From: a virus | Lineage: Duplodnaviria > Caudoviricetes | Virus record (IMG/VR): IMGVR_UViG_3300035498_000745 | Span: 25,799 to 89,798 of that record | Direction: 5' to 3' (one strand) | Length of the DNA: 64,000 bases | In this document: positions 1 through 64,000 of the stretch, in pieces | Layout of the letters: every line of letters begins with the position of its first letter | Numbering within the stretch: the stretch's first letter is position 1 | Notes under the pieces: generated by a model | Databases searched by the model: none | Seen by the model: only the letters and a program-made list of their open reading frames with translations | Told to the model about the DNA's origin: nothing | Translations under genes and position numbers: made by a program

Positions 1-385
1 AGATTATATGTCTTTCTTTAATTTAGGAATCTATATAGAATTTTTACCTCCTAACAAGATTAAATTAGTTTCAGTAAATGGATCATCTGTTACTAGATTT
101 AGATCATTTCCACTAGGAGTATTTATTCAGCATCCATCTAATCTTATGACTATATCACCAACAATGATGAATATATTTGAAGATTTATGTACTGCTGATG
201 TAGCAACTTTCTTATATGAACAGCTTAAACACTTTGATGATACTGAAACCTCATTCCTTACCCTTAGTCTTAAATTAGAGACTATTCAGGATTGGAAAAA
301 TAAAAGGGATGATATTATAAGTAGATTGGATGAAGCTCATACCACTACAGCAAATGAAGATCAGATATTAATTATGACAGTTTAA
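1..385 (+). CDS. 3' part of a hypothetical jumbo-phage protein (probably starts upstream of the window)
   Basis: Frame is open from the window edge to TAA at 385 and is followed by a hairpin terminator; no recognisable motif. Confidence 0.6.
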   Translation, partial: DYMSFFNLGIYIEFLPPNKIKLVSVNGSSVTRFRSFPLGVFIQHPSNLMTISPTMMNIFEDLCTADVATFLYEQLKHFDDTETSFLTLSLKLETIQDWKNKRDDIISRLDEAHTTTANEDQILIMTV

Positions 386-388
386 AAT

Positions 389-413
389 TACAGGTGGGTA
401 AATCCCACCTGTA
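389..413. terminator. Intrinsic terminator-like hairpin between convergent genes
   Basis: Perfect inverted repeat TACAGGTGGG-taaat-CCCACCTGTA. Confidence 0.75.
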
Positions 414-1163
414 TTATCTTTCAGTTGCATTTACTTTGCTAAAGAAAGAACTATTATTTGAATTATTGTAATTATTTCTATTACCATTTTTAGGTAATGA
501 ATTAAATGAAACATAATTAGTTCCATTTTCTGGTCTGCCTAAATATGATAATAATCCTTGAGCTGCAAGATACATATTGAAATTAGATATAAAGTAATTA
601 AACGATAAGAATTTATTCACATCAATAAAAAAATTTACTGCATCACTATTCATATAAAATCTAACTCCAGTTATATAATTACCATTATCATACTTTACCA
701 CCGCAGGTTCTATCTCAATATATTTACCAAATGATATATCTATTTTTTCACTATATGTTTTAGTTGGTACCATTGCTCCATTACTACTTTTGGCAAATAT
801 TGATTTGGCTCCGGTAAACCATTTTGATGCTTTATTCAATTTAAATTGTAAAAAATATATGTCATTCTGTGTAATCTGAATTTGATCTTTGAATCCATTA
901 TTATCTTTCCTTACTGATTCTATCTGTAAGAAATAATCAAAATCTCTGTTTATGCTTACAGCAAATCCATTCTTAGCAGAATATCCAAATTCTTTATGAT
1001 AATTTTCTTTACCTCTATTTTCTGTATATCTATTAAGTCTTACTACAAACTTAACTACCCAATCTTTGTTCAACCAAAATACTGTATCTGAAATACGGTC
1101 ATAATCATTATGAACTATAGTAACCATCTCAGCCATCATAACACCCTCTATCAATACTATCAT
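414..1163 (-). CDS. Hypothetical protein with Asn/Ser-rich C-terminal tail
   Basis: 249-aa ORF; GAGGGTG RBS suggests the true start is near 1139; upstream AACT-N6-TA promoter-like motif. Confidence 0.75.
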   Translation of the reverse strand: MIVLIEGVMMAEMVTIVHNDYDRISDTVFWLNKDWVVKFVVRLNRYTENRGKENYHKEFGYSAKNGFAVSINRDFDYFLQIESVRKDNNGFKDQIQITQNDIYFLQFKLNKASKWFTGAKSIFAKSSNGAMVPTKTYSEKIDISFGKYIEIEPAVVKYDNGNYITGVRFYMNSDAVNFFIDVNKFLSFNYFISNFNMYLAAQGLLSYLGRPENGTNYVSFNSLPKNGNRNNYNNSNNSSFFSKVNATER

Positions 1164-1279
1164 TACTTAAAAGTTTTACACTATATAAAATCAAAAAAAT
1201 AATACTATAGTTAGATGGATTGATCGGGCAAGGATTAACCTTGCCCAAATCCATCAAAGTAGTAGTATGCCGAAAACTG

Positions 1280-2506
1280 TTAATCGTCCTCAAGAGTTAC
1301 AAGAGTAAGATTAACGAAACTGTCAACTTCTTTAAGGTATTCGTCTTTGCTATTATACAATACACGAATATACTTCCCTTCAATGTTAGAGTCGATTCTG
1401 AAGCAGAAATCAAACTCTTCTTTCTGATCTTCAGGAATTTCGATCTCCGTCATAAATATATTCTTTTTTGTACATTTAGCATCCCATTCTTTTAACGCTT
1501 TAGATACGGCTCCATTTGTAAGTAACCAGAGAAGGCAATCTACCTGTTCTCTGGTTGTACCATTATGCCTTCCTTTGATAAACTTATAATGTTTATTCAA
1601 TTTATTAACTCTCTTATCAAGAGTTGCTCCAGGCATTGGATCCTTCCTTTTTGCATTGGTAGGATTGTAGTTTGAATAATTAAGTTTACCAATATTTCCA
1701 TATTGTTGTGGTGCAAACTGCTTAATTGGTGCCGGATAATATGGATTACCGAATGCATCATACATAACCTGCTGCTGATACTGCTGTGGTACAGGCTGCT
1801 GCTGACATGAATTAGCATGTTCATGATGATGGTGTCCGCAGCATGGATTTACATGCGCAGACTGCTGTGGAGGATTATTATCTTCTCTAACAATGAAGTT
1901 ATTGATATTAAATCCTAATCCTCCTAAATCCTTGTTAGCACTGGAATTCTGATGTACCGTATTAATCACCTGATCAATACTAGGATTGCTTACAGGCTGT
2001 TCAACAACGGCTTCTTTTTCTTTAGATGGTTCCTGCTTGGACTGTTGCTTTTTAAGCGGCTCATCCTTCTTCTTAGAAGTTTCTGCCTTGTTAGTTTCAT
2101 CCTTCTTAGGCTGATCCTTTGGAGCACTGTCAACAATCAATTTAACTGTTCCCTGATTATTTGTCCCCTCATTATACTGATTCTCTAAAGACTTATCAGT
2201 AATCAATTTAACTGTTCCCTGATTATTAGATTCTTCTTCCATAAATGAAAGAACAGAATAAACAATGTTGCAAAATTCTGATAAGCTAATAACTCGTACA
2301 TTCTCCAGTTGTTTATCAAGACATGCAAATGCATCAACGATATCAACACCATTCTTTAATGCATTATTGATACTGAAAGCTACAGAAGCAATATTTAATT
2401 TACCTTCTCTATAACTATCCTGTACTTCATCTGCAAACTGGACATTTGCGTTGCTAAATCTTAATGTTGCACTCTTTGCAATATCTACTACATTTTCTTT
2501 TCTCAT
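1280..2506 (-). CDS. Hypothetical protein with long disordered centre (duplicated NNQGTVKLI, Cys/His cluster, Q/Y/P-rich module)
   Basis: 408-aa ORF with AGGAGG RBS; 27-nt direct repeat near 2135 and 2201; CCGHHHHEH; Q/Y/P segment shared with the 63050..63988 gene. Confidence 0.85.
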   Translation of the reverse strand: MRKENVVDIAKSATLRFSNANVQFADEVQDSYREGKLNIASVAFSINNALKNGVDIVDAFACLDKQLENVRVISLSEFCNIVYSVLSFMEEESNNQGTVKLITDKSLENQYNEGTNNQGTVKLIVDSAPKDQPKKDETNKAETSKKKDEPLKKQQSKQEPSKEKEAVVEQPVSNPSIDQVINTVHQNSSANKDLGGLGFNINNFIVREDNNPPQQSAHVNPCCGHHHHEHANSCQQQPVPQQYQQQVMYDAFGNPYYPAPIKQFAPQQYGNIGKLNYSNYNPTNAKRKDPMPGATLDKRVNKLNKHYKFIKGRHNGTTREQVDCLLWLLTNGAVSKALKEWDAKCTKKNIFMTEIEIPEDQKEEFDFCFRIDSNIEGKYIRVLYNSKDEYLKEVDSFVNLTLVTLEDD

Positions 2507-2582
2507 TTTATTTTCCTCCTTTTTAATAATGCATACTACTTTATTACTCCTATATTATACAATTAAAAATAATATTATTAAT

Positions 2583-4103
2583 TCATTTTTTAAACACTGG
2601 CATACACATTACTTTCTTAACTTTGTACTTATCCCTTATAACAGCAGCTCTTTCTTGTATATCTATATCTGGCATTGCTACATCTCTACATGATTTAGCA
2701 TATGTAGAGAATACAGGTTTCTTAGCAGAATAGTATCTTTTAGTAAAATAGAATCCTTGATCTACTAAATCAAAATAGAAAGTATCATTAGCTCTACATC
2801 TACCAAGAGTTTGTCTTGCTAATACAGAAGACTTAAATGGTTCAGCTAAATTTATAGTACAACACAAGTCTGCTATATCTTGAGCAGCACCGCAAGATTT
2901 AGTTGTAGATAATATGATCTTCTTATACAAATTTAACTCTTTAGTTTCTTTTTCAGATAAACTAGTATACACCCCCACGCTATTAACTAAAAATGGGAAA
3001 TCTTGAATTATGTGATCTCTAACTCTCATAATGCCTGCGTTGGTGCCTATATAAATAAGAATCTTGCCATTCATCGGTAAAACCATTTCTATTAATATAG
3101 TTACCATATCTAAAAACATAGGTCTATTTACTATATAATCAACATATCTATTTCTATCAAATCCATAAGCATTCTTACATTTATTTATATCCATAGGTGA
3201 TGGGTGTGAATTAAAATGGAAAGCTACATAATTAACATGTGGATCAGTATCTTCATTAAATAAGACTATAGATGGAATATTTTTAAAATATAATTGATAG
3301 ATACTATTCTCATCTTCATTAGATCTTTCTGGTGTAGCGGTAAGATATATAGTCTTCTTTGTATTTGAATGGTAATCAATTTTTGACATGTTATCGAAAT
3401 ACAAATGAGCCTCATCAAATACTTTTAATGAGCATTTTAAATACTTAAAAAACTCATCTACTTTATCCCATCCATTCTTATCTCCATAAGATTTTATAGT
3501 AGAATGAGAAACTAAGAATATTTGATAATCTAATGGATTTCTACATTGTAATTTGGATATAGATCCTGCTCCAGAAACAGTAAATATCTGATTATCATTC
3601 AATGGAGTATACTCTAATATTCTAGCTCTCCATTGATCTAACCAATTTAATGAGCTAGTAATAATTATAGCTCTAGCTCCAGTAAAACATATTGCTCCTA
3701 CAGTGACAAATGTTTTACCAGATCCAGTTGATGAATTTACTGACAATTGGGATTTAGTTCTTGTATATATATATTTACCATCACCAATTAAGAACTTTAA
3801 TATCTCTACTTGTCTATCATCTTTAGTAAGATACTTTATAGGTATAGGTTCAGTATCCACATATGGATCACATTGTTTATCAACAATAGCATTGCAGCAA
3901 AACATATTCTCCAAATAACCAATATCTAATCCTCTTGGAACTATAAGTTTTCTTTTTTCATCATCATATTCAATAAATCGTATAAATGATGTATGTCTTA
4001 ATTTATCATATACTGAAAAACAATATTCTAACCTTGGGCAATCTCCCATGTCATAATTATTTATTTCTATTCTAGAATGTTTTAATACTACTTTATTTTG
4101 CAT
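2583..4103 (-). CDS. Superfamily 2 DExH helicase (UvsW / phiKZ gp75-like)
   Basis: Walker A STGSGKT, DEAH, motif III TATP, motif VI QTLGRCR; lies next to an RNAP beta' C-terminal subunit as in phiKZ-like phages. Confidence 0.9.
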   Translation of the reverse strand: MQNKVVLKHSRIEINNYDMGDCPRLEYCFSVYDKLRHTSFIRFIEYDDEKRKLIVPRGLDIGYLENMFCCNAIVDKQCDPYVDTEPIPIKYLTKDDRQVEILKFLIGDGKYIYTRTKSQLSVNSSTGSGKTFVTVGAICFTGARAIIITSSLNWLDQWRARILEYTPLNDNQIFTVSGAGSISKLQCRNPLDYQIFLVSHSTIKSYGDKNGWDKVDEFFKYLKCSLKVFDEAHLYFDNMSKIDYHSNTKKTIYLTATPERSNEDENSIYQLYFKNIPSIVLFNEDTDPHVNYVAFHFNSHPSPMDINKCKNAYGFDRNRYVDYIVNRPMFLDMVTILIEMVLPMNGKILIYIGTNAGIMRVRDHIIQDFPFLVNSVGVYTSLSEKETKELNLYKKIILSTTKSCGAAQDIADLCCTINLAEPFKSSVLARQTLGRCRANDTFYFDLVDQGFYFTKRYYSAKKPVFSTYAKSCRDVAMPDIDIQERAAVIRDKYKVKKVMCMPVFKK

Positions 4104-4161
4104 TATACCTCACCTCTCAGTATTAGTCATTATTATTAAGTCTGTATAGTGATAAAAAATA

Positions 4162-4193
4162 ATAAACTGTGGGAATTATATCCCACAGTTTAT
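4162..4193 (-). terminator. Intrinsic terminator hairpin
   Basis: ATAAACTGTGGGA-loop-TCCCACAGTTTAT, followed by a T-rich run on the minus strand. Confidence 0.75.
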
Positions 4194-4204
4194 CATCTGT
4201 TAAA

Positions 4205-6394
4205 TTATTTTGCCTCGTTTTTATCTACAATTTTAACCATATCAATGGTTTTAGCGTAATCTCTAATATTAACATCTTCTTCATCTACTAAAATATCTTC
4301 CTGCATATATACCTGTGGCTGTTCATGGAAGAATAGATCGAAGAATGATGGTGCGTTCTTAGTAAATGTTAATGGGTTATACAATACTTTATTGAGATCT
4401 TTATAAAGTAATGATACAATAACGCTAGGATTATTTGTAAGTGCTTGATTAAGTGTAAGAATCCTATACTGAGCATTAGGATCATTCCAATTTGGTTTCC
4501 TCAAAATGTCATCTTTGCTAACAATTTGATTAGCCAAAATAACCTCAAGATGAATAGCATCAACATCAAGATTTCCTTCAATTACTAAATCGACTATAGA
4601 CTGTAATGCTTCATCTTTAGTCATATTCCCAGTAATATCAGATTTGTTAAGTATATTGATAATACCATCCATTGTCTTGGAGATCTCACTGTTATTGATT
4701 TTGATATAAAATAATGGTTCATCCTGTAAAGAATCTAAAGGAATATTTACTTTATTATCATCATTCTTAGCTTTTCTTCTAATAATAGAATTAAGCTCGT
4801 TAGAGATATATAAAGACTCATCAGATTCAGAACCAAATTTTACCATATTACCATTAGGATATTTGATATAGAAATGAGTTATATACTCATTATAAGTAAT
4901 ACTGTCTTCAGCATCAATCTTATTTCCGTCATCATCATACTTAACAGTATCTTCTTCATCATTAACTAAGTTTACATCATCTGGATCTATAATCATTGTA
5001 TATTTTCTAAGATCTGGAATACTGTCTTCTAAGTCGCTTATAAGACTAATACTATTTATATCAATCTCAAATAACTGGTCGAATTCTTTATTCCACTTAG
5101 TAACAATAATTTTAGTTTCCAAAAGATGCTTAGCTGATAACAAAGTTTGTGTAAGCATTGATGATAAGATCTCAGCTGCAATCTTGCCGACATTGATGTC
5201 TCTATTAGTCCAATATAGATCACCATAACATTTTCTACAAATACCATGACCAGAAGATAAACTGGCACATGTCATTGGAGAGTGTAAGAAGATAGTCTTC
5301 CCTATGAGAGAAGTATCTTTATCATCTAAGATATGATCCATTCCAAAAGGATTATATCTGAAATTACGATTCTTAACCATGCTAAGATGTTTAGCCGTCT
5401 TTATCTCAAATCTGATAAAGTGTCTAGACATACACTGATATGTTTCTATTGGATTAAGTATGGTGTCTGTATTATTTAATCCAAGTAATCTAGCAATGTC
5501 TCCAGAGTTTCCTACATTGATTTTCGATAACTTCTGAGCAGTTCTTGCAGTTGATGATTCAATATAGAAAGCTACAGGTTCATTAACACCTCCATTGCTA
5601 AATGATTTATTTATAATATATGGGTATACAGTATCATATACTGATTTGGTTCCAATATTAATTCTAGACTCTTTATACTGTCTAGGATTGATTGCCTCGG
5701 ATGCTCTGAATGAATTCGTTAACCCATGCTCATAGCCAATATACTTTTTAGAATTCTTTATGATTTCAATAGTTCTATCTGCTATAGCCTGACCAGCATC
5801 CTTAACATCATTGATAGGTACATTTGCAAATGATGTATGCATAAGATCATAATACTCAGGACATGCTTCCATGAGAGCAATATCATCTTCATTATTAATA
5901 GTATTTGCTAAATAATATGCAAACGGCTCTATCTGTGAGAAGTTCCAAGTTCCATCAGCAATAATATTATTAAGTTCATAATTGCCGATACTAATCTTGT
6001 TATCTATTGTAAGCACATAATCATCTATAAACTGTTTGATATTTTTGCGCTTTAATTCAGGAGACCAAAATATATTACGTGGACTGATCTTGCCATTGGT
6101 TTTTAAGATCATACTCCACATGAATAAACAATACCAATAATCTATGAATGATAATTCGCACCAAACATCTCCTCCCCAAGATATAGTAATCTTGGTATCA
6201 TGTACATAGTCTGTTTCGATACCATCTTTTAATATATTGCTTATACCAATAATATGGTCATCAATATTAGATGCAGTAATATCATTTGGCACCATAATTG
6301 CAATGGCGCTATATTTACTTACAGCATCTCCGTAAATAAAATAGTTCTTATAATTTTGTAGTGGCTTATACTCCACTATATTAGTTTCTGCCAT
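4205..6394 (-). CDS. Multisubunit phage RNA polymerase beta' C-terminal subunit (non-virion type)
   Basis: Bridge-helix-like NVGNSGDIARLL, Zn-binding SPMTC...GICRKCYG, trigger-loop-like TQTLLSAKH, and HLEVIL. Confidence 0.85.
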   Translation of the reverse strand: MAETNIVEYKPLQNYKNYFIYGDAVSKYSAIAIMVPNDITASNIDDHIIGISNILKDGIETDYVHDTKITISWGGDVWCELSFIDYWYCLFMWSMILKTNGKISPRNIFWSPELKRKNIKQFIDDYVLTIDNKISIGNYELNNIIADGTWNFSQIEPFAYYLANTINNEDDIALMEACPEYYDLMHTSFANVPINDVKDAGQAIADRTIEIIKNSKKYIGYEHGLTNSFRASEAINPRQYKESRINIGTKSVYDTVYPYIINKSFSNGGVNEPVAFYIESSTARTAQKLSKINVGNSGDIARLLGLNNTDTILNPIETYQCMSRHFIRFEIKTAKHLSMVKNRNFRYNPFGMDHILDDKDTSLIGKTIFLHSPMTCASLSSGHGICRKCYGDLYWTNRDINVGKIAAEILSSMLTQTLLSAKHLLETKIIVTKWNKEFDQLFEIDINSISLISDLEDSIPDLRKYTMIIDPDDVNLVNDEEDTVKYDDDGNKIDAEDSITYNEYITHFYIKYPNGNMVKFGSESDESLYISNELNSIIRRKAKNDDNKVNIPLDSLQDEPLFYIKINNSEISKTMDGIINILNKSDITGNMTKDEALQSIVDLVIEGNLDVDAIHLEVILANQIVSKDDILRKPNWNDPNAQYRILTLNQALTNNPSVIVSLLYKDLNKVLYNPLTFTKNAPSFFDLFFHEQPQVYMQEDILVDEEDVNIRDYAKTIDMVKIVDKNEAK

Positions 6395-6439
6395 ATTAAA
6401 TCACTCCTTTACATATACTTTACTTACTTCTTCCATATA

Positions 6440-6447
6440 ATAATATA
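6440..6447 (-). promoter_or_regulatory. TATATTAT early-type promoter motif (copies at 9312+, 41264-, 45847-, 51998-, 58744-)
   Basis: The same octamer recurs just upstream of RNAP, DNA polymerase and gyrA starts; resembles the AT-rich early promoters of phiKZ/AR9 virion RNAP. Confidence 0.6.
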
Positions 6448-6518
6448 CAACAGAAATCAAATTTTGTCAGTATATATTATATTAAATTGTTTCAGCACAT
6501 ATAAAAACGAAAAGATTT

Positions 6519-6541
6519 CCCGGTAGCATCTAGCTACCGGG
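6519..6541 (-). terminator. Intrinsic terminator ending the large ncRNA unit
   Basis: CCCGGTAGC-loop-GCTACCGGG, followed by a T-rich tail on the minus strand. Confidence 0.7.
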
Positions 6542-7520
6542 GTCAAGGAGATTTTTGGTAACAAAACTACTTATTAAATAAGTTGGGGAAATTTGTTAAA
6601 CAAAAATAAAGAAAAACAAATTCTACTAGTTTACATCTGATCATTTTTGATGACAGCAACTTAACTTGTAGATATAATGTAGCCTCCTGCCTGCTACTTA
6701 CCGGTAGCTATACTAACACCTCTTGAGATTCATTACTGACTACTGGGTCTATGACCTATCTCAATTAGCTACCCCATAATCGGTATCGTTATCCGATCAA
6801 CGTCAATCCTTAATTAATTCGCTTGCTGTACGAAACTACTCGTCAGGAACATAGAAAAATTCTATGCTATTCCATTGATCATCCTAACTGTAGGCTGGAT
6901 TCTCACCAGCAGCAGAAATGAAAACGGTATATTGTAAAGGCACGAAGTAAATATACCAAATCGTTACTACATTCACGTTCGGGGTTGGGGTTATGACCGC
7001 AAATGCAGTAACGAAGTACTTGTAAACGCTGTAACACATCTACAAGTAAAGCAATAGCAAAAAGGTAATCGTTACTACATTCACACTCGGGTTGGGGGTT
7101 GAGCATAAATGCAGTAACGAAATACTTGTAAACGCTATGACACGCCTACAAGTAAAAACTAGAATATTATCGCGATTTATCTAGATAGCTATGCGTTGCT
7201 ACATCTCAGTTTTTAAATCCATAAACTTTAACCGGTTCACAATCTACAAACCATAGATAACAGGAGAAGCAAGCCATCAAAGAACACCCATTATCCATAT
7301 TTTATGGATCATATTCTGAACGCCAGTCTTCTCGTAACTGACAACGCCTGTTCGATATATCAACAAGAAACTTCACCCTTAATTTACGCCGGTTACTGCA
7401 CAGGTTGTTATTCCTTTTTATATTCCCTACATATGTAGGGATGAATCAATGAAAAAAGAGAGACTGCTCGCCCGCCCGCATGTCCGACATCACACATATA
7501 GTTTTGGGTTTCTATATGCG
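6542..7520 (-). ncRNA. Candidate large structured non-coding RNA, class unassigned
   Basis: About 1 kb with no credible ORF, visibly GC-richer than the flanks, many hairpins whose mismatches become G-U pairs on the minus strand, own promoter-like motif (7619..7630) and terminator. Confidence 0.7.
6959..7156 (-). repeat. Tandem duplication (~90 nt x2) of a two-hairpin module with C-rich loops
   Basis: Copies at 6959..7050 and 7067..7156; stems TCGTTACTGCATT/AATGTAGTAACGA and TACTTGTA/TACAAGTA; most differences between copies preserve pairing. Confidence 0.9.
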
Positions 7521-7522
7521 GA

Positions 7523-7592
7523 ATACTTAATTAGGATTCGAACCTAGAAACTAATATTTATTATTCCATGCATCCTTTAGCATGATTAAGTA
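7523..7592 (-). ncRNA. tRNA-like element (degenerate cloverleaf)
   Basis: 7-bp acceptor-like stem TACTTAA/TTAAGTA, D-like arm CATGC-TAAAGGAT-GCATG, canonical T-arm TAGG-TTCGAAT-CCTA; anticodon arm short and AU-only; no encoded CCA. Confidence 0.6.
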
Positions 7593-7618
7593 ATTTTAAT
7601 TAGAATAATTATTTCCAC

Positions 7619-7630
7619 TACATACTTGTT
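7619..7630 (-). promoter_or_regulatory. AACA-N6-TA late-type promoter motif driving the ncRNA unit
   Basis: AACA-agtatg-TA; exact matches also at 8602-, 9249-, 21842+, 27259-, 30556+, 33593-; matches the AR9 non-virion RNAP promoter consensus. Confidence 0.65.
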
Positions 7631-7732
7631 ATAGTAGTGGTAAAAAAATATTACGGAGGATTTTACTCCTCCGTAAATACCTTAAAATAAAGTGGCTAGT
7701 TTATTTCTTGGCTTCATTGAGTTATTGTTGCC

Positions 7733-8551
7733 CTACTTAGATGTTAGTAATGATTTTATCTTTTTATAACTTGCATTACCATAAATTCCATCCTGAGTAA
7801 GACCATACTTTTTCTGGAATGCTTTTAATGCAGTCTCAGTCTTAGCTCCAAATGAACCATCCACACTAATACCAGAATTCATTACATAATTTAAATCATG
7901 CTGAAGTAATGTAACCTGTGCTCCACTAGAACCTTTCTTTAAAGTTGGTTTAGCTGCATCAGGAGCGATGCTCTTAGAAGAATTTGTTTTTGTATTTGAT
8001 TCTAAAGTAGATGAAGAATCATACTTTGGTCTACCATAGCCAGCAATTCTACTATAAGTAAGAAGATACTGTTTCTTTGCAACACAACCGCCATTTGCTA
8101 CAACTCCAGCACCAGAAGATGTATTACCTTCAATAGTATATATAGATATAGAATCAACTTTATATACTAATCCTGTATGACAAATCTTTCCTGAAGAATT
8201 CTTAAAGAATACCTGATCACCAATCTTTGGATTACTAGTATACCAAGCATTTTTCTTCTTATACATATCAGCAGACGCTATAGTATAATCATTAAAATCT
8301 CCAGCAAGAAGTTTCTTAGCATTAGTAATACCATATGCTTTATAAAAACACCAATCAACAAAACAATCACACCAGAATGCTGGGTAATCCATTACTGAAG
8401 GATAAATCTGATGCATCTCTTTTCCATATTTAGTATAATTCTTATCACCTGCATTGGCTGTCTTATCATATAGATCTTTGTCGCTTTCTTTTTCAAGATA
8501 ACCAACTTCTGCTTCAGCAATTTTTATAACTTTATTTACAGTATTAGCCAT
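7733..8551 (-). CDS. Endolysin: CHAP-type amidase/peptidase plus C-terminal PG_binding_1 domain
   Basis: WCDCFVDW, HTGLV and TIEGNT motifs; C-terminal LKKGSSGAQVTLLQ...DGSFG...FQKKYGLTQDGIYG. Confidence 0.9.
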   Translation of the reverse strand: MANTVNKVIKIAEAEVGYLEKESDKDLYDKTANAGDKNYTKYGKEMHQIYPSVMDYPAFWCDCFVDWCFYKAYGITNAKKLLAGDFNDYTIASADMYKKKNAWYTSNPKIGDQVFFKNSSGKICHTGLVYKVDSISIYTIEGNTSSGAGVVANGGCVAKKQYLLTYSRIAGYGRPKYDSSSTLESNTKTNSSKSIAPDAAKPTLKKGSSGAQVTLLQHDLNYVMNSGISVDGSFGAKTETALKAFQKKYGLTQDGIYGNASYKKIKSLLTSK

Positions 8552-8694
8552 ATTATTATACCTCCTTTAAAGATTAAATAAAAATATAGCGTTATTGCTA
8601 TTAATTTAGTGTTGTTTATTTGAGCGAAGTATTTGCGGTAGGATAAACCCTACCGCTTTACTCCAGCAATTTATTAAAAGTAAATTAATTTATT

Positions 8695-9198
8695 TTACAT
8701 CTTAATCATTGGAAGTGCAGGCATCTTACGCATTGCTTTAATGTGCTGCTTCTGGCTTCTCTTTGCTACAAGACCAGCCTTATTACCATACTTCTTAAAG
8801 ATTGCATTACGAAGCTTACGCTCCTTAACTCTATTAAGAGCTAACTGATGGAATAATGGATCATTCTTTTCCTTAGCAATTACGATAGATGCTAAGTGAG
8901 CTCTACGTGTCAAATCATCATCCTTATTAAGACGAACGTATGTCTTTTTACTCATCTTTCTAGCTTCATCTAATTTCTGTAACTGACCTGACTCCATGAA
9001 GTTATTTAATGCTTCCTCTCCGCCATCAAAGTATACCACAGATTCAAGAGCTGACTGCATCATAATATTCTCTACATCTGATGCGATAGCTTCGATACCT
9101 TCTGGGGTATCCGGATCTTTATTAAGTACTTTATCTAATTCATCTGAAACTGGGTTGGACATGCCAGCACCACACTCATCTTCTTTTAAAAAAATCAT
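8695..9198 (-). CDS. Putative internal head protein (acidic N-terminus, basic C-terminus)
   Basis: 167 aa, RBS and late promoter motif; several hydrophobic-x-E sites (ALES, FMES, LDEA) precede a K/R-rich domain. Confidence 0.6.
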   Translation of the reverse strand: MIFLKEDECGAGMSNPVSDELDKVLNKDPDTPEGIEAIASDVENIMMQSALESVVYFDGGEEALNNFMESGQLQKLDEARKMSKKTYVRLNKDDDLTRRAHLASIVIAKEKNDPLFHQLALNRVKERKLRNAIFKKYGNKAGLVAKRSQKQHIKAMRKMPALPMIKM

Positions 9199-9349
9199 AT
9201 TTAATTTTCCTCCTTATAATTTTATTTATAATTCTCAGCTGAATTATTTACTAAGATGTTGTTAGCTGAGGTTTATGATTTTTTATTCGAGCTTAAACTT
9301 TGAAGTAATCATATATTATAATTATGAATAAAAAGAAAGGAGATTTTAT

Positions 9350-12300
9350 ATGGAAATACAAACAGATAGTATTAACCTAAAACCAATCCAGGAGTATCGT
9401 CAAATAATGATTGATGGTTTAAGACATTCATTTCCGGGATTGAATGTGGAAGAATTATCTAAAGCAATTGATTGGTCTATTAGTAATAGATTATATAATG
9501 GGCCAGCAGTCTTAGATAATAATTACACTAAGCAAAAAGCAAATGGAACGGTTCTAGATATATTACGTTATATAGAAAGACTAGAACCAATAAAGACATC
9601 TAGTGGGGTATTATTTAAACAAAGCAAAGAAGCAGATAATCCATTTGATAGAATGATAGCTGGATTTCTAGAGAAGCGAGGTCAATATAAGGATAAAATG
9701 TTTAAATACCCCAAAGGTAGTTATGAATTCGCTAAGTATAATCTATTTCAAATACTTGAGAAAAAGAATGCTAATGCTTGTTATGGATGCTTAGGAGCTC
9801 CATCATCAATGTATTATAATATATACGTAGCGGAAGCAGTAACAAGACAGGGAAGATCATATATATCTTGTAGTATTACTCTATTTGAATCATTGCTTGC
9901 TAATAATGTGAAGTTTAATAACTTAGATGAAATTATCACATTCATTAATAATGTGGAGCATGAGAAACCAAATAGAAAGTGTTTAGATAGTGCTATACTT
10001 GATATGGATATTACTGTAAATGAATGTTTCTATAAAGTAATGACTACTGTAGATCCTACAATATGGATTCCTACAGAAAAAGAGATGAGTCTTGTATATG
10101 AATATATTAGAGGATTATCTCAAGAAGATATAAACAGAGTATATTATAAGAATAACTTATATACGTTCTGTGATCTACCAATTGTTTCAGATCTTATCAT
10201 TAAGATTCTATCTAAACTTGGAGGACCAACTCAGTTTGAATCTGATGACCCTAATAGTAAGATAGTAAATAACTTATTCATGAATCCTAATAAACCACCA
10301 AAAGCAATTAAGGAAGATCTTGATATATTCGTAGATATGATTAAGGAGTATGTATATTATCCACACTTTTATATAGACAAATTAGATCGTATAGAATATA
10401 TGCAAAGAGATGTAGTTTGTCTTACTGATACAGACTCAACAATAGTATCATTTGATGCTTGGTATAGATTTATACTTGAAAAGGTATATAATTTAGATAT
10501 GCCTATAAAGCATGAAAAATTTGATATGGTGGAAATTATAAAAGCTGATGAATTTGGAGATCTTGATAAGAAGGTTATGTGTAAAATTGTAGATCCTAGG
10601 TTTGATTATGATTTCTATACAGATGAAGAAATAGAAACTCGAAGATATATAGAGCCTGCAAAAGTTGTGCCACAGGATATGCTTAAGTTTGGTATTATAA
10701 ATATAATAGCATATGCATGTAGCGCATTAGTAGTAGATTATCTTAGTGAGTATTCTAAACTTTCTGGTACTTATGTTGAAGGTAGGAAGTGCGCACTTGT
10801 GATAAATCTTTGTCACCTTATAGCAGTAATGCTGTGAGTAAAACTTTGTGAAATGCTGGAAAGTGCTAAAGCTCGAATGCCTATATGGAATCGAAAGATA
10901 GAAATAAGTTTCGAGATGGACTATGGTGAAATAAAAGCTTTGTATATTTTGAAGTAGGATATACAAGGTCCTAAGGTCTATTAACAATGTACGATCAGCA
11001 GATTGGATTGGATTGATTAAATAAATTAATAAAGGTGGTGATATTTTGCCAAAAAAGAAAAGAAAGCCTAGAACAACGCCTAGAATAGAACTAGATTTTA
11101 ATAAAGTATACTCTTCAAAAAGGGATGGAGACTATATACTTTTAGAAGAGGTCAAAATAGAAAATGATAGTAATAGGCATATATTAATAAAATTTCTGGA
11201 TACAGGCAATGAACAATTAGTACACCCATCAGAAATATACCATTGTATGATAAGGGATAGAAAGAAACATGGTATAGATTATGATAAAGTTTATAGTAGT
11301 AATAACTTTGGAGATTTTGTCATTATTAAAGACGCTGGAAGTAGAAAACAAGGGAATCATTCCCATAAATTAGTTAAAATAAAATTTCTTGACACCGGAA
11401 GTGTAAAAGTTGTAAGATTAGCTGATGCTTTGGTTGGTAATATAAGAGATGATTATAGACCAAATGTAGCCGGAGTAGGTTGTATAGGAAATGCTTCTAG
11501 TTATCATCCAGCATATAATGTATGGAATAGCATGTTGCAGAGATGTTATTGTAAAACTGATGCTAATTATGTAAGATATGGTGCTAAGGGAATTACAGTA
11601 TGCGAAAGATGGCATTGTTTTGAATATTTCTTAGAAGATTTACCATACATTGATGGTTATAATAATTGGTTAAATAATCCTGAATTATACCAATTAGATA
11701 AGGATTACAAACAACAAGGAATTCCTTATAATAAAAAAATATATTCTTTAAAAACTTGCTGTTTTATTGAAGACTATAATAATGTAGCATTAGCGACAAA
11801 ATCAAAAAATAAATATATTGGTGTTACTAAATTAATAAATGGGTATAATTCCAATATTACAGTTTGTGGAATAAATTATAATTTAGGTAGCTTCATTAAT
11901 AAAGATGATGCAGCAGCTGCATATAATAATGCAGCAAATTACTTACGTAATAATAATTTAGTATTAAATGATGTACCATACGTTGATCCAGAAATTTTAG
12001 ATACAAGAAAAATACGACACATAAATATGTGCAGAATAGTATAATAAACCCAAATAATCAATCCAATTTAATCCCAACGACTATCCCCATATGGGCTGTG
12101 AAATTCAGCAACAGGAGTAGGGCCTATGAAATTTATAGGTTGGTGAAAATCCATTAAATCCAAGCGCAAAGCATCCTAATAGGTAAAGCTAAGGATGAAG
12201 ATATAGTCTACGCTCTTAGAGAAATACTAAGGTAAATTCCTCAGCCTACACAAACTGTAAGCTGACGAATGTTCAGGGAAGAATGAATACTACTTCAGTA

Positions 12301-12995
12301 GAGCATTATTAACTTCACATAGAAGAAATTATGCCAGTTATCAAATTCTACAAGAAGGAAACATTATACCAGAAAGTGAAAGATTATCTATAGCAGGTTT
12401 ACCAATAGATAAATCTACATTACCAATAGATATTAAGGATGAGTTTAAAAGAATTATTTGTGAAGATATTATGAAGGCTGATAATATGGATCAGATAGGG
12501 ATAATGAAAAAACTTATACTTATGGAAAACAAAATCTATAAGAGTATTATGAATAAGGAAACTAAATATTATAAACCTGATAATGTAGCTCCAATTAATT
12601 CATATGCTAAAAATCCATTAGAGGTGAATGGCGTAGTAGCATGTCTTATTTATAATGAAATGAAAGATGATGATATGCAAGCTATAAATCTTGAAGAGAG
12701 AAATGCTATTATTAAAATCAAAATTGACGTTGATAAGAAAAACGTTGATAAAATTAAAGATTTATATCCTGATAAATATACTAAACTTGTTAATCTTCTT
12801 AATCATCCAACACTTGGATCTAAGGTTAATATAATAGCATTACCATTAGATACAGCTGTACCAGATTGGGTATTAGAGTTTGTAAATTTTGGAGAAATTA
12901 TTAGTGATTCTTTAAAGAATTTCCCTCTTGGATCTATTGGATTAAATCGTTTAGATAACGATAGCGTAAATGTATCAAATATTATTCAGTTATAA
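9350..12995 (+). CDS. Family B DNA polymerase, catalytic half; join(9350..10803,12278..12995), ~723 aa
   Basis: Motif B KKNANACYG and motif C DTDS; splicing joins AT|G to give ...ALV-M-KNEYYF...RRNYA, in frame with ORF 12471..12995. Confidence 0.9.
10804..12277 (+). mobile_element. Group I intron (1474 nt) in DNA polymerase, carrying a homing endonuclease
   Basis: P1 GTGAT|...GTCAC with U-G at the splice site; core elements AATGCTGGAAA, ATCAGCAG, CAACGACTA, AAGATATAGTCT; terminal G at 12277. Confidence 0.92.
11046..12044 (+). CDS. Intron-encoded homing endonuclease (HNH-like nuclease domain plus C-terminal AP2-like domain)
   Basis: Two N-terminal YSSxxxGD repeats; WNSMLQRCY...YGAKGITVCERW...LDKD...YSLKTC; AP2-like YIGV...YNLGSF...AAAAYN; enclosed by an inverted repeat (ATTGGATTGATTA/TAATCAATCCAAT). 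Confidence 0.85.
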   Translation: MPKKKRKPRTTPRIELDFNKVYSSKRDGDYILLEEVKIENDSNRHILIKFLDTGNEQLVHPSEIYHCMIRDRKKHGIDYDKVYSSNNFGDFVIIKDAGSRKQGNHSHKLVKIKFLDTGSVKVVRLADALVGNIRDDYRPNVAGVGCIGNASSYHPAYNVWNSMLQRCYCKTDANYVRYGAKGITVCERWHCFEYFLEDLPYIDGYNNWLNNPELYQLDKDYKQQGIPYNKKIYSLKTCCFIEDYNNVALATKSKNKYIGVTKLINGYNSNITVCGINYNLGSFINKDDAAAAYNNAANYLRNNNLVLNDVPYVDPEILDTRKIRHINMCRIV

Positions 12996-13126
12996 AACAA
13001 AACATATCGGGGCTAGGCTATCAAGCCTAGTCCCAGGATGTTCTTCAACACTATTCTTTTTTATCCATCTGAGAATTATGAATTATAAAAAGGATAATAT
13101 CTACCTTAAGATATAAACTTCGTTCA

Positions 13127-13687
13127 TTAATATATTGTCAGTTTATTTTCTTCGTCAATATCAACTTTTAATCCAATAGTTAAAGCATGACGAGCAATCT
13201 GCATATATTCAGCCGGAATAGATTCTTTATCATATATATTAGTATCAATCCCATCCTTTAATCCAGAGTATACTTCTGCAAGCTGATCTGGAGTATACTT
13301 TAAATATCTATCCTCTCTAAACTGATTGAATCCTTCTGCAACCCCAGCAAGTATATAATTCATTACAGCATATGGAGTATATGTATGGACAATAGTAAAT
13401 ATATCGTCTAACTTAAGACCCTTTTCAAGAGCTTTAAGAATAACCTGAAGCTGTGTCTCATTAAGTTCCATACATTCCTTATAGAAATCAATTACCCTTT
13501 TAGCATTTCCAAGATATTTTATAAAGTCATTTACCATTAATAATTTGCTTGAATTGATTTCTGCAAGCTCTTCAATAAGAATATCCGGATTTTCGTCTAC
13601 TAATGTAGTAGCTGTCTCGATCCAATCTGATGTAAGATACGGATTTTGTAATAATTCTGATATAAGTTGCTGTTTTGATTTGTTCAT
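13127..13687 (-). CDS. Hypothetical helical-repeat protein
   Basis: 186 aa with GGAGG RBS; repeats of the Qx2Ix2(G/A)Lx2G type. Confidence 0.75.
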   Translation of the reverse strand: MNKSKQQLISELLQNPYLTSDWIETATTLVDENPDILIEELAEINSSKLLMVNDFIKYLGNAKRVIDFYKECMELNETQLQVILKALEKGLKLDDIFTIVHTYTPYAVMNYILAGVAEGFNQFREDRYLKYTPDQLAEVYSGLKDGIDTNIYDKESIPAEYMQIARHALTIGLKVDIDEENKLTIY

Positions 13688-13834
13688 ATAAACCTCCTTA
13701 TAATTTTTTATTTAGTGTCGGTTAAGCTTATAGCTTACTACAAAGTTTTACGATTTTTATTTTTATATAGATCAGTATAAAACGCCTAGTCTGGACATTG
13801 ATTTAAAATATTTAGTAATGAAAGGAGGATAAAT

Positions 13835-16800
13835 ATGGCTTATGGTAATGTAATAACACCATCATATGTAGTTAATTATCATCAAGGTCAAATGGTACAG
13901 CAAAGAGCAGCTCCCAAACAAAGACCTCAGCCACAACCTATAAGGACTGTATATAGTCAAAAGACAACTAAGAACAAAAGCTTCTTAGATATGCATCATT
14001 ATCTTAAATCCATTGGTGTAAATAATAATGAATTTATGCTTGCCTTATTAGATCCTGACTTAGATGGAATTGACCCTTATGATCCAAATTTAAATGCCTA
14101 TTACAAACAGAAAATATTAAGAGAATGCATATGCAATTATTGGTATTTCCTCAGAGAGATAGTCAAATTACCATCATCAGGTGCTAAACCTATGCGTTTT
14201 AAACTAGATCGTGGTAATTTAGCTTATAATTTTTGTGCATCTCTTAATATGAATATATTTCTTGAAGAGCCTCGGCTAATAAAATAACCCATCTTATATA
14301 GAAATATATAGGATGAATCTCTTTTAATTTGCTGGGAAGTGCTAAAGCCATTTAGCCTATTAATAGGAGACGAAAGTCAGAAATAAGTAAATGGATGAGC
14401 TATGCTGAGAAAAAGCTAATTTATAATTGGTGCTAAGGCTTGATAACAATGTGCAATCAGCGTCTAAGATTTATTAATTATACTATATAATTTTAATCTT
14501 GATAAAGATTATCTTCAACAAGATCTTTATATTGGAGATAGAGTATATTCAAAAGAAACATGTGTTTGGTTAGATAGATCTACAAATGGTAAACTTGCAA
14601 CAAAAACATTTAATGATGAATTAGATTATGTAGATAAATCTGGGAATTTAAAGAAAGTGACTATGGTTAGTATAATTAATAAATAAAGTTCAACGACTAT
14701 CCCTCGGATGCGGCTCTTAAAATAATGCATCAATAGGAGTAGGGCTCAAGTGAGCGGGTGAGATCCCCTTAAATCGAAATGGAGAGTTACCTTAAATGGT
14801 AAAGATATAGTCTCGACACTTGGAGAAAGACCAAGGAAGTTCATAAGAGAACTGCATAGATTAACGACCTATGTGAAGACACCGAGAGAGGTAAGACAAC
14901 ATCTGTTGCTATAAGGCATTTATATTTATATAATTTTGGTACTACTAATTCTAAAATGGCTTTCCTCCATAAGAATATGGATGGTTCTAAGGATAACTTA
15001 GCAACAATGAAAACTATTAGAGATTTATTACCTCAATATTTGGTTCTTAAAGAAAGGATTACACCAGATGGCAAAGTAGATAAAGGTAAAGATAATACTA
15101 CAGAAATTGTAAATCCATTTAACAATAACCATATTAAAGCATTTGCTTCTGCTACAAATAAAGCAAAAGCAGCATCATTATTACGTGGTAAAGATTTGCC
15201 CTATACTATGGTGACATAGTGTAGAATGGCTATTAACGCTGGGAAGTGCTAAGGCTCTCTTGCCTATTATATAGGAGACGAAAGTCAGAAATAAATAGAG
15301 AGATGGGCTATGCTGAAATAAAAGCCAATTATTTATAATTGGTGCTAAGGTCTATTAACAATGTGTAATCAGCATCTAATCTTAATATATTTAACCAAAT
15401 ACAAGTAATTAAATATTTTTTATAATAAAGGAGGATATTTAATATGGTGGTAGAAGTAGGGGGAATTTATAAATCTAAAAAATGTGGAGAATATGAAATT
15501 TTATGTAGAAACGATCAAGAATCATATAACAAATTTAGAACATGCTATGATATAAAATTCTTAAAGACTAAATATGTTACTACAGTAAGAGTCGATCAAA
15601 TAAATACTGGCAGTATTAAGGATCCATATTTTCCATCAGTATGTGGAATTGGTTATTTGGGTGAGCCTAAAAATGAGTATAGAGATCCATATATTTATAA
15701 TAGATGGAATAATATGATAAATAACTGTTATAATGATAAATATCGTAATTATAGTTTACATGGAGCTTTAGGAATTACAGTATGCAAAAGATGGCATTGT
15801 TATGCTAATTTTGCAGAAGATATAGAATCATTACCTGGGTATGATGATATGATAAATAATCCTAAAAAAAGATATAGACTAGTAATAGTACAACAAAATA
15901 CTCCTGAAAATCAAAAAATATATTCTCCAGAAACATGTATTCTTATTAATCAATAATGCTTGGTTAAAAATATTTGATTAGTTCAACGACTATCCCCATA
16001 TGGGCTGTGAAATTCAGCAACAGGAGTAGGGCTCAAGTGAGTAGGTGAGAACCCTTTAAATCAAAAAATAGCCTACCTCTTATATAAGAGGTAAAGATAT
16101 AGTCTCAACTCTTAGAGAAATACTAAGGAAGTTCATAAGAGAACTGCGGGAATTAACGACTCTCGTGAAGACAATTGAAATCATTGACTTTGATGTGGTT
16201 TGATGAGTATGGATTCCTACCATATAATGATATTATCTACATGAATGGTGCTCCTGCATATAAAACAGCATCTTCAATAGCTAAAGCAAATGGAGCTCCT
16301 TATGGTATAACTATAACAACGACTCCGGGCTTCCTCAGCACAGATGAAGGTAAGGAGGCATATGCCATGAAAGAGAGTGCTACTAAATTCTCTGAAACAT
16401 GGTATGATAAATCATATACTGAATTAATGGATATTATTAACGCTAATACTAAATCAGATTATGTATATATTAGATATACATATCAGCAGCTTGGATGTTC
16501 AGAAGAATGGTTTAGAGATGTATGTAGATTACTTAAGAACTCATGGCCTGATATTAGACGTGAGATCTTATTAGAGTGGGCTACAGGTGTTGAAAATTCT
16601 CCATTTAAAGAAGAAGACCTAGATACTATAGCAGGCTTAATAAGACAACCTATATCAGAGGTATACTTGTTAGGCAAATACAGATTTGAAACTTATCTTC
16701 AAGCAGATACTAGAACTTATCCTGCAATTATAGGTGTCGATGTTGCAGGTGGTTATAAGCAGGATAGTTCTACCATAACAGTTGTAGATTCACAAACAAC

Positions 16801-17779
16801 TAAAACTTTAGGTTGTATGAATTGTAACTATATTTCAACTTTGGATTTAGCACGATGCATTGAATTCATTGTAAAGAATTGGATGCCAAATGCTGTAGTT
16901 TCTGTTGAACGCAATGGTGGATTTGGTTCTACAGTAATATCTAAGTTGAAGAAGATGGGATTAACAAAGAATCTGTATTATGAAATTAAAGAGAAGACAG
17001 TAGAAGAAAGACAGGATGGAGTTCATGCTTATAAGCAAAAGATAAGAGTGAAAGAATATGGTCTTAATTCTACAATGCAAGTTAGAAAACTTCTTATTGA
17101 TATCTTAATAGAACGAGTGGAAAATCATAAAGATAAGATTATTTCACCAATCATATATAATGAGTTATTAGGAATGGAAATTAAGAGAAACGGTAAAGTA
17201 GAACATTCAGCGTCTACACATGATGATCAGATATTCTCTATGCTTATGGCTCTTTATGTATGGTATGAAGGAACCAATCTTGCAGAACGTTATGGAATTC
17301 GTAAAGCTTCAATTAAAACAGATGATGATATTGATGAACAATACGATTATTATAATGATGATACTGTAGAGATTGTAGATTCTTTCAATGTAGAATCTGA
17401 ATTAAATACAGAAATTGAAAGAGATCTTGATGCTGCTATAAGAGCAGGTGGAACACCAATGCAAGAATTCTTAGATAAACGTAGGGAAGAAGAGAAAGCT
17501 CAATATGAAGCTCTTATTAATACTCCTCTTGGAGAAAGAGCTTATAGACAGAAATATAGTATTCCTCCTAACGTACCGATCTCTAATTATATTGGGGATC
17601 AAAGTTCATTTAATGTACCAGACTCAATATTCTTAGGATTCTATGATAATACTCCTGGTAATTTAAGTGATTATTACGATGAAGATAAACCACTTGCTAG
17701 AGTGGGTGCTGTTCCTGAAGCTCAACGAGGACAGTTAGAAGGAGAAGATTATAGATATTACAATCATTTTAATTTCTAA
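13835..17779 (+). CDS. terL: Terminase large subunit; join(13835..14276,14885..15189,16178..17779), ~782 aa
   Basis: Splicing restores Walker A PRQRGKT and LRG-KSLTLMWFDE (Walker B); nuclease motifs GVDVAGG, ERNG and HDD. Confidence 0.92.
14277..14884 (+). mobile_element. Group I intron (608 nt) in the terminase Walker A, with endonuclease remnant
   Basis: Core TTGCTGGGAA, AATCAGC, TCAACGACTA, AAGATATAGTCT; 3' end GAAGACACCG like sister introns; 5' site appears to be C opposite A. Confidence 0.88.
14486..14686 (+). pseudogene. C-terminal remnant of an HNH-like homing endonuclease
   Basis: Start-less frame reads ...LDKDYLQQDLYIGDRVYSKETCVW...LKKVTMVSIINK*, homologous to the LDKDYKQQ...IYSLKTC region of the 11046..12044 protein. 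Confidence 0.8.
15190..16177 (+). mobile_element. Group I intron (988 nt), second terminase intron
   Basis: P1 GGT|AAA..TTTGCC with U-G; P10 GATTT/AAATC; conserved core; ends GAAGACAATTG. Confidence 0.92.
15444..15956 (+). CDS. Intron-encoded HNH-like endonuclease, short or degenerate
   Basis: GGAGG RBS; paralog of 11046..12044 (GITVCKRWHC, IYSPETC) but lacks the LDKD motif and the AP2 domain. Confidence 0.75.
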   Translation: MVVEVGGIYKSKKCGEYEILCRNDQESYNKFRTCYDIKFLKTKYVTTVRVDQINTGSIKDPYFPSVCGIGYLGEPKNEYRDPYIYNRWNNMINNCYNDKYRNYSLHGALGITVCKRWHCYANFAEDIESLPGYDDMINNPKKRYRLVIVQQNTPENQKIYSPETCILINQ

Positions 17780-17875
17780 TATATAGGAGAGGTTTTATAC
17801 CTCTCCTAATATTTTTATTTTTATTTATAATTAGACAACTGTGTAAAAATTTATATAGAAAGAGAGGATAAGAAA

Positions 17876-18664
17876 ATGTCTGATAATATGCAGCCTTATC
17901 TCATTAGTAATGAATACGATATTTCAGAAATATTGGCTCATTTTGATTCTAATTATATATTTTCAGTTATCAACGATAAGCTTGAAAATATAAGTTATTC
18001 TTCATCATTACCAGAACCTAATATTGTACAAGCATTTGAAGAAAATTTCAAAATGATGAATGAAAGATATCCTGGAGATAGCCAAAATATAAGAAATATT
18101 AGAGAGCAAGTTTATAGAGAAATTATTAAAATATTAACAGAAAGATTTAATTTAGGATTTAATACAGTAGATGAAAATATTGATATCTTCGTTGCTGCTT
18201 CATATTTATATGAGTTTCTGGTTAGTAGGCGTAATGAAATTATAACCAATTTCTTTACTGCATTTATTGTAAATAATAAGGATTCTTTATATAATCATCT
18301 TGTTGCTGATGGTTTAAAGAAGGGCAGAGATAGTTCTTATAATTATGGTAAAGTAGTTTATGATGATCAGAAATTTGCAATTATAAGTGCAAATATGGTT
18401 AAAGTAATTAATTATATATCTGAGATGGATGTAACTCTACTTAATATATTCCAAAGTACATACATCGATCAGAATGTAGTTATGTTCTTGGATAATGCCT
18501 TTGCTGATAGAGGTAATTTCTTTAGAGATTTTTATTGTTCAATTGCAAGAAATCCAGAGATTGCTCCTATAATGATTACTAATATTAAATTATCATTACA
18601 ACGTTTAGTTGGTAATCCATCAAATGCAGATATCATGTCTTTATTGTCAGCAAATGAAGAATAA
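17876..18664 (+). CDS. Hypothetical protein, probably virion/morphogenesis
   Basis: 262 aa, RBS, GACA-N6-TA upstream; lies between terminase and tail sheath. Confidence 0.75.
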   Translation: MSDNMQPYLISNEYDISEILAHFDSNYIFSVINDKLENISYSSSLPEPNIVQAFEENFKMMNERYPGDSQNIRNIREQVYREIIKILTERFNLGFNTVDENIDIFVAASYLYEFLVSRRNEIITNFFTAFIVNNKDSLYNHLVADGLKKGRDSSYNYGKVVYDDQKFAIISANMVKVINYISEMDVTLLNIFQSTYIDQNVVMFLDNAFADRGNFFRDFYCSIARNPEIAPIMITNIKLSLQRLVGNPSNADIMSLLSANEE

Positions 18665-18675
18665 AAATAAATTGT

Positions 18676-19743
18676 ATGGAGGATTTTATTATGTCATTAG
18701 AAAACGAAAATGTAAATGAAAACACCATTACAGAAGAGCAGGTTCATGAAGTTTATACTAAACTTGAAGAAGAAAATACAGATGCTGAAAAATTGGCTAA
18801 AGCTGAAGAAGAAACAGAAGAAAATGAATATTCTGAAATCGAAGAGATTGATAATTATGTGAATCTTGGCGGTGCAAGTGTAGAAGATGTTGATGAGGGC
18901 GATGAGGATTATATTGAGGCATTTTCTCCATATAATCTTAGTGATGATGATGCTAAGAAGTTTATTGAAGTCATTGCAGATTATAAGATTGGTAGAAACA
19001 AGAATAATGTATACAATAGACTTCCTGACAAAATTAAAGATATTGCTGATGGATTTGCTAACTCTCCAGATTCTCATGGAATAAAAGTATCTAAAGAATG
19101 GGCAGCCGAATATGTAGTAAAGAGTTTCATTAATGATGCTAAGGTTAATAAAGCTGTAGATACATTTAATGATGAACTTAATAATACTATGGCTGATATA
19201 AATAAACAGTATGATCTTATTTTCAATGAATCAATTGAAAACGTTTTCTCTAAAATTGATGAGATTAGAGCAGAAGATCCTGTTAAGGCTGATAGAGTGG
19301 AAGCTGTTAAAGCAGCGTTTGATGATGCATCTACATTCCAGCGTCAGTTAGACTACTTAGATCATATCGGTGCTAAAAAACTAAACAAACTTCATGGTGG
19401 TAAGAGGATTATTAGTGACGCATTCTACTTTAACACTAAAGTAAATGTTACTGAAATTAGAGTGCCAGATATTGGCGAATTACCGGCAATTATTAAAATG
19501 GAATTACCAGATTATGATATTGATGATATAAATAAATTTGTATCTATCATTGTTAAAACTACAGCAACTTTACCACTTGAAGGTCCTGATAATATTGGTA
19601 ATATCGCTTATGTATATAAAGTAGTTTCTAATATTTATAATTATAAATATTGGGATTCTGAGATTGATGTAGCCTCTGAAACTCATGATACTATTTTCGG
19701 TAACATTACTAAAGTATTAGATAAAATTAAGAATATATCGTAA
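18676..19743 (+). CDS. Hypothetical acidic protein
   Basis: 355-aa ORF; GGAGG RBS favours a start at 18691. Confidence 0.75.
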   Translation: MEDFIMSLENENVNENTITEEQVHEVYTKLEEENTDAEKLAKAEEETEENEYSEIEEIDNYVNLGGASVEDVDEGDEDYIEAFSPYNLSDDDAKKFIEVIADYKIGRNKNNVYNRLPDKIKDIADGFANSPDSHGIKVSKEWAAEYVVKSFINDAKVNKAVDTFNDELNNTMADINKQYDLIFNESIENVFSKIDEIRAEDPVKADRVEAVKAAFDDASTFQRQLDYLDHIGAKKLNKLHGGKRIISDAFYFNTKVNVTEIRVPDIGELPAIIKMELPDYDIDDINKFVSIIVKTTATLPLEGPDNIGNIAYVYKVVSNIYNYKYWDSEIDVASETHDTIFGNITKVLDKIKNIS

Positions 19744-19758
19744 GGAGGTAATGTTACC

Positions 19759-20508
19759 ATGGAAGGTCCATATATTCCAAGAAAAGCTTATATGTATGGG
19801 AACACTTTTTTCGATGAAGAAGTTCCAAAGTATAATTCCACAAAGCATCATAAACTTCCTAGAGTAAGAGGATTAGAAGCTCATAAAGTATTTGATGATG
19901 GAACAGCTTATAAATTTGATACTGTTGATGAGGATGGTTCAATTATTAGAGGTAAAGTTCCTAGCATTGTAAATATAGAAACAATGATGGTTAAAACTTT
20001 AAGAGTATACTTATATGGAGTTACAGAATTAGATGATCAAATGTTTACTCTTGAAGTTGGAAAGAGGTATGCTATTACTTACTTATCTGAACAGGGTTGT
20101 AGAGTAGCAGATGGATATTTAAGATACCTTGATACTAGCATTCCTGAAGATTGTACTAAGTATATTGGAGATTACTCTAGCACAGCAGCTCAAGCATTTA
20201 TTGGTATGGATTGCTCTTCCAAAGGAGTTTCTGATAAGAGGAAAATCTATATTGCTTCTATACGTGGAATAGAAGTATTAGATGATGATGATGATTACAC
20301 CGCACCAGCAGAAGATGATGATACAAAGAAATATACACTCTTAGATAGATTGGATAATATCATTGCCGAGCTTGAAAATGGAGAGGGATGTGATTATTGT
20401 GATGAAGTATCTGAAAAGATTGACTTAATCAGTACTAAAGTAGATGAGCTTAAAGATAATAGAGATATTTACCTTGGCACTATTACTACTGGAGATACGA
20501 CTGTATAA
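19759..20508 (+). CDS. Hypothetical protein
   Basis: 249 aa, AAGGAGGT RBS, followed by a terminator hairpin (~20525..20550). Confidence 0.75.
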   Translation: MEGPYIPRKAYMYGNTFFDEEVPKYNSTKHHKLPRVRGLEAHKVFDDGTAYKFDTVDEDGSIIRGKVPSIVNIETMMVKTLRVYLYGVTELDDQMFTLEVGKRYAITYLSEQGCRVADGYLRYLDTSIPEDCTKYIGDYSSTAAQAFIGMDCSSKGVSDKRKIYIASIRGIEVLDDDDDYTAPAEDDDTKKYTLLDRLDNIIAELENGEGCDYCDEVSEKIDLISTKVDELKDNRDIYLGTITTGDTTV

Positions 20509-20599
20509 ATTATTATTATTAATTACCCCTAGGTTATAATGCCTAGGGGGAACTTTATGCTTTGAACTTTCTAATAATATAAAGAGAGGAGATGATTAT

Positions 20600-21349
20600 A
20601 TGTTTTATAAGACTGTAGGTGATAAAGTTGTAGTAGCAGAAGATGTTGAAGTTATATACTATGTGCCAGAAAAATATTTTGATACTAAAGTAGCTATTAC
20701 CATTGGTGAGCGTATAGATGTAATGGGCGTATTCATGTATGGATTATATAATAAGAGTGGTAAACAATTATCATTAAAACTATTTAATTGTCCTACAATG
20801 ATTACATGTAAACCTAGTGTTGTTACTAAGGAATCTAAGTTCCATCTTGAAGGGACCAGTGAACCATCAGCATACCGTTTATTACATTTTTCTAAGGGAG
20901 ATGAATTGATATGCTCTATTAATATTCCACAAGATGTAGATAATGTAGAGAAATTTACTAATCTACTTATGAGATCTAATTTACCGGAAACTATACCATA
21001 TGATAAACTTCATGAGATCATGTTAAAGAATGCAGAATTAAATGGATTCAATTATAAAATATCTCCACAGATTATTGGAATAGTGGTGTCTGAATTATGT
21101 AGAGATCCAAAAGATTTATCTCATCCATTTAGATTCTCTTCAATGGAAGATATGTGTGGATATAAAGCAATATCTATTCTTCAAATACCAAAATACACTT
21201 CAGCTTATACTGCTATTACATCAGAAAATGCTGATGAAGCTATAGCAGCAGCAATGACAGTTAAATCTAATACTGTATCGCCACTTGAGAAAATGATGAT
21301 GGAATCAGTCGAAGATATAAAACACGACGATCCTGAAGAATATGAATAA
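20600..21349 (+). CDS. Possible virion RNAP beta' extreme C-terminal fragment
   Basis: IIGIVVSELCRD...PFR...YTAITSENADEAIAAA...SPLEK loosely parallels the beta' C-terminal HIEVIVRQM...AASFQET region; sits in the late cluster. Confidence 0.45.
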   Translation: MFYKTVGDKVVVAEDVEVIYYVPEKYFDTKVAITIGERIDVMGVFMYGLYNKSGKQLSLKLFNCPTMITCKPSVVTKESKFHLEGTSEPSAYRLLHFSKGDELICSINIPQDVDNVEKFTNLLMRSNLPETIPYDKLHEIMLKNAELNGFNYKISPQIIGIVVSELCRDPKDLSHPFRFSSMEDMCGYKAISILQIPKYTSAYTAITSENADEAIAAAMTVKSNTVSPLEKMMMESVEDIKHDDPEEYE

Positions 21350-21366
21350 TAGGAGGTTGTAATATT

Positions 21367-21816
21367 ATGGGTCCATATGATGGTCATATCTATAAGCAAG
21401 CTATGTCTCTCAAACAATTAAAAGAAAGATATAGTATAATAAAACCGTATGATTCTAAAGTAGCGTATCTTAAATATGAAAGAAAAATATATGAAAAGAA
21501 GATGAAAGAAGCAAAAGAAAAACAAGCTAAATATTCTCACAGTGAATATAAAAATGATAAGATTAAAGATCTAAACCAAAGGCGAGCGTATTATTTTAGT
21601 ATAGCTATGCTTGGTAGTACTGGAGCAGCAGATGTAGCGCGCCTAGATACAATAGCTTTTACTAAGAAAGATTGGGATGATCGTATTATAAATCCAATGC
21701 AAGAATGCATAGATTGGATTGATAAAGAGCTTGATTCTTTAAATAAATCGGCTGCTAAAAATGAAGCATACGTGCGATCTGAGATTGATGAAATATTTGA
21801 TTTTACCTTAAAATAG
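21367..21816 (+). CDS. Hypothetical basic protein
   Basis: 149 aa with AGGAGGT RBS. Confidence 0.7.
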   Translation: MGPYDGHIYKQAMSLKQLKERYSIIKPYDSKVAYLKYERKIYEKKMKEAKEKQAKYSHSEYKNDKIKDLNQRRAYYFSIAMLGSTGAADVARLDTIAFTKKDWDDRIINPMQECIDWIDKELDSLNKSAAKNEAYVRSEIDEIFDFTLK

Positions 21817-21841
21817 CATGAGCGACCATATGGCTTTAATA

Positions 21842-21853
21842 AACATATGAGTA
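21842..21853 (+). promoter_or_regulatory. AACA-N6-TA late promoter of the sheath/tube operon
   Basis: AACA-tatgag-TA, 66 nt before the sheath start. Confidence 0.65.
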
Positions 21854-21918
21854 AAGCTTACCGCTTTAATTTATTTATAAATAAATTAATACAATACTAT
21901 TTAAAGGAGGTAAAATAA

Positions 21919-23778
21919 ATGAAGGGATATCCTAAATTTAAAGCAGAGATCGTTGATCAGTCTCAAATTCAGGAAATCGATACTTCTACAGTGTCAGGCC
22001 CTATTACAGTCATCATGCAGACATATACATCTGATAAAGGAACTGAAAAATGGGAAGTAATGAGTGGCTTTGATGGATTCACAGACATTAAAGGTGCCAT
22101 TAGCTTTTCTAGGCATGGACAGTCATTACTTACAGTTGCAGAAATTCTCAGAGCTGGTGGTGTAGTTTTCGGTAAGCGTCTTGTATCAGAAGATGCTGCT
22201 TTGGCTAATATTACTGTTAGAGCTAGATTGATTAAAATTGATGGTGCTACATACGTATATTATTATACAACATCATCTGAGGATGTAAAAAATTTTAAAA
22301 CTGCATATACAGATGGATATAATGACTTTGATGCAGATAATGCTGTTGCCGATGACGGCAGCGTTGATGTTCCTCTTTTTACAGTATCACCTATGGGAAG
22401 AGGAGCAAGTAATTTATTTGTAAGAATTAATCCTGAGTATTCAACTAACAGGAGTTTTGCAAATTATGCTAGATACTCTTTTGAGGTATACGAGTCTACT
22501 ACAGAGTTAGAGAGTATTTTATTCTCTATGAATCCGAATATTATTGTGGATGGAGTAGCTCAGGCTATGAATCCTAAGATTAAGGCTAATTCTGATCATG
22601 TTCAGGTAAGATTATTTGAGGATGGACTTAGTACTTTTATTAATACCCTTGCAGAAACAGCTACTGATACTAATGGAGATGCCATGTCTGTATCTGACCT
22701 GTTACTGTTAGATTTCGTATTTGGTACTGATCTTAAGGGTAAAAATAAAATTGGTAATATCTTTACTATTTCAGATTCAACAGATGATGGTAGTGATCTT
22801 TGGAGTGAAAATATTCCGTCAGATATTGCCGATGCTATTGTTGATCTTTCTGATGCAAATGGTATTAAACTTGTTAATGGCTCATATGGAGAAATGGGAA
22901 CTAGCCCTATAAATAATCCTGATGAGTATGAGAAGATGTTACTTGCTGCATGGGGCGGAAATACAGATTCTATCATCTATGATCCGATGATCTATGATAT
23001 GGATGCATTTAAGGTTGATGCTACATTTGACTGTGCATATCCGTTATCTGTTAAGAAGCAGATTCTTAATGTTGCTGATTGGAGAGGAGATTTTATGTTC
23101 TTCTCTGATCTTGGTATGGAATTTGAGGATGTTGATAGCATGATCAATTATGCTGAAGGAATTCCTAATTCAAGATATATTGCTATGTATCATAACTTCT
23201 TTAATGTATATGATCCATATACAAAGAAGGAGATTACTGTTACAATGCCGTACCTGTTAGCTATTAAGATGGTTGATCATATTGCATCTGGAGTTATTAG
23301 ACCATTCGCTGGTTATGCAAATAAGATGACCTTCCCAGAGATCATTGATGATACAATTAACTTCCTTCCGTATGATACTCCTGGAATTAATCAGAAGCAG
23401 ATGTTGGTTGATGCTAATATTAATTACATTAATTACTATGATGGTGTTCCAACAATGGATACCATGTATACTAATAATGCAGAGCATTCTCAGCTTAGCT
23501 ATATTAGTCAGGTAATGGGAGTACAGGAAATCATTAAGAGACTTCGTAGTGAGATGCCAAAATCAAGATTTACATTTATTGATGGTGACGATCTTGAAGA
23601 GTATCTTGATACAGCTAAGTCTATCATTAATGAGTATTCATCATATTACAAGAGTCTTGATGTTGTATATATGGCTGATGAAAAGTATGAAGCTAACAAG
23701 ATCTTTTATGCTACATTAACAGTTCAGTTTAAAGACTTCTTCCAGGAGGAGTACTTTAAGATTGTTGCTATTAATTAA
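21919..23778 (+). CDS. Contractile tail sheath protein
   Basis: 619 aa; N-terminal YP...SDKG...HGQ...GGVVFGKRLV pattern and sheath-like C-terminal domain; terminase-sheath-tube order as in phiKZ-like phages. Confidence 0.8.
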   Translation: MKGYPKFKAEIVDQSQIQEIDTSTVSGPITVIMQTYTSDKGTEKWEVMSGFDGFTDIKGAISFSRHGQSLLTVAEILRAGGVVFGKRLVSEDAALANITVRARLIKIDGATYVYYYTTSSEDVKNFKTAYTDGYNDFDADNAVADDGSVDVPLFTVSPMGRGASNLFVRINPEYSTNRSFANYARYSFEVYESTTELESILFSMNPNIIVDGVAQAMNPKIKANSDHVQVRLFEDGLSTFINTLAETATDTNGDAMSVSDLLLLDFVFGTDLKGKNKIGNIFTISDSTDDGSDLWSENIPSDIADAIVDLSDANGIKLVNGSYGEMGTSPINNPDEYEKMLLAAWGGNTDSIIYDPMIYDMDAFKVDATFDCAYPLSVKKQILNVADWRGDFMFFSDLGMEFEDVDSMINYAEGIPNSRYIAMYHNFFNVYDPYTKKEITVTMPYLLAIKMVDHIASGVIRPFAGYANKMTFPEIIDDTINFLPYDTPGINQKQMLVDANINYINYYDGVPTMDTMYTNNAEHSQLSYISQVMGVQEIIKRLRSEMPKSRFTFIDGDDLEEYLDTAKSIINEYSSYYKSLDVVYMADEKYEANKIFYATLTVQFKDFFQEEYFKIVAIN

Positions 23779-23797
23779 GGAAAGGAGGGCATAAATT

Positions 23798-24754
23798 ATG
23801 ATTTTAGCAGGTGAAAATAATTTTACAACTAAAAAGGATGTTGGGGCAGAGACAGATCCTAATAAGCAGATAATCAACATGTTTGCTAATACTAAAGATT
23901 TTAAAGATATATCTAGTTATCGTCTTATGCGTGGTGTTCCTGATTTTGGCTCTCTTGTACAGTTCAATCCTTATGAAACTGGATATGCAGCTTTCATTAT
24001 CTGTCAGATGCCTAAATTCATTCAGGAATTAGCAAAGTATAATTCTGATTATTATAAATTAATGGTAAACTGGGCCCACATTGTTGAGTACGAGTTTAAA
24101 TCATTTGATGGCCTTCAGGATTTGAGTGCAGATACCTACCAGTTAGGTGATGATATGAATAACATCAACGTAATTAGCAAGGTAAATATGCAGAGTGCAT
24201 CAGAGTTCTCATTAGTATATGAGGAAAAGTCTGGTTCTCCGCTTACCAAGTTTGCTAAGTTATATCTTACTGGTATCAAGGATCCACGTACACAGGTTAA
24301 AACTTATCATGGATTAATCCATTCTAATAAGATGAATCCTGGATTTGAAAATGAGGTATTTACATTCTTATATATCAATACTGATAATACCATGAGGTAT
24401 GTAGAGGCTGCATATTTGCTGATTGCTTGCCAGCTTAATAGTGCAGATACAGATATGTATAACTTTACTAAGGGCGATATTGGAAAGCGTGATACAACTG
24501 TCAAATTCAGTGGCTATCCAATTCAGTCTCCGAAGATTGATGCAGCAGCTCAGGATATGCTTACATATCTGCTTAGCTCTGATGCCAAGGCTCGCCAGAT
24601 TATTATCAATAGTAACAACTATGATTATAGTGGAACTGAGGTTATTGGAAAGACTCTTGCTAAGTACGGAGCTGGAAATTCTTATGCATCTGTAAAAGAA
24701 GCTAATAGTAGTGGAACTACTTACACAGCTTCAGACTTTTATGTAGAGTCATAG
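23798..24754 (+). CDS. Tail tube protein
   Basis: 318 aa directly after the sheath gene; FNPYETGY and GIKDPRTQVKTYHG motifs typical of jumbo-phage tubes. Confidence 0.7.
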   Translation: MILAGENNFTTKKDVGAETDPNKQIINMFANTKDFKDISSYRLMRGVPDFGSLVQFNPYETGYAAFIICQMPKFIQELAKYNSDYYKLMVNWAHIVEYEFKSFDGLQDLSADTYQLGDDMNNINVISKVNMQSASEFSLVYEEKSGSPLTKFAKLYLTGIKDPRTQVKTYHGLIHSNKMNPGFENEVFTFLYINTDNTMRYVEAAYLLIACQLNSADTDMYNFTKGDIGKRDTTVKFSGYPIQSPKIDAAAQDMLTYLLSSDAKARQIIINSNNYDYSGTEVIGKTLAKYGAGNSYASVKEANSSGTTYTASDFYVES

Positions 24755-24797
24755 ATATGGCACCCCCTATTTTTAAATATATTTTACAATAGAAGAT

Positions 24798-24821
24798 CCA
24801 GGTACCTTAATTGGTACCTGG
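24798..24821. terminator. Hairpin terminator between convergent tube and portal genes
   Basis: CCAGGTACC-ttaatt-GGTACCTGG. Confidence 0.75.
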
Positions 24822-24833
24822 TATTCTACTGGT

Positions 24834-27236
24834 TTAGCCTTCATCATTACCCTGTATAGATTCAGGATTACTAACTACATCATTTGTATATTCCTGTCTA
24901 GCCTCATTCTCAAGATTCTTAATAATATCCATTTTCAGATATGATCCTAAATGATATATCTTAAGCTTCTTGATAAATGATGCTTTTATGGCATCATTAG
25001 GCTCATCAGCCATAATAATATTTGCTACATTCTCACAATAATCATTAGTATTAACAATCAACTGGTTTGTATTGGTAACGTTAATGAATAATGGAGGAGG
25101 CAATACAACTTTAATCTGATCACTTGAAGAGAATTCCATATCATATATCTTAGTCAATAATGGTTGAATTGCAGTTTCAAATTTAGATTGACGACCATAT
25201 ACAAATCTTAAGAATTTTGAATTACTCATTGTAAGCTGCATTGCATACTCTGGAGATTGTCTATTCTGAATAATCTCAATTGGTACTCCGGTTACATTGA
25301 TAGCTGACTCTTCAAGAATATTAAGAAGTTCAGTTTTAATCTCTATCTGCTGACCCTGCATCACTTCAAATTCTATTGGAGATTGACCATCTGCTCCTCT
25401 AGGAATAATATAATCATTAAATCTTCCTGTAACGTTAAGTACTGAATTAATATTCTCTACCTGACGAATACCAAAGTTAGATTTCTTAATCTCATTAATA
25501 GTCTTAAGCAATGTCTTAGATATATTAGTATCAACAGATTGCCTTACATAATATACTCTCTTATCATTGCCTCTAGTCATAATAGCTAAACAGTTTGTAA
25601 TATAAATTGCTACCCACAATTTAGCAGGAATTAATGAAAGACTAAGATCTGAAATCCCTCTGCCAGTATCTTCATCAAGTTTGAAATAAATATGATGGAT
25701 ATCTTCTGGTGGGATATATGATACTCTAATACTATTATGCATTGCTGCTGCCTGATTAAAATCATCATTATATTTTAAGATATAATAGATCTCTTTCTTA
25801 AGATCTTGATTAGCATTAATAAACTGATGATCAATCTTATCAGCTAACTGAGTGGCAATACTTCTAAGAAGTTCTTCTCTTCTTTGCATTGTATCAAAAT
25901 TCTCATCTCTGTTAGTATTCATCAATCCAGTAATAGTATTAACCATTCCAGTAGTAGTATATCTTTCATCAAATATACCCTGATTATTATCAAATTCAAA
26001 ATAATAATAGCCTAAACAAATATCATTTAAAACTATAGGAGTTACTCTCTCGCGCTTTAATTTCTTAACTATACACCCGTTGATGTTGGCAATCTTCTTT
26101 TTTTGTTTCTGTGAATTTACAAGTCCATCAGCTGACGGATCAGAAGTGTTAGGGAGCTCCAAATTATCATCAAGTGTATGATCAAAATTATGATGCACTG
26201 GTAATCTACCATTATATTCAGCATCATGATCAATAGTATCATTAAACTTATATGGTCTTCCATCATTTCTAATATCTATAGTCTCAGCTTCAGATAATGG
26301 AATTCTTCCTTCATCCAATGCTGTTTCTGCAAAATATTGTTCTGTTAAAGATTCTTTAGCAACCTGAGTACGCTTTTCTCTAACCATCTTTTCAGTTTCT
26401 ACAATAGAAGATATAATTCCATTTTCAAATGTTACATCTAGATTATACCCATTATTACTAGACTCAGATAAATTATATCCATTTGGTAAATTGATTCTTT
26501 CTGTACCATTATCTGACTCCATAATTATACAGTTTTCTCTATAATTAGTATTAAAACTAACTCCCTGAGAAGAGTACTTAGTGTCCATAAGTTTCTGTAT
26601 AGCTTTGGTATATGGAACACAATATACAAAAACTTCACCATATTTTGAAGTCTCATAATATATATCATTAACGAATTCCAATAAATCATATCTCTCTTTA
26701 AGCTCATCCACATTACGAGAGAATTGTGCAGAATCTCTATCAGAGATACTGAATGATGATTCTATATTAAGATAATCTTTTGAGAAACTATCGGACGATA
26801 ATACATTATCTCTTATAGTTTGTAATGCTTCTTCAAGCTTAGGCATATACTTAAGCACTTCATCAATTTCTTGATCTATAGCTCTTACCCATCTATTATC
26901 CAGATAGGAATTAGCAATATTATTTACAAAATCATTATCTCCAAAGATTTTCTCAAACTCACTTACAGTTCCAGGATCATTCTGTGTTTTTAATAACAAT
27001 CTCTCATATAGTTTAGATATATTAGGCTCACCTATATTATCAGAATTAGTATCCATTATTGATTTAATAGAACTAGAAATATCTGACTTAAGTGATTGTA
27101 ATTGCTGTTTATTTGTAGGATCTGAATAGTATGTGGATCTATATAAGCTACTTATATTATCTTGAGATCTATTTGCAAGTCTATTGATTAAACCAAATTG
27201 AATTGGTTTTTTATCTTGCTTATTATTCTTAGCCAT
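24834..27236 (-). CDS. Portal protein
   Basis: 800 aa; KYGEVFVY, RGNDKRVYYV, DYIIPR and TGVP motifs resemble T4 gp20/phiKZ-type portals; late promoter motif at 27259..27270. Confidence 0.75.
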   Translation of the reverse strand: MAKNNKQDKKPIQFGLINRLANRSQDNISSLYRSTYYSDPTNKQQLQSLKSDISSSIKSIMDTNSDNIGEPNISKLYERLLLKTQNDPGTVSEFEKIFGDNDFVNNIANSYLDNRWVRAIDQEIDEVLKYMPKLEEALQTIRDNVLSSDSFSKDYLNIESSFSISDRDSAQFSRNVDELKERYDLLEFVNDIYYETSKYGEVFVYCVPYTKAIQKLMDTKYSSQGVSFNTNYRENCIIMESDNGTERINLPNGYNLSESSNNGYNLDVTFENGIISSIVETEKMVREKRTQVAKESLTEQYFAETALDEGRIPLSEAETIDIRNDGRPYKFNDTIDHDAEYNGRLPVHHNFDHTLDDNLELPNTSDPSADGLVNSQKQKKKIANINGCIVKKLKRERVTPIVLNDICLGYYYFEFDNNQGIFDERYTTTGMVNTITGLMNTNRDENFDTMQRREELLRSIATQLADKIDHQFINANQDLKKEIYYILKYNDDFNQAAAMHNSIRVSYIPPEDIHHIYFKLDEDTGRGISDLSLSLIPAKLWVAIYITNCLAIMTRGNDKRVYYVRQSVDTNISKTLLKTINEIKKSNFGIRQVENINSVLNVTGRFNDYIIPRGADGQSPIEFEVMQGQQIEIKTELLNILEESAINVTGVPIEIIQNRQSPEYAMQLTMSNSKFLRFVYGRQSKFETAIQPLLTKIYDMEFSSSDQIKVVLPPPLFINVTNTNQLIVNTNDYCENVANIIMADEPNDAIKASFIKKLKIYHLGSYLKMDIIKNLENEARQEYTNDVVSNPESIQGNDEG

Positions 27237-27318
27237 GATCTTACCTCCTTTAATAATTTATTTTGATGTTTTTGCATATAGAATAAAGTGATGGAGGCCA
27301 ATAAGACCTCCATCATAA

Positions 27319-27960
27319 TTAGAAAACGTTTAAATACGGTATATAAATAGACACTAAAAATTTAGGTTTTTTAACTTTAAAATTGGCTATAAATGTATGT
27401 GGCATTTGCCCATCACATACTCTAAGATAAATCTTATCATTCTTATTAAGTGGTAATAATCCACTAAATAAAGTCATATAATATCTGTTTTTAAATCTAT
27501 AATGAATAGTTCCATCTGTCTTTCTCATAGAATATAATTGTAATAAATCCGATGTTACTTCCTCTTCTACTTTAGAAAACATATTCATCTTATGCTCTAT
27601 TTCTTCTATATAGTTTAATCTAGAATATATATTCTTATTTAGCATAGCATCTATATTAATATTCAATTCTACAGCTCCTACAGTAGTATGAAATACATTA
27701 TTTGGATTCATTGTATCAACTACAAATTTAGATTCTGTAGTTATAGATTTTATAAATTTAGATAACTCTCTTTGATCAAATACTAGCGGTACTAAACAAA
27801 CATTAGACATCTTTGTTGGGTCTAATTTTGTTTTTATTGCGTATATGTCCATGTTATCTAATCCTATGATAGTGTTATCAATAAGAGCAAAGTGCCTATT
27901 TTTAAGACACTTTGCTGCTTCATTTATATAAACCAAATCGCTAATTGTTAGTTCTATCAT
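27319..27960 (-). CDS. Hypothetical protein coupled to the polymerase exonuclease gene; candidate sliding clamp
   Basis: 213 aa, overlaps the end of the upstream polymerase gene; N-terminal pattern reminiscent of T4 gp45/PCNA (fold is inference only). Confidence 0.7.
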   Translation of the reverse strand: MIELTISDLVYINEAAKCLKNRHFALIDNTIIGLDNMDIYAIKTKLDPTKMSNVCLVPLVFDQRELSKFIKSITTESKFVVDTMNPNNVFHTTVGAVELNINIDAMLNKNIYSRLNYIEEIEHKMNMFSKVEEEVTSDLLQLYSMRKTDGTIHYRFKNRYYMTLFSGLLPLNKNDKIYLRVCDGQMPHTFIANFKVKKPKFLVSIYIPYLNVF

Positions 27961-30522
27961 TCCAAATCTCCTTTAAATTAATCTTAGGCATAATATCTAC
28001 TCTTACACACATATTTCTATTAACACTATTATCTACAATAGAACACATTACTCTATTTTGAGTATTAATAACAGTATGATACATAAATCTATTACCTGTA
28101 AGAGTATCAGCATATCTAAATCTAGATAATGGATTTTCTATTGTTGAGAAATATTTGATTATATCATCATACATTTCTTCATAATTGGCAAGATGTAGAT
28201 ATCTATGGCAGAAATTCAATCTGTCACCACAAATAAGATCTTCCATAAACCAAACTGAACGATCAAAATATGGATTATTAAATCTATCTTCCTTATTATC
28301 TAATTTTTCTGGTAATAAAACTTTACCTCTCATTGTATTTGGAGCTATATTATTCTCATTAATAATAGAAGGATAAAGAGCTTTATACATTGTCTTCACA
28401 TAGGTCGTTAATCTATGCAGTTCTCTTATGAACTTCCTTAGTATTTCTCTAAGAGTTGAGACTATATCATCATCCTTAGCTTTACCTATTAGGATGCTCT
28501 TCCACTTTGATTTAAAGGGTTCTCACCTACCTACTTAGGCCCTACTCCTGTTGCTGAATTTCACAGCCCATAATGGGGATAGTCGTTGAACTTTATTCTA
28601 AAATATATAATTAGATGAAATATTAGTATAGTATTTTCTTGTTATTTTATAATAATCATATATAGAGTCTACAACAGATTTATCTAAATCAATTATAATT
28701 TCATCATGCATCAAATTTAAAGTTGTCACTATAACATTGTTTTTATATCTTTTAGCTATAAGAATCGCCTCCTTATAACTAATATTTCATCTTTTTTAGA
28801 ATCTTAGACGCTGATTGCACATTGTACAAATCCTTAGGACCAACTATTTCTAATTGGCTTTTATTTCACCTTAGATCATCTCTCTACTTGTTTCTGATTT
28901 TCATCTCCATATAGGCAAGAGAGCTTTAGCACTTCCCAGCTATTCAAAAGAGTTACATCCTCAGTATTACTACTAAAAACGGACTATAATTAATCAAAAT
29001 CGTCAAGATTATCACATATATTTATAGCTTTACCATTTACTTTATTCTTAGGTTTATCGCTTACTAATAATGGATCAGCTACATATGCTCCAGCAAATCC
29101 TTCTTTTTCATTAGATTTATTTACATTATTACCCATAATATAACCCATATTATAGAAATCCATAATTCCTCGATTTACTAAATAAGTTGTCTGCCTATGG
29201 ATTTTAGCATATCTAGTTCCTACATTTAGCGATTTACTGAATACAAAATCTATATCACCAACTATATGCTCAATACATAACTGAACTATTGTATCCATAA
29301 CGTTATAAAATACAAATGTTTTATAATCTAAATATGGAAGTTCAGTAATATTTCTAGTAATATGAGAATAATCTAATTTTCTTACTTCAGCAATTGCATC
29401 ACCAACAAAATCAAGTTTATAGCTAGTAATTTTACCTTTCTTCTCACCTTTACGTCTAGAAGCAAATGTAATTAACTGATCCATATAAACTGTATATGAT
29501 GATACTAAAGCATAATCACCTCTAGCTTCAAACATTTGAGCTCTCTTATCTATGAAATAGTAACAATCTTTTACTTTAAAATCAGGATCACATACTATTT
29601 CATTTGGATCATATCCTAATCTAGCAATACGAGCAATTATATATGGTAAGTCGAACGCTATATTCCATGCTAATGCAAAATCCGGTCTAGTTTTATTTAT
29701 ATACTTAAACATATCACGAATAAGCATTATCTCTTCATCATAAAATACAATACTATATTCAAATTCATCTAATCCATATAACTTTTCTTTCTTCCATCCT
29801 CCTACATTTTCTTTAACAAATTCTTTTAGATCTTTTGTTATATCTGGTATTCTGGAGAATTCTTCTATTAATGGATTATTATAATTTTTCAATAGAAGAG
29901 TATATATCATTTTATTATATTCATCTACTAAAGTTATAGCATTTATCGGGCACTCTCCTGGCTCTGGAAAATCTCCTATCATATCTTTAGTATCAACCTC
30001 AATATCGAAATATAATTTTGTTGGAGAATATGATTCATTCCTATAAGTTTTATTAAATTCTATCCTATAGAAATCTTCTATATTCATATCAGCATTAAAT
30101 ATCTTAGGAATAGTATAAAGTTTTTCATTCTCTCTATAATTCCCATTACTAATATTATCATAAAAGAAATCCAGATTATCAGTTTTTTCAGCTATACTTT
30201 TTAATACATCTCTATATTTGCAAGTTACTGGATGCACACTATCTTTATCTATGAATAACATATTATGAGTTACCTGAACATCATCATTTGCAATATAGTA
30301 AGTATACGTCGGTTCTTCTATATGCTCAAATTTTTTCTCTCCAGTATCTAAATCTCTAAATACAATATCTATAGAATCTTTTCCATATTTGCCGGTTTCT
30401 GGATCTTTTTTGCTTTTATGATATATTGTATTTATAATAGTTATATTACTGCCTGGTTCATATCCTTTAACCCTAAACATAAACAACCTCCATTTCCATA
30501 TAAATTTATTAATATTCTTCAA
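27941..30522 (-). CDS. Family B DNA polymerase, 3'-5' exonuclease plus motif A half; join(28993..30522,27941..28387)
   Basis: ExoI FDIEVD, ExoII WNIAFDLPY, ExoIII YNVMD; splicing gives motif A DDFD|YKALYPSII. GGAGG RBS favours a start at 30480. Confidence 0.9.
28388..28992 (-). mobile_element. Group I intron (605 nt) in polymerase motif A
   Basis: P1 GAT|T..AGTC with U-G; P10 TTATA/TATAA; conserved core; ends GAAGACAATG; holds a 53-codon remnant ORF (28598..28759, AAGGAGG then ATA) inside an inverted repeat. Confidence 0.92.
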
Positions 30523-30567
30523 TTAATTAGATGTGTTTTAAACTTTATATTTAGAAACATTTGATTA

Positions 30568-30817
30568 ATAGCGAATATAATTATTGCCTGGATAAATTTA
30601 TTCGCTATGCATACTGCTAATTTGTTGATTTTCGCATTTGCAAAACCTTTTGTGTCATTAGATAATTGCTAATTGTTCTGGACGAATCATTTGTTTAAGT
30701 TAAGTGACTCCGCACTTAACACTCCTTTCTAAAACTTACGTTTTTAGTTGAATTGAAATAGTTTCGCGCTACAAAATTACTCCTCATATTACCTAGGGCT
30801 ACAGGCGGCCCTAGGTT
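30568..30817 (+). ncRNA. Candidate ~250-nt small RNA
   Basis: AACA-N6-TA at 30556, 5' hairpin ATAGCGAAT/ATTCGCTAT, internal hairpin GTTAAGTG/CACTTAAC, 3' hairpin ACCTAGGGC/GCCCTAGGT; no credible ORF. Confidence 0.5.
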
Positions 30818-30877
30818 ATATGCTCGTTTTGCAATCTATAAACATGGAATATAAATAATTAATATGGAGGTGGACTT

Positions 30878-31807
30878 ATGCCTAAGAAAGGTACTGATGT
30901 TGGATTTAATGTAAAATCATTTGTTACTGGTTCTGAAGAGTGTAAAGACCATACTATTAATGGGACTAATATGGTTGTTGTATCAGAGCAGTTACCAGCA
31001 GAAAAAAAGACTAGAAAAAAGAAAGAAACTACAGTAGTTGCAAATCCTGCTACTGCTGTTCCTCAAACTAGTATGTCATATATACAGGATAATATTCCTT
31101 ATGCTACAGCATACCAAGAGACAAATCAACAGCTTGATGAAGCTATTACTCAGCTTAATTATTTAGCCGGTGAATTGACTGCTGATTTGCAACAGGTAAG
31201 ATCATCTAAGACTCTTAGGAACAAATATAACTATATTAATGATATGACAGAAACTACAGCATCTATTATTAGTTCTAAGATTAATGCAATTAAAGAAAAA
31301 AATAAGACAATAAATGATGTAAATCATCTTGAAATTGCACGTATGAAGGAGCTTAAATCTATTGCTAATGAGGAAGATGATAACTCTAGAATTGCTAATA
31401 TGTATGATGCATTTGTAAATACACCAATTGGTGCTGGACCTAACGTATTGGGACCATCTATGCAACAAATCATTATGCCAGACTATTCTGATTTGAATAG
31501 GGTTTCTTTGGGCAATGATCAGGCTGCATGGGAACAAAGTTTAAACCCTGCTGAGAATAGGATGGTTCTTGAAGCTAAGGGGACTATAGAAACAGTTGTA
31601 ATGTATGATGCTCAGACTGGCAATAGATGGTTTGAGGTTTTAGATAAGAATACTAGAGAACCAGTTCCTAATGTAGAAAAACCTAATGATGATTATATAT
31701 ATGAATTAGATATTAATCAACGTGGAGGATTTGCTAAGGATTCTAATAGGAATACAATATACCCTCTTATAGTGATTAATAATGGACCAGACATGTCAGA
31801 ATATTAA
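30878..31807 (+). CDS. Hypothetical coiled-coil protein
   Basis: 309 aa, GGAGGT RBS. Confidence 0.8.
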   Translation: MPKKGTDVGFNVKSFVTGSEECKDHTINGTNMVVVSEQLPAEKKTRKKKETTVVANPATAVPQTSMSYIQDNIPYATAYQETNQQLDEAITQLNYLAGELTADLQQVRSSKTLRNKYNYINDMTETTASIISSKINAIKEKNKTINDVNHLEIARMKELKSIANEEDDNSRIANMYDAFVNTPIGAGPNVLGPSMQQIIMPDYSDLNRVSLGNDQAAWEQSLNPAENRMVLEAKGTIETVVMYDAQTGNRWFEVLDKNTREPVPNVEKPNDDYIYELDINQRGGFAKDSNRNTIYPLIVINNGPDMSEY

Positions 31808-31817
31808 AATAAATTTA

Positions 31818-31843
31818 ATAGGCTACCATTTCTGGTAGCCTAT
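31818..31843. terminator. Hairpin terminator between convergent genes
   Basis: ATAGGCTACCA-tttc-TGGTAGCCTAT. Confidence 0.75.
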
Positions 31844-31847
31844 ATAA

Positions 31848-32828
31848 TTATTCTTTTTGAGAAATTATAACATCAATTATCTTATTGATGGTTTCTTTTG
31901 TTAATGATGCTCCAGCAGCTTTATCATGACCTCCGCCACCAAATCTATAAGCTATATCTGTACCGAGATGTATACTATCTTTAATAGTTCTAAATTCTAA
32001 TGTAAATCTTTTCATGTTTATGCATATCACATAATCAAGATTTCTATTCTCTTCACAGATTCTTGAACATACAACAGATACATATGAATTGCCAAAATAG
32101 ATACCTACATTTAACCCGTCAATTTTCTTACAAATCATGTTGTATATGGCATCATTATAAGCCCTATCTTCTGCATCAAATGCTGCTTTTATAATTTTTG
32201 TATGCTCTAAAGTAAATAACGGAAATAAAGTTGAATCGTCTGCTAAGTAATCTGTTTCCATCTGATACATAAATTCTTCTCTATCCATATTCATGAATAA
32301 ATAATTAAGAGCTTTTGCAGCATACTTATAATTATTATCATCTGTAAGTTTTTTGAATTCAAATGTATCCCATAACCTTACAGTACTTACAAATCTTTTT
32401 ACAGCATCTGGTGCCCAATTTGTATTTACATACAATTTTTCTGCAAGTAATGATGCTCCACATGTTAAATATTCAGCTCCCTTAGTATTATGATCTATAC
32501 AAACATCAGCCCAATTATATTTATTAAGATATAAAGCAGTCTTATGATGATCTAAAAGATGAAGATCAATATTATGATCATAATGATAGTTATCTAAGGT
32601 AATTGCAGTTTCTTTGCTTACAGAAATATCAGTGATATACATTATAGATCCATCTTCTACATTATTACAGTTTATAAGATCTAATACTTTTTTATCTATA
32701 TCATTGTAGTTGCAAAACTGTGTGTTCAAGATATAATCATTTCTGTAATTACTAATAAATTTATGTAACAGTATAGCACACGCTACACCATCAAGATCAG
32801 TATGGGTAAAAAGATAAATCTGTTTCAT
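31848..32828 (-). CDS. DHH/DHHA1 family phosphoesterase (NrnB/oligoribonuclease-like)
   Basis: HTDLDG, ITDIS, LDHH and GGGGHDKAAG motifs. Confidence 0.9.
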   Translation of the reverse strand: MKQIYLFTHTDLDGVACAILLHKFISNYRNDYILNTQFCNYNDIDKKVLDLINCNNVEDGSIMYITDISVSKETAITLDNYHYDHNIDLHLLDHHKTALYLNKYNWADVCIDHNTKGAEYLTCGASLLAEKLYVNTNWAPDAVKRFVSTVRLWDTFEFKKLTDDNNYKYAAKALNYLFMNMDREEFMYQMETDYLADDSTLFPLFTLEHTKIIKAAFDAEDRAYNDAIYNMICKKIDGLNVGIYFGNSYVSVVCSRICEENRNLDYVICINMKRFTLEFRTIKDSIHLGTDIAYRFGGGGHDKAAGASLTKETINKIIDVIISQKE

Positions 32829-32857
32829 ATATAGTCCTCCATTATAATTTTAAGTTA

Positions 32858-33568
32858 TTAATTATTTTTAGTGTCACTTACTTCATTTTCATCAGTAGTC
32901 TCAGTCTCACTAGAATAATTTCTAGCAATATAGTCCTTAAGGAACATCAAATATTCTTCTGATAATGTCTGGAACTTGATGACATGTCTAAGATTGAGCT
33001 TATCAATATGATCATTAATAAATTGCTCAGAGATTACTTGATGAACTGAGATTGCATTCCAATCCAATTCTACATTTTCAGATGCTAATAGAGATATAAA
33101 TCCTTCAGTTAACTTCTGTTCTCTACATACAAGTCCCCAATCAATATCATCAATGTGTTCAAGCATAAATGTTTCACTTACATGCTGATTCTTAATTATC
33201 TGATTCCAGTCCATATTGTCACAATATTTTTTAATAAATTCTTCAGACAATGTGTTATTGCTATTAGCAATAACAAAAAGATCTACCTTATCAATATTAT
33301 CCATAATAAAATCCTCAGATAATTTCTGGAATCTGGATATCTTGTTCCAGTCTACAGTATTTGCATTTTTAGAGATAAACGATTCACTTAAAGTTTGATA
33401 CTGGCATACTTTGGAAATATTAATATTACTATAGAAGTTAGCAATAATTTCTTCTGGGATTTCATAATTTTCTATTAATGAATCCCAATTAAGTGTGTCA
33501 GATATCGCCATAAAAAATTTGTAATATGGGTAATATCTACTCTGATTATCACCACTGAAACAATTCAT
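32858..33568 (-). CDS. Tryptophan-repeat protein
   Basis: About seven ~23-aa repeats of DWxxISxxQxLSExFI. Confidence 0.85.
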   Translation of the reverse strand: MNCFSGDNQSRYYPYYKFFMAISDTLNWDSLIENYEIPEEIIANFYSNINISKVCQYQTLSESFISKNANTVDWNKISRFQKLSEDFIMDNIDKVDLFVIANSNNTLSEEFIKKYCDNMDWNQIIKNQHVSETFMLEHIDDIDWGLVCREQKLTEGFISLLASENVELDWNAISVHQVISEQFINDHIDKLNLRHVIKFQTLSEEYLMFLKDYIARNYSSETETTDENEVSDTKNN

Positions 33569-33609
33569 AATATTTACCTCCTTAATTGTTTTTACTTGAC
33601 TGTTTCATT

Positions 33610-36306
33610 TTAATAGTGCCATATTATATTTCCATTGTATACGTCTCCAGGATCTGATTTTAGAACAATAACATCAGCCATAGACATGTCTAATTCTGAG
33701 TTATGACTGACAATAAAACATTGTTCACACTGTAGCATCATCATTAATCTATCTAATAATGTAATAAAGTAAGCTCTATTTCCAGTATCTAGACCACCAT
33801 CAATTTCATCAACAAATACTATATTATATTTTGTAGATGATTGTCTTAATAATGAGAATGATAATATCATTGATATCATAGACTTTTGGGCTGTTGACAT
33901 GCTGCTGATATCATCATGTAATAATCCATTCCCCAAACAAGGAATCTTAAATTCATTCTCATTAATAATAAATGGTTGCAAAATAAACTCTCCATCAAAT
34001 AGAAGAGACAATAAATCATTAGCTGTAGTGATAATCTTATTCATATACAGCTGCATGAATAAAGTTTGTATCCCTGTGGATGGAGATGAATAATATCTTA
34101 TTTTATCTATCTTAGAATATTTGTCATTATATTCAGCTAATTCATTCTTATAATCAGCGACCAATGATAAATTATGTCTAAGCTTATCTCTCTCTACATA
34201 TAGATTCTTAATATCACTAGAAATTGAACCAATATTATTATCAGAAATAGAAAGATTAGCATGAAGTTCATCTAGCGCTGATGTATTTGAATCTAATGAT
34301 TTTTTCAGTATAAGTAATTCATTCTGCCTCTCAACTGATGGTTTGTAAGACTGATTGATGCTGATAGATAAAGCTTCAACCTTAGATTTAAGAATCTTTA
34401 ATTTTTCTAAATTCATTTCTCTCTCAGATATTTGAGAATTTAGATAATCAATCTGTTGAGCTAATTCATCAGTCTTTTTAGTTATATCATTTATAGATTC
34501 AATTAATGATTCTATAATACTATTCTTAGACTCGTATAACTTATGTTCAACCTCATATGTATGAAGTTGCTCTTTAGCAATCTTATATTCATCTAAAATA
34601 TTACTATACTCAACGTATTTATAGCATTCTCTTATATCATCAAATGGATCTAATTCTGCTAATCTATACAGAAAAGTTTCTTTAAAATCTTTTCTTAGAG
34701 GAAACTTAGAAATAAATTTCATTTTAGAATTTAGCTCTCTTACGATAGAATTAATATGAGTAAGTATAACAGAATAAGTTTCATATTTATCTATCTTAGC
34801 AGTAATATCCGCTATAGAAGAATTAAGTATTTCTAATCTATCAGACATTGCTTTTAATTCACTTTCAGGATATTGATTGTTTGCATCTACAGCACTCTTT
34901 ATATAAGGACAATCATCAATCTTACATCCTGTTGGTCGATTATTTAACTCATTAGCAATTTCTCTTTTTGATTGAAATATTGCTATTTGTTTATCCAGTT
35001 CTGATCTCTCATTTTTGTACTGATCTAATTGATCTTTAAGAAATTTAATATCGGATGATTGTAATGCAATCTCTTGATTATGATAAATTACGTATTTTAT
35101 ATCATCAATCTGATACATTGAAGTCAATGTATTAGATGAAGTTAGAAGATAATTTAATGACTCCATAGCTGAATCATACTCATCTCTTGTAATAAGATCT
35201 GTATGTTCCAAACCCATATTCTCAAAGACCGTATTGTATTCGTTTACTATAGCTCTTGCACTTTCCATCGCTTTCTTTATATCTAAATAATTATACTCAC
35301 TCTGTAATGAATTGAGTTTCTCTGTCTTATTTTGAAGATCTTTAGATTCTGCTTCCCTCTCAGCAAGCTTCTCTGGGATTATCTGTTTATATAAATCAAC
35401 TTCATTCTGAATACTTGTAATCTGAGTGTTGATATAATTAAGAAAATCATCGACCTTAGATATATCGGTTATTCCATAAGATTGCAACTGCTTTTGAATA
35501 TTATTACTCAATGATTTTATATCTTTATCTAAAGCCCTTAACTCAGATAAAATAGAATCATAATTATTCTCTTTCAATATTGCTTCATAATCAGCAATCT
35601 TCACTTTGATTGCTGCTGATGCTTCTATAGCTTTAGATTTATCTTCTTCTAAAGAATTTATTCTAGCTTCAATATTAGCAAGATTACCTCTAACCATATT
35701 TTCATCACCAATATGATCAATCTTATATACTAAAGAATTGATTATCTGTTTATAAGCACTAGATTTCTTAGAAAGATTCTTATATATTCCATTGTAAGTA
35801 TCAAGAATATTTATAATACCATTAATCAACTTCTTTCTTTCTGCTGGTTTGCTATCGACTAAACCTCTATTCTCAGATGATAATTTGGATAAAGAAATAT
35901 AATTAGAATCCAATCCAAATTCTTCATATAAGATATCATTACATGAGCTAATATTTCCATTAGGATTTAACTCTACTAACTGACCATTTATAGTCTTAGA
36001 TACATACCCTTTAGTTGTCATTCTATTACCATTTCCATTTACAGGATGAATATATCTAATAATATATTCTACTCCATTACATAATAAACTCATTGTTTTT
36101 CTTGCTTCTGTATTTGGTATGAAGCAACTATTAGAATCTGGATTTGGATTAATTGCGTTCATTATGGTAGATTTACCAGAACCATTCTTTCCTCTAATAA
36201 TAATCTTATTATATCTACATTTCGTAAAATCTATTTTTATCTGATTTAATCCCAACCCATTATATATACCTCCATAACCAACCAATTCTATCCATTTATA
36301 TCTCAT
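33610..36306 (-). CDS. SbcC/Rad50-like SMC-family ATPase
   Basis: Walker A GKNGSGKS, long coiled coils with central CKIDDCP hook, signature MSTAQ, Walker B VDEIDGGLD, and SHN. Confidence 0.92.
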   Translation of the reverse strand: MRYKWIELVGYGGIYNGLGLNQIKIDFTKCRYNKIIIRGKNGSGKSTIMNAINPNPDSNSCFIPNTEARKTMSLLCNGVEYIIRYIHPVNGNGNRMTTKGYVSKTINGQLVELNPNGNISSCNDILYEEFGLDSNYISLSKLSSENRGLVDSKPAERKKLINGIINILDTYNGIYKNLSKKSSAYKQIINSLVYKIDHIGDENMVRGNLANIEARINSLEEDKSKAIEASAAIKVKIADYEAILKENNYDSILSELRALDKDIKSLSNNIQKQLQSYGITDISKVDDFLNYINTQITSIQNEVDLYKQIIPEKLAEREAESKDLQNKTEKLNSLQSEYNYLDIKKAMESARAIVNEYNTVFENMGLEHTDLITRDEYDSAMESLNYLLTSSNTLTSMYQIDDIKYVIYHNQEIALQSSDIKFLKDQLDQYKNERSELDKQIAIFQSKREIANELNNRPTGCKIDDCPYIKSAVDANNQYPESELKAMSDRLEILNSSIADITAKIDKYETYSVILTHINSIVRELNSKMKFISKFPLRKDFKETFLYRLAELDPFDDIRECYKYVEYSNILDEYKIAKEQLHTYEVEHKLYESKNSIIESLIESINDITKKTDELAQQIDYLNSQISEREMNLEKLKILKSKVEALSISINQSYKPSVERQNELLILKKSLDSNTSALDELHANLSISDNNIGSISSDIKNLYVERDKLRHNLSLVADYKNELAEYNDKYSKIDKIRYYSSPSTGIQTLFMQLYMNKIITTANDLLSLLFDGEFILQPFIINENEFKIPCLGNGLLHDDISSMSTAQKSMISMILSFSLLRQSSTKYNIVFVDEIDGGLDTGNRAYFITLLDRLMMMLQCEQCFIVSHNSELDMSMADVIVLKSDPGDVYNGNIIWHY

Positions 36307-36373
36307 ATAATCACCTCTTAATTAGATGTGTATACTCCTATATTATCATAAAATAGAGGGTGTGAGAACTAAC

Positions 36374-36658
36374 TCACACCCCAAATTTGTTAAGAGTTTT
36401 TCTATCGATTAATTGCTTAGGGAATTTCTCACTCCAATCTATCAAATAACACTTATTACATACTAAGCATTTGATAAATCTAACATTGACTTTCTGTAGT
36501 TCTCTATATATTTTAGGAGATGTTGCTCCATTAGAAAATAGTCTAGAATAATCTATCAACGTGTTTCTATCTGTTAAAAAGAATAACATATTATTTCCAC
36601 ACTCTTTACATGTGCATGGATTATTAAGCTTACACATTTCTATATTATTATTCAACAT
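36374..36658 (-). CDS. Small zinc-ribbon protein
   Basis: CKEC...CLVC pairs; overlaps the upstream gene. Confidence 0.7.
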   Translation of the reverse strand: MLNNNIEMCKLNNPCTCKECGNNMLFFLTDRNTLIDYSRLFSNGATSPKIYRELQKVNVRFIKCLVCNKCYLIDWSEKFPKQLIDRKTLNKFGV

Positions 36659-37358
36659 TATTTTTCATCCTTATACCAATTAGTTTTTCTCCTATAGATA
36701 TATTTTCATCCTGAATAATATCCATTAAGAAATTATAATCAATACCACATCCTTCAACATCATCCTCTGTTAATCCATTGAAATAATTTATAATATATCC
36801 AGCAACCAACGATGGAGTATATCTAAAATTACTTCCTGCTATAGTACCGTTAAAATCAACGCTAGTAACTATAGGACTATAATATGTAACAAGGAATAAT
36901 TCTGTTAATTTCTTAATTTGATAAAAAATTATACTATTATCAATAATATTATCAATACCATTCTCATCAACTTCAGGAACATGTCCTATATTAATACTTT
37001 TGAAATGGTCTAAAAAAATAATAAGATGCACATCTTGGCATTGATTCCCTCCGTAAAACATATCATAAAATACATTACGTTCATTACCAGTACAATTAAG
37101 CATAAAATGTAACCGATAAGTCATAGATAAAGTATATCGTCCATTTTGTCTTGAATTACCTATAAGTGTACCCTTAGTTACATGAACTACTTTTTCTATA
37201 ATTGGCTTGTCAGAAGACATTCCACAAGAATTATTTAAGAGTAGATATTTTGTTTTATCTGATATTTCCGTATAATCATCAAATGTATTACCTTCTATCA
37301 TTACATCATTAATGGCATTTAATATAGCCATCATGAAAATTACGATTGGTTCCTCCAA
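36648..37358 (-). CDS. Hypothetical protein
   Basis: 236-aa ORF in a tightly packed operon. Confidence 0.7.
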   Translation of the reverse strand: MEEPIVIFMMAILNAINDVMIEGNTFDDYTEISDKTKYLLLNNSCGMSSDKPIIEKVVHVTKGTLIGNSRQNGRYTLSMTYRLHFMLNCTGNERNVFYDMFYGGNQCQDVHLIIFLDHFKSINIGHVPEVDENGIDNIIDNSIIFYQIKKLTELFLVTYYSPIVTSVDFNGTIAGSNFRYTPSLVAGYIINYFNGLTEDDVEGCGIDYNFLMDIIQDENISIGEKLIGIRMKNNVE

Positions 37359-37676
37359 TTAATTCACCCCCATAGGATTTTTTATATCAGCAGGCTTTTC
37401 TCTTTGAGCTAACTCATAATGATGAGTATTCTCATAAAGAAGTTTCCTTAAAGGAGTTAAAGGAATAAATCTTTCTGGTGTTGCAATCATTTCAAATACC
37501 CTCTTACAATTACAACACATTCCTTCACATTTATAATCCATAGTTTTAGAATCAGTAACATACCCATCCATATCAGTTAAGAATAGATTAAACTCTGATT
37601 CTGCTACTACAAATTGACTATGCCCACATGCAGGGCATGATCCTGCTGGTAATAATCTTACCATTACATTCTTCAT
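37359..37676 (-). CDS. Small zinc-ribbon protein
   Basis: CPAC...CCNC; GAGG RBS. Confidence 0.75.
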   Translation of the reverse strand: MKNVMVRLLPAGSCPACGHSQFVVAESEFNLFLTDMDGYVTDSKTMDYKCEGMCCNCKRVFEMIATPERFIPLTPLRKLLYENTHHYELAQREKPADIKNPMGVN

Positions 37677-37706
37677 ATCTTTTACCTCATTTAGCCAAAA
37701 AAATAA

Positions 37707-37943
37707 TTACTTTGTTGGCTCTGAATATTTTATCTTTCTTATATCTCCCTTTGTTACTACAATAGCATCTGTACTCATTTTTGAAGGATCTGAAATTATA
37801 GAGGTGTAGGGTTTAGCCACACCTCTAACAATAACGGATCCAGGAGTATAATTACTACCATAAACGCTCTGCATACGTTTATTTTCTGTATCGGAATAGA
37901 TAAAATACCTGTTGTACATAGATGGTACGTTTGTTGTAGCCAT
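37707..37943 (-). CDS. Small hypothetical protein
   Basis: 78 aa with AGGAGG RBS. Confidence 0.75.
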   Translation of the reverse strand: MATTNVPSMYNRYFIYSDTENKRMQSVYGSNYTPGSVIVRGVAKPYTSIISDPSKMSTDAIVVTKGDIRKIKYSEPTK

Positions 37944-37964
37944 AATAATTCCTCCTAAACTATA

Positions 37965-39767
37965 TTACTCGTTTAGATAGAACATAAGACCATCTCCAAA
38001 AAGATCGATTCCGTTAATATACTCTTCAGTTTCTACAACGTACTTTGGCATATCTAATAAAGATTTTGCTAATGATACGCACTCTCTTAATACATCATTT
38101 GTCTTCCTTGTAGTTGACAAATTATGATCATCTATGATTTTACACATAACTAATCGAGAATCAATAGCCTTATAAGTATCTATCAATTTAGTTATATCAT
38201 CTCTCCATGAACTGGGTTCTTTATACCGATCAAAATGTCCATCATGCAATTCAGCATATGGACAAATAGTTCCAGATACTCCAGGATCAGAGTTTGATGA
38301 TGAATCTATATCTACTCTACCAAGATGGCTTGGTTGAATAGATCTATATGCTTCTGATACAGCATTGGATTTTTCTCCTATACCAGCTATGCCTTTATAA
38401 GTATATTTAAGAGCTATTAATGCATCTAAGTCATTTACACAACTCTTATAACTCACAAGGTTACATTTGATTATAGCATTAATCAAATACATTGGTGGTA
38501 TCTGTATAGCCTTCTTTATTGTATCAAGGTCAGCTTTATCTCCTTTATCAGATATACGATAAATTCCTGTAGCCAATCTATTAGCATATAATGAAGCTAT
38601 ATATTCAGCATATCTAACTTTCTTGGTAGATATATCCAAATTATCCTTCTGCCGTAAAGCATTGAACTCATAAATCATCCATCTAAGGATTCTATAAATA
38701 TCATCCTTATCTTCTGGATCTAATTTAAGGTCTTCTTTTGTCACGTCATCGTAGTTAAACTCTAAAGATTCCAATATAGACAATCCTTTATCATATATGG
38801 AATCAATATTTTTGTTAGTGAAATCAGCACCAAGAGCCTTAATATAAAGATCAGTGCCAAATAATTCACCATACTCAGCATCCTTCATAAAATTAATTAT
38901 TGTATATATGGTATACACAAATGATTGCATAATCTGGATGTTGTCATAGAGATACTTTGGAGCTACAATAAAATACTCTCTTATGGGGAATACATAATTC
39001 TGTTCCATATCTATATGGTCTGTAGAGTTTGCTATATTCACTCCGCTTATATGAAGAAAATTCATACACTCATAATACCCAAACTTAGCTAAGAGATATT
39101 TTATAAGTAATACAGATTTTCTAAATACATTAATTACAAAATAAGTACATGGTATAGCATATCCATGTACATCTTTAAGCTGTGTTGTATAGCGATATAC
39201 CCTTATTGGTGTGAATACAGTCTTGAATGTGATGGAATGTTTTTTACTATTCCTACTAGCACTATTGTTATAAGTACTAGCATCAACAATCTGATACATT
39301 GCAGAATAATACTTTCCATTCAATTTGAAATAAAAATCATCTACAATCTTCGGTATAGCAATATAAACAGTGATTTCATCATTAACCAAACCATCTTTCT
39401 TCTCTACAATCTGAATAAAATACTTAACTTTAATCAAATTAATATCAGAATCATTAAGGTTAATGTACTCATATACATTAACCTTTTTCTTCTTGCCATA
39501 CGATTTCTTTTTCGTATTTTCCGCTGGCTTCTTACCCTTGTTTATAATGAAGTCTTCATATTCCCAAAGGATATGATTAACGTCATCATAACTAGTAATT
39601 ACTTCAAAGTCTAAAACTTTGATTGTAAACGCCGAATCTCTTTCAATACTATATATAATATGCTTTAAAGCATTGATGATATCTTCGTCGTGCCTAACAA
39701 ATAAACTTCTGTTAAATTTTGGGCGAAACTTATCATTATAATCATGAATTAATTGCCTCTGATTCAT
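37965..39767 (-). CDS. Phage RNA polymerase beta N-terminal subunit (non-virion type)
   Basis: YFKLNGKYYSAMYQIVD and RSIQPSHLGRVD..SSNSDPGVSG correspond to beta FIING and RDVHPSHYGR...GxNxG regions. Confidence 0.85.
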   Translation of the reverse strand: MNQRQLIHDYNDKFRPKFNRSLFVRHDEDIINALKHIIYSIERDSAFTIKVLDFEVITSYDDVNHILWEYEDFIINKGKKPAENTKKKSYGKKKKVNVYEYINLNDSDINLIKVKYFIQIVEKKDGLVNDEITVYIAIPKIVDDFYFKLNGKYYSAMYQIVDASTYNNSASRNSKKHSITFKTVFTPIRVYRYTTQLKDVHGYAIPCTYFVINVFRKSVLLIKYLLAKFGYYECMNFLHISGVNIANSTDHIDMEQNYVFPIREYFIVAPKYLYDNIQIMQSFVYTIYTIINFMKDAEYGELFGTDLYIKALGADFTNKNIDSIYDKGLSILESLEFNYDDVTKEDLKLDPEDKDDIYRILRWMIYEFNALRQKDNLDISTKKVRYAEYIASLYANRLATGIYRISDKGDKADLDTIKKAIQIPPMYLINAIIKCNLVSYKSCVNDLDALIALKYTYKGIAGIGEKSNAVSEAYRSIQPSHLGRVDIDSSSNSDPGVSGTICPYAELHDGHFDRYKEPSSWRDDITKLIDTYKAIDSRLVMCKIIDDHNLSTTRKTNDVLRECVSLAKSLLDMPKYVVETEEYINGIDLFGDGLMFYLNE

Positions 39768-39768
39768 G

Positions 39769-40398
39769 CTACTTCGCCTCTCTTTCTATAGTTAAATCTA
39801 CAACAATCTCATCCCCTATAGGATTTGGTACATTTTCCTTATCCTTAAGAGTAAGCTCTGCTGCAATATCAAATGCAGTACAAATACTTATAAGCTTTCC
39901 AAGTGTGATAGAATTACCTTTAAGTAATCTCATATCATTTTGGAATTGGTCAAACCTATCTTCATACTGCTTCTTGTCTACGCCTTTTGAATTGATCGCT
40001 ATCTTTAACGCTCTCATCTCAGGAGTATCATTGTCTGAAATATTGAGTTTCAGAATATTATCACTTGTTGTTATGATATCATTCTGTATATCTCTGAGCA
40101 TTTCATTGTTCCTGATAATATCCTCAATATCTTTTGCCTTTGTATAGTCAATTACATTATCGACTTCATACTCATGCAAATTAGTTTCTGGTTTAATAAT
40201 TGTTCCAACCATACCATTCCCAGGATAGAAATATACTCCTGGTGTGGTATCTGTTGCTCTACTGTTAATTGGTAACACTTTACTTCCATCCCTGCATTCT
40301 ATTGCAGTGAATCTTGGATTATACACCGACTGATTCTGCCTATAATCTTCTGGTGTAACAACGTTATATAAACATTTGTTTATTTGGGTCTTTTTCAC
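39769..40398 (-). CDS. Hypothetical protein with C-terminal HTH-like domain
   Basis: ALKIAINSKGVD...NDMRLLKGNSITLGKLISIC resembles a Cro/C1-type HTH. Confidence 0.65.
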   Translation of the reverse strand: MKKTQINKCLYNVVTPEDYRQNQSVYNPRFTAIECRDGSKVLPINSRATDTTPGVYFYPGNGMVGTIIKPETNLHEYEVDNVIDYTKAKDIEDIIRNNEMLRDIQNDIITTSDNILKLNISDNDTPEMRALKIAINSKGVDKKQYEDRFDQFQNDMRLLKGNSITLGKLISICTAFDIAAELTLKDKENVPNPIGDEIVVDLTIEREAK

Positions 40399-40472
40399 TT
40401 TACTATCCTCCTACTATAAAAAATATAATGAGTGAAGGCATGAATTAATCATGCCCCCACACAAACATAGGA

Positions 40473-41201
40473 TTAGTTTAATACGTCAAGCTTTGAGTCA
40501 TCCTTGATGATCTCTTTCATATGACCATCAGGAGTAATAGAGAATTCCTTCTCATCATTTTCTACCCTTACAGTAGCAACGAAGTATCCAGGCATTTCGA
40601 TGTCAACATCCTCGCCAGGAATAGCTTCATTATCAAGAATCTGAATCAGGGTATCTACAGTTAACAAGCAAGCATCATACATATATCTCTCCTGCTCAAA
40701 CTGAATGCTGGCAATATCATAACCAATCTTATCAAAGATTGAATGGAATGCCTGATCTCCATACAGAAGCTTCTTAACCTTACGGGTACTCTCAAGCTCT
40801 GTTACATCATCCTCATTGAATGTAAAGCTGTAGTCCCAATTTCCAGGCTCGTCCGGATTCTCTGTATTTGCATTGTACTTAACAATACCTGCAAATTTGA
40901 AATTACCAGAAACATCTGTAAGTACTAAAGCCACTGCCTCATCCTCATTGGCAATCTTAGCCTTTGAAAGATAATATGATGTAGAAGCAAAGAACGCCTT
41001 AGTAATTCTCTGTGGGCGATCATCATCGCCGAAACTATAGCCCATTGAATCTGCGTTGACTACAAACGCATGGTGCAATTCTGTATTCTCAACAGACTTA
41101 TTGGCCTGCATTCTTCCTACAGTATTAAGCACCCCCAACTTGTCAGTATTTTTCATCACGTTATTAAAGTTAGTTTTGTCGATCACTTTGATCATAATCA
41201 A
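40473..41201 (-). CDS. Hypothetical acidic protein; C-terminus weakly HU/IHF-like
   Basis: 242 aa, RBS, early promoter motif; IEMPGYF...FSITPDGHMKEII recalls the HU fold (weak). Confidence 0.7.
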   Translation of the reverse strand: MIMIKVIDKTNFNNVMKNTDKLGVLNTVGRMQANKSVENTELHHAFVVNADSMGYSFGDDDRPQRITKAFFASTSYYLSKAKIANEDEAVALVLTDVSGNFKFAGIVKYNANTENPDEPGNWDYSFTFNEDDVTELESTRKVKKLLYGDQAFHSIFDKIGYDIASIQFEQERYMYDACLLTVDTLIQILDNEAIPGEDVDIEMPGYFVATVRVENDEKEFSITPDGHMKEIIKDDSKLDVLN

Positions 41202-41294
41202 TTCCTCCTGTAAAATTAATTAATAGTTACATAAGTGGATTTTATTCCTCTTTATACGCATTTATAATATATGCTTATTTCTAAGTTTAAGCAA

Positions 41295-43595
41295 TTATAT
41301 TTTTATACTATTCTCTGAGAGGAATTCATCCACTGTATAAATCGGTATTCCCAAAGCCTTAGCTTTAGTTATCTTAGTAGAACTCTCATTCTTATCTTTG
41401 GCTATAAGAGCAGATATCTTGCTGGATACAGAGTATTCTCCAGCATCAAATCCATGCTGACGTAATAATGCTACAAGTTCAGCATCCCTGAATCCAGTGA
41501 ATGATACTCTTGGTAACTTTTCAGCACCTTTACTATCTACAATATTCAAATTGTCTATAGCTGCATTTAATTCATGATTATAGATAGCTCTACAATTAAT
41601 AATAGAATCAATAGTTCCAGGTCCAACTCCTTTAATGCCAGTTAATGCATTTATAAGTTGATCATCTGACATGGAGGCTATATCTTTAATTGTTAAATTT
41701 TCAAGAATGATTTTCCATTTCTCATCTGCCATTCCAGTGAAGCTGAATGCTGATAATATTTTAAAATCAGCAATTTTATCATTCTTAAGCTTATCTACAC
41801 ATGTTATGAATTTTACTGAATCATTTGGTCCTAAGACTGCTACATCATTAATACTTAAATTAATAAGCTCATAGAATGATTTAACACCAATTGCTCTTAT
41901 AGCTTCTTCTGAAAAATCTATAAATCCTAACTTGGATATCATATCAACCATTCTGAATACTGATCTCTCTGGGCAATATACATTAGGGCATTTTGCTGAT
42001 TTGCCAGAATCAGATATTACTATCTTAGATCCACAGAATGGGCAATACTCAATAAACTTCTCAGGCTCTCCCTGAATATTACGATTATACTCAGTATCAG
42101 GTTTTGTTACATACGTTATAACATCATTTCTATATTCAATATCAATCTGTTGACCTTTGATTAGATTAAGATCTACAAATCTCTGATATGAATGCAGTGT
42201 CTGTTTAGTATGGATTCCACCAATGAATTCACATGGTTTAAAATGAACCATTGGTATAACATCTCCTGACTTACCGATATTAAAAGTATACCCAAGGAAT
42301 ATTGTCCTTACATTCTTTGGATTAAATTTAATCGCCATAGAATACTTATTAACAGAATTTACTCTACCAAGTCTAGCAATCTTATCAGGATCTGTAAATG
42401 ATATTACCACACCATCTATCATATATGGTAAGATTTTCCTAATTATTTCTGCCGATTCAGTAAACTGTTTAACCTGAAACAGGATCTCATAATAATTGCC
42501 CTTGAAAAATACATGGCGATTACACTGCCCTGAGCTATAATAATGATTCAGAAACTTCAATTCTTCAGCTCTAGGCATATCTAAGCTTGTAGATAATGGT
42601 ATCAGAGTAATATAATCTACAAACTTATAGGCATCTGAGGATGAGAATAAACCTATAATTGCATTTCTACAATTTTTATATGACTTTCCTCTCTTTAATG
42701 CCAGTCTTTCCATATCACGTTTAAGCATTACTGCTTCAAACTTTATACCAAAGATTATATCATTCGGTACATCTTTAGCATATGGGAATTTATATCCTCC
42801 AAGTATTGGAGTTAAATCTGTTGCTACGTTATCAGCAGTATCTCCTCTTGATAATGCTGTTATAATTGTGTCTCCTCTTACTTCAGCTTCGACAGATACA
42901 CCATCATATTTAAGTTCTCCAACCATTTCAAAAGTCTCTTCAGGAGATATTACTCCAGATTCAAGACATTTATGAATGAAGTCTCTTTCAAATACTTTCA
43001 CAGATGTATCTTTATCGAAAACACCCTTATCTTTGGCATCATTATTTAATACAAATTTACATTTGTCAAGGGTGCCAACCAATTCAGGATATTTATGCTT
43101 CACATTTATAAGCCTTTTAGTTATCGGATCTCTAGTAATATAACACATTGTAACTGGTCTAAGACCATATGACATTGGGATATTCTGTTTATGAATATCT
43201 TCTACATACAGTTTAGATTTTTTCTCTTCATCTGTTACTACAGTACACATTACTTTCTTATCTTCAAACTCATTTTGAGCATGTTCCTCGATAAGTATAG
43301 GAGTTGCTCCAATTGCATAGTTAGGATTATAATACTTATACCTTTCTAATAACTGATCATATACTCCATCATCTAATGGTAGTACATCATCTGAGGTATC
43401 GTTATACATTATATTGCTAATCCTAAGGATAAGATCAGCAATTTCTTGCTGATCTGTATCCCAATCTTTAGTTTCAATTAATTTTACTGCATAGTCGCTA
43501 GAATACATACAGAAATCTACACTTCTAGCTTCTTTAGCATCGCCAATTCCTAAACTATTTAGAACTCGACGAAATACATTTTTAGGATCTATCAT
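41295..43595 (-). CDS. ligA: NAD-dependent DNA ligase
   Basis: ELKYDG adenylation motif, SRGD, DGVV, AIKF, C4 zinc finger, HhH repeats and C-terminal BRCT-like domain. Confidence 0.92.
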   Translation of the reverse strand: MIDPKNVFRRVLNSLGIGDAKEARSVDFCMYSSDYAVKLIETKDWDTDQQEIADLILRISNIMYNDTSDDVLPLDDGVYDQLLERYKYYNPNYAIGATPILIEEHAQNEFEDKKVMCTVVTDEEKKSKLYVEDIHKQNIPMSYGLRPVTMCYITRDPITKRLINVKHKYPELVGTLDKCKFVLNNDAKDKGVFDKDTSVKVFERDFIHKCLESGVISPEETFEMVGELKYDGVSVEAEVRGDTIITALSRGDTADNVATDLTPILGGYKFPYAKDVPNDIIFGIKFEAVMLKRDMERLALKRGKSYKNCRNAIIGLFSSSDAYKFVDYITLIPLSTSLDMPRAEELKFLNHYYSSGQCNRHVFFKGNYYEILFQVKQFTESAEIIRKILPYMIDGVVISFTDPDKIARLGRVNSVNKYSMAIKFNPKNVRTIFLGYTFNIGKSGDVIPMVHFKPCEFIGGIHTKQTLHSYQRFVDLNLIKGQQIDIEYRNDVITYVTKPDTEYNRNIQGEPEKFIEYCPFCGSKIVISDSGKSAKCPNVYCPERSVFRMVDMISKLGFIDFSEEAIRAIGVKSFYELINLSINDVAVLGPNDSVKFITCVDKLKNDKIADFKILSAFSFTGMADEKWKIILENLTIKDIASMSDDQLINALTGIKGVGPGTIDSIINCRAIYNHELNAAIDNLNIVDSKGAEKLPRVSFTGFRDAELVALLRQHGFDAGEYSVSSKISALIAKDKNESSTKITKAKALGIPIYTVDEFLSENSIKI

Positions 43596-45837
43596 CTTTT
43601 TTCACCTCTTTGCACATAACAAGATTAACCATAGGTTTGTCATTAGGTCTCTGCCTAGCTATATTATACTTAGATTCAAGCTCATCAAAATGACCCATAA
43701 CATCACGGATATTTGTCTTATAATGATGATCTTTATTTGGTACAGTTTTGCACATAACCAACTTAACCATCTGCTTCTTGACCTTTGGAACTTTCCTGAA
43801 TACTAATTCAAGTCCCATAGTCTTAAGCAAAGCATTGATAATCTCAGCATTTCTATTTTTAGAATTCTTATCCAATTTAATATCAATATGGTAAGGATCT
43901 CCAATTAATAACTGCTCGAATAATCTTCTTGCCTGTGGAGAACTAGAATATAACATGAGATTCATTACTACATACTGCATACCAACATGTACTTCATCAC
44001 AGCACTCCATTGCACCAAACATGATAGGAGTCTTTGTATATTTAGCTTCATACATTTTGTTGGCTTTGGATCTAGTATTAAGATTTTTTAAGTTGGTTGC
44101 TGCAAGAGATGTTACTGAAAATTTCTCCTCAGCATACTGCTTTAATCTATAATTATAGATCTGACCAGCTACCAGTCTTCTTCTGGTTTCGACATATCTT
44201 ACATTTCCATTAGAATCCGTTAAAGGTATTACTACCTTATATGGTCTAATGAATGGGAACTTCTTATATATTTCAGCTATAGTATCTATATTTACCGGCG
44301 TAGTAAACGCTGGTGTACTTAGAATAATCCTATCATCTTCAAACAGCATGTCTATAAACATCTTAGCCTGATTTTCATCATAATAGTCTATTCCACTTAA
44401 CTCAAATATAGCTAAGTCTTTATCCACTACAGATACAAAATCATACCAAATCTTACACATTTCTGAATATGTGCATACATGCATTCTGAAATAATCAATA
44501 ATTCTAGAACCAATAAAAGATAATGACTGCTCATGCAACTGACCAATGTTCTCTCTATTGATACATGTAGATTGATTTTTGATACATTCTACATGTTTAC
44601 CATTATCCAGAAGAGGCATCATTTCATCTGGTAAAATCTGAGATACTACTCCCTTGCCACCATGCCTATCAGCAAGCTTATCTCCAGGGTTCATAGGAAG
44701 TTTCTCTATTATGGTTACCTGCATAACTACATTGTTGAAATCATTATTCTTATAGAAGCGCTTACCATTAGCTATATCTCTGCATACTGAATATAATTTC
44801 TCTAACTGGTATGTCATTTTGCCGTTCATTGCTATCGGACCAATCTTAGCATTTACTTCTTCGGCAAAACGTTTCTTCTCTTTATAATAATAATACAACT
44901 GCTGGTTATAGTATGAATCGGCTAAAGCTTCAGGATTATTACATGCTACGTCTATATCTGCAACAATACCTTCAAATAAGATATTTCTATCAGATATCAT
45001 GCTCTCCCTTAATCTAGCCTGAGATAATGTATATAATACTGTATCATTTTCAATACGTCTAATGGAACAGAATATTCCATCAACAATCTCCTCTCCAATG
45101 TCAGGAAATGTCTTATACACATTATTATCTCCATACTTGTTTAAGAGTACATCATTATCATTAATTGCTATATCTGTAGTTTTCAATAATGATGTCTCAA
45201 GCTTTTTTGCTCCTGTCTCTGATAAGATAACAGAGTCTTCCATGTTCTGAGCGCAACTCAAATACATGGTTAACAAATTAACACCATTCATCTTATTACC
45301 ATACTCATCAAATCCGGTACTGGTTTTGATAATATCGTTTTCAGATATCCTATCTCCTTCAGCAAGACTATCAATAACTGAGTTATTCCAAAGATAGCCA
45401 TAACTTTCTGTATTATGATGATAGCTTACTCTCTCTATAACATCATATACACCAGTATCAATATTCTGGATGATAAGATAATAATGATGATTTGGTTTAA
45501 ATGAGAATTTATCAATCTTATATACAACTCTATAGTTAGCAGATGATGTATTATAAGATGATGAATTCTCTCCAAACTGGTTCTCATATCCAGTTTGTAT
45601 AGTTGCTACTTCTGCATGTGTAGGAACTAGAAAGTGTTCTGAGTGTATAGAACTCATTAAGGCTCTAGAGCCAGAATTTGCTGGCTTGAACGGTTGCATT
45701 AACGTTCTTCCAAGCAGCTTGTTGTAATCATCCAATCCAGCGATTGAATTTTCAATTTGTTTTTCAATATCGAAACTTGCCACTTTATTATTCCTCCTTG
45801 TAATATTTGTACGAGTAGAACAATAAGTTCTACTCAT
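43582..45837 (-). CDS. Phage RNA polymerase beta C-terminal subunit (non-virion type)
   Basis: NSGSRALM, NMEDSVILSE, GDKLADRHGGKGVVS, RENIGQ and FGAME. Confidence 0.92.
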   Translation of the reverse strand: MSRTYCSTRTNITRRNNKVASFDIEKQIENSIAGLDDYNKLLGRTLMQPFKPANSGSRALMSSIHSEHFLVPTHAEVATIQTGYENQFGENSSSYNTSSANYRVVYKIDKFSFKPNHHYYLIIQNIDTGVYDVIERVSYHHNTESYGYLWNNSVIDSLAEGDRISENDIIKTSTGFDEYGNKMNGVNLLTMYLSCAQNMEDSVILSETGAKKLETSLLKTTDIAINDNDVLLNKYGDNNVYKTFPDIGEEIVDGIFCSIRRIENDTVLYTLSQARLRESMISDRNILFEGIVADIDVACNNPEALADSYYNQQLYYYYKEKKRFAEEVNAKIGPIAMNGKMTYQLEKLYSVCRDIANGKRFYKNNDFNNVVMQVTIIEKLPMNPGDKLADRHGGKGVVSQILPDEMMPLLDNGKHVECIKNQSTCINRENIGQLHEQSLSFIGSRIIDYFRMHVCTYSEMCKIWYDFVSVVDKDLAIFELSGIDYYDENQAKMFIDMLFEDDRIILSTPAFTTPVNIDTIAEIYKKFPFIRPYKVVIPLTDSNGNVRYVETRRRLVAGQIYNYRLKQYAEEKFSVTSLAATNLKNLNTRSKANKMYEAKYTKTPIMFGAMECCDEVHVGMQYVVMNLMLYSSSPQARRLFEQLLIGDPYHIDIKLDKNSKNRNAEIINALLKTMGLELVFRKVPKVKKQMVKLVMCKTVPNKDHHYKTNIRDVMGHFDELESKYNIARQRPNDKPMVNLVMCKEVKKDDRS

Positions 45838-45857
45838 ACTAAATATATAATATATAA

Positions 45858-46061
45858 TTATTCTATAATTTTACACATGTGTTTATGCTCTTTGCATTTC
45901 TTATTAATGTATTCATCAATACTCTTTGTAGGAATCTTCCATACTGTACCAATTTTAAAGGCATCAATTTCACCACTAGTAAGTAAGGAGTAAGCTGTAT
46001 TTTTTCCAATACCAAGTGCAGCACACAAATCTTCTATTTCAATTACTGCTTTATTAGCCAT
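45858..46061 (-). CDS. Excisionase/MerR-like (HTH_17) DNA-binding protein, 67 aa
   Basis: IEDLCAALGIGKNTAYSLLTSGEIDAFKIGTVWKIP; start reassigned to MANKAV (RBS upstream, overlaps the previous stop). Confidence 0.85.
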   Translation of the reverse strand: MANKAVIEIEDLCAALGIGKNTAYSLLTSGEIDAFKIGTVWKIPTKSIDEYINKKCKEHKHMCKIIE

Positions 46062-46248
46062 CACCATCAACTCCTTCATCATCAGTGGTATCATCATCAT
46101 TTGTTTTATCTTTATGCTTATAATTTTCAATAAATAAAATAGCGAAAAATATAATCCACCATTTATTAAAAAAAAGTGCCAACCCAGCAAAGCATAATAA
46201 TACACAAAGATTATAAATTACTGTAAGCGTAAATAAATTTTTATTCAT
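46054..46248 (-). CDS. Small membrane protein with acidic tail
   Basis: 64 aa, two hydrophobic segments, overlaps both neighbours. Confidence 0.65.
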   Translation of the reverse strand: MNKNLFTLTVIYNLCVLLCFAGLALFFNKWWIIFFAILFIENYKHKDKTNDDDTTDDEGVDGDG

Positions 46249-46580
46249 AGCTTAATACCATCTCCATTCATACTATACATAATAGAATCAATAATATCAG
46301 TTGTTAATTTATTCATTAAATGCTTAAATTTAATTTTTCCATATTCATGAACTTCTGTACCATCAATATCAGCTGTGAGCTTAATCATAATATCAGACTT
46401 GTTCATAATATCCTCTTCTGTTAAAGCAAAAGATGTATCAACATCAAATTCTTCCGGTTCAATTTTAAGAAAATCATTATTTGGATTTTCTATTTCTCTT
46501 TTGGCTCTATCTTTAGATAAATATACTCCTGCTACTGACGGTCTCATTTCGTTTGTATAACAAATATATACCTTAGCCAT
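46245..46580 (-). CDS. Hypothetical protein
   Basis: 111 aa, AAGGAG RBS. Confidence 0.75.
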   Translation of the reverse strand: MAKVYICYTNEMRPSVAGVYLSKDRAKREIENPNNDFLKIEPEEFDVDTSFALTEEDIMNKSDIMIKLTADIDGTEVHEYGKIKFKHLMNKLTTDIIDSIMYSMNGDGIKL

Positions 46581-46596
46581 TATAAGATCTCCTTTC

Positions 46597-47835
46597 TTAT
46601 AGTACTACATTATTATTTATCTGTGATAAAATAGCCTCATATGGAGACATTGCTGATATCTTTGATTGCTGTTCCTCTTTGATCTTTTTAAATTCATCCA
46701 TAAGAATATATGTGAGATAATCATAACACGTTTTAACAAACGCATTATAAAATTCTTTATCCGAATATAAAATATTCTTAAACTGTTTTAAAGAAAACTT
46801 GGTATCACATCCTGGCAATCTTAAATATGCTCCAGAACCTTCTAATAAGTTTTTAGATTTAAGCATCCATATTAAACTTAAATCAGAATCATAACCAATA
46901 TCCTGATTAAATACTAATTCGCATCTAGCTCTGCTAGTCTTATTGGTTCTTGATTTTACAATATCAATATTAACTACAGAACCTGTTATATCAAATCCTT
47001 CACCCTGTTTAAGTTTTGACTTAATATCTAATCTAAAGATATTATTCTGAATATACGTAAGAGATTTACCACCAGAGATATGCTCTCCTTCTTTTAGATA
47101 TGCAAGCTCTGGTTTCTGATGGAAGATTCCTGTATTAATAGATGTGGTAATATGATTGATAAGAATCATAATGATATTAGCTTGTCTGCATAATGGAACC
47201 ATTCTTGTATAATACTCAGAATTAGCTTTAGCGTTAGTAGCACCTTCCATATTATTTGATTGATCATTCTCAGCATTACTCTCTGACATAACCATTTTTA
47301 CAGAATCTACTATTACTACAGTTGGCTGAAACTTATATACTGGCTTACCTTTAAAATCTATTATTCCTGTATCGTACATTAGCTCATCTTTATGAGCCAT
47401 TTTTAAATCATAGATCATTTTAACTCGTCTAAATACTGATTGAGTTGTAATGCCAGCATCCCTTACTTTAAATCTTCTAACGAATTCCTCATCTGAGAAT
47501 CCTGATAGATTTTTAATACGCTGAATATTGGTTCCTACTTCTGCCTGTTCATAAAAGATAGCCCCTTCAGGGAAAGGCTTAATAATATTACAAGCAGACT
47601 GACATGCAAGAGTGGTTTTACCAAGACCAGAATCAGATATCATCATATTAATGCTTCCATCTGATAAACCTAACTCAAACTTTTTAACTCCATTAATCTC
47701 CTGAATATATCCATTAGCAAAATCAAGATTTAAAAATCCGGTAGGATAAGAAACAGAGTAGGTCATTTCTGAAGCTTGTGTTAAATCCTTAGTATTTTTT
47801 ACCTGTTCATTAAATGCCTGCATCAGTATTCCCAT
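46597..47835 (-). CDS. RecA/UvsX-like recombinase
   Basis: YPTGFLNLD, Walker A SDSGLGKT, Walker B VIVDS, ILINH, SGGKSL and KSR. Confidence 0.9.
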   Translation of the reverse strand: MGILMQAFNEQVKNTKDLTQASEMTYSVSYPTGFLNLDFANGYIQEINGVKKFELGLSDGSINMMISDSGLGKTTLACQSACNIIKPFPEGAIFYEQAEVGTNIQRIKNLSGFSDEEFVRRFKVRDAGITTQSVFRRVKMIYDLKMAHKDELMYDTGIIDFKGKPVYKFQPTVVIVDSVKMVMSESNAENDQSNNMEGATNAKANSEYYTRMVPLCRQANIIMILINHITTSINTGIFHQKPELAYLKEGEHISGGKSLTYIQNNIFRLDIKSKLKQGEGFDITGSVVNIDIVKSRTNKTSRARCELVFNQDIGYDSDLSLIWMLKSKNLLEGSGAYLRLPGCDTKFSLKQFKNILYSDKEFYNAFVKTCYDYLTYILMDEFKKIKEEQQSKISAMSPYEAILSQINNNVVL

Positions 47836-47846
47836 AATAATCCTCC

Positions 47847-48206
47847 TTATTTATCATATGTGCCAAGTACACCGCGTTCGTAACGATCCATATTTCTTTT
47901 GTTAAGAGACTGTAACGCAAGCTCAGTATATCTAAGAGCATCTGCACTATCTTCTGTAGCAAACTCACTAGACTGAAATCCCTGTAACTGATTTCTTGCA
48001 ATCTCAAGAAGATCTACTAATAAAACTCCATGTCTAGATTCTGGATCTTTTCTCGGTCCTTTCTGAATCTGAATTACTGCCTGAAAATCTCCACCATTTG
48101 CATCTTTTACCAAATATTCATGATGCGCATTTCCAGGTCCCTTATCATCAATTGCAAAAATCTCATTTAAGTTTGATACCTTCTGTATTGTATCTAATTT
48201 TTCCAT
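47847..48206 (-). CDS. tad1: Tad1-family anti-Thoeris/anti-CBASS signal-sponge protein
   Basis: End-to-end resemblance to Clostridium Tad1 as recalled: TIQK..LN, GPG.A.HEY, QKG.RK, HGV...DLLEI, FQ, R..DR.ER.VLGT. Confidence 0.85.
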   Translation of the reverse strand: MEKLDTIQKVSNLNEIFAIDDKGPGNAHHEYLVKDANGGDFQAVIQIQKGPRKDPESRHGVLLVDLLEIARNQLQGFQSSEFATEDSADALRYTELALQSLNKRNMDRYERGVLGTYDK

Positions 48207-48356
48207 ATTATTATCCTCCTATTAAAGTGGTATTCTATTACAAAAATGTAGTAATAGTATTATTTTTCTACAACTTAATGTAATTTAATTTAACAAAAAA
48301 TAATTACGAAATAAAGCAATATAAATCTGGTAGGCTAAATGCCTACCAGATCTAAT

Positions 48357-49271
48357 TTATGGTACAATAATCCCCTCATTCTTTAATCCAATAATGACAT
48401 TCTTTATTCTGTAATAGTCATCACTTAAGTTATTCATGGAAAATCTTTTTGGTTTTGGCATCATAGCCATACCTTCAGAATAATTAATTAAAACTTTTCT
48501 AATTATTTCTGTAGGAAGGTAGTCTAATATATCTAATGCAGCTAATGATATTGCCCAATCTATCTCTTCAATATCATCAGTAACCCATCTACTTGATGGA
48601 TCATCTTCTCTTCTCACCGGTATGACATCAACCATAATTGTTGGAAATACTCTTATCCAATCTTCCATCACATTAAAGAGAACCCTAAAGATCTCAATTA
48701 TCATCTTTTTAGACATTACTTCCACTGGCTGTATTGTCATGATGAAGTCAACTCTTTTAGTAACTACTTCAATGCTCGTGTTTGAGTATCTGGCAATTAA
48801 TAAAGATATAGCTGCACTATCTGATAATCCTAATCCAAGTAATCTAGGCATCTTCGCTCTATCTACTATATTAGCAATGATAGTCATCTTATCTGCCACT
48901 TTAGGATCTCTCTTACTTCTATCGTATGTCAGATAGTCATAACAGATGTTGTTGAGTCGAATAGTCTCATCATTGTCAAAATACTTCCTTTCAGAAATAA
49001 TATCTATAAATGCATCAAGAAAATTTGTATTCTGGAAGCATCTAAGATATTTATCGGAATCTCCATTAAATACACCATTAAGAATGCTGTAATAATTAAT
49101 ACTTATATATCTACGTAACTCTGCACTATCCATATCTGGAACACTGTCAATGCCACGTACAAGCATGGTTTCATCAAATGCCGGTCTATTCATTGGTAAT
49201 ATTTTTACCATTGAATTTTTTCTTTCTTCATCATATTGGAAAGCTTCCTTCCAATAATTATCAAACGACAT
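48357..49271 (-). CDS. Hypothetical helical protein downstream of the tubulin gene
   Basis: 304-aa ORF followed by a terminator hairpin (~48326..48351). Confidence 0.8.
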   Translation of the reverse strand: MSFDNYWKEAFQYDEERKNSMVKILPMNRPAFDETMLVRGIDSVPDMDSAELRRYISINYYSILNGVFNGDSDKYLRCFQNTNFLDAFIDIISERKYFDNDETIRLNNICYDYLTYDRSKRDPKVADKMTIIANIVDRAKMPRLLGLGLSDSAAISLLIARYSNTSIEVVTKRVDFIMTIQPVEVMSKKMIIEIFRVLFNVMEDWIRVFPTIMVDVIPVRREDDPSSRWVTDDIEEIDWAISLAALDILDYLPTEIIRKVLINYSEGMAMMPKPKRFSMNNLSDDYYRIKNVIIGLKNEGIIVP

Positions 49272-49292
49272 ATTATCTACCCGCCTTTCTTA

Positions 49293-50468
49293 TTAGTATT
49301 CTTCATCACCAGGATTAGACTTCTGAACAACATTATTGATCTTCTGCTGTTTTGATTTTGCACCAACCAACTTAGCAAACATTGCTGCTGCATTATCATT
49401 TCTCTGACGAATATCAAAGTCTTCTTCATCATCCATATCAATTTCTGAGAAGATATCATCCATTGATTTGGTGCTCTTGTTAATATTCTGCTTAAGCTCT
49501 GCATACTTTTTGCTAATATCAACAATACCCTTCTCAGGGAAATTCATACCTGATACAATGATATCCATATACTCATCACTATCGTTAGGATCGCACTGAA
49601 TATGGCGGAATGTATCAATCGGTTCTCCAGTATATCTCTTAATTACTTCAAGCCTGCTATCAATAGCTTCACGCACTCTATCTGATGCATTAACAATGAT
49701 AGCTAATCTCTTACACCCACGCTCATACTCTAAACAATGACCATTATCAAATTCCTTAATAATGGCATCATTAAATGTATCTAAGTTCTTCACGCCGGTA
49801 AGAGATACATGTTTGATATCTTCATACCCTGATGTTGCTGTAACTTTATACATATCAGTGTTATCCATATTCTGAGAACACGGAATCATTTTAGAGCCTA
49901 TAATAACTCTAACCTGCTCTGCAAATTCTGCATTTGCTGCACGTTCTGCTTTCTCGAAATTCCCTGTATAATCAAGAAACTGATCGTTCATGATTGTATG
50001 GAGAATAACGTTATCGCTAAGATTCTTAAAGAATTTAAGAGTATTATTTAATCCTCTTGAATCATCCTGGAATCCTATCAGTGCAAATACATGCACTGGT
50101 ATATTCATAGTTTCAAAAAACTTTGCTAATACAGGAGTAGCACCGCATCCAGTACCACCTTCAGTAGAAGAAACTAAGATAATCTCTTCACAATCTTCTG
50201 TGATCATTTCTTCAAGATTAATCTTATTTTCCAGTATAGCTTCAGTCATTGCTTTAGATCCCTTATTTGGTTCCTTACCGCATCCATCAAGAGAACTAGA
50301 ACCAAACTGAACTACTAAGTTTTTACCCTGCTTATACTTATCAGGGATATCTTTTGTAGTTGTATTGACGAGTTTAACTCTTTCCTCGTCCAAGTACCCT
50401 TTTTCAAGTACTTCGACTGCCGCTTTATTGCCGGCAGCTCCTACACCAAATAAATTTACATTGATCAT
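49293..50468 (-). CDS. Tubulin/FtsZ-family GTPase (TubZ/PhuZ-like)
   Basis: GVGAAGNK, GCGK, signature GGTGCG, T7-like MDNTD; coiled and acidic C-terminal tail. Confidence 0.88.
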   Translation of the reverse strand: MINVNLFGVGAAGNKAAVEVLEKGYLDEERVKLVNTTTKDIPDKYKQGKNLVVQFGSSSLDGCGKEPNKGSKAMTEAILENKINLEEMITEDCEEIILVSSTEGGTGCGATPVLAKFFETMNIPVHVFALIGFQDDSRGLNNTLKFFKNLSDNVILHTIMNDQFLDYTGNFEKAERAANAEFAEQVRVIIGSKMIPCSQNMDNTDMYKVTATSGYEDIKHVSLTGVKNLDTFNDAIIKEFDNGHCLEYERGCKRLAIIVNASDRVREAIDSRLEVIKRYTGEPIDTFRHIQCDPNDSDEYMDIIVSGMNFPEKGIVDISKKYAELKQNINKSTKSMDDIFSEIDMDDEEDFDIRQRNDNAAAMFAKLVGAKSKQQKINNVVQKSNPGDEEY

Positions 50469-50487
50469 TACTATTCTTCCTCCTATC

Positions 50488-51441
50488 TTAATAAGATCTA
50501 AGTTGCTTGTAGCATTTATTCATATTGTAAACGATGTTATTAATCCATACATCCTTAGATGATGAATACATCTTTTTACCATAAATAAAATCATAAAGTG
50601 TAGTTTGACCTTCTTCATAATAGTGCTCATTTATCCATATGGCTCCCTGCACTATTCCTTCAGCAAAATCTGTTCCCATAACGTAACCAAGTTCAACATG
50701 GTCATCCAGCATATGTATAGAATAAGGATTGCTCTTTCTATAATGAAGATCAGATACTGACCATCCTGCTTCCTGAGCAGTAAGGCATAATAAGAAAATT
50801 GGATTTAATCCAGTTTCCTGTGAAGCTTTAATATATGCTTCACCCATTCCAGCAAGCTTACTATTTCTACCTACTGTATTTTTATCTATAAGATAATCCA
50901 TTTCATCAATGGTTACATCTGTAATATTTTGAAGATCCATATACTTAGTAAAGTATCCTTCATATGTTTCAGAACTACAAGCATATGCTGTTACTGCATC
51001 AATGGCTGCTTGTCTTTCTTCTTCCTCTCTCTGTTTCCTCAGTTTCTCTAACTCTACTTCAGTCAGTTGATTTATTAATGCATCATTAACTGCTGAAGAA
51101 CCAACTATGTCTATATCATTCTCTACAACAGATACCTCTGTGTAGCTATAGATATTTTCTTTTAATGTAATATAACTAGTATCGAATTCTCCAATATTTA
51201 CTTCATACATCATTTCGCTGACATACTTACCAATACCTGCTGTCGGAGATACTGTAGATGTAACTGTATTGATAGTATACGAAGTCATTACTTCTCCTTC
51301 AACTGTCTCTGTTGCTTCTGTTAAGTTCATGACTCCATCATTCTTTAGGATATTATTATCAAGAGTCATTATCAATGTCATAACTGGTAACAATGCCACT
51401 AAAACAAAGATTAGTGCCATAATTTTACTGTTTTTGCGCAT
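50488..51441 (-). CDS. Membrane-anchored GH73 glucosaminidase-like peptidoglycan hydrolase
   Basis: N-terminal hydrophobic anchor; AYIKASQETGLNPIFLLCLTAQEAGW, NPYSI and YSSSKDVW motifs. Confidence 0.8.
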   Translation of the reverse strand: MRKNSKIMALIFVLVALLPVMTLIMTLDNNILKNDGVMNLTEATETVEGEVMTSYTINTVTSTVSPTAGIGKYVSEMMYEVNIGEFDTSYITLKENIYSYTEVSVVENDIDIVGSSAVNDALINQLTEVELEKLRKQREEEERQAAIDAVTAYACSSETYEGYFTKYMDLQNITDVTIDEMDYLIDKNTVGRNSKLAGMGEAYIKASQETGLNPIFLLCLTAQEAGWSVSDLHYRKSNPYSIHMLDDHVELGYVMGTDFAEGIVQGAIWINEHYYEEGQTTLYDFIYGKKMYSSSKDVWINNIVYNMNKCYKQLRSY

Positions 51442-51521
51442 CTTATTTGCCTCCTTTGTCGATTAATTCGACCTCATATAGTGTGTATTTGTGTAGTTGT
51501 ATATGCTTGATGTTGTTTCAA

Positions 51522-51677
51522 CTACTTATCCTGCATACGTCGTTCTTCTCTTTTCAGTTGCTGCTCGTTAATTAGTTGCTGTTTGTACTGTTCGTTCTGC
51601 TCTTCGTTTAATTCTTTAAATTTAGAATAATCTCCAAGCTCTCTAATCAGTCCATACTGTTGATTATTGTCTGACAT
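51522..51677 (-). CDS. Small 51-aa Q/E-rich protein (below the ORF-track cutoff)
   Basis: GGAGGTG RBS; MSDNNQQYGLIRELGDYSKFKELNEEQNEQYKQQLINEQQLKREERRMQDK*. Confidence 0.7.
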   Translation of the reverse strand: MSDNNQQYGLIRELGDYSKFKELNEEQNEQYKQQLINEQQLKREERRMQDK

Positions 51678-51803
51678 TTCTTTCACCTCCATTTCTTATA
51701 GTTATAGAATAATATATTAGTTTAAATAGTAACACCTAAATCTAAATCTTATTATAAAGTTCCATAACTATTTATTTTTTATTACTATTCTTTTAAAAGT
51801 AGC

Positions 51804-51833
51804 AATACCAGATGGAATTAACCATCTGGTATT
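51804..51833 (-). terminator. Intrinsic terminator hairpin
   Basis: AATACCAGATGG-loop-CCATCTGGTATT. Confidence 0.7.
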
Positions 51834-51841
51834 CCATGAAG

Positions 51842-51957
51842 AATAGTAAAGTTATATGGATATACATGATTGGCAAGATCATATACTTTACTATACAGTT
51901 TGCATAGTAATAAATATTTACCAATCATATTCACACATATCTTAACTTTTTACTATT
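51842..51957 (-). ncRNA. Candidate small RNA folding as one long bulged hairpin
   Basis: Nested inverted repeats AATAGTAAA/TTTACTATT, ATGATTGG/CCAATCAT, TTACTAT/ATAGTAA; G-U pairs only on the minus strand; lies between a TATATTAT motif and a terminator; no ORF. Confidence 0.6.
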
Positions 51958-52030
51958 TTTACCTCCTTTTTATATTTCACTATTTGGTTACGTAATTATA
52001 ATATATAATCAAATACCATTTTTCTAAAAA

Positions 52031-52753
52031 CTAATCAACACGTTCAATCTTCTTATTCTTCATTTTAATTGTATATGGCAATAAATAATCTTCACCAATA
52101 AGATTAGTATGAAGCTGTGCTCCAATAAACATTGTTGCTAGATTGGTTCTTCCAAGAGAATCATCTGGATCATCTGGTAAATCTGCTAATGATACCTGAC
52201 CAAGAGTCTTGATTGTATTATTCATCACATCTTTATCACCCATAGAATCTCCTCTAGGACGAGAGAATTCTTTTAATAAATTATCTAATCCACTAATAGT
52301 AGCAGATTCTACTTCATGATCTGAGTTCCTACCACCTTTAGAAATTCCTGTAAGCTGACCTGTTCTCATATCTCTCATACTATTATCAAAGCTAACCTTG
52401 TTCTTCTTAGTAATAATCTGCTTCATTCTCTTATCATAAGTATACACTACTAAGCATTCTTTTGATTTAACTGGATTGCCATCCTTGTCTTTATATTTAT
52501 ACGGCATATACACTTCCTCAAGAAGTGGTACTTTGATATAATCCAAAGCTTTATTAATCTGATCCATTGATGGTTCTTTGAATGCTCCAGTTTGATAAAA
52601 AAATGGAAATGGTTTACTAATATAACTCTTAAATTGTGCATCTGACATTGATGCAAATTTATCCATCCAGAATTCTTTATTTGCTTCTGACGGGTCCAAT
52701 ATATCCATTACAGCATATACCATTCGTTCAGACTCCAAACGTTCTTTATTCAT
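52031..52753 (-). CDS. Possible virion RNAP beta extreme C-terminal fragment
   Basis: KRMKQIITKK...RDMRTGQLTGISKGGRNSDHE parallels the beta C-terminal KLxHMVDDK...TQQPLGG...GGQRFGEME region. Confidence 0.55.
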   Translation of the reverse strand: MNKERLESERMVYAVMDILDPSEANKEFWMDKFASMSDAQFKSYISKPFPFFYQTGAFKEPSMDQINKALDYIKVPLLEEVYMPYKYKDKDGNPVKSKECLVVYTYDKRMKQIITKKNKVSFDNSMRDMRTGQLTGISKGGRNSDHEVESATISGLDNLLKEFSRPRGDSMGDKDVMNNTIKTLGQVSLADLPDDPDDSLGRTNLATMFIGAQLHTNLIGEDYLLPYTIKMKNKKIERVD

Positions 52754-52828
52754 AATTACACCTCCTTAATATTAATATGATGTAAAAAAATTAAATGAGT
52801 GAAGATTCAAAGAGGTGTAGGAATAATC

Positions 52829-53185
52829 CTACACCTCACCTTCAACACAACCTCCTATCAATATTACCCCCATTATCATGAGTAGTAAATCAATTCCTCC
52901 ATATGGAGAATTGTCTACCATGATTCCTCTGTATGAGAAGTATAGTATCATAATTACTCCCACGCAGATACCTATGTCGCGCAACTCTACATGCTTCTTT
53001 CTTCTACCCGGAACGTAGAATGCATTAGCATATAAGAATGCAACTAACCATAGGTCAGATATAACCCACATAATAATACAAGCTACACCATTTACAACCC
53101 CAGTCATGTACAACGATACCGTAACCGTATTAAGAATAAGCATTATCGTTGTAACCACTTTAAGCAACAAATTTTTCATTTTCAT
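52829..53185 (-). CDS. Small multi-pass membrane protein
   Basis: Four hydrophobic segments, AAGGAGG RBS. Confidence 0.75.
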   Translation of the reverse strand: MKMKNLLLKVVTTIMLILNTVTVSLYMTGVVNGVACIIMWVISDLWLVAFLYANAFYVPGRRKKHVELRDIGICVGVIMILYFSYRGIMVDNSPYGGIDLLLMIMGVILIGGCVEGEV

Positions 53186-53425
53186 ACCTATTTCCTCCTT
53201 TGTGGTTATTATACATATATATTATACAATCTAATTTGTAAATCATTTCAAACGGTGTTCTGAGTATACCAAAATTAGATAGTTGAGGATACCTATGATA
53301 ACCAAATTCAAAATATTTTAAGTATTTAGTTCAAGAGGTGTGGGTATGGTTTAAAAATCGCTAGATTTACAGATTTTCTATATTTTGACATTTTATTAAA
53401 TTATATATGATAGGAGGTTATTGAT

Positions 53426-54595
53426 ATGAAAGATACCAAAGCAATACTAGATATTGCTTATGCAGAATGTGAAACTAAAATTAAATCTAATATCCAAGGA
53501 TATAAAAAATTTGTATCTAAATTTATGAGTGATAGAAGTAGTCAACTATATTCTAATATGCCAGCAGAACAAATCTATTTTACTGGTAAAGATGTAGATG
53601 ATTTTTTTATTGCAACTAAGATTGATAAAAGCATTATTACAAATGCTATTCAGCATACTTATTATTCTGAGATAGCAAACTTCAATCCTAGATATGCTAA
53701 AGATGAATGTACTATTGCTATGCTTTGTCTTGTAAGATATTTTAAATCAAAGAATATGACTAAAGAATTAGACTTAGCAATTGTTACTATGGCATTTAGT
53801 GGTAAATTCTATCCTAGCATATGGTATGGTTCATTTCCTACAGCTGCTCCTCAGGAACATGTGATGGATTATGTAATAAATAATATGTGTAATAATAAAT
53901 ATGATATTGTACGTGAAGGAAATGTTATTGGAGCTATTAGATCTATATCAAGAACTTGGTTAGATTCTTATGCTGATAGATTCAAGAAATTTCATGATGA
54001 AGATTGTCAATATCTTGTACAGCAATTACACAATAGAATTAGATCATTCATGAATAACATTGCTGAATTGTATTATGAAGCTGTAAAAAATAAAGACGTA
54101 TATATGACTTACGATTCTGATGATATATCTGAAGATAATTATCGTCTAGCTGATTCTGATGTATTTAAGATGGAACGTATTGTTGCAAATACAATGACTA
54201 ATATTAGTACTCATGGAATAAATTATAAAGCTTGTAAAATGTCTTCGAATGAATATGTGAAGATGGATGAGCTTAAGAGTATAATTGAGAATATCATAAG
54301 TAATAATGATAATACTCCTTTGATAAAAGAATACATAACTTTGATGGTTGCTTGTTATTTTCAAGATCATTCCAATAAAGATATTGGAGACTTGGATTTT
54401 GTAAGTTATTCAATTAAAGCTAAACCTAACTCAAAAAATAAATATGTAATAAGACAAAAAGAATTGATTAATTTAATTTTGATTAATAATTCTGAACACT
54501 TTATGCGTAGACGTAATAGACTTGCAACAGAATCTGCATACTATCGAGCATTCAATGCTTACTTTGCATTACTAATTCAAGAGAGTAATAATTGA
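53426..54595 (+). CDS. Hypothetical helical protein (late-type promoter)
   Basis: 389 aa, AGGAGGT RBS, GACA-N6-TA at 53387. Confidence 0.8.
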   Translation: MKDTKAILDIAYAECETKIKSNIQGYKKFVSKFMSDRSSQLYSNMPAEQIYFTGKDVDDFFIATKIDKSIITNAIQHTYYSEIANFNPRYAKDECTIAMLCLVRYFKSKNMTKELDLAIVTMAFSGKFYPSIWYGSFPTAAPQEHVMDYVINNMCNNKYDIVREGNVIGAIRSISRTWLDSYADRFKKFHDEDCQYLVQQLHNRIRSFMNNIAELYYEAVKNKDVYMTYDSDDISEDNYRLADSDVFKMERIVANTMTNISTHGINYKACKMSSNEYVKMDELKSIIENIISNNDNTPLIKEYITLMVACYFQDHSNKDIGDLDFVSYSIKAKPNSKNKYVIRQKELINLILINNSEHFMRRRNRLATESAYYRAFNAYFALLIQESNN

Positions 54596-54639
54596 CAAAA
54601 TATTCTCCATTGGATATACTCCAATGGAGATTTTTATTT

Positions 54640-54870
54640 TAAATTTTCTACTCCCCCTGTTTCAAGTTTTTCAAGGTATTATTAAATTATTAATAAATTA
54701 TTATTATATTATTATTAATAATATTATTATAATATTTTAATAATTTATAATTATTTAGTAGTAATTATATAGTTGTAACTAATTAACTACAACTAATTAG
54801 TTTAATACCCTGTTCCCAGTCCCCCCTTACCCCCATGTTACATACAGTTGTAAAAAAATATTTTTTTACA
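54640..54870 (-). other. Candidate replication origin: G-quadruplex motif next to a very AT-rich tract
   Basis: Minus strand GGGGG-TAA-GGGGGG-ACT-GGG-AACA-GGG (54808..54834); about 80 nt of pure A/T at ~54677..54757; flanked by two terminator hairpins. Confidence 0.4.
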
Positions 54871-54911
54871 AAAAATATACCCCAGATGGATATTTACCAT
54901 CTGGGATTTTA

Positions 54912-55574
54912 TTATTTTTTTACTATTTTACACATGATTTTATTTACCATATTCTTATTCGAATTGATTTTAGAATTTTCATCGATCTCTACTAGATAAG
55001 GAATATAAATATCTTCATTATTTTCTTTATAATACAAATAATCATCAGCACTCAATGGTATTTCCTCTGCTGTTTCTCTTTCATATTCCTCTTTAGTATC
55101 ATAATCTCCAATATAATATTCATGATATTTTGTTTCTGTATTTAAAAGAAGTTCACTATCATGAATATAATAATGCTCCTGGAAACCTACCCCAGGTTCA
55201 GCAGATACTATCTCAATTTCAAGTTTCAATCTCTCAGCTTCAAGCATGATGTTTGTAGAATGCTCTAAATGAAGCTTAATGTTTTCGTCATTTAAATCAG
55301 CGTCCTCAGGTATGCAGTCACGGTAGTATGAGAATGGCCCATCCATCATACAGCAATAAATTGACCATGCGCACTCCACCTCCACTTCCATAGTCTTCAA
55401 AACGCCTTTTTGCTCACACCAGATGTCCCAGACATCAAAAATGCGGTAAAAGTGTTTTTGTTTGGAAAATTCCTTTGTGATGTAATTATAGTCAGCATCA
55501 AGTATTCTTCTGAACTCGTCTACGTTATCTTTATATCCTCTAAATACAATTCTAGCGTCACAATAATTAGGCAT
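54912..55574 (-). CDS. DUF1281/Api92-like (ferredoxin-like fold) phage protein
   Basis: N-terminal MPNYC, ECAWS and EPGVGF motifs. Confidence 0.65.
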   Translation of the reverse strand: MPNYCDARIVFRGYKDNVDEFRRILDADYNYITKEFSKQKHFYRIFDVWDIWCEQKGVLKTMEVEVECAWSIYCCMMDGPFSYYRDCIPEDADLNDENIKLHLEHSTNIMLEAERLKLEIEIVSAEPGVGFQEHYYIHDSELLLNTETKYHEYYIGDYDTKEEYERETAEEIPLSADDYLYYKENNEDIYIPYLVEIDENSKINSNKNMVNKIMCKIVKK

Positions 55575-55589
55575 AATAAAATTCTCCTT

Positions 55590-55775
55590 TTAAAATAAAA
55601 TATTATCATAATCTTCTTTATTAAAAGTAAGTGTTTCTCCACTATCTTTATTTGAGATTATGAGTTCTGTAGATGTATTTTTTAGATAATACCATCCATC
55701 TGGATTTATATTCCTCTTATCCAAAAAATCCATCATTCTTCTGGTTAATTTCTTCCCCTTCATTATTAATTTCAC
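55590..55775 (-). CDS. Small hypothetical protein
   Basis: GGAGGTG RBS; GKKLTRRM..FL....INPDGW pattern seen in small Firmicute phage proteins. Confidence 0.7.
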   Translation of the reverse strand: MKLIMKGKKLTRRMMDFLDKRNINPDGWYYLKNTSTELIISNKDSGETLTFNKEDYDNILF

Positions 55776-55827
55776 CTCCTCATATATGTAAATAATTAGA
55801 GGCTGGAATACACCCAGCCTCTTAAAT

Positions 55828-58686
55828 TTAACCTCTTATAAGTTCAGCTTTAATTATCCCTTCTTTACACAGTTTTACTCCTGTAGATATTGAGGATCCT
55901 ACAGGAATACTATCAGTCTCTATCTCAATAACCTCATCTTGTCTTATAATCCTAATCTTGGAATTATTTATACATGAGAATATCTTCTTTATATAATCTC
56001 CCCTACCAAGCTTAATCACAGAATAACCTGTTTTATTAGTAGCACTTCTTTCCAATGCAGATTGACTTATTCTATTAAATCTACCTTTGGCTGTAACTAC
56101 AATGATACTATTAGTTTCAGCTGTAATTACGGATATTCCATCTACTGGATCTTTAGATCTTATAGATATATTTCCTAAGGTTGCTCTTTTAAGATATGGA
56201 ATAGAATCCATAGAAATTCTTAAAGCTTTAGACTTAGTATACACTACTATATCGGATCTATGACTTGCAATCAATACCTCACATACTTCATCGCCCTGAT
56301 TAAGTTTTGAGTAAATAACTCCAGAAGACGTAGCAGTTATCATGTCAGCAAGATCAATCTTCTTGATCAATCCTCCTCTGGTAACAATAACCAGATAATA
56401 CTTAGATTTTCTTTCGTTAAGATCTTCTAGTATTGGAAGATACATTACGCTTATGATATTACTTGTAAGCTTCTTTACAAGTAATCTTATATCAATTCCA
56501 GGAGAATTCCTTTCAGTAAACGCAATATTATTAATTGGTAATCTGAATACCTTACCCATCTGATCGAATAATAAGATATCCTTAGAATTATCTCCAATTA
56601 TAATATACTTAGCCTGATCTCCTCTAAATGCTCTATATGGGTCTGCTACCTGCATCTTCTTAACAAAATTCTGTTCAGTAACAATAACTTTGAATTCTCC
56701 CTCAGGAATATTAGAAGCTTCAGCTTCAGAAATTAATACAGATCTTCTAGGTATACCATAAGCATTCTTGATAGCTAATAATTCATTCTCAATCTCAATA
56801 TCAATCAACGATGGATTGGTTATGATATTAGTTAATGATTTTTCATCTGAAAGAAGATTCTTCTGTTCTTCTTTATACTTATCAAGATGACCTTTAGATA
56901 ACCTACCAATCTCTGTATGGAGAATAAACTTAGCCTGTAAATCTGTTATCTTAAGTTTATTCATTAACCAATTTACAAGATAATCTTCTTCCATAGAATT
57001 CTGATTACGAATCATATGAATAATATTCTCTACATCTCCAGATTCAAGAATCTTTATATATACTTCAATCTGATGTAATCTTGTTTCTACTTTCTGAAGT
57101 CTTGCATTATACAGTCTAAACTTAACAGACCTTCTGTATTCAATGAAGTATGATATATATGTCTTATAACTAATATGCCTAAGCTCAACTCCATCTATAA
57201 CTTCCATATTTACTCTCTTCTGATCCTGAAGCTGAGTATTATTATAAAGAACCTGTTTGGTATAATTAGAATCTGCACCCTTCTTCATCATAACCCATAT
57301 GTCTAACTCTTGTTCTGTTGAATGATCCTGAATATCATCAACGCCAATGAGTTTATTATTCTTTATAAGATCTTCTATATCTTCCATTATTTTATTTGGG
57401 AATATTAAATCTGGTACTGATCTAATATGAAGAATAGATGCTCCATTCTTAAGATTCTCTATCTCTATAATTCCTCTCTGAGTATAATACCCAAATCCCA
57501 TATTAGATATCTTCTTCCAATCAGTATCTATGATTTCACATTTATGACATGGGTCAGGAATCAATACTACTTTTGCTCTTGGATTATGAAGTACATTAAT
57601 TGTAGCATCAATAACATCATTTAGAGAATGCTTAGGAATCTCTATCTTATGACCAATAGCAATACCAAAACTACCATTTACAAGAAGTAATGGAATTTGT
57701 ACTGGTAAACTCTCAGGTTCAATTGTATGGTTATCGAATGTATTCTGCCAATCTACTACCTGTCTAGATTCAGCTAATTCTCCAATTACACAATCTAAAG
57801 AGAATTTAGATAAGTATGATTCTGTATATCGCATTGCTGCTTGAGGACCACCCTGCATAGAACCTGAGTTTGAATCATACACAATAAGCGGTACCTTTAT
57901 CTCAAACCAGTTAGTCATACATTTCATTGCTTCATATACTGCTGAGTTATGAAGACAAACAGCATCAATACAATCAGTTTTGCTATTATCTTCATCATAT
58001 AAAGCAAATAATGCATTACTTGTTTCATCTACGGTGAAATCATACATTGGTACTTTACATACATATTCTATCCATATATTGGAAATTTTTACGCAAGAAT
58101 CACAACTTGTTACTTTATGATAATCATAATGGTATAACTTCTTTACCATTACTTCTGTATTCACAGTAAGATTTTCTGCTTTAATATAAGATCCTGTGTT
58201 AAGCATAAATGGATGATTAGATGTACATTTGATTTCTGTACCGTTAGAAAATTTCACATGATATATTTTATCAGTATACTGACCAATTCTAATATCATGC
58301 ATAATAACATTTTTTACTTCAAGAGTTTCTGGATCTATACCACAAGCCTCAATTGTTGTAATTCCATTTTCATATAGACCACCAATCTCTCTTAGTAACC
58401 CATCTGGGCATACAATAAGTGTATCCTCAAATAGACAATCACCATGTGCGTGATATTTAGCAATTACTGTACCTACAGTATTAGCTGATTTTCTTTTAGT
58501 TGCGTTTGAAATGCATTTAATATCATTCCACATAGCGTACAGAGTTCTTCTCTGTACTGGTTTTAATCCATCCCTTATATCAGGGACATATCTACTATAT
58601 AATACATACAAGCTATAACGTATCATATTATTATCATACGTTTCTCTAAAATCTACTTGCACTATATTATCCTTTTTAGGTTTCAT
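55828..58686 (-). CDS. gyrA: Type IIA topoisomerase subunit A (GyrA/ParC-like) containing an intein
   Basis: PDIRDGLKPVQRR, KSA, YHAHGD|S, catalytic AAMRYTE, LLVNGSFGIA, beta-pinwheel C-terminal repeats; no clear GyrA-box. Confidence 0.92.
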   Translation of the reverse strand: MKPKKDNIVQVDFRETYDNNMIRYSLYVLYSRYVPDIRDGLKPVQRRTLYAMWNDIKCISNATKRKSANTVGTVIAKYHAHGDCLFEDTLIVCPDGLLREIGGLYENGITTIEACGIDPETLEVKNVIMHDIRIGQYTDKIYHVKFSNGTEIKCTSNHPFMLNTGSYIKAENLTVNTEVMVKKLYHYDYHKVTSCDSCVKISNIWIEYVCKVPMYDFTVDETSNALFALYDEDNSKTDCIDAVCLHNSAVYEAMKCMTNWFEIKVPLIVYDSNSGSMQGGPQAAMRYTESYLSKFSLDCVIGELAESRQVVDWQNTFDNHTIEPESLPVQIPLLLVNGSFGIAIGHKIEIPKHSLNDVIDATINVLHNPRAKVVLIPDPCHKCEIIDTDWKKISNMGFGYYTQRGIIEIENLKNGASILHIRSVPDLIFPNKIMEDIEDLIKNNKLIGVDDIQDHSTEQELDIWVMMKKGADSNYTKQVLYNNTQLQDQKRVNMEVIDGVELRHISYKTYISYFIEYRRSVKFRLYNARLQKVETRLHQIEVYIKILESGDVENIIHMIRNQNSMEEDYLVNWLMNKLKITDLQAKFILHTEIGRLSKGHLDKYKEEQKNLLSDEKSLTNIITNPSLIDIEIENELLAIKNAYGIPRRSVLISEAEASNIPEGEFKVIVTEQNFVKKMQVADPYRAFRGDQAKYIIIGDNSKDILLFDQMGKVFRLPINNIAFTERNSPGIDIRLLVKKLTSNIISVMYLPILEDLNERKSKYYLVIVTRGGLIKKIDLADMITATSSGVIYSKLNQGDEVCEVLIASHRSDIVVYTKSKALRISMDSIPYLKRATLGNISIRSKDPVDGISVITAETNSIIVVTAKGRFNRISQSALERSATNKTGYSVIKLGRGDYIKKIFSCINNSKIRIIRQDEVIEIETDSIPVGSSISTGVKLCKEGIIKAELIRG
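57946..58437 (-). mobile_element. Mini-intein (164 aa, no endonuclease) in GyrA
   Basis: Begins CLFEDT after HGD, block B CTSNHPF, block F MYDFTV, ends LHN followed by Ser; removal restores HAHGDSAVY. Confidence 0.92.
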
Positions 58687-58849
58687 TTAAACACCTCCAC
58701 TTTAATTTCTAAATTATTTATTTGTATCTAACACATCAAATTTATAATATATAATCATTTGATGATTTACAAAACTTATACGGGTAGAAAAGCTCTACCC
58801 GTATAGTTTTAAGATAGTAGTAAAGTAAATTATTATAGAAGGTGTCATT

Positions 58850-59548
58850 TTAATTTACAGCTCTGCCAGATACAACATTCGATACAGGATGCTCGTTTGG
58901 TGCTGATTGAACCTCATCAGGATCAACTTCAAGCTCTTCAGATTCAGATGGAGTTTCATCTTCATCTTCAGTAACTAATACAGCTTTTGTGTCATACTCA
59001 TTATATCTTGCATCTGCTTCTTCTGTTGTCTCAGCAGTAGCTGTCTCTTCATCTTCCGGATCCATATTAAGCTCTCCGGCATCTTTGATTACTAACTTGA
59101 TAATTGTACCAAGTGATTCTTTATATGTAGTAATAATTGGAACTACAATTGGGTTCTTGAATGTATCAATAACACTCTTGCTGCCATTAAAAATTACAGT
59201 CTGGAATGTATTACTCTCAAGATCGAATTTATGGATATAACCTACAGTACTAACACGATCATCCTGTTCATTTTCCTGTGTGTTAATATCTTTTCTATAT
59301 GCACTAAGCGGGAAACTAATTTTGTCGAATTTAATTGACTGGATTACGGCAGTTACTTCCACTCTAATCTTATCAGAAATATCCACAGGAATATAGAGTG
59401 CAGCTGTTGTGTACTTGGTTCCACCATTAGTAGGCTTTTCATTGAATGCATCATTTTGTTTTCTCTTACTAAATTTCTTATTCTTTGCCATTTTTACTAC
59501 CTCCACATTATATAGTTTATAGGTGCACGCACTGGCTATGGTACGCAA
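58850..59548 (-). CDS. Hypothetical protein with basic N-terminus and acidic tail
   Basis: GGAGG RBS favours the MAKNKK start (~59491). Confidence 0.75.
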   Translation of the reverse strand: MRTIASACTYKLYNVEVVKMAKNKKFSKRKQNDAFNEKPTNGGTKYTTAALYIPVDISDKIRVEVTAVIQSIKFDKISFPLSAYRKDINTQENEQDDRVSTVGYIHKFDLESNTFQTVIFNGSKSVIDTFKNPIVVPIITTYKESLGTIIKLVIKDAGELNMDPEDEETATAETTEEADARYNEYDTKAVLVTEDEDETPSESEELEVDPDEVQSAPNEHPVSNVVSGRAVN

Positions 59549-59612
59549 TACTTATATGTATGCTAATTATTATTTGTTTACATTCAATTAATACGTATAT
59601 GGAGGTGACTTT

Positions 59613-59966
59613 ATGAACAATCAATACTCAAGTGAATACCCAGAAATAGTCATTGATCAAACGACGAATTCTCCTAACAGTAATATGAGTATAAGACTCA
59701 CAGTAGAGCAATATCATGATCTGTTACATCATACTCATAAGGTAGTAGATTTAGTTGGTAATGATAAAGTAGCATCAACAGAAGATGTTGCTGAATTGAA
59801 AGAATCATCAACTAAATTATCAGAATCAATATCTACACTTGAATCTAAATTAGAGGAATTAAGTAATAAGCTTAATACTTATATTGAAAATGATATTGGG
59901 GTGTTGGATTATGATGCAACTAAACCAGGAATTCAAGATGAGGACGGTAATACAGTAGAAGAATAA
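59613..59966 (+). CDS. Hypothetical small coiled-coil protein
   Basis: 117 aa, GGAGGTG RBS, TACA-N6-TA upstream. Confidence 0.75.
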   Translation: MNNQYSSEYPEIVIDQTTNSPNSNMSIRLTVEQYHDLLHHTHKVVDLVGNDKVASTEDVAELKESSTKLSESISTLESKLEELSNKLNTYIENDIGVLDYDATKPGIQDEDGNTVEE

Positions 59967-59993
59967 AAAATAATAATCTTTATAAAAATAAGT

Positions 59994-60022
59994 TTACCCA
60001 TAGGGAAATTCCCTATGGGTAA
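59994..60022. terminator. Hairpin terminator between convergent genes
   Basis: TTACCCATAGGGAA-a-TTCCCTATGGGTAA. Confidence 0.75.
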
Positions 60023-60026
60023 TCTA

Positions 60027-62904
60027 TTATATAATATCTTCTTTTCTGATTTTACCTACATTCTTTAAGAATGCTGATTTATCACTCTGAATATCTTTTA
60101 TATAATTTAATTGCTTTTTCACATCATCTATTGTATACTGCTTAAGAACTCTACCTTCACCTGGAAGTATTGTAGAAATTCCTAATTGTTTTGGCGGCAT
60201 TTCCAGTGTCTTCACGAGAGTCGTTAATTCCCGCAGTTCTCTTATGAACTTCCTTGGTATTTCTCCAAGAGTTGAGACTATATCACATACCATTACTGGT
60301 ATCTCTTCCACTTCCATTTAAGGGATTCTCACCCACCTACTTAGGTCGTACTCCTATAGACGAATTTCACGTCCCGTATAGGGGATAGTCGTTGAGCTTA
60401 ACCTTGTTCAATTGCTTTTATAGTACACATTTGTTTAGGATTTATGTTATACTTTATAAGATCTTCAATAATAGTAAACGGGCCACATCTATTAGATTGA
60501 AGTATAGTTTTATTTTGTATTAAATTCTTTACATCCATTGCAACACCTTCTTTCAAAAATATTGCAATCAAACAAAGTGTTAGTCGCTGATCGCACATTG
60601 TAATAGATTTTAGGACTTAGAATACTGCCAATTATTCTAAGCTTTTATTTCACCATGATCCATCTCGGTACTTTGTTTCTATCTTTCGATTCCATATAGG
60701 CTCCCGAGCTTTAGCATTTCCCAGCTATTCAAAAGAGTTTTCATCACACTATTACTAGTATAATGGGGCAAAAGTCTACCCAATCCTTTATATCGTGTTA
60801 ACGATTTAGGTTCAAATGATGAGAAAGCAAGCATCAAATCATATATTGTTGATTTAACACCATTAATTATAAAGTATTCATCTGATCTATTGATAAGATT
60901 AATTAATGGTTGAGCATCAGCAAATAGTGTAGGGGTACAGAATACTGTCTGATATTTCGATCCTACTAAACCTTTGATCATAATTGTTCCGTTTTCGATA
61001 CTTACAGTTGTAAACTTATACTGTTTTTCTATAGCTTTCTTAAATTTCTTATAGTCTTTGAATAAATCCAAATTATATAAGATATATTCAAGAAGCCATG
61101 GATCAATAGAATAAGTACTAGATACATGATTCAAGTACTTTACATAATCCATGTTGTTATATAGAATCTTGGTAATCTCTTTCTTAGTAAGAATCTTACC
61201 TTTAGAAGATTGAATTTCATTATCTTTACAGAACAGATCTTGAACGTATTCAATATAATCTATATTATCTGTAAAGAATTTCATCCTATCTTTACCAAGA
61301 CTAATTCCGTACAATGGCGGATTAGCACAATATAATTTACCTTCTGTAATAGCGAAAGGGAAATAGATAAGAAACATCATCATTATTAATGATTCGATAT
61401 GTTTCCCATCAGCATCTGCATCTGTAGCAATAATTACTTTAGATGGTTTAAATTTCTCTGGATCGAAATTCTTCTGGTACGTATTATAACCCAAGATTTT
61501 CACTATACCAGCAATCTCTTGATTAGCGAAAAACTTCTTAGGTGGAGTTGTTGCTGCATTAAGAATCTTTCCTCTAATTGGAAATAATCCTTGAGTCTGT
61601 TTATCTCTATTATTCTCCATACCAGATATTGCTGAATCACCCTCACCAATGATCAACTCAAATGGTCCTCTGCCGTTAGGTTTCTTATATTTTGCTGGTA
61701 ATCCTGTAACTGCTGATGATTCATATTTATCAGACATCTTTATCTTTTCACCCTCAGATTTAATTCTGATTTCGCATATCTCTTTAAGATATTTAGAGAT
61801 CTTCTGTAAATCTGATGGATTAGATTTACCCCATTCTGTTAATGCTTTTAATGTTACTGAATATGCAAATGGTTTCATATCCTCTTTAGAGAATACATCT
61901 TTAGATTGACCTTGGAATAATCCCTTTATATGACAACAGGATACTACTCCTCTTAATCCTGTACGAATATCCTGTGCTGTCACTGTAAGTTTCTTATTAT
62001 TAGCAAGATATATCTTATTCATATAATCTCTAAAATATTTTACTACTGCATCTAAGAAACCATCTACATGAGTACCTGTTGAAGTTGGGCACATGTTTGC
62101 GAAGTTCATTATTTTAGCTTCGTCCATATTTTTAATATCATATGTCAATAATGCCTCTATCTTCATAGTACCATTATCTTCAGAAAAGTATATTGGTTCA
62201 AATACTTTCTTTTCACAAATAGAATCTATGAACTCATAAATACCTTTGGTATTCTTTATAGTAACTGCCTTCTTCTGGTTCATAGAATTTATCGCATTAA
62301 AACGAATGGTAGTACCAATCTTACACAGATTACATAATAACCATGTAAGATGATATAACTCTTCATCGGTTACTGTAATTTCACCCATCATATCTGATGG
62401 AGCGAAAAATGTCATAAGCCCATGTTTATTCTTTGGGCATTTTATCTTAGATTCTTTTTTAAGTCTGCCCTCCTCAAATTCTACTCTAGCTGCCTTACCA
62501 TCCATACGATAAGATTCTACTATAAAGAATTTAGATAAATAATTAGTTATAGTAGCACCCATACCATTTTTACCAGAAGAATAATCTCCTGAACCTTCAA
62601 TCTTATCATAATTAGATGAAGAATGAAGAACAGAAAATACTGGAGCAAGCATATCTAAATCGATGCCCTGACCATTATCTTCTATAATACAACCATGGTT
62701 TCTCATATCGTATGAAACGATAACGTTCTTATCAAGAGTATTACCCTTGATTATTTCGTCTAAAGAGTTTTGTAATATCTCTCTAAACATATTCTTATAT
62801 CCTGCGTTACCTAGAGCTCCGATATATACATCAGGCAGTTTTCTTACTGCCTCAATATCATCATCCAAAATCTGGATTTTCTTTTGTTGGTTTATTCCAT
62901 CCAT
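60027..62904 (-). CDS. gyrB: Type IIA topoisomerase subunit B; join(60778..62904,60027..60203), ~767 aa
   Basis: GHKL motifs EILQNSLDE, DNGQGI, GKNGMG; Toprim EGDSA, PIRGKILN, DADADG; splicing restores RYKGLG|EM. Confidence 0.93.
60204..60777 (-). mobile_element. Group I intron (574 nt) in gyrB
   Basis: P1 GGGT|AGA..TTTGCCC with U-G; conserved core; ends GAAGACACTG. Confidence 0.92.
60398..60538 (-). pseudogene. Internally deleted homing endonuclease remnant (46 aa) in the gyrB intron
   Basis: RBS plus MDVKNLIQNKTILQSNRCGPFTIIEDL (cf. YKSKKCGEYEIL of 15444..15956), fused in frame to a C-terminal NPKQMCTIKAIEQG*. Confidence 0.65.
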
Positions 62905-63049
62905 GATACACCCACCTTTCTTAATTTTTTTAGCATTAATTCTAAGTTTGCTATACTAATAAAAAAGTATTTTTTGAAGAGCACAAATAGGGCTATAGGC
63001 CATTTGCCTATAGCCCCAATATATTGTTCTCTTACAAGATGCATCAAAA

Positions 63050-63988
63050 CTACAGATTAACCTTTTCTTCTTTAGTCTCTGTCTGCTGATTCTGCTGCTG
63101 CGCATTCTGCTGATTCTGAACCACCGGTGAATACTGCTGAGGCCCAGACTGCTGCTGCGCATTCTGCTGGTTCGGCTGCTGCTGTCCATACTGCTGATTC
63201 TGCATTGGTGCCGGATAATATGGATTACCGAATGCATCATACATAACCTGCTGCTGATACTGCTGTGGTGCAGGCTGCTGATATGGGTTACCATACTGAT
63301 TTGAATTCATGGTCGGCTGTACCTGCATAGGATTGATATAAGGATTTGCCGGCTGTCCCTGACCATTATTCATGTACTGCGGCTGCTGATTATAATACTG
63401 CGGCTGCTGATACTGCTGATATGGGTTGCCATACTGCTGACCGTAATACTGCGGCTGCTGGTAATATCCATAACCACCATTCATCAGACTGTTATACTGA
63501 GAATATACTCCAGTCTCTGCTGCATTGTAGTATGGATTCAGTCCTGAATACTTCTCGAAATTGCTTACTGCATATTCATAAAGATCCGGGAACTTTCTAA
63601 TCAGCGGGATGATTGTGCAGTACTCACGTACAACACTTGTAGGCAAATCTCCAACCCACTTCATGTTCTGCATCTGTGATACAAGCTTCTCAACCAGTTC
63701 AGTGATTTCCTCCTTAGTCATTTTCTCAGGATCCCACCTCTCTGAGCAGATTGGGCAGAATACCTGACTAGTACCATCATTGATGGAAAATACCTTATCC
63801 ATCCCTTTATCCTTATGCGTGCAGATGGATCTCAGGAACTCGTCCTGAGTGATGTTGAGATTAATATCATTTTCCTTCGGCTTACTCTGCTTCAGGATAT
63901 TCATCTCATCATCTGTTAAAGCATTTACATTCTGAGGTGTAGGTACATTGTTGTACATAACCGGCTGATAATTATAATAAATCGGCAT
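63050..63988 (-). CDS. Protein with Zn-binding N-terminal domain and Q/N/Y/P-rich prion-like C-terminal region (5' end may lie beyond the window)
   Basis: CTH...CPIC, then >130 aa of YQQPQYY/YGNPYQQ repeats; frame open to the window edge. Confidence 0.85.
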   Translation of the reverse strand: MPIYYNYQPVMYNNVPTPQNVNALTDDEMNILKQSKPKENDINLNITQDEFLRSICTHKDKGMDKVFSINDGTSQVFCPICSERWDPEKMTKEEITELVEKLVSQMQNMKWVGDLPTSVVREYCTIIPLIRKFPDLYEYAVSNFEKYSGLNPYYNAAETGVYSQYNSLMNGGYGYYQQPQYYGQQYGNPYQQYQQPQYYNQQPQYMNNGQGQPANPYINPMQVQPTMNSNQYGNPYQQPAPQQYQQQVMYDAFGNPYYPAPMQNQQYGQQQPNQQNAQQQSGPQQYSPVVQNQQNAQQQNQQTETKEEKVNL

Positions 63989-64000
63989 TGGCTGTGGCTG

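Follow-up and report, generated by a model that had tools for sequence, protein, structure and literature searches.

Proteins of replication and transcription in an uncultivated giant phage of the Caudoviricetes (IMG/VR record IMGVR_UViG_3300035498_000745) share a short peptide motif with the consensus [KN][KR][VIE]-M-C-x-I-V-[DKP]. The analysed window is a 64,000-nucleotide stretch of that record (positions 25,799 to 89,798), and all coordinates given here are those of the window. The shared motif is real rather than a product of chance, and it is selected at the protein and not the DNA level. We read it as a lineage-specific clamp-interacting peptide of a new kind, on a "toolbelt" like that of phage T4 (probability, about 0.55); its likeliest partner is a predicted clamp-like protein, unrecognised before, encoded by the open reading frame (ORF) at 27319-27960.

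All 16 peptides quoted in a preliminary description of the window are present, each in the frame and at the place reported. Enrichment was assessed with 2,000 within-protein shuffles of 89 greedy ORFs from the whole 89.8-kb record. MC was counted 25 times (11.9 expected), MC.[IV][IV] 8 times (0.27 in shuffles), and [VI]MC.[IVT][IVT] 7 times (0.07), with 0/2,000 shuffles attaining either of the last two counts; the regular expression suggested in the preliminary description gave 17 matches against 1.5, likewise attained by 0/2,000. Relatives were also enriched in MC.[IV][IV] over the shuffle expectation (G001, 11 versus 0.54; G002, 13 versus 0.59; G003, 5 versus 0.30; G004, 10 versus 0.14), and the AR9 control had none (0.27 expected). 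What looks like a peptide motif might be a chance or compositional pattern, or a signal acting on DNA (for instance, a promoter or the scar of a mobile element), given that an AT-rich genome with strong codon bias makes copies alike at the DNA level and that the pattern was defined after inspection of the data. However, of 23 occurrences of ATGTGYnnnATHGT at the DNA level, 22 are in sense frame 0, none is in sense frame 1 or 2, and one is antisense, and synonymous codons within the motif track genome usage (TGT:TGC, 25:11 versus 1659:867 genome-wide), which together indicate selection on the protein, as had been claimed. The reversed pattern was found 0 times in G001 against 12 for the motif pattern, and related uncultivated phages keep the motif in orthologues, at orthologous positions across five records. 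At the level of sequence analysis, the shuffles, frame bias, and reversed-pattern control refute the chance or DNA-signal explanation, which is hardly credible.

In its fuller form, the consensus is [KN][KR][VIE]-M-[C, rarely V/A/I]-x-[IV]-[VI]-[DKP]. V, A, or I takes the Cys position in some orthologues, which favours a role in hydrophobic packing over a chemical one. Eleven of the 16 quoted peptides scored at least 13 on a 12-residue PSSM, which was trained on the same genomes that it scored and so gives relative scores only; the quoted list stands as to presence, but four members are weak (KFDMVEII, 5.5; KVTMVSII, 2.1; PKQMCTIK, 7.5; PVTMCYIT, 5.0, within a conserved ligase block). Of 49 strong copies, 32 are no more than 20 residues from an end of their protein (8.0 expected; 0/200,000 simulations attained 32), and 25 of 26 copies in AR9-homologous proteins fall outside the AR9-alignable span, where 20.5 were expected inside. 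Most copies are C-terminal, with N-terminal copies and internal ones (ligase N-extension, PolB insertion) also occurring.

The carriers on the replication side are both halves of the split B-family polymerase (PolB), DnaB, an SF2 helicase, an NAD ligase, and HNH endonucleases. The SF2 helicase (ResIII/DEAD by Pfam; ORF 2583-4103, minus strand) bears KKVMCMPV (2595-2618) 7 residues from its C terminus, and G001 and G002 retain the motif. The PolB catalytic half (ORF 9350-10837, plus strand) aligns with AR9 to residue 377 and bears KKVMCKIV (10568-10591; PSSM, 29.8) at residue 410, in an insertion that also holds the weak first copy KFDMVEII (10517-10540). Between the PolB catalytic exons, an HNH endonuclease (ORF 11046-12044, plus strand; phrog_2081 match, 1e-46) has HINMCRIV (12018-12041) at its extreme C terminus, and its orthologues keep the motif at only 28% overall identity, so that the motif forms a conserved island amid diverging tails; three further motif-bearing HNH-like proteins were found in G004 and two in G003. 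The last exon or ORF of the PolB exonuclease half (27941-28399, minus strand) encodes a tail of tandem motifs with a period of 12, namely, NRFMYHTV, NRVMCSIV (28034-28057), and NRNMCVRV (27998-28021). This layout of three period-12 repeats is found in the tails of 9/9 clade loci (4 distinct sequences), each with at least two copies at a PSSM score of at least 12, and in G001 and G002 the tail is fused to PolB exonuclease proteins of 637 and 643 amino acids (aa). In the NAD-dependent DNA ligase (ORF 41295-43595, minus strand), KKVMCTVV (43236-43259) lies at residue 116 of an N-terminal extension, ahead of the AR9 alignment (from residue 157) and the Pfam domains (from residue 216), and is kept in four relatives.

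Transcription-related carriers comprise four non-virion RNA polymerase (RNAP) subunits (four or five by the comparison with T4) and a small HTH protein, all named here from minus-strand ORFs. RNAP beta'-C (ORF 4205-6394) has at its C terminus TIDMVKIV (4226-4249), an M-V variant that scores 10.6 yet is kept in 3/3 orthologues; the tail reads IEMVKIV in G001 and G002 and IEMCRIV in G004. The C-terminal extension of RNAP beta-N (ORF 37965-39767; AR9 alignment, residues 107-526) has RLVMCKII (38133-38156) at residue 541, kept in G001 to G004. RNAP beta-C (ORF 43582-45837) aligns with AR9 only as far as residue 678 of 751, and its C-terminal tail has KLVMCKTV and NLVMCKEV (43603-43764); orthologues retain both copies, with the Cys replaced in some by A, I, or V. 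At least five motif copies are present per RNAP, more than simple tethering needs. The small HTH_17 protein (ORF 45858-46205; Pfam HTH_17, 2e-11) has HKHMCKII (45864-45887) at its C terminus, and its orthologues (68-72 aa) have the motif at their end. A 220-aa protein (ORF 54912-55574, minus strand) likewise has NKIMCKIV at its C terminus (54921-54944; PSSM, 28.8), kept in the G002 orthologue and as a V variant in G001. PKQMCTIK (60416-60439, minus strand) lies in a 66-aa ORF. KVTMVSII (14654-14677, plus strand), in a 72-aa open frame whose ORF from the first start codon spans only 9 aa, probably stands outside the motif system.

With its core of beta-branched residues, its tandem copies, and its presence on both split-PolB halves and the split RNAP subunits, the motif could be a self-associating beta-strand that zips carriers together, such as the halves of split enzymes, with no dedicated receptor. 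This is very improbable, since single-chain enzymes and proteins (helicases, ligase, HTH protein, HNH endonucleases) also carry it and AR9 has the same split genes without it.

Virion proteins were free of the motif, as the preliminary description had noticed: at a PSSM score of at least 12, it was carried by 0/44 AR9-virion homologues versus 20/61 nucleic-acid-enzyme homologues (Fisher p = 5e-6, with both classes set post hoc). The accompanying caveat also held, in that the motif is missing from topoisomerase II A and B, UvsX, and SbcC/D; it is missing from primase, Dda, and RusA as well. A mostly C-terminal motif confined to nonvirion proteins would also suit a degron or other substrate tag on early and middle proteins, recognised for timed proteolysis or by a chaperone or modifying enzyme; a GroEL-like protein is encoded in the lineage, and AR9 is annotated with an ATP-dependent protease. 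We consider such a tag improbable: GroEL and protease genes occur in motif-less AR9 and so do not covary with the motif, internal and N-terminal copies exist, tandem triplets are unusual for degrons, and the replaceable Cys argues against Cys-directed modification. It would also leave unexplained why replisome and RNAP proteins alone are targeted.

Binding to a single partner fits the drift of motif position −1, which is E or D in 10/19 copies of G001 versus 1/37 elsewhere (p = 2e-5) and Q in 6/24 copies of G002 versus 0/32 elsewhere; such genome-wide drift is expected of many ligands tracking one receptor. Five cultivated relatives (AR9, Staphylococcus SA1, Listeria LPJP1, AgentSmith, and phiR1-37) lack the motif, and alignment of orthologues, as the preliminary description had advised, identified it as a lineage-specific add-on, limited to one clade and outside the AR9-alignable cores. 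Terminal placement, tail islands, restriction to one clade, and drift bear out the earlier view that termini and insertions carry a short linear motif, and make its binding by one phage hub plausible. The clamp-like gene is absent from the same five relatives and is present together with the motif in G000, G001, G002, and G004, a co-occurrence that sets one clade against its outgroups and so counts as roughly a single evolutionary event; clade specificity is shared by many other genes.

The candidate sliding clamp (213 aa; 27319-27960, minus strand) is encoded directly downstream of the tandem-motif PolB tail in 9/9 clade loci, and AAAGGAG precedes its ATG at 27960. Its ESM Atlas model (pTM, 0.70) matched PCNA, polymerase III beta, and sliding-clamp clusters (TM, 0.57-0.63; 174-186 of 213 residues), and the model of the G001 orthologue, 39% identical to it, gave the same clamp matches (TM, 0.62-0.68). 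The assignment comes from these two models of middling confidence (pTM, 0.64-0.70; pLDDT, 0.62-0.64), whose named structural neighbours are all DNA clamps (PCNA, beta clamp, Rad9, and Rad1), matched at a TM of 0.57-0.68 over about 85-90% of the length. For the family (382 clusters at 50% identity), a 91-sequence profile ranked a PCNA first among PDB chains, though at an E value of 0.26. Sequence comparisons gave the clamp assignment no support: no Pfam family is common to the members (0/91), and the clamp families PF00712 and PF02916 matched 0/3 records. With hhalign, the probability of a relation was 1.2% against a 33-sequence gp45 alignment and 0.1% against a phiKZ RNase H-clamp-like ORF. 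No clamp-loader-type ATPase was found (PF13177, 0/3 records; PF00004, nothing above cut-off).

The same docking-motif properties would suit any single receptor. The carriers might instead use the motif to dock at, or be targeted to, some other partner that they share, be it the phage tubulin, a host protein, an import machine, or a replication compartment or condensate, with the clamp-like gene a bystander. The clade has a tubulin (Pfam Tubulin, 5e-11; phrog PhuZ, 4e-5) with no AR9 match, many conserved clade-specific proteins could be the receptor, and a copy on every RNAP subunit and both polymerase halves suits per-subunit sorting. Like the Imp1/PicA import system of the chimallivirus nucleus, it would favour replication and transcription proteins over virion and metabolic ones. 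The preliminary option of an address label for a nucleus-like compartment nonetheless gained no support: chimallin (phrog_4795) was found in 0/3 records (phiKZ control, 1.8e-232). A general address label would also be expected on topoisomerase II, UvsX, SbcCD, primase, and RusA, which work on that DNA too but lack the motif. In the available portion of a review (PMC13282480), AR9-like phages are described as being without chimallin, and chimallivirus import as using surface patches rather than terminal signals. Only the clamp has supporting features among the candidate receptors, and another partner appears rather unlikely.

Under the clamp reading, the phage would make its own highly diverged sliding-clamp-like protein, translated from a ribosome-binding site within the terminal part of the gene for the PolB exonuclease half. 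Proteins working on replicating DNA (the split polymerase halves, DnaB and SF2 helicases, NAD ligase, and homing endonucleases) and, on the transcription side, the phage's own non-virion multisubunit RNAP subunits and the small HTH factor would bear one to three copies on flexible terminal extensions or insertions. The hydrophobic M-C-x-I-V core may insert into a clamp pocket, and the clamp, as a ring or by another hold on DNA, would keep the carriers attached to DNA in the manner of a T4 gp45 or PCNA toolbelt, so that late transcription would be coupled to replication. The earlier suggestion of a clamp-binding peptide is strengthened by the predicted clamp fold of 27319-27960, the ORF that the preliminary description had put first for partner screening, by the adjoining tandem-motif PolB tail, and by the co-occurrence with the motif; by analogy, the carriers (polymerase, ligase, helicases, nucleases, and transcription proteins) resemble a clamp-toolbelt clientele. 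Counting against the clamp reading are the negative sequence comparisons and loader search, the high copy number per RNAP, the aromatic-free motif, and its absence from primase, Dda, UvsX, and SbcCD.

In T4, according to the available text of two studies, gp43, gp55, and gp33 have C-terminal clamp motifs that are hydrophobic, can replace one another, and sit on linkers that have diverged (PMC2988020), and the ligase has the same motif in an internal loop (Kd, about 10 μM; PMC6212786). The likeness extends to a short hydrophobic motif borne by divergent, flexible linkers at the termini of proteins or, in the ligase, by a loop; to its sharing by DNA polymerase, ligase, and late-transcription proteins; and to a clamp gene adjoining the polymerase gene. 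The T4 system links late transcription to replication (PMC2988020), a link proposed here as well. The motif sequences are unrelated (basic/aliphatic M-C-x-I-V with no aromatic residue, unlike the hydrophobic/acidic LDFLF type of T4), the clamp-like protein lacks a detectable gp45 relation, and a gp44/62-type loader was not found in this lineage. The transcription partner here is a phage multisubunit RNAP, where T4 has a pair of small factors on the host RNAP, and helicases and homing endonucleases are also among the carriers of this putative clamp motif.

Chimalliviridae such as Goslar have Rhc (RNase H-clamp), a clamp-derived protein that associates with the polymerase and supports late transcription, as described in the accessible part of a preprint (PMC13648698). 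The B-family polymerase of those jumbo phages is likewise split, into DNAP-N and DNAP-C, and their non-virion RNAP also has multiple subunits. Rhc is an RNase H domain fused to a clamp-derived domain unable to form a ring, whereas the clamp-like protein here is stand-alone, with RNase H a separate gene and no sequence relation to the phiKZ homologue; the main text of PMC13648698 describes no shared peptide tag (the word "motif" is absent from it). As with PCNA and beta-clamp motifs (PIP box, APIM, and beta-binding pentapeptide), one short terminal motif occurs on many unrelated DNA enzymes. The present consensus, basic/aliphatic and aromatic-free, differs from all three, and the clamp-like protein is phage-encoded and belongs to none of the Pfam families for PCNA, beta, and gp45. 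MuC of phage Mu, in the available text of PMC12867686, has one clamp motif at each end, N- and C-terminal, needed for late transcription, as is the clamp. PCNA is reported to recruit the HNH endonuclease ZRANB3 (PMC5481773).

The record (G000, IMGVR_UViG_3300035498_000745) is 89.8 kb long, with the window as its last 64 kb and a G+C content of 31%. Its non-virion RNA polymerase beta-C subunit shares 31% identity with its counterparts in two Bacillus phages, AR9 and PBS1, and is more distant from those of Staphylococcus, Listeria, and Yersinia jumbo phages; nearer relatives (64 to 76% identity) were uncultivated IMG/VR contigs only. Four related uncultivated genomes were used, two near whole (G001, 259 kb, 96% complete; G002, 239 kb) and two partial (G003 and G004). 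All gene calls were greedy open reading frame (ORF) calls, not curated annotation, with labels assigned from AR9 homologs.

A short peptide with an M-C-x-I-V core recurs on many unrelated nucleic-acid proteins of this record. All 16 peptides quoted in the preliminary description lie where it had reported them, but 4 of the 16 are weak and probably outside the system. PVTMCYIT (43134 to 43157, minus strand), in the ligase, sits in a block conserved with its flanks in all orthologs (RPVxMC..R.PI.KRLIN) and seems to belong to the ligase fold instead of being a copy of the tag. Enrichment was tested in the 89 ORFs of the record against 2,000 within-protein shuffles. MC.[IV][IV] was observed 8 times (shuffle mean, 0.27), [VI]MC.[IVT][IVT] 7 times (0.07), and the regular expression proposed in the preliminary description 17 times (1.5), with 0 of 2,000 shuffles reaching the observed count in each case, which upholds the claimed recurrence. 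MC.[IV][IV] was enriched in the relatives too (observed versus shuffle: G001, 11 versus 0.54; G002, 13 versus 0.59; G003, 5 versus 0.30; G004, 10 versus 0.14).

At the DNA level, the pattern occurred 22 times in frame 0 of the sense strand, never in frames 1 and 2, and once antisense, and synonymous codons within the motif match genome usage. This frame and codon analysis, plus a reversed-pattern control, ruled out a DNA-level signal; the motif signal is a protein-level one. An intein, CaaX-like lipidation, an internal start codon, and a micro-ORF were weighed from the sequences alone and dropped, because the motif Cys is replaceable and lies at varying distances from the protein end and because the bases upstream do not consistently resemble a Shine-Dalgarno sequence.

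A 12-residue motif profile (PSSM) recovered 49 copies at a threshold giving 0.5 in shuffles, with the consensus [KN][KR][VIE]-M-C-[KT..]-I-V-[DKP] and no aromatic residues. The consensus matches neither the PIP box nor the beta pentapeptide. Most copies sit near protein ends or in insertions, away from the catalytic domains: 32 of the 49 are within 20 residues of a protein end (8.0 expected), and among the 26 in proteins with an AR9 homolog, 25 fall outside the AR9-alignable span (20.5 expected inside). The motif is therefore carried on add-on tails, in the ligase on an N-terminal extension and in the catalytic half of the split B-family DNA polymerase (PolB) on an insertion. AR9 itself has 0 copies, in line with a clade-specific tag. 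Among orthologs, it forms a conserved island within diverging tails, retained even by HNH endonucleases only 28% identical overall. The motif Cys is V, A, or I in some orthologs, and in beta'-C the position is always V in three genomes; the core therefore appears to serve in hydrophobic packing, not Cys chemistry.

Carriers found in at least two genomes were both split-PolB halves, DnaB, an SF2 helicase, and the NAD ligase; the non-virion RNA polymerase subunits beta-N, beta-C (two copies), beta'-C, and the fifth subunit (at its N terminus); and a gp241-like protein, a small HTH protein, HNH endonucleases, and several small uncharacterized proteins. The replicative polymerase thus has the motif in common with other DNA-transaction proteins of the same genome. 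At a PSSM score of ≥12, copies were present in 20 of 61 nucleic-acid enzymes versus 0 of 44 virion homologs (p = 5e−6, with classes defined post hoc), the bias that the preliminary description had anticipated. The motif was not found on virion RNA polymerase, terminase, UvsX, SbcCD, topoisomerase II, primase, Dda, RusA, GroEL, or lysins. DNA pattern matches numbered 12 in G001, 1 each in Staphylococcus SA1 and Listeria LPJP1, 2 in AgentSmith, and 0 in phiR1-37. Pfam and PHROGs searches of the unexplained carriers and candidate hubs were mostly without a match.

Several genes near or among the carriers were noted separately. The HTH protein ORF (45858 to 46205, minus strand; 115 amino acids [aa]) probably has its true start downstream of the first start codon; its orthologs are 68 to 72 aa, and its first ~45 residues are hydrophobic and unconserved. 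An N-terminal likeness of a 242-aa protein (40473 to 41201) to the fifth RNA polymerase subunit was discarded, as it is not kept in G001. Three HNH-like endonuclease genes surround the PolB catalytic exons of G004 (13977 to 23577); their products show ~22 to 30% identity to their respective best G001 matches, and each has the motif within its last 5 to 9 residues. A lysin gene with CHAP and PG_binding_1 domains (7733 to 8551, minus strand) lies between the RNA polymerase beta'-C and PolB genes and is without the motif.

The preliminary description proposed one phage hub as the partner of the motif and named the 213-aa product of ORF 27319 to 27960 (minus strand) for first screening. This ORF begins within the final codons of the gene for the PolB exonuclease half, its start codon preceded by an AAAGGAG site, and the clamp-like gene is encoded with the replicative polymerase throughout, following the exonuclease half in 9 of 9 clade loci. 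Pfam and PHROG searches with the ORF had no match; a profile search returned a large unnamed family (382 clusters at 50% identity, E ≤ 1e−3), and no Pfam family was common to 91 sampled members (0/91). The Pfam beta-clamp and gp45 families (PF00712 and PF02916) were detected in 0 of 3 records, and by sequence the protein belongs to no curated clamp family. With hhalign, the family showed no relation to a gp45 alignment (probability, 1.2%) or to the phiKZ RNase H-clamp-like ORF (0.1%). A 91-sequence profile searched against the PDB had PCNA as its top chain, but with an E value of 0.26.

In the ESM Atlas model of the 213-aa protein (pTM, 0.70), the named structural neighbors were DNA clamps only, with TM scores of 0.57 to 0.63 against PCNA, pol III beta, and Rad1 over 174 to 186 of the 213 residues. 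The Atlas model of the G001 ortholog (39% identical) matched PCNA (TM, 0.66 to 0.68), plus the beta clamp and Rad9. Taken together, the two models, both predicted with middling confidence (pTM, 0.64 to 0.70), matched PCNA, beta-clamp, Rad9, and Rad1 clusters (TM, 0.57 to 0.68; 174 to 191 residues), so that the predicted protomer as a whole resembles the clamp fold of repeated beta-alpha-beta-beta-beta domains. For the 213-aa protein, structure prediction favors a clamp.

No loader-type ATPase was found (PF13177, 0 of 3 records; PF00004, none above the cutoff). Loader-less viral clamps are known and, in PMC3201878, are described as tending to a raised pI and as possibly binding DNA directly; the pI of the window protein is 8.6, and the family median is 7.0. 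No fused or longer homologs of the clamp-like protein were found, which is weak evidence. No cultivated phage carrying the gene was recovered by tblastn, and a search for more distant family loci, sought for an independent co-occurrence test, yielded none. AR9 gp130 (AR9 positions 107800 to 108393), which occupies the syntenic position of the clamp gene and is annotated as "RNase H" without domain evidence, was rejected as its counterpart, being unrelated to the clamp-like family (hhalign probability, 0.15%); in AR9, Pfam RNase_H matches another gene (206583 to 207074).

Motif and clamp-like gene are linked in several ways. Period-12 motif repeats close the PolB exonuclease half directly before the clamp-like gene in all nine clade loci, with at least two repeats per locus scoring ≥12 and three visible in the printed tails. 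Gene and motif are both present in G001, G002, and G004, and the clamp-like profile had no match in five motif-less cultivated relatives. At motif position −1, E or D occurs in 10 of 19 G001 copies versus 1 of 37 elsewhere, whereas G002 has Q in 6 of its 24 copies versus 0 of 32 elsewhere (both post hoc tests); a genome-wide, lineage-specific shift of this kind is what one would predict for many ligands tracking a single receptor. These links are circumstantial and represent roughly one evolutionary event. The motif very probably functions in docking its carriers to a single shared partner, and we infer, with slightly better than even confidence, that this partner is the clamp-like protein and that it binds the motif.

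The preliminary description also offered the motif as an address label for a replication compartment. As a nucleus address, this idea is weakened because chimallin (phrog_4795) was found in 0 of 3 records (phiKZ positive control, 1.8e−232) and because chimallivirus import, according to PMC13282480, does not use terminal signals. The window has a tubulin/FtsZ-family gene (49293 to 50468, minus strand; Pfam Tubulin, 5e−11; phrog PhuZ, 4e−5) with orthologs in G001 and G002 and no tblastn match in AR9; it is without the motif and without an accompanying chimallin.

We give a joint reading of motif and clamp a probability of about 0.45. In it, an unannotated sliding-clamp-like family would be the central hub of uncultivated AR9-related jumbo phages, and a new motif of basic and aliphatic residues, [KR]x-M-C-x-I-V, would give access to it. 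Its passengers would be the entire replisome, all subunits of the multisubunit late RNA polymerase that the phage encodes, and even the phage homing endonucleases. As in T4, replication and late transcription would be coupled, here through an RNA polymerase that is viral throughout, and the selfish endonucleases may have acquired the tag as a route to replicating DNA.

Such an arrangement would work like the T4 system, in which gp43, gp55, and gp33 share hydrophobic clamp motifs that are interchangeable and sit at the C terminus on linkers that diverge (PMC2988020), while the ligase presents this motif within an internal loop, its peptide binding gp45 at about 10 µM (PMC6212786). It also resembles MuC of phage Mu, with clamp motifs at the N and C termini (PMC12867686). 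In chimalliviruses, an RNase H-fused clamp-derived domain associates with the split polymerase and also aids late transcription (PMC13648698). The present case differs from known systems in its motif sequence, which does not match the T4 LDFLF type as given in PMC6212786 (the aromatic residue is absent here); in a clamp-like protein outside all curated families; in that no loader was found; and in its candidate clients, four or five viral multisubunit RNA polymerase subunits and homing endonucleases.

Jumbo phages with multisubunit RNA polymerases are described, in PMC7824862 and PMC13648698, as being without a classical sliding clamp, and how their split polymerases achieve processivity and how late transcription relates to replication are only now being worked out. 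Neither the motif nor a clamp in AR9-like phages was found described in the main texts of open-access papers and bioRxiv preprints. If true, the joint reading would give one branch of these phages a stand-alone clamp family, and a simple sequence rule would list clamp clients, uncharacterized proteins included, in any genome of the clade. Following T4 and Mu, it would also add a second, directly testable case in which a replication clamp brings in the transcription apparatus, in this instance a multisubunit enzyme of viral origin. Because several unrelated homing endonucleases bear the tag, it would further provide a new instance in which mobile elements take advantage of the replisome.

Several genes of the record are split or interrupted. 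The PolB catalytic half (9350 to 12995, plus strand) appears interrupted, with an ORF at 9350 to 10837, an HNH endonuclease ORF at 11046 to 12044, and then an ORF at 12471 to 12995 matching the end of AR9 PolB; in G001, it is one uninterrupted 710-aa gene. The two ORFs of the PolB exonuclease half are separated by a gap of ~590 nucleotides (28400 to 28990, minus strand) containing a weak group I intron match (RF00028, 28436 to 28685; 16.3 bits, E = 0.16, below the gathering score), and G001 and G002 each have a single fused gene. The large terminase (13835 to 17779, plus strand) is in at least two pieces (13835 to 14287 and 16175 to 17779), both matching the AR9 terminase, with small ORFs between them; the AR9 annotation likewise assembles its terminase from five pieces. 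In G000 (10411 to 11418 of the record; 335 aa) and G002 (85693 to 86748; 351 aa), the non-virion RNA polymerase has a shortened fifth, promoter-specificity-like subunit with similar odd C-terminal ends, and the subunit is 521 aa in G001; the truncation suggests another intron or split.

Follow-up and report, generated by a model that had tools for sequence, protein, structure and literature searches.

The window is the whole 64,000-nucleotide stretch of DNA analysed here, part of an 89,798-base phage record, and positions are counted within it, except those given for L013. The source is a jumbo phage from animal gut samples, distantly related to AR9 and PBS1, and its beta' gene was 26–27% identical to the beta' of AR9, PBS1 and related phages in tblastn. 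Between an endolysin gene and the RNA polymerase beta' gene lies an interval that we refer to as the RNA unit, the features of which are collected in Table 1. The gene order at the locus (polB, gp152, nvRNAP beta') is syntenic with AR9, which has neither the endolysin gene nor the RNA at the equivalent place. In relatives, orf164 alone stands between polB and beta', so the endolysin gene and the RNA look inserted. The beta' gene has an AACA-N6-TA motif of its own at 6491.

The coding share of the whole record was 87.5%, and the gap at 6395–7732 was its longest ORF-free one, with 1338 nt compared to 668 nt for the second-longest. The longest ORFs within it encode 67, 51, and 44 aa. Each frame contains 18–36 stops, and reading through any single stop gave at most 157 codons. 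When the unit was compared by tblastx with the sister phage L013, only pieces of no more than 15 aa were obtained in all frames, while a flanking gene gave a 156-aa match with an E-value of 5.5e-79. Small proteins and a recoded gene were ruled out by the readthrough count and the tblastx comparison. The G+C content was 0.37–0.39 in 300-nt windows from 6600 to 7499, compared to 0.26–0.34 in most of the flanking windows. These results bear out the initial annotation, made from the sequence alone, which had described an interval that lacks a credible ORF, is richer in G+C than its flanks and lies in an otherwise gene-dense genome.

Table 1. Features of the RNA unit and its neighbours, in window positions, from the upstream gene to the downstream gene
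Feature	Position	Strand	Basis
Endolysin gene	7733–8551	-	Upstream of RNA unit; CHAP and PG_binding_1 domains
Intrinsic terminator of endolysin gene	7651..7676	-	10-bp stem followed by T run; upstream boundary of RNA unit
Late-promoter-like motif AACA-N6-TA, AR9-type	7619..7630 (7630 to 7619)	-	Read from sequence; kept in L013
5' domain, poorly conserved	7266..7618	-	Hairpins 7424–7441 and 7290–7312; L013 alignment
tRNA-like element	7520..7567	-	GGAAUA/UAUUCC stem around T-arm UAGG-UUCGAAU-CCUA
Most conserved block, 29-nt hairpin	7157..7185	-	CUAGA/UCUAG stem, 16-nt loop; predicted in minimum-energy fold
Module copy A	7062..7156	-	13-bp hairpin 7123–7154, then 20-bp hairpin 7069–7120
Module copy B	6956..7050	-	13-bp hairpin 7017–7048, then 20-bp hairpin 6961–7014
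Conserved 3' core, multi-helix domain	6704..6887	-	Conserved blocks, alignments A3 and A4, model R1
A/U-rich 3' tail, lineage-specific	6545..6703	-	Alignment with L013
Intrinsic terminator of RNA unit	6519..6541 (6541 to 6519)	-	9-bp stem, 7 G-C pairs, T-rich tail
nvRNAP beta' gene, C-terminal half	4205..6394	-	Downstream of RNA unit; tblastn and AR9 synteny

At the head of the unit, the window matches the AR9 late motif exactly, and L013 has TATAACA-N6-TA at the equivalent place. The AR9 study (PMC5312081) gives the late consensus of that phage as AACA-(6N)-TA/G, transcription starting at the last base. By analogy, the final A of the window motif, at about 7619, is the putative start site. 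A G precedes the TA, as in many gene-proximal copies of the motif in the record. Intergenic copies of AACA-N6-TA accounted for 26 of 98 in the whole record, where 12.5% of the bases are intergenic, and TAACA-N6-TA showed no enrichment across the window (19 seen compared to 25.5 expected). The assignment to this promoter class is borrowed from AR9, whose beta' is only 26% identical, and the RNA polymerase of the window phage would use the motif. At the other end, a homologous and covarying terminator hairpin is found in L013 at the same place as 6519–6541. The scan returned four terminator-like sites compared to 0.7 expected, and the terminators bounding the RNA unit are both on the minus strand. 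The primary transcript would most likely start at the 7630 to 7619 motif and end at the 6541 to 6519 terminator, with a length of about 1.08 kb. A late unit running from an AACA-N6-TA motif to a terminator had been proposed, and these ends fit on the minus strand. The motif is present, but the word "late" has no basis beyond it, and it is borrowed from the distant AR9.

The 5' domain showed little conservation with L013 except for the T-arm block. In the 29-nt hairpin that follows, 28 of the 29 bases are identical in L013, and the loop holds the self-complementary UCGCGA (7175 to 7170), which is the sole lead toward an RNA-only homo-oligomeric cage. Module copies A and B are a tandem duplication with a spacing of 106–108 nt, and most of the differences between them can be accommodated by G-U pairs on the minus strand. 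The 20-bp hairpin carries the C-rich loop AACCCCCAACCC in copy A and the loop AUAACCCCAACCCC in copy B. CCCC-containing apical loops on long stems occur in both phages, with two copies in the window, and the loop sequences of the module differ between the phages except for the C run. The 3' core contains the blocks CAAUGGAAUAGCAUA, UUCUAUGUUCC, UAAGGAUUGrCGUUG, and UAUGGGGU, together with a small hairpin, UCA-GUAA-UGA, with a GNRA-type loop (6728–6741). In the 3' tail, the block 6628–6676 has its counterpart upstream of the RNA promoter in L013, and the final portion corresponds by homology to what follows the tRNA in L013. The unit also includes the palindromes TCGCGA and TCCCTACATATGTAGGGA, and its plus strand contains the G-tracts GGGGTTGGGGTT. 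The initial annotation had named five hairpins, all of which are present, and had put the RNA at about 1.1 kb. This length agrees with the span from promoter to terminator, but the conserved part covers only about 560 nt (7260 to 6704). It would consist of the UCGCGA-loop hairpin, the duplicated two-hairpin module, and the multi-helix 3' core with its GNRA-type loop.

The beta' of L013 is 77% identical to that of the window phage, and at the place equivalent to the window unit this sister phage contains a 1170-nt stretch free of ORFs. The two units share collinear sequence blocks, the promoter motif included, and one flanking block is found on one side of the RNA in the window and on the other side in L013. 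A second contig, L054, is 98.7% identical to L013. Between these near-copies there were 12 substitutions in about 845 nt of the RNA unit and 12 in about 904 nt of the neighbouring gene, which is the same rate. Of the 12 differences in the RNA unit, 4 fall within one hairpin and all 4 keep the pairing.

The helices covary between the two phages. For the 54 pairs of the 3' core, 96.9% of cells were paired, compared to 36–48% with slid partners, and 13 pairs were double-changed compared to 1–3. For the 22 pairs of the module, the corresponding values were 98.9% compared to 26–49%, and 7 compared to 0–1, and the module pairs are kept across all four module copies. Depending on the analysis, the core has 13–15 double changes in 51–54 pairs, a count made on a structure that was itself deduced from these sequences. 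With MAFFT and RNAalifold, the 3' core gave 15 compensatory pairs and an energy of -32.8. In the same pipeline, 40 beta' coding controls, which are less diverged than the core (74% compared to 63% identity), averaged 2.6 compensatory pairs and reached at most 7, and their lowest energy was -21.7. The covariation counts rest on one sequence pair, since there are only two independent lineages, the window phage and L013 with its near-copy. Homologues and covariation had been suggested as a check on the RNA reading; a homologue and strong counts of compensatory changes were found, in two lineages only.

The folding energy of the unit was -325.1 kcal/mol for the minus strand and -264.4 for the plus strand, in line with the earlier remark that the mismatches resolve as G-U on the minus strand. 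For 6700–7265, the minus strand had a z-score of -5.93, with none of 100 shuffles as stable, compared to -1.63 and 7 of 100 shuffles for the plus strand. The 5' part (7266–7619) had a z-score of -0.67 with 24 of 100 shuffles as stable, and the 3' core (6704–6960) had a z-score of -0.77 with 42 of 200. The unit of L013 gave -2.22 in the sense direction and -1.79 in the antisense direction. Hairpins beyond chance are thus confined to the central tandemly duplicated module (about 6956–7160). The interval had been described as packed with hairpins, and the named ones exist, but the excess stability is found only in the duplicated module.

Contigs from all four animal-gut metatranscriptome runs compared matched 6701–6994 and 7146–7409 without a single differing letter; these are assembled contigs that carry neither strand nor ends, and DNA carry-over is possible. 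Seven of the eight contig pieces fell within the RNA unit, and the 5' domain was covered only to 7409. In the 2.2-kb stretch compared, 7410–8100 and most of 5900–6700 had no contig cover, and these gaps are not interpretable. As the contigs show neither ends nor expression levels, we do not conclude that it exceeds the neighbouring genes in abundance.

In L013, the unit is linked to tRNAs. A tRNA-Lys of the UUU anticodon type, tRNA-Lys(UUU), lies at 4745–4817 at the 3' end of the unit, and a tRNA-like element lies on the 5' side at 3924–3994, which is borderline with 29.2 bits against the tRNA-model cut-off of 29. The 238.8-kb record of L013 has no tRNA-model match besides these two. The block TAGGTyCGAATCCTA of the window's tRNA-like element is conserved in L013. 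In the window, the T-arm motif UAGGUUCGAAUCCUA inside a stem is all that is kept of this element, in which neither the Rfam scan nor ARAGORN detected a tRNA. ARAGORN reported no tRNA or tmRNA gene in the window or in the whole record. The conserved core is not tRNA-like, and the best match of the unit in the tRNA clan (CL00001) was mt-tmRNA with 18.1 bits, compared to a cut-off of 65. A tRNA-Lys remnant in the 3' tail of the window was rejected, as its alignment score of 24.5 was below the shuffle mean of 28.8. The 29-nt hairpin recurs in an unrelated phage tRNA/tmRNA island, L074, with 28 of 29 bases, 5 nt upstream of a tRNA. A tRNA neighbourhood like that of GOLLD and ROOL had been pointed to in the initial annotation; it is seen in L013, with its tRNA-Lys and tRNA-like element, but the window copy is without a tRNA.

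At the gathering score, Rfam gave no match in the 64-kb window. Using cmscan with the 4227 Rfam families at E ≤ 10 and lax filters on short inputs (6300–7800 and 6690–7270), we obtained only noise, which agrees with the earlier view that the unit could not be assigned to a known class. The best match at E ≤ 10, STnc240, reached 25.4 bits of the 55 required and falls on the endolysin terminator. The ROOL model (RF03087; gathering score 99.1 bits) had no match in the window and none at E ≤ 10 in the unit, and a search of the whole record at E ≤ 10, run without a positive control, also returned nothing. With the same 4227 families, GOLLD, whose 3' domain is universally conserved, had no match at E ≤ 10 in the window unit or in 3700–5000 of L013. 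No intron family matched at E ≤ 10 in the unit, and RF01998 (group-II-D1D4-1) was absent from the record. A group I or group II intron was rejected, with no model match and with the unit being intergenic and having its own terminator.

The unit had no blastn match in 50,697 phage records, and the sole match in 52 related loci was 29 nt in L013. The pattern scans of viral contigs gave nothing new apart from L013 and L054, and the genome-contig scans with the protein P0009 and with the RNA pattern gave no match. Two matches of the metagenome scan were attributed to chance; one (L056) has nothing else in common with the unit, and the other (L057) resembles a plant copia-type retrotransposon. The 17-mer AGTCAGTAATGAATYTC had three unrelated matches, in or beside ORFs. 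A search for close relatives by the beta' protein alone gave no match, and two further beta' lineages were recognised (P0001 and P0007–9), 75–84% identical in beta'. Model R1 recovered the L013 record with an E-value of 2.3e-67. It had no match in any of 51 related loci, 20 whole related phage records (10 of them at least 90% complete), and 10 tRNA-island loci, nor in AR9 or the L074 record. Since R1 recovers L013 yet finds nothing in relatives, a function needed across the phage group is unlikely. The conserved blocks, with up to two mismatches, were absent from nine tRNA-island spacers. The tRNA islands of relatives have spacers of 400–800 nt that are similarly structured but non-homologous.

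GOLLD and ROOL are large non-coding RNAs of phages and prophages, often beside tRNAs; in a preprint (bioRxiv 10.1101/2024.12.08.627333), GOLLD expression is tied to lysis, and ROOL is described as tRNA-island-associated, of unknown function, and held together by loop-loop contacts. The unit resembles GOLLD in its place beside an endolysin gene, its late-promoter-like motif, the tRNA-Lys that closes the unit in L013, and a 3' core that is conserved next to a 5' part that varies. It differs from GOLLD in the tandemly duplicated hairpin module, the very narrow distribution, and the lack of an Rfam match. It is like ROOL as a phage-borne large structured RNA linked to tRNA islands, but the window's RNA tolerates variation in its 5' part and no match to the ROOL model was found at E ≤ 10. 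Among the 15 best titles of our literature search, none concerned such a structured RNA of jumbo phages; newness is set here against Rfam, and an earlier description may exist outside it.

We consider it likely that the interval is a stand-alone minus-strand gene for a large structured non-coding RNA of an AR9/PBS1-like jumbo phage. The unit probably represents a new class of large phage RNA that is GOLLD/ROOL-like in context and a member of neither family. The proposal of a large ornate RNA, new or divergent, thus gained support from the L013 homologue, the covariation, and the lack of an Rfam match. A very divergent GOLLD or ROOL member, for which the Rfam models would be too narrow, is highly improbable: the phage setting, the adjoining tRNA or tRNA-like genes, the lysis gene, and the conserved 3' and variable 5' regions would suit it, but neither family appeared at E ≤ 10 among the 4227, and the ROOL model, in the search without a positive control, found nothing in the record at that threshold. 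The unit could also be a tRNA-island or mobile cassette that was acquired and is now decaying, functionless but still transcribed from a leftover promoter, with hairpins that are relics of tRNA genes and spacers. Its absence from the 20 related phage records, the inserted look of the endolysin gene and the RNA where relatives hold only orf164, the window's lack of the tRNA-Lys of L013, the reduction of the 5' tRNA-like element to a T-arm, the flanking block on different sides of the RNA, the 29-mer common to a foreign tRNA island, and the thermodynamically ordinary 5' domain and 3' core all speak for such decay. However, neutral decay would not yield 13–15 compensatory double changes with 97–99% of cells paired, nor the pair-preserving changes between the duplicated copies and between L013 and L054. 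The core is nowhere tRNA-like by ARAGORN or the tRNA clan (18.1 bits compared to 65), and conservation extends to both the promoter motif and the terminator, so that we regard a remnant as unlikely.

The tandem 106-nt repeats, the many inverted repeats, the palindromes TCGCGA and TCCCTACATATGTAGGGA, the plus-strand G-tracts GGGGTTGGGGTT, and the rearrangement of the locus could be expected of a cis-acting DNA element, such as a replication origin, a packaging site, or a recombination or protein-binding region. A G-U-dependent strand asymmetry is, however, meaningless for double-stranded DNA, promoter and terminator punctuation is confined to one strand, the RNA-library matches are exact, and the region exceeds its flanks in G+C rather than being A+T-rich; we give this explanation scarcely any credence. 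Firmicute sRNAs such as RsaE/RoxS use C-rich loops as their seed regions. With CCCC apical loops on long stems in both phages, doubled in the window, the RNA might accordingly be a trans-acting base-pairing regulator or a protein sponge, in which these loops bind G-rich RNA or a C-binding protein and the rest is a stabilising scaffold. This is very unlikely: we found no target, it would leave the conserved 3' core and the 29-mer without a role, a length of about 1 kb far exceeds that of known base-pairing sRNAs, and the loop sequences are unlike between the phages except for the C run.

If the unit is indeed a gene for a structured RNA, its product would work in folded form during late infection, neither as an mRNA nor as a DNA site. 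The RNA probably belongs to, or stems from, the tRNA-island world of phages, because of the 5' T-arm/tRNA-like element, the 3' tRNA-Lys(UUU) of the sister phage, and the hairpin that recurs in another tRNA island. By analogy with GOLLD and ROOL, its most likely role would be that of a scaffold that either associates with itself through loop-loop contacts or binds host or phage RNA-handling proteins. Candidate contacts are the palindromic loop, and the C-rich loops with a GGGG block. A bolder proposal, to which we attach a small but real chance, is that the RNA is the first of a new class of tRNA-island-derived ornate RNAs that forms a higher-order particle or serves as a tRNA-mimicking decoy. 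The particle would be assembled by the invariant UCGCGA loop and by contacts between the C-rich loops and GGGG, and made late, alongside the lysis enzyme. The decoy, together with the tRNA-Lys(UUU) to which the unit is linked in the sister phage, would be a tRNA mimic directed against host tRNA-cleaving defence nucleases. In that case, the 400–800-nt spacers of the relatives' tRNA islands would be additional members of this functional kind that evolve fast.

Few classes of large folded phage RNAs of the GOLLD/ROOL type are known, and they are among the least understood. The unit would add one, in AR9-like jumbo phages, a group with multisubunit RNA polymerases of its own. The core of about 560 nt is a compact target for structural work. 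If the structured-RNA reading is true, the lysis-gene neighbourhood, the tRNA linkage, and the shared hairpin would tie such RNAs more firmly to tRNA islands and to late infection. If the tRNA-adjacent structured spacers of relatives are analogous, such RNAs may be common in this phage group and evolving too fast for homology searches.

The IMG/VR virus record to which the window belongs comprises 89,798 bases, with a CheckV completeness estimate of 37%. The minus-strand ORF upstream of which the candidate RNA lies has more than 1,000 relatives, carried on 200-300-kb contigs, and its product resembled the annotated β' proteins of Bacillus phages AR9 and PBS1, Staphylococcus jumbo phages and others. 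Its AR9 counterpart is the C-terminal β' piece of the non-virion RNA polymerase, and the AR9 gene order (polB, small virion protein, β', helicase) is the same in the window. Judged from the β' similarity and this common gene order, the phage is a distant AR9-like jumbo phage.

No ORF-free gap in the record is longer than the one separating the endolysin and β' genes (1338 nt vs. 668 nt for the second), and the coding share of the record is 87.5%. The initial annotation had described a unit here lacking a credible ORF, richer in G+C than its flanks, running from an AACA-N6-TA motif to a terminator and containing five named hairpins, and each of these features was recovered. The longest ORFs in the gap were 67, 51, and 44 aa, with abundant stops in all six frames, and the G+C content was 0.37-0.39 vs. 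roughly 0.27-0.34 in the flanks. The motif and terminator were located (see table), and all five hairpins were found in the sequence. Reading through a single stop codon opened no gene in any frame of the gap. Since the motif and both predicted terminators are on the minus strand, the interval 6519-7630 corresponds to a promoter-to-terminator unit on that strand.

Features of the RNA unit and related loci (window coordinates unless a locus is named)
Feature	Position	Strand	Basis or remark
β' gene (C-terminal piece, 729 aa)	4205-6394	minus	tblastn 26-27% identity and AR9 synteny
Terminator of RNA unit	6541->6519	minus	predicted
AACA-N6-TA motif	7630->7619	minus	read from sequence
Terminator after endolysin gene	7676->7651	minus	predicted, upstream boundary
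Endolysin gene	7733-8551	minus	CHAP and PG_binding_1 domains
Promoter block TATAACA-N6-TA			common to RNA unit and L013
T-arm-like block TAGGTyCGAATCCTA			common to RNA unit and L013
29-mer block			28/29 bases identical, window vs. L013
Blocks GCGTGTCAyAGCG, CAATGGAATAGCATA, TTCTATGTTCC, TAAGGATTGrCGTTG, TATGGGGT, AGTCAGTAATGAAT			common to window and L013
Metatranscriptome contig pieces in RNA unit	6738-6994, 7146-7372, 6701-6982, 7171-7365, 6940-7085, 7170-7409, 6774-6981		
Metatranscriptome contig piece in β'	5999-6149		
tRNA-island spacers	L067 2891-3595; L068 4059-4803; L070 3497-4287; L063 3416-3813		

Only one of 52 related viral-contig loci, L013 from a sister lineage, had the window's arrangement. 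Its β' is 77% identical to that of the window, with a 1170-nt ORF-free gap directly 5' of the gene, and a second contig, L054, is 98.7% identical to L013. The protein database added two more β' lineages of this subclade (P0001 and P0007-9). Compared with phages at ≤66% identity, the endolysin gene and the ORF-free unit are additional in the window and L013, and because those phages have only a ~165-aa gene there (a homologue of window ORF 8695-9198), the endolysin and RNA look like an insertion in the window/L013 subclade. The window unit and the L013 gap have short collinear blocks in common (see table); the sequence between blocks is divergent, yet equivalent helices are formed, and the terminator and the stretch preceding it are homologous. 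In predicted folds, the 29-mer RNA forms a 5-bp stem with a 16-nt loop containing the self-complementary UCGCGA, and block AGUCAGUAAUGA forms a 3-bp stem with a GUAA loop.

Further differences between the two phages were observed around the unit. A ~50-nt block (window 6628-6676, minus strand; L013 3834-3885) follows the RNA core in the window, and in L013 it is found between the endolysin stop codon, which it adjoins, and the RNA promoter; its place on opposite sides of the cassette suggests that the cassette was rearranged or is mobile. The endolysins are 272 aa in the window and 544 aa in L013 (2196-3830); they share 75% identity over the N-terminal 178 aa, and extra C-terminal repeats in the L013 protein match the cell-wall-binding end of the window endolysin. 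In the window (9350-12995), the gene for the family-B DNA polymerase comes in two parts: the relatives' 710-aa polB matches 9368-10804 and 12279-12992, and the ~1.4-kb insert between them carries a 332-aa ORF (11046-12044) with only a weak sub-threshold Tudor match. This insert, in which intron models found no match at gathering score, could represent an intron, an intein or the insertion of a homing endonuclease, and an interruption is also apparent in L013 polB.

Covariation was scored on the 3' core (window 6704-6887 with L013 and L054), for which RNAalifold gave 54 pairs. Standard pairs filled 96.9% of the cells vs. 36-48% with slid partners, and 13 pairs showed two-sided changes vs. 1-3. 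The hairpin module (two window copies, L013 and L054; 22 pairs) had 98.9% of cells paired vs. 26-49%, and seven double-change pairs vs. 0-1. Because the structure was derived from the same sequences as were scored, the identical MAFFT and RNAalifold pipeline was applied to both strands of 40 segments, each 210 columns long, taken from the β' gene alignment. These controls, less diverged than the 3' core (74% vs. 63% identity), gave a mean of 2.6 compensatory pairs (maximum 7) and a mean consensus energy of -13.2 (minimum -21.7), compared to 15 pairs and -32.8 for the 3' core. L013 and L054 differ at 12 positions in the RNA unit, and all four differences in one core hairpin kept pairing. With tblastx, the RNA unit had no conserved reading frame (all pieces ≤15 aa, spread over every frame), and the flanking gene gave a 156-aa match (E 5.5e-79). 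Of the homologues that the initial annotation had suggested collecting for a covariation test, those of one sister lineage were found, and across these two lineages the compensatory pairs were above those of the controls.

The full unit folded at -325.1 kcal/mol on the minus strand vs. -264.4 on the plus strand. For 6700-7265, z was -5.93 on the minus strand (0/100 shuffles equally stable) and -1.63 on the plus strand (7/100). The sole source of this excess stability was a tandem duplication with 106-108-nt spacing; hairpins of 13 bp and 20 bp are present in each copy, the longer one with a C-rich loop (AACCCCCAACCC / AUAACCCCAACCCC). The stability of the 5' part (7266-7619, z -0.67) and the 3' core (6704-6960, z -0.77) was ordinary vs. 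shuffles. L013 4190-4744 had z -2.22 on the sense strand vs. -1.79 on the antisense strand. The plus-strand complements of the C-rich loops, GGGGTTGGGGTT and GGGTTGGGGGTT (6981-6992 and 7089-7100), resemble the G-tracts of ciliate telomeres and would have the potential to form G-quadruplexes in single-stranded DNA.

L013 carries a tRNA-Lys(UUU) at 4745-4817, immediately ahead of the terminator, and a tRNA-like element at 3924-3994 (29.2 bits vs. a cut-off of 29), the only tRNA-model matches in its 238.8-kb record. No tRNA was found in the window or its whole record, and the search of the window for a tRNA-Lys remnant gave nothing significant. The window retains a T-arm, UAGG-UUCGAAU-CCUA, within a GGAAUA/UAUUCC stem (7567->7520). 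The 29-mer recurs (28/29 bases) in the unrelated viral contig L074, 5 nt upstream of a tRNA in an island of a tmRNA and at least 10 tRNAs. L074 1-2417 is IMGVR_UViG_3300021431_000113, with the tmRNA tag ANEYRMAA*; that tRNA has the anticodon UUA and is possibly a UAA suppressor.

Rfam models gave nothing on the window at gathering score and, over the RNA unit, only noise at E ≤ 10; on L013 they gave tRNA matches and nothing else. On the record, the ROOL model (E ≤ 10) and the group II intron domain model found no match. The unit, which the initial annotation had been unable to place, was accordingly assigned to no family. GOLLD and ROOL are described as RNAs of phages or prophages that often lie close to tRNA islands and are held together by kissing loops, GOLLD having a conserved 3' region, a variable 5' region and expression that rises at lysis (bioRxiv 10.1101/2024.12.08.627333). 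The RNA unit is like them in context and layout, but fell outside the family models, which formed the only sequence/structure test of membership. A covariance model of its 3' core, R1, recovered the window at 156 bits and the L013 record at E 2.3e-67, with no match in 51 other loci, 20 whole relative records (10 of them ≥90% complete), 10 tRNA-island loci of relatives, AR9 or the L074 record. Beyond L013/L054, scans for sequence patterns across viral, metagenome and genome collections gave chance matches only. Four animal-gut metatranscriptome runs contain parts of window 5900-8100; eight contig pieces match without a differing letter, seven within the RNA unit. As assembled contigs they place this exact sequence in RNA libraries but carry no information on strand, ends or level, and DNA carry-over is possible.

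ORF-free spacers of 400-800 nt occur in or beside tRNA islands of related jumbo phages (four loci; see table). They were more stable than shuffled sequence, with z between -4.1 and -7.3 on the tRNA-sense strand (25 shuffles each), which was the lower-energy strand in every case. The spacers are homologous neither to one another nor to the window RNA, match no Rfam family, and may be further uncharacterised tRNA-linked RNAs. AR9 has an unannotated 560-nt gap opening with AACA-N6-TA (L062 2410-2969; NC_031039.1 207909-208468), with the only tRNA gene of the phage ~1 kb, and the holin gene 2-3 kb, downstream of it; R1 detected no homology to the window RNA in it.

The AR9 late consensus is given as AACA-(6N)-TA/G, its last base being the start site (PMC5312081). 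In the record, where intergenic bases make up 12.5%, 26 of 98 AACA-N6-TA copies are intergenic; this share of the copies may be inflated by A/T-rich intergenic composition. AACA-N5-G-TAAA is the form of many gene-proximal copies, and the RNA unit's copy shares G-TA; the narrower TAACA-N6-TA showed no overall enrichment (19 found vs. 25.5 expected). Of the late transcription unit claimed earlier, the AACA-N6-TA motif stood, and late expression we only infer, since the consensus derives from AR9, its narrower form is not enriched and composition may bias the count. A second motif (GAAACAATTTAATATA, 6480-6491, minus strand), unchanged in L013, lies 97 nt 5' of the β' start codon; the AR9 β' gene is annotated with an early promoter, unlike this one.

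These results are best read as a free-standing minus-strand gene for a structured ncRNA, with a conserved portion of ~560 nt and a 5' domain free to vary, which evolved in, or derived from, the tRNA island of a phage. The chief alternative is the decaying remnant of a cassette; in its favour are the scattered distribution, the window's loss of the tRNA and fold stabilities that are ordinary in two of three parts, and against it are the compensatory changes. The unit is absent from Rfam 15 and has no annotated homologue among accessible sequences; no such RNA appeared among the 15 best-ranked titles of a literature search. Its most conserved elements are a palindromic loop, C-rich loops, a GNRA loop and a GGGG block. 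We favour a scaffold-type role late in infection, in which the RNA would self-associate or bind protein via displayed loops, because the best-conserved elements are apical or junction motifs and no antisense target is evident. With evidence that is thin because it comes from two lineages only, the RNA unit is a promising candidate for a new class among the large tRNA-island-associated phage ncRNAs.
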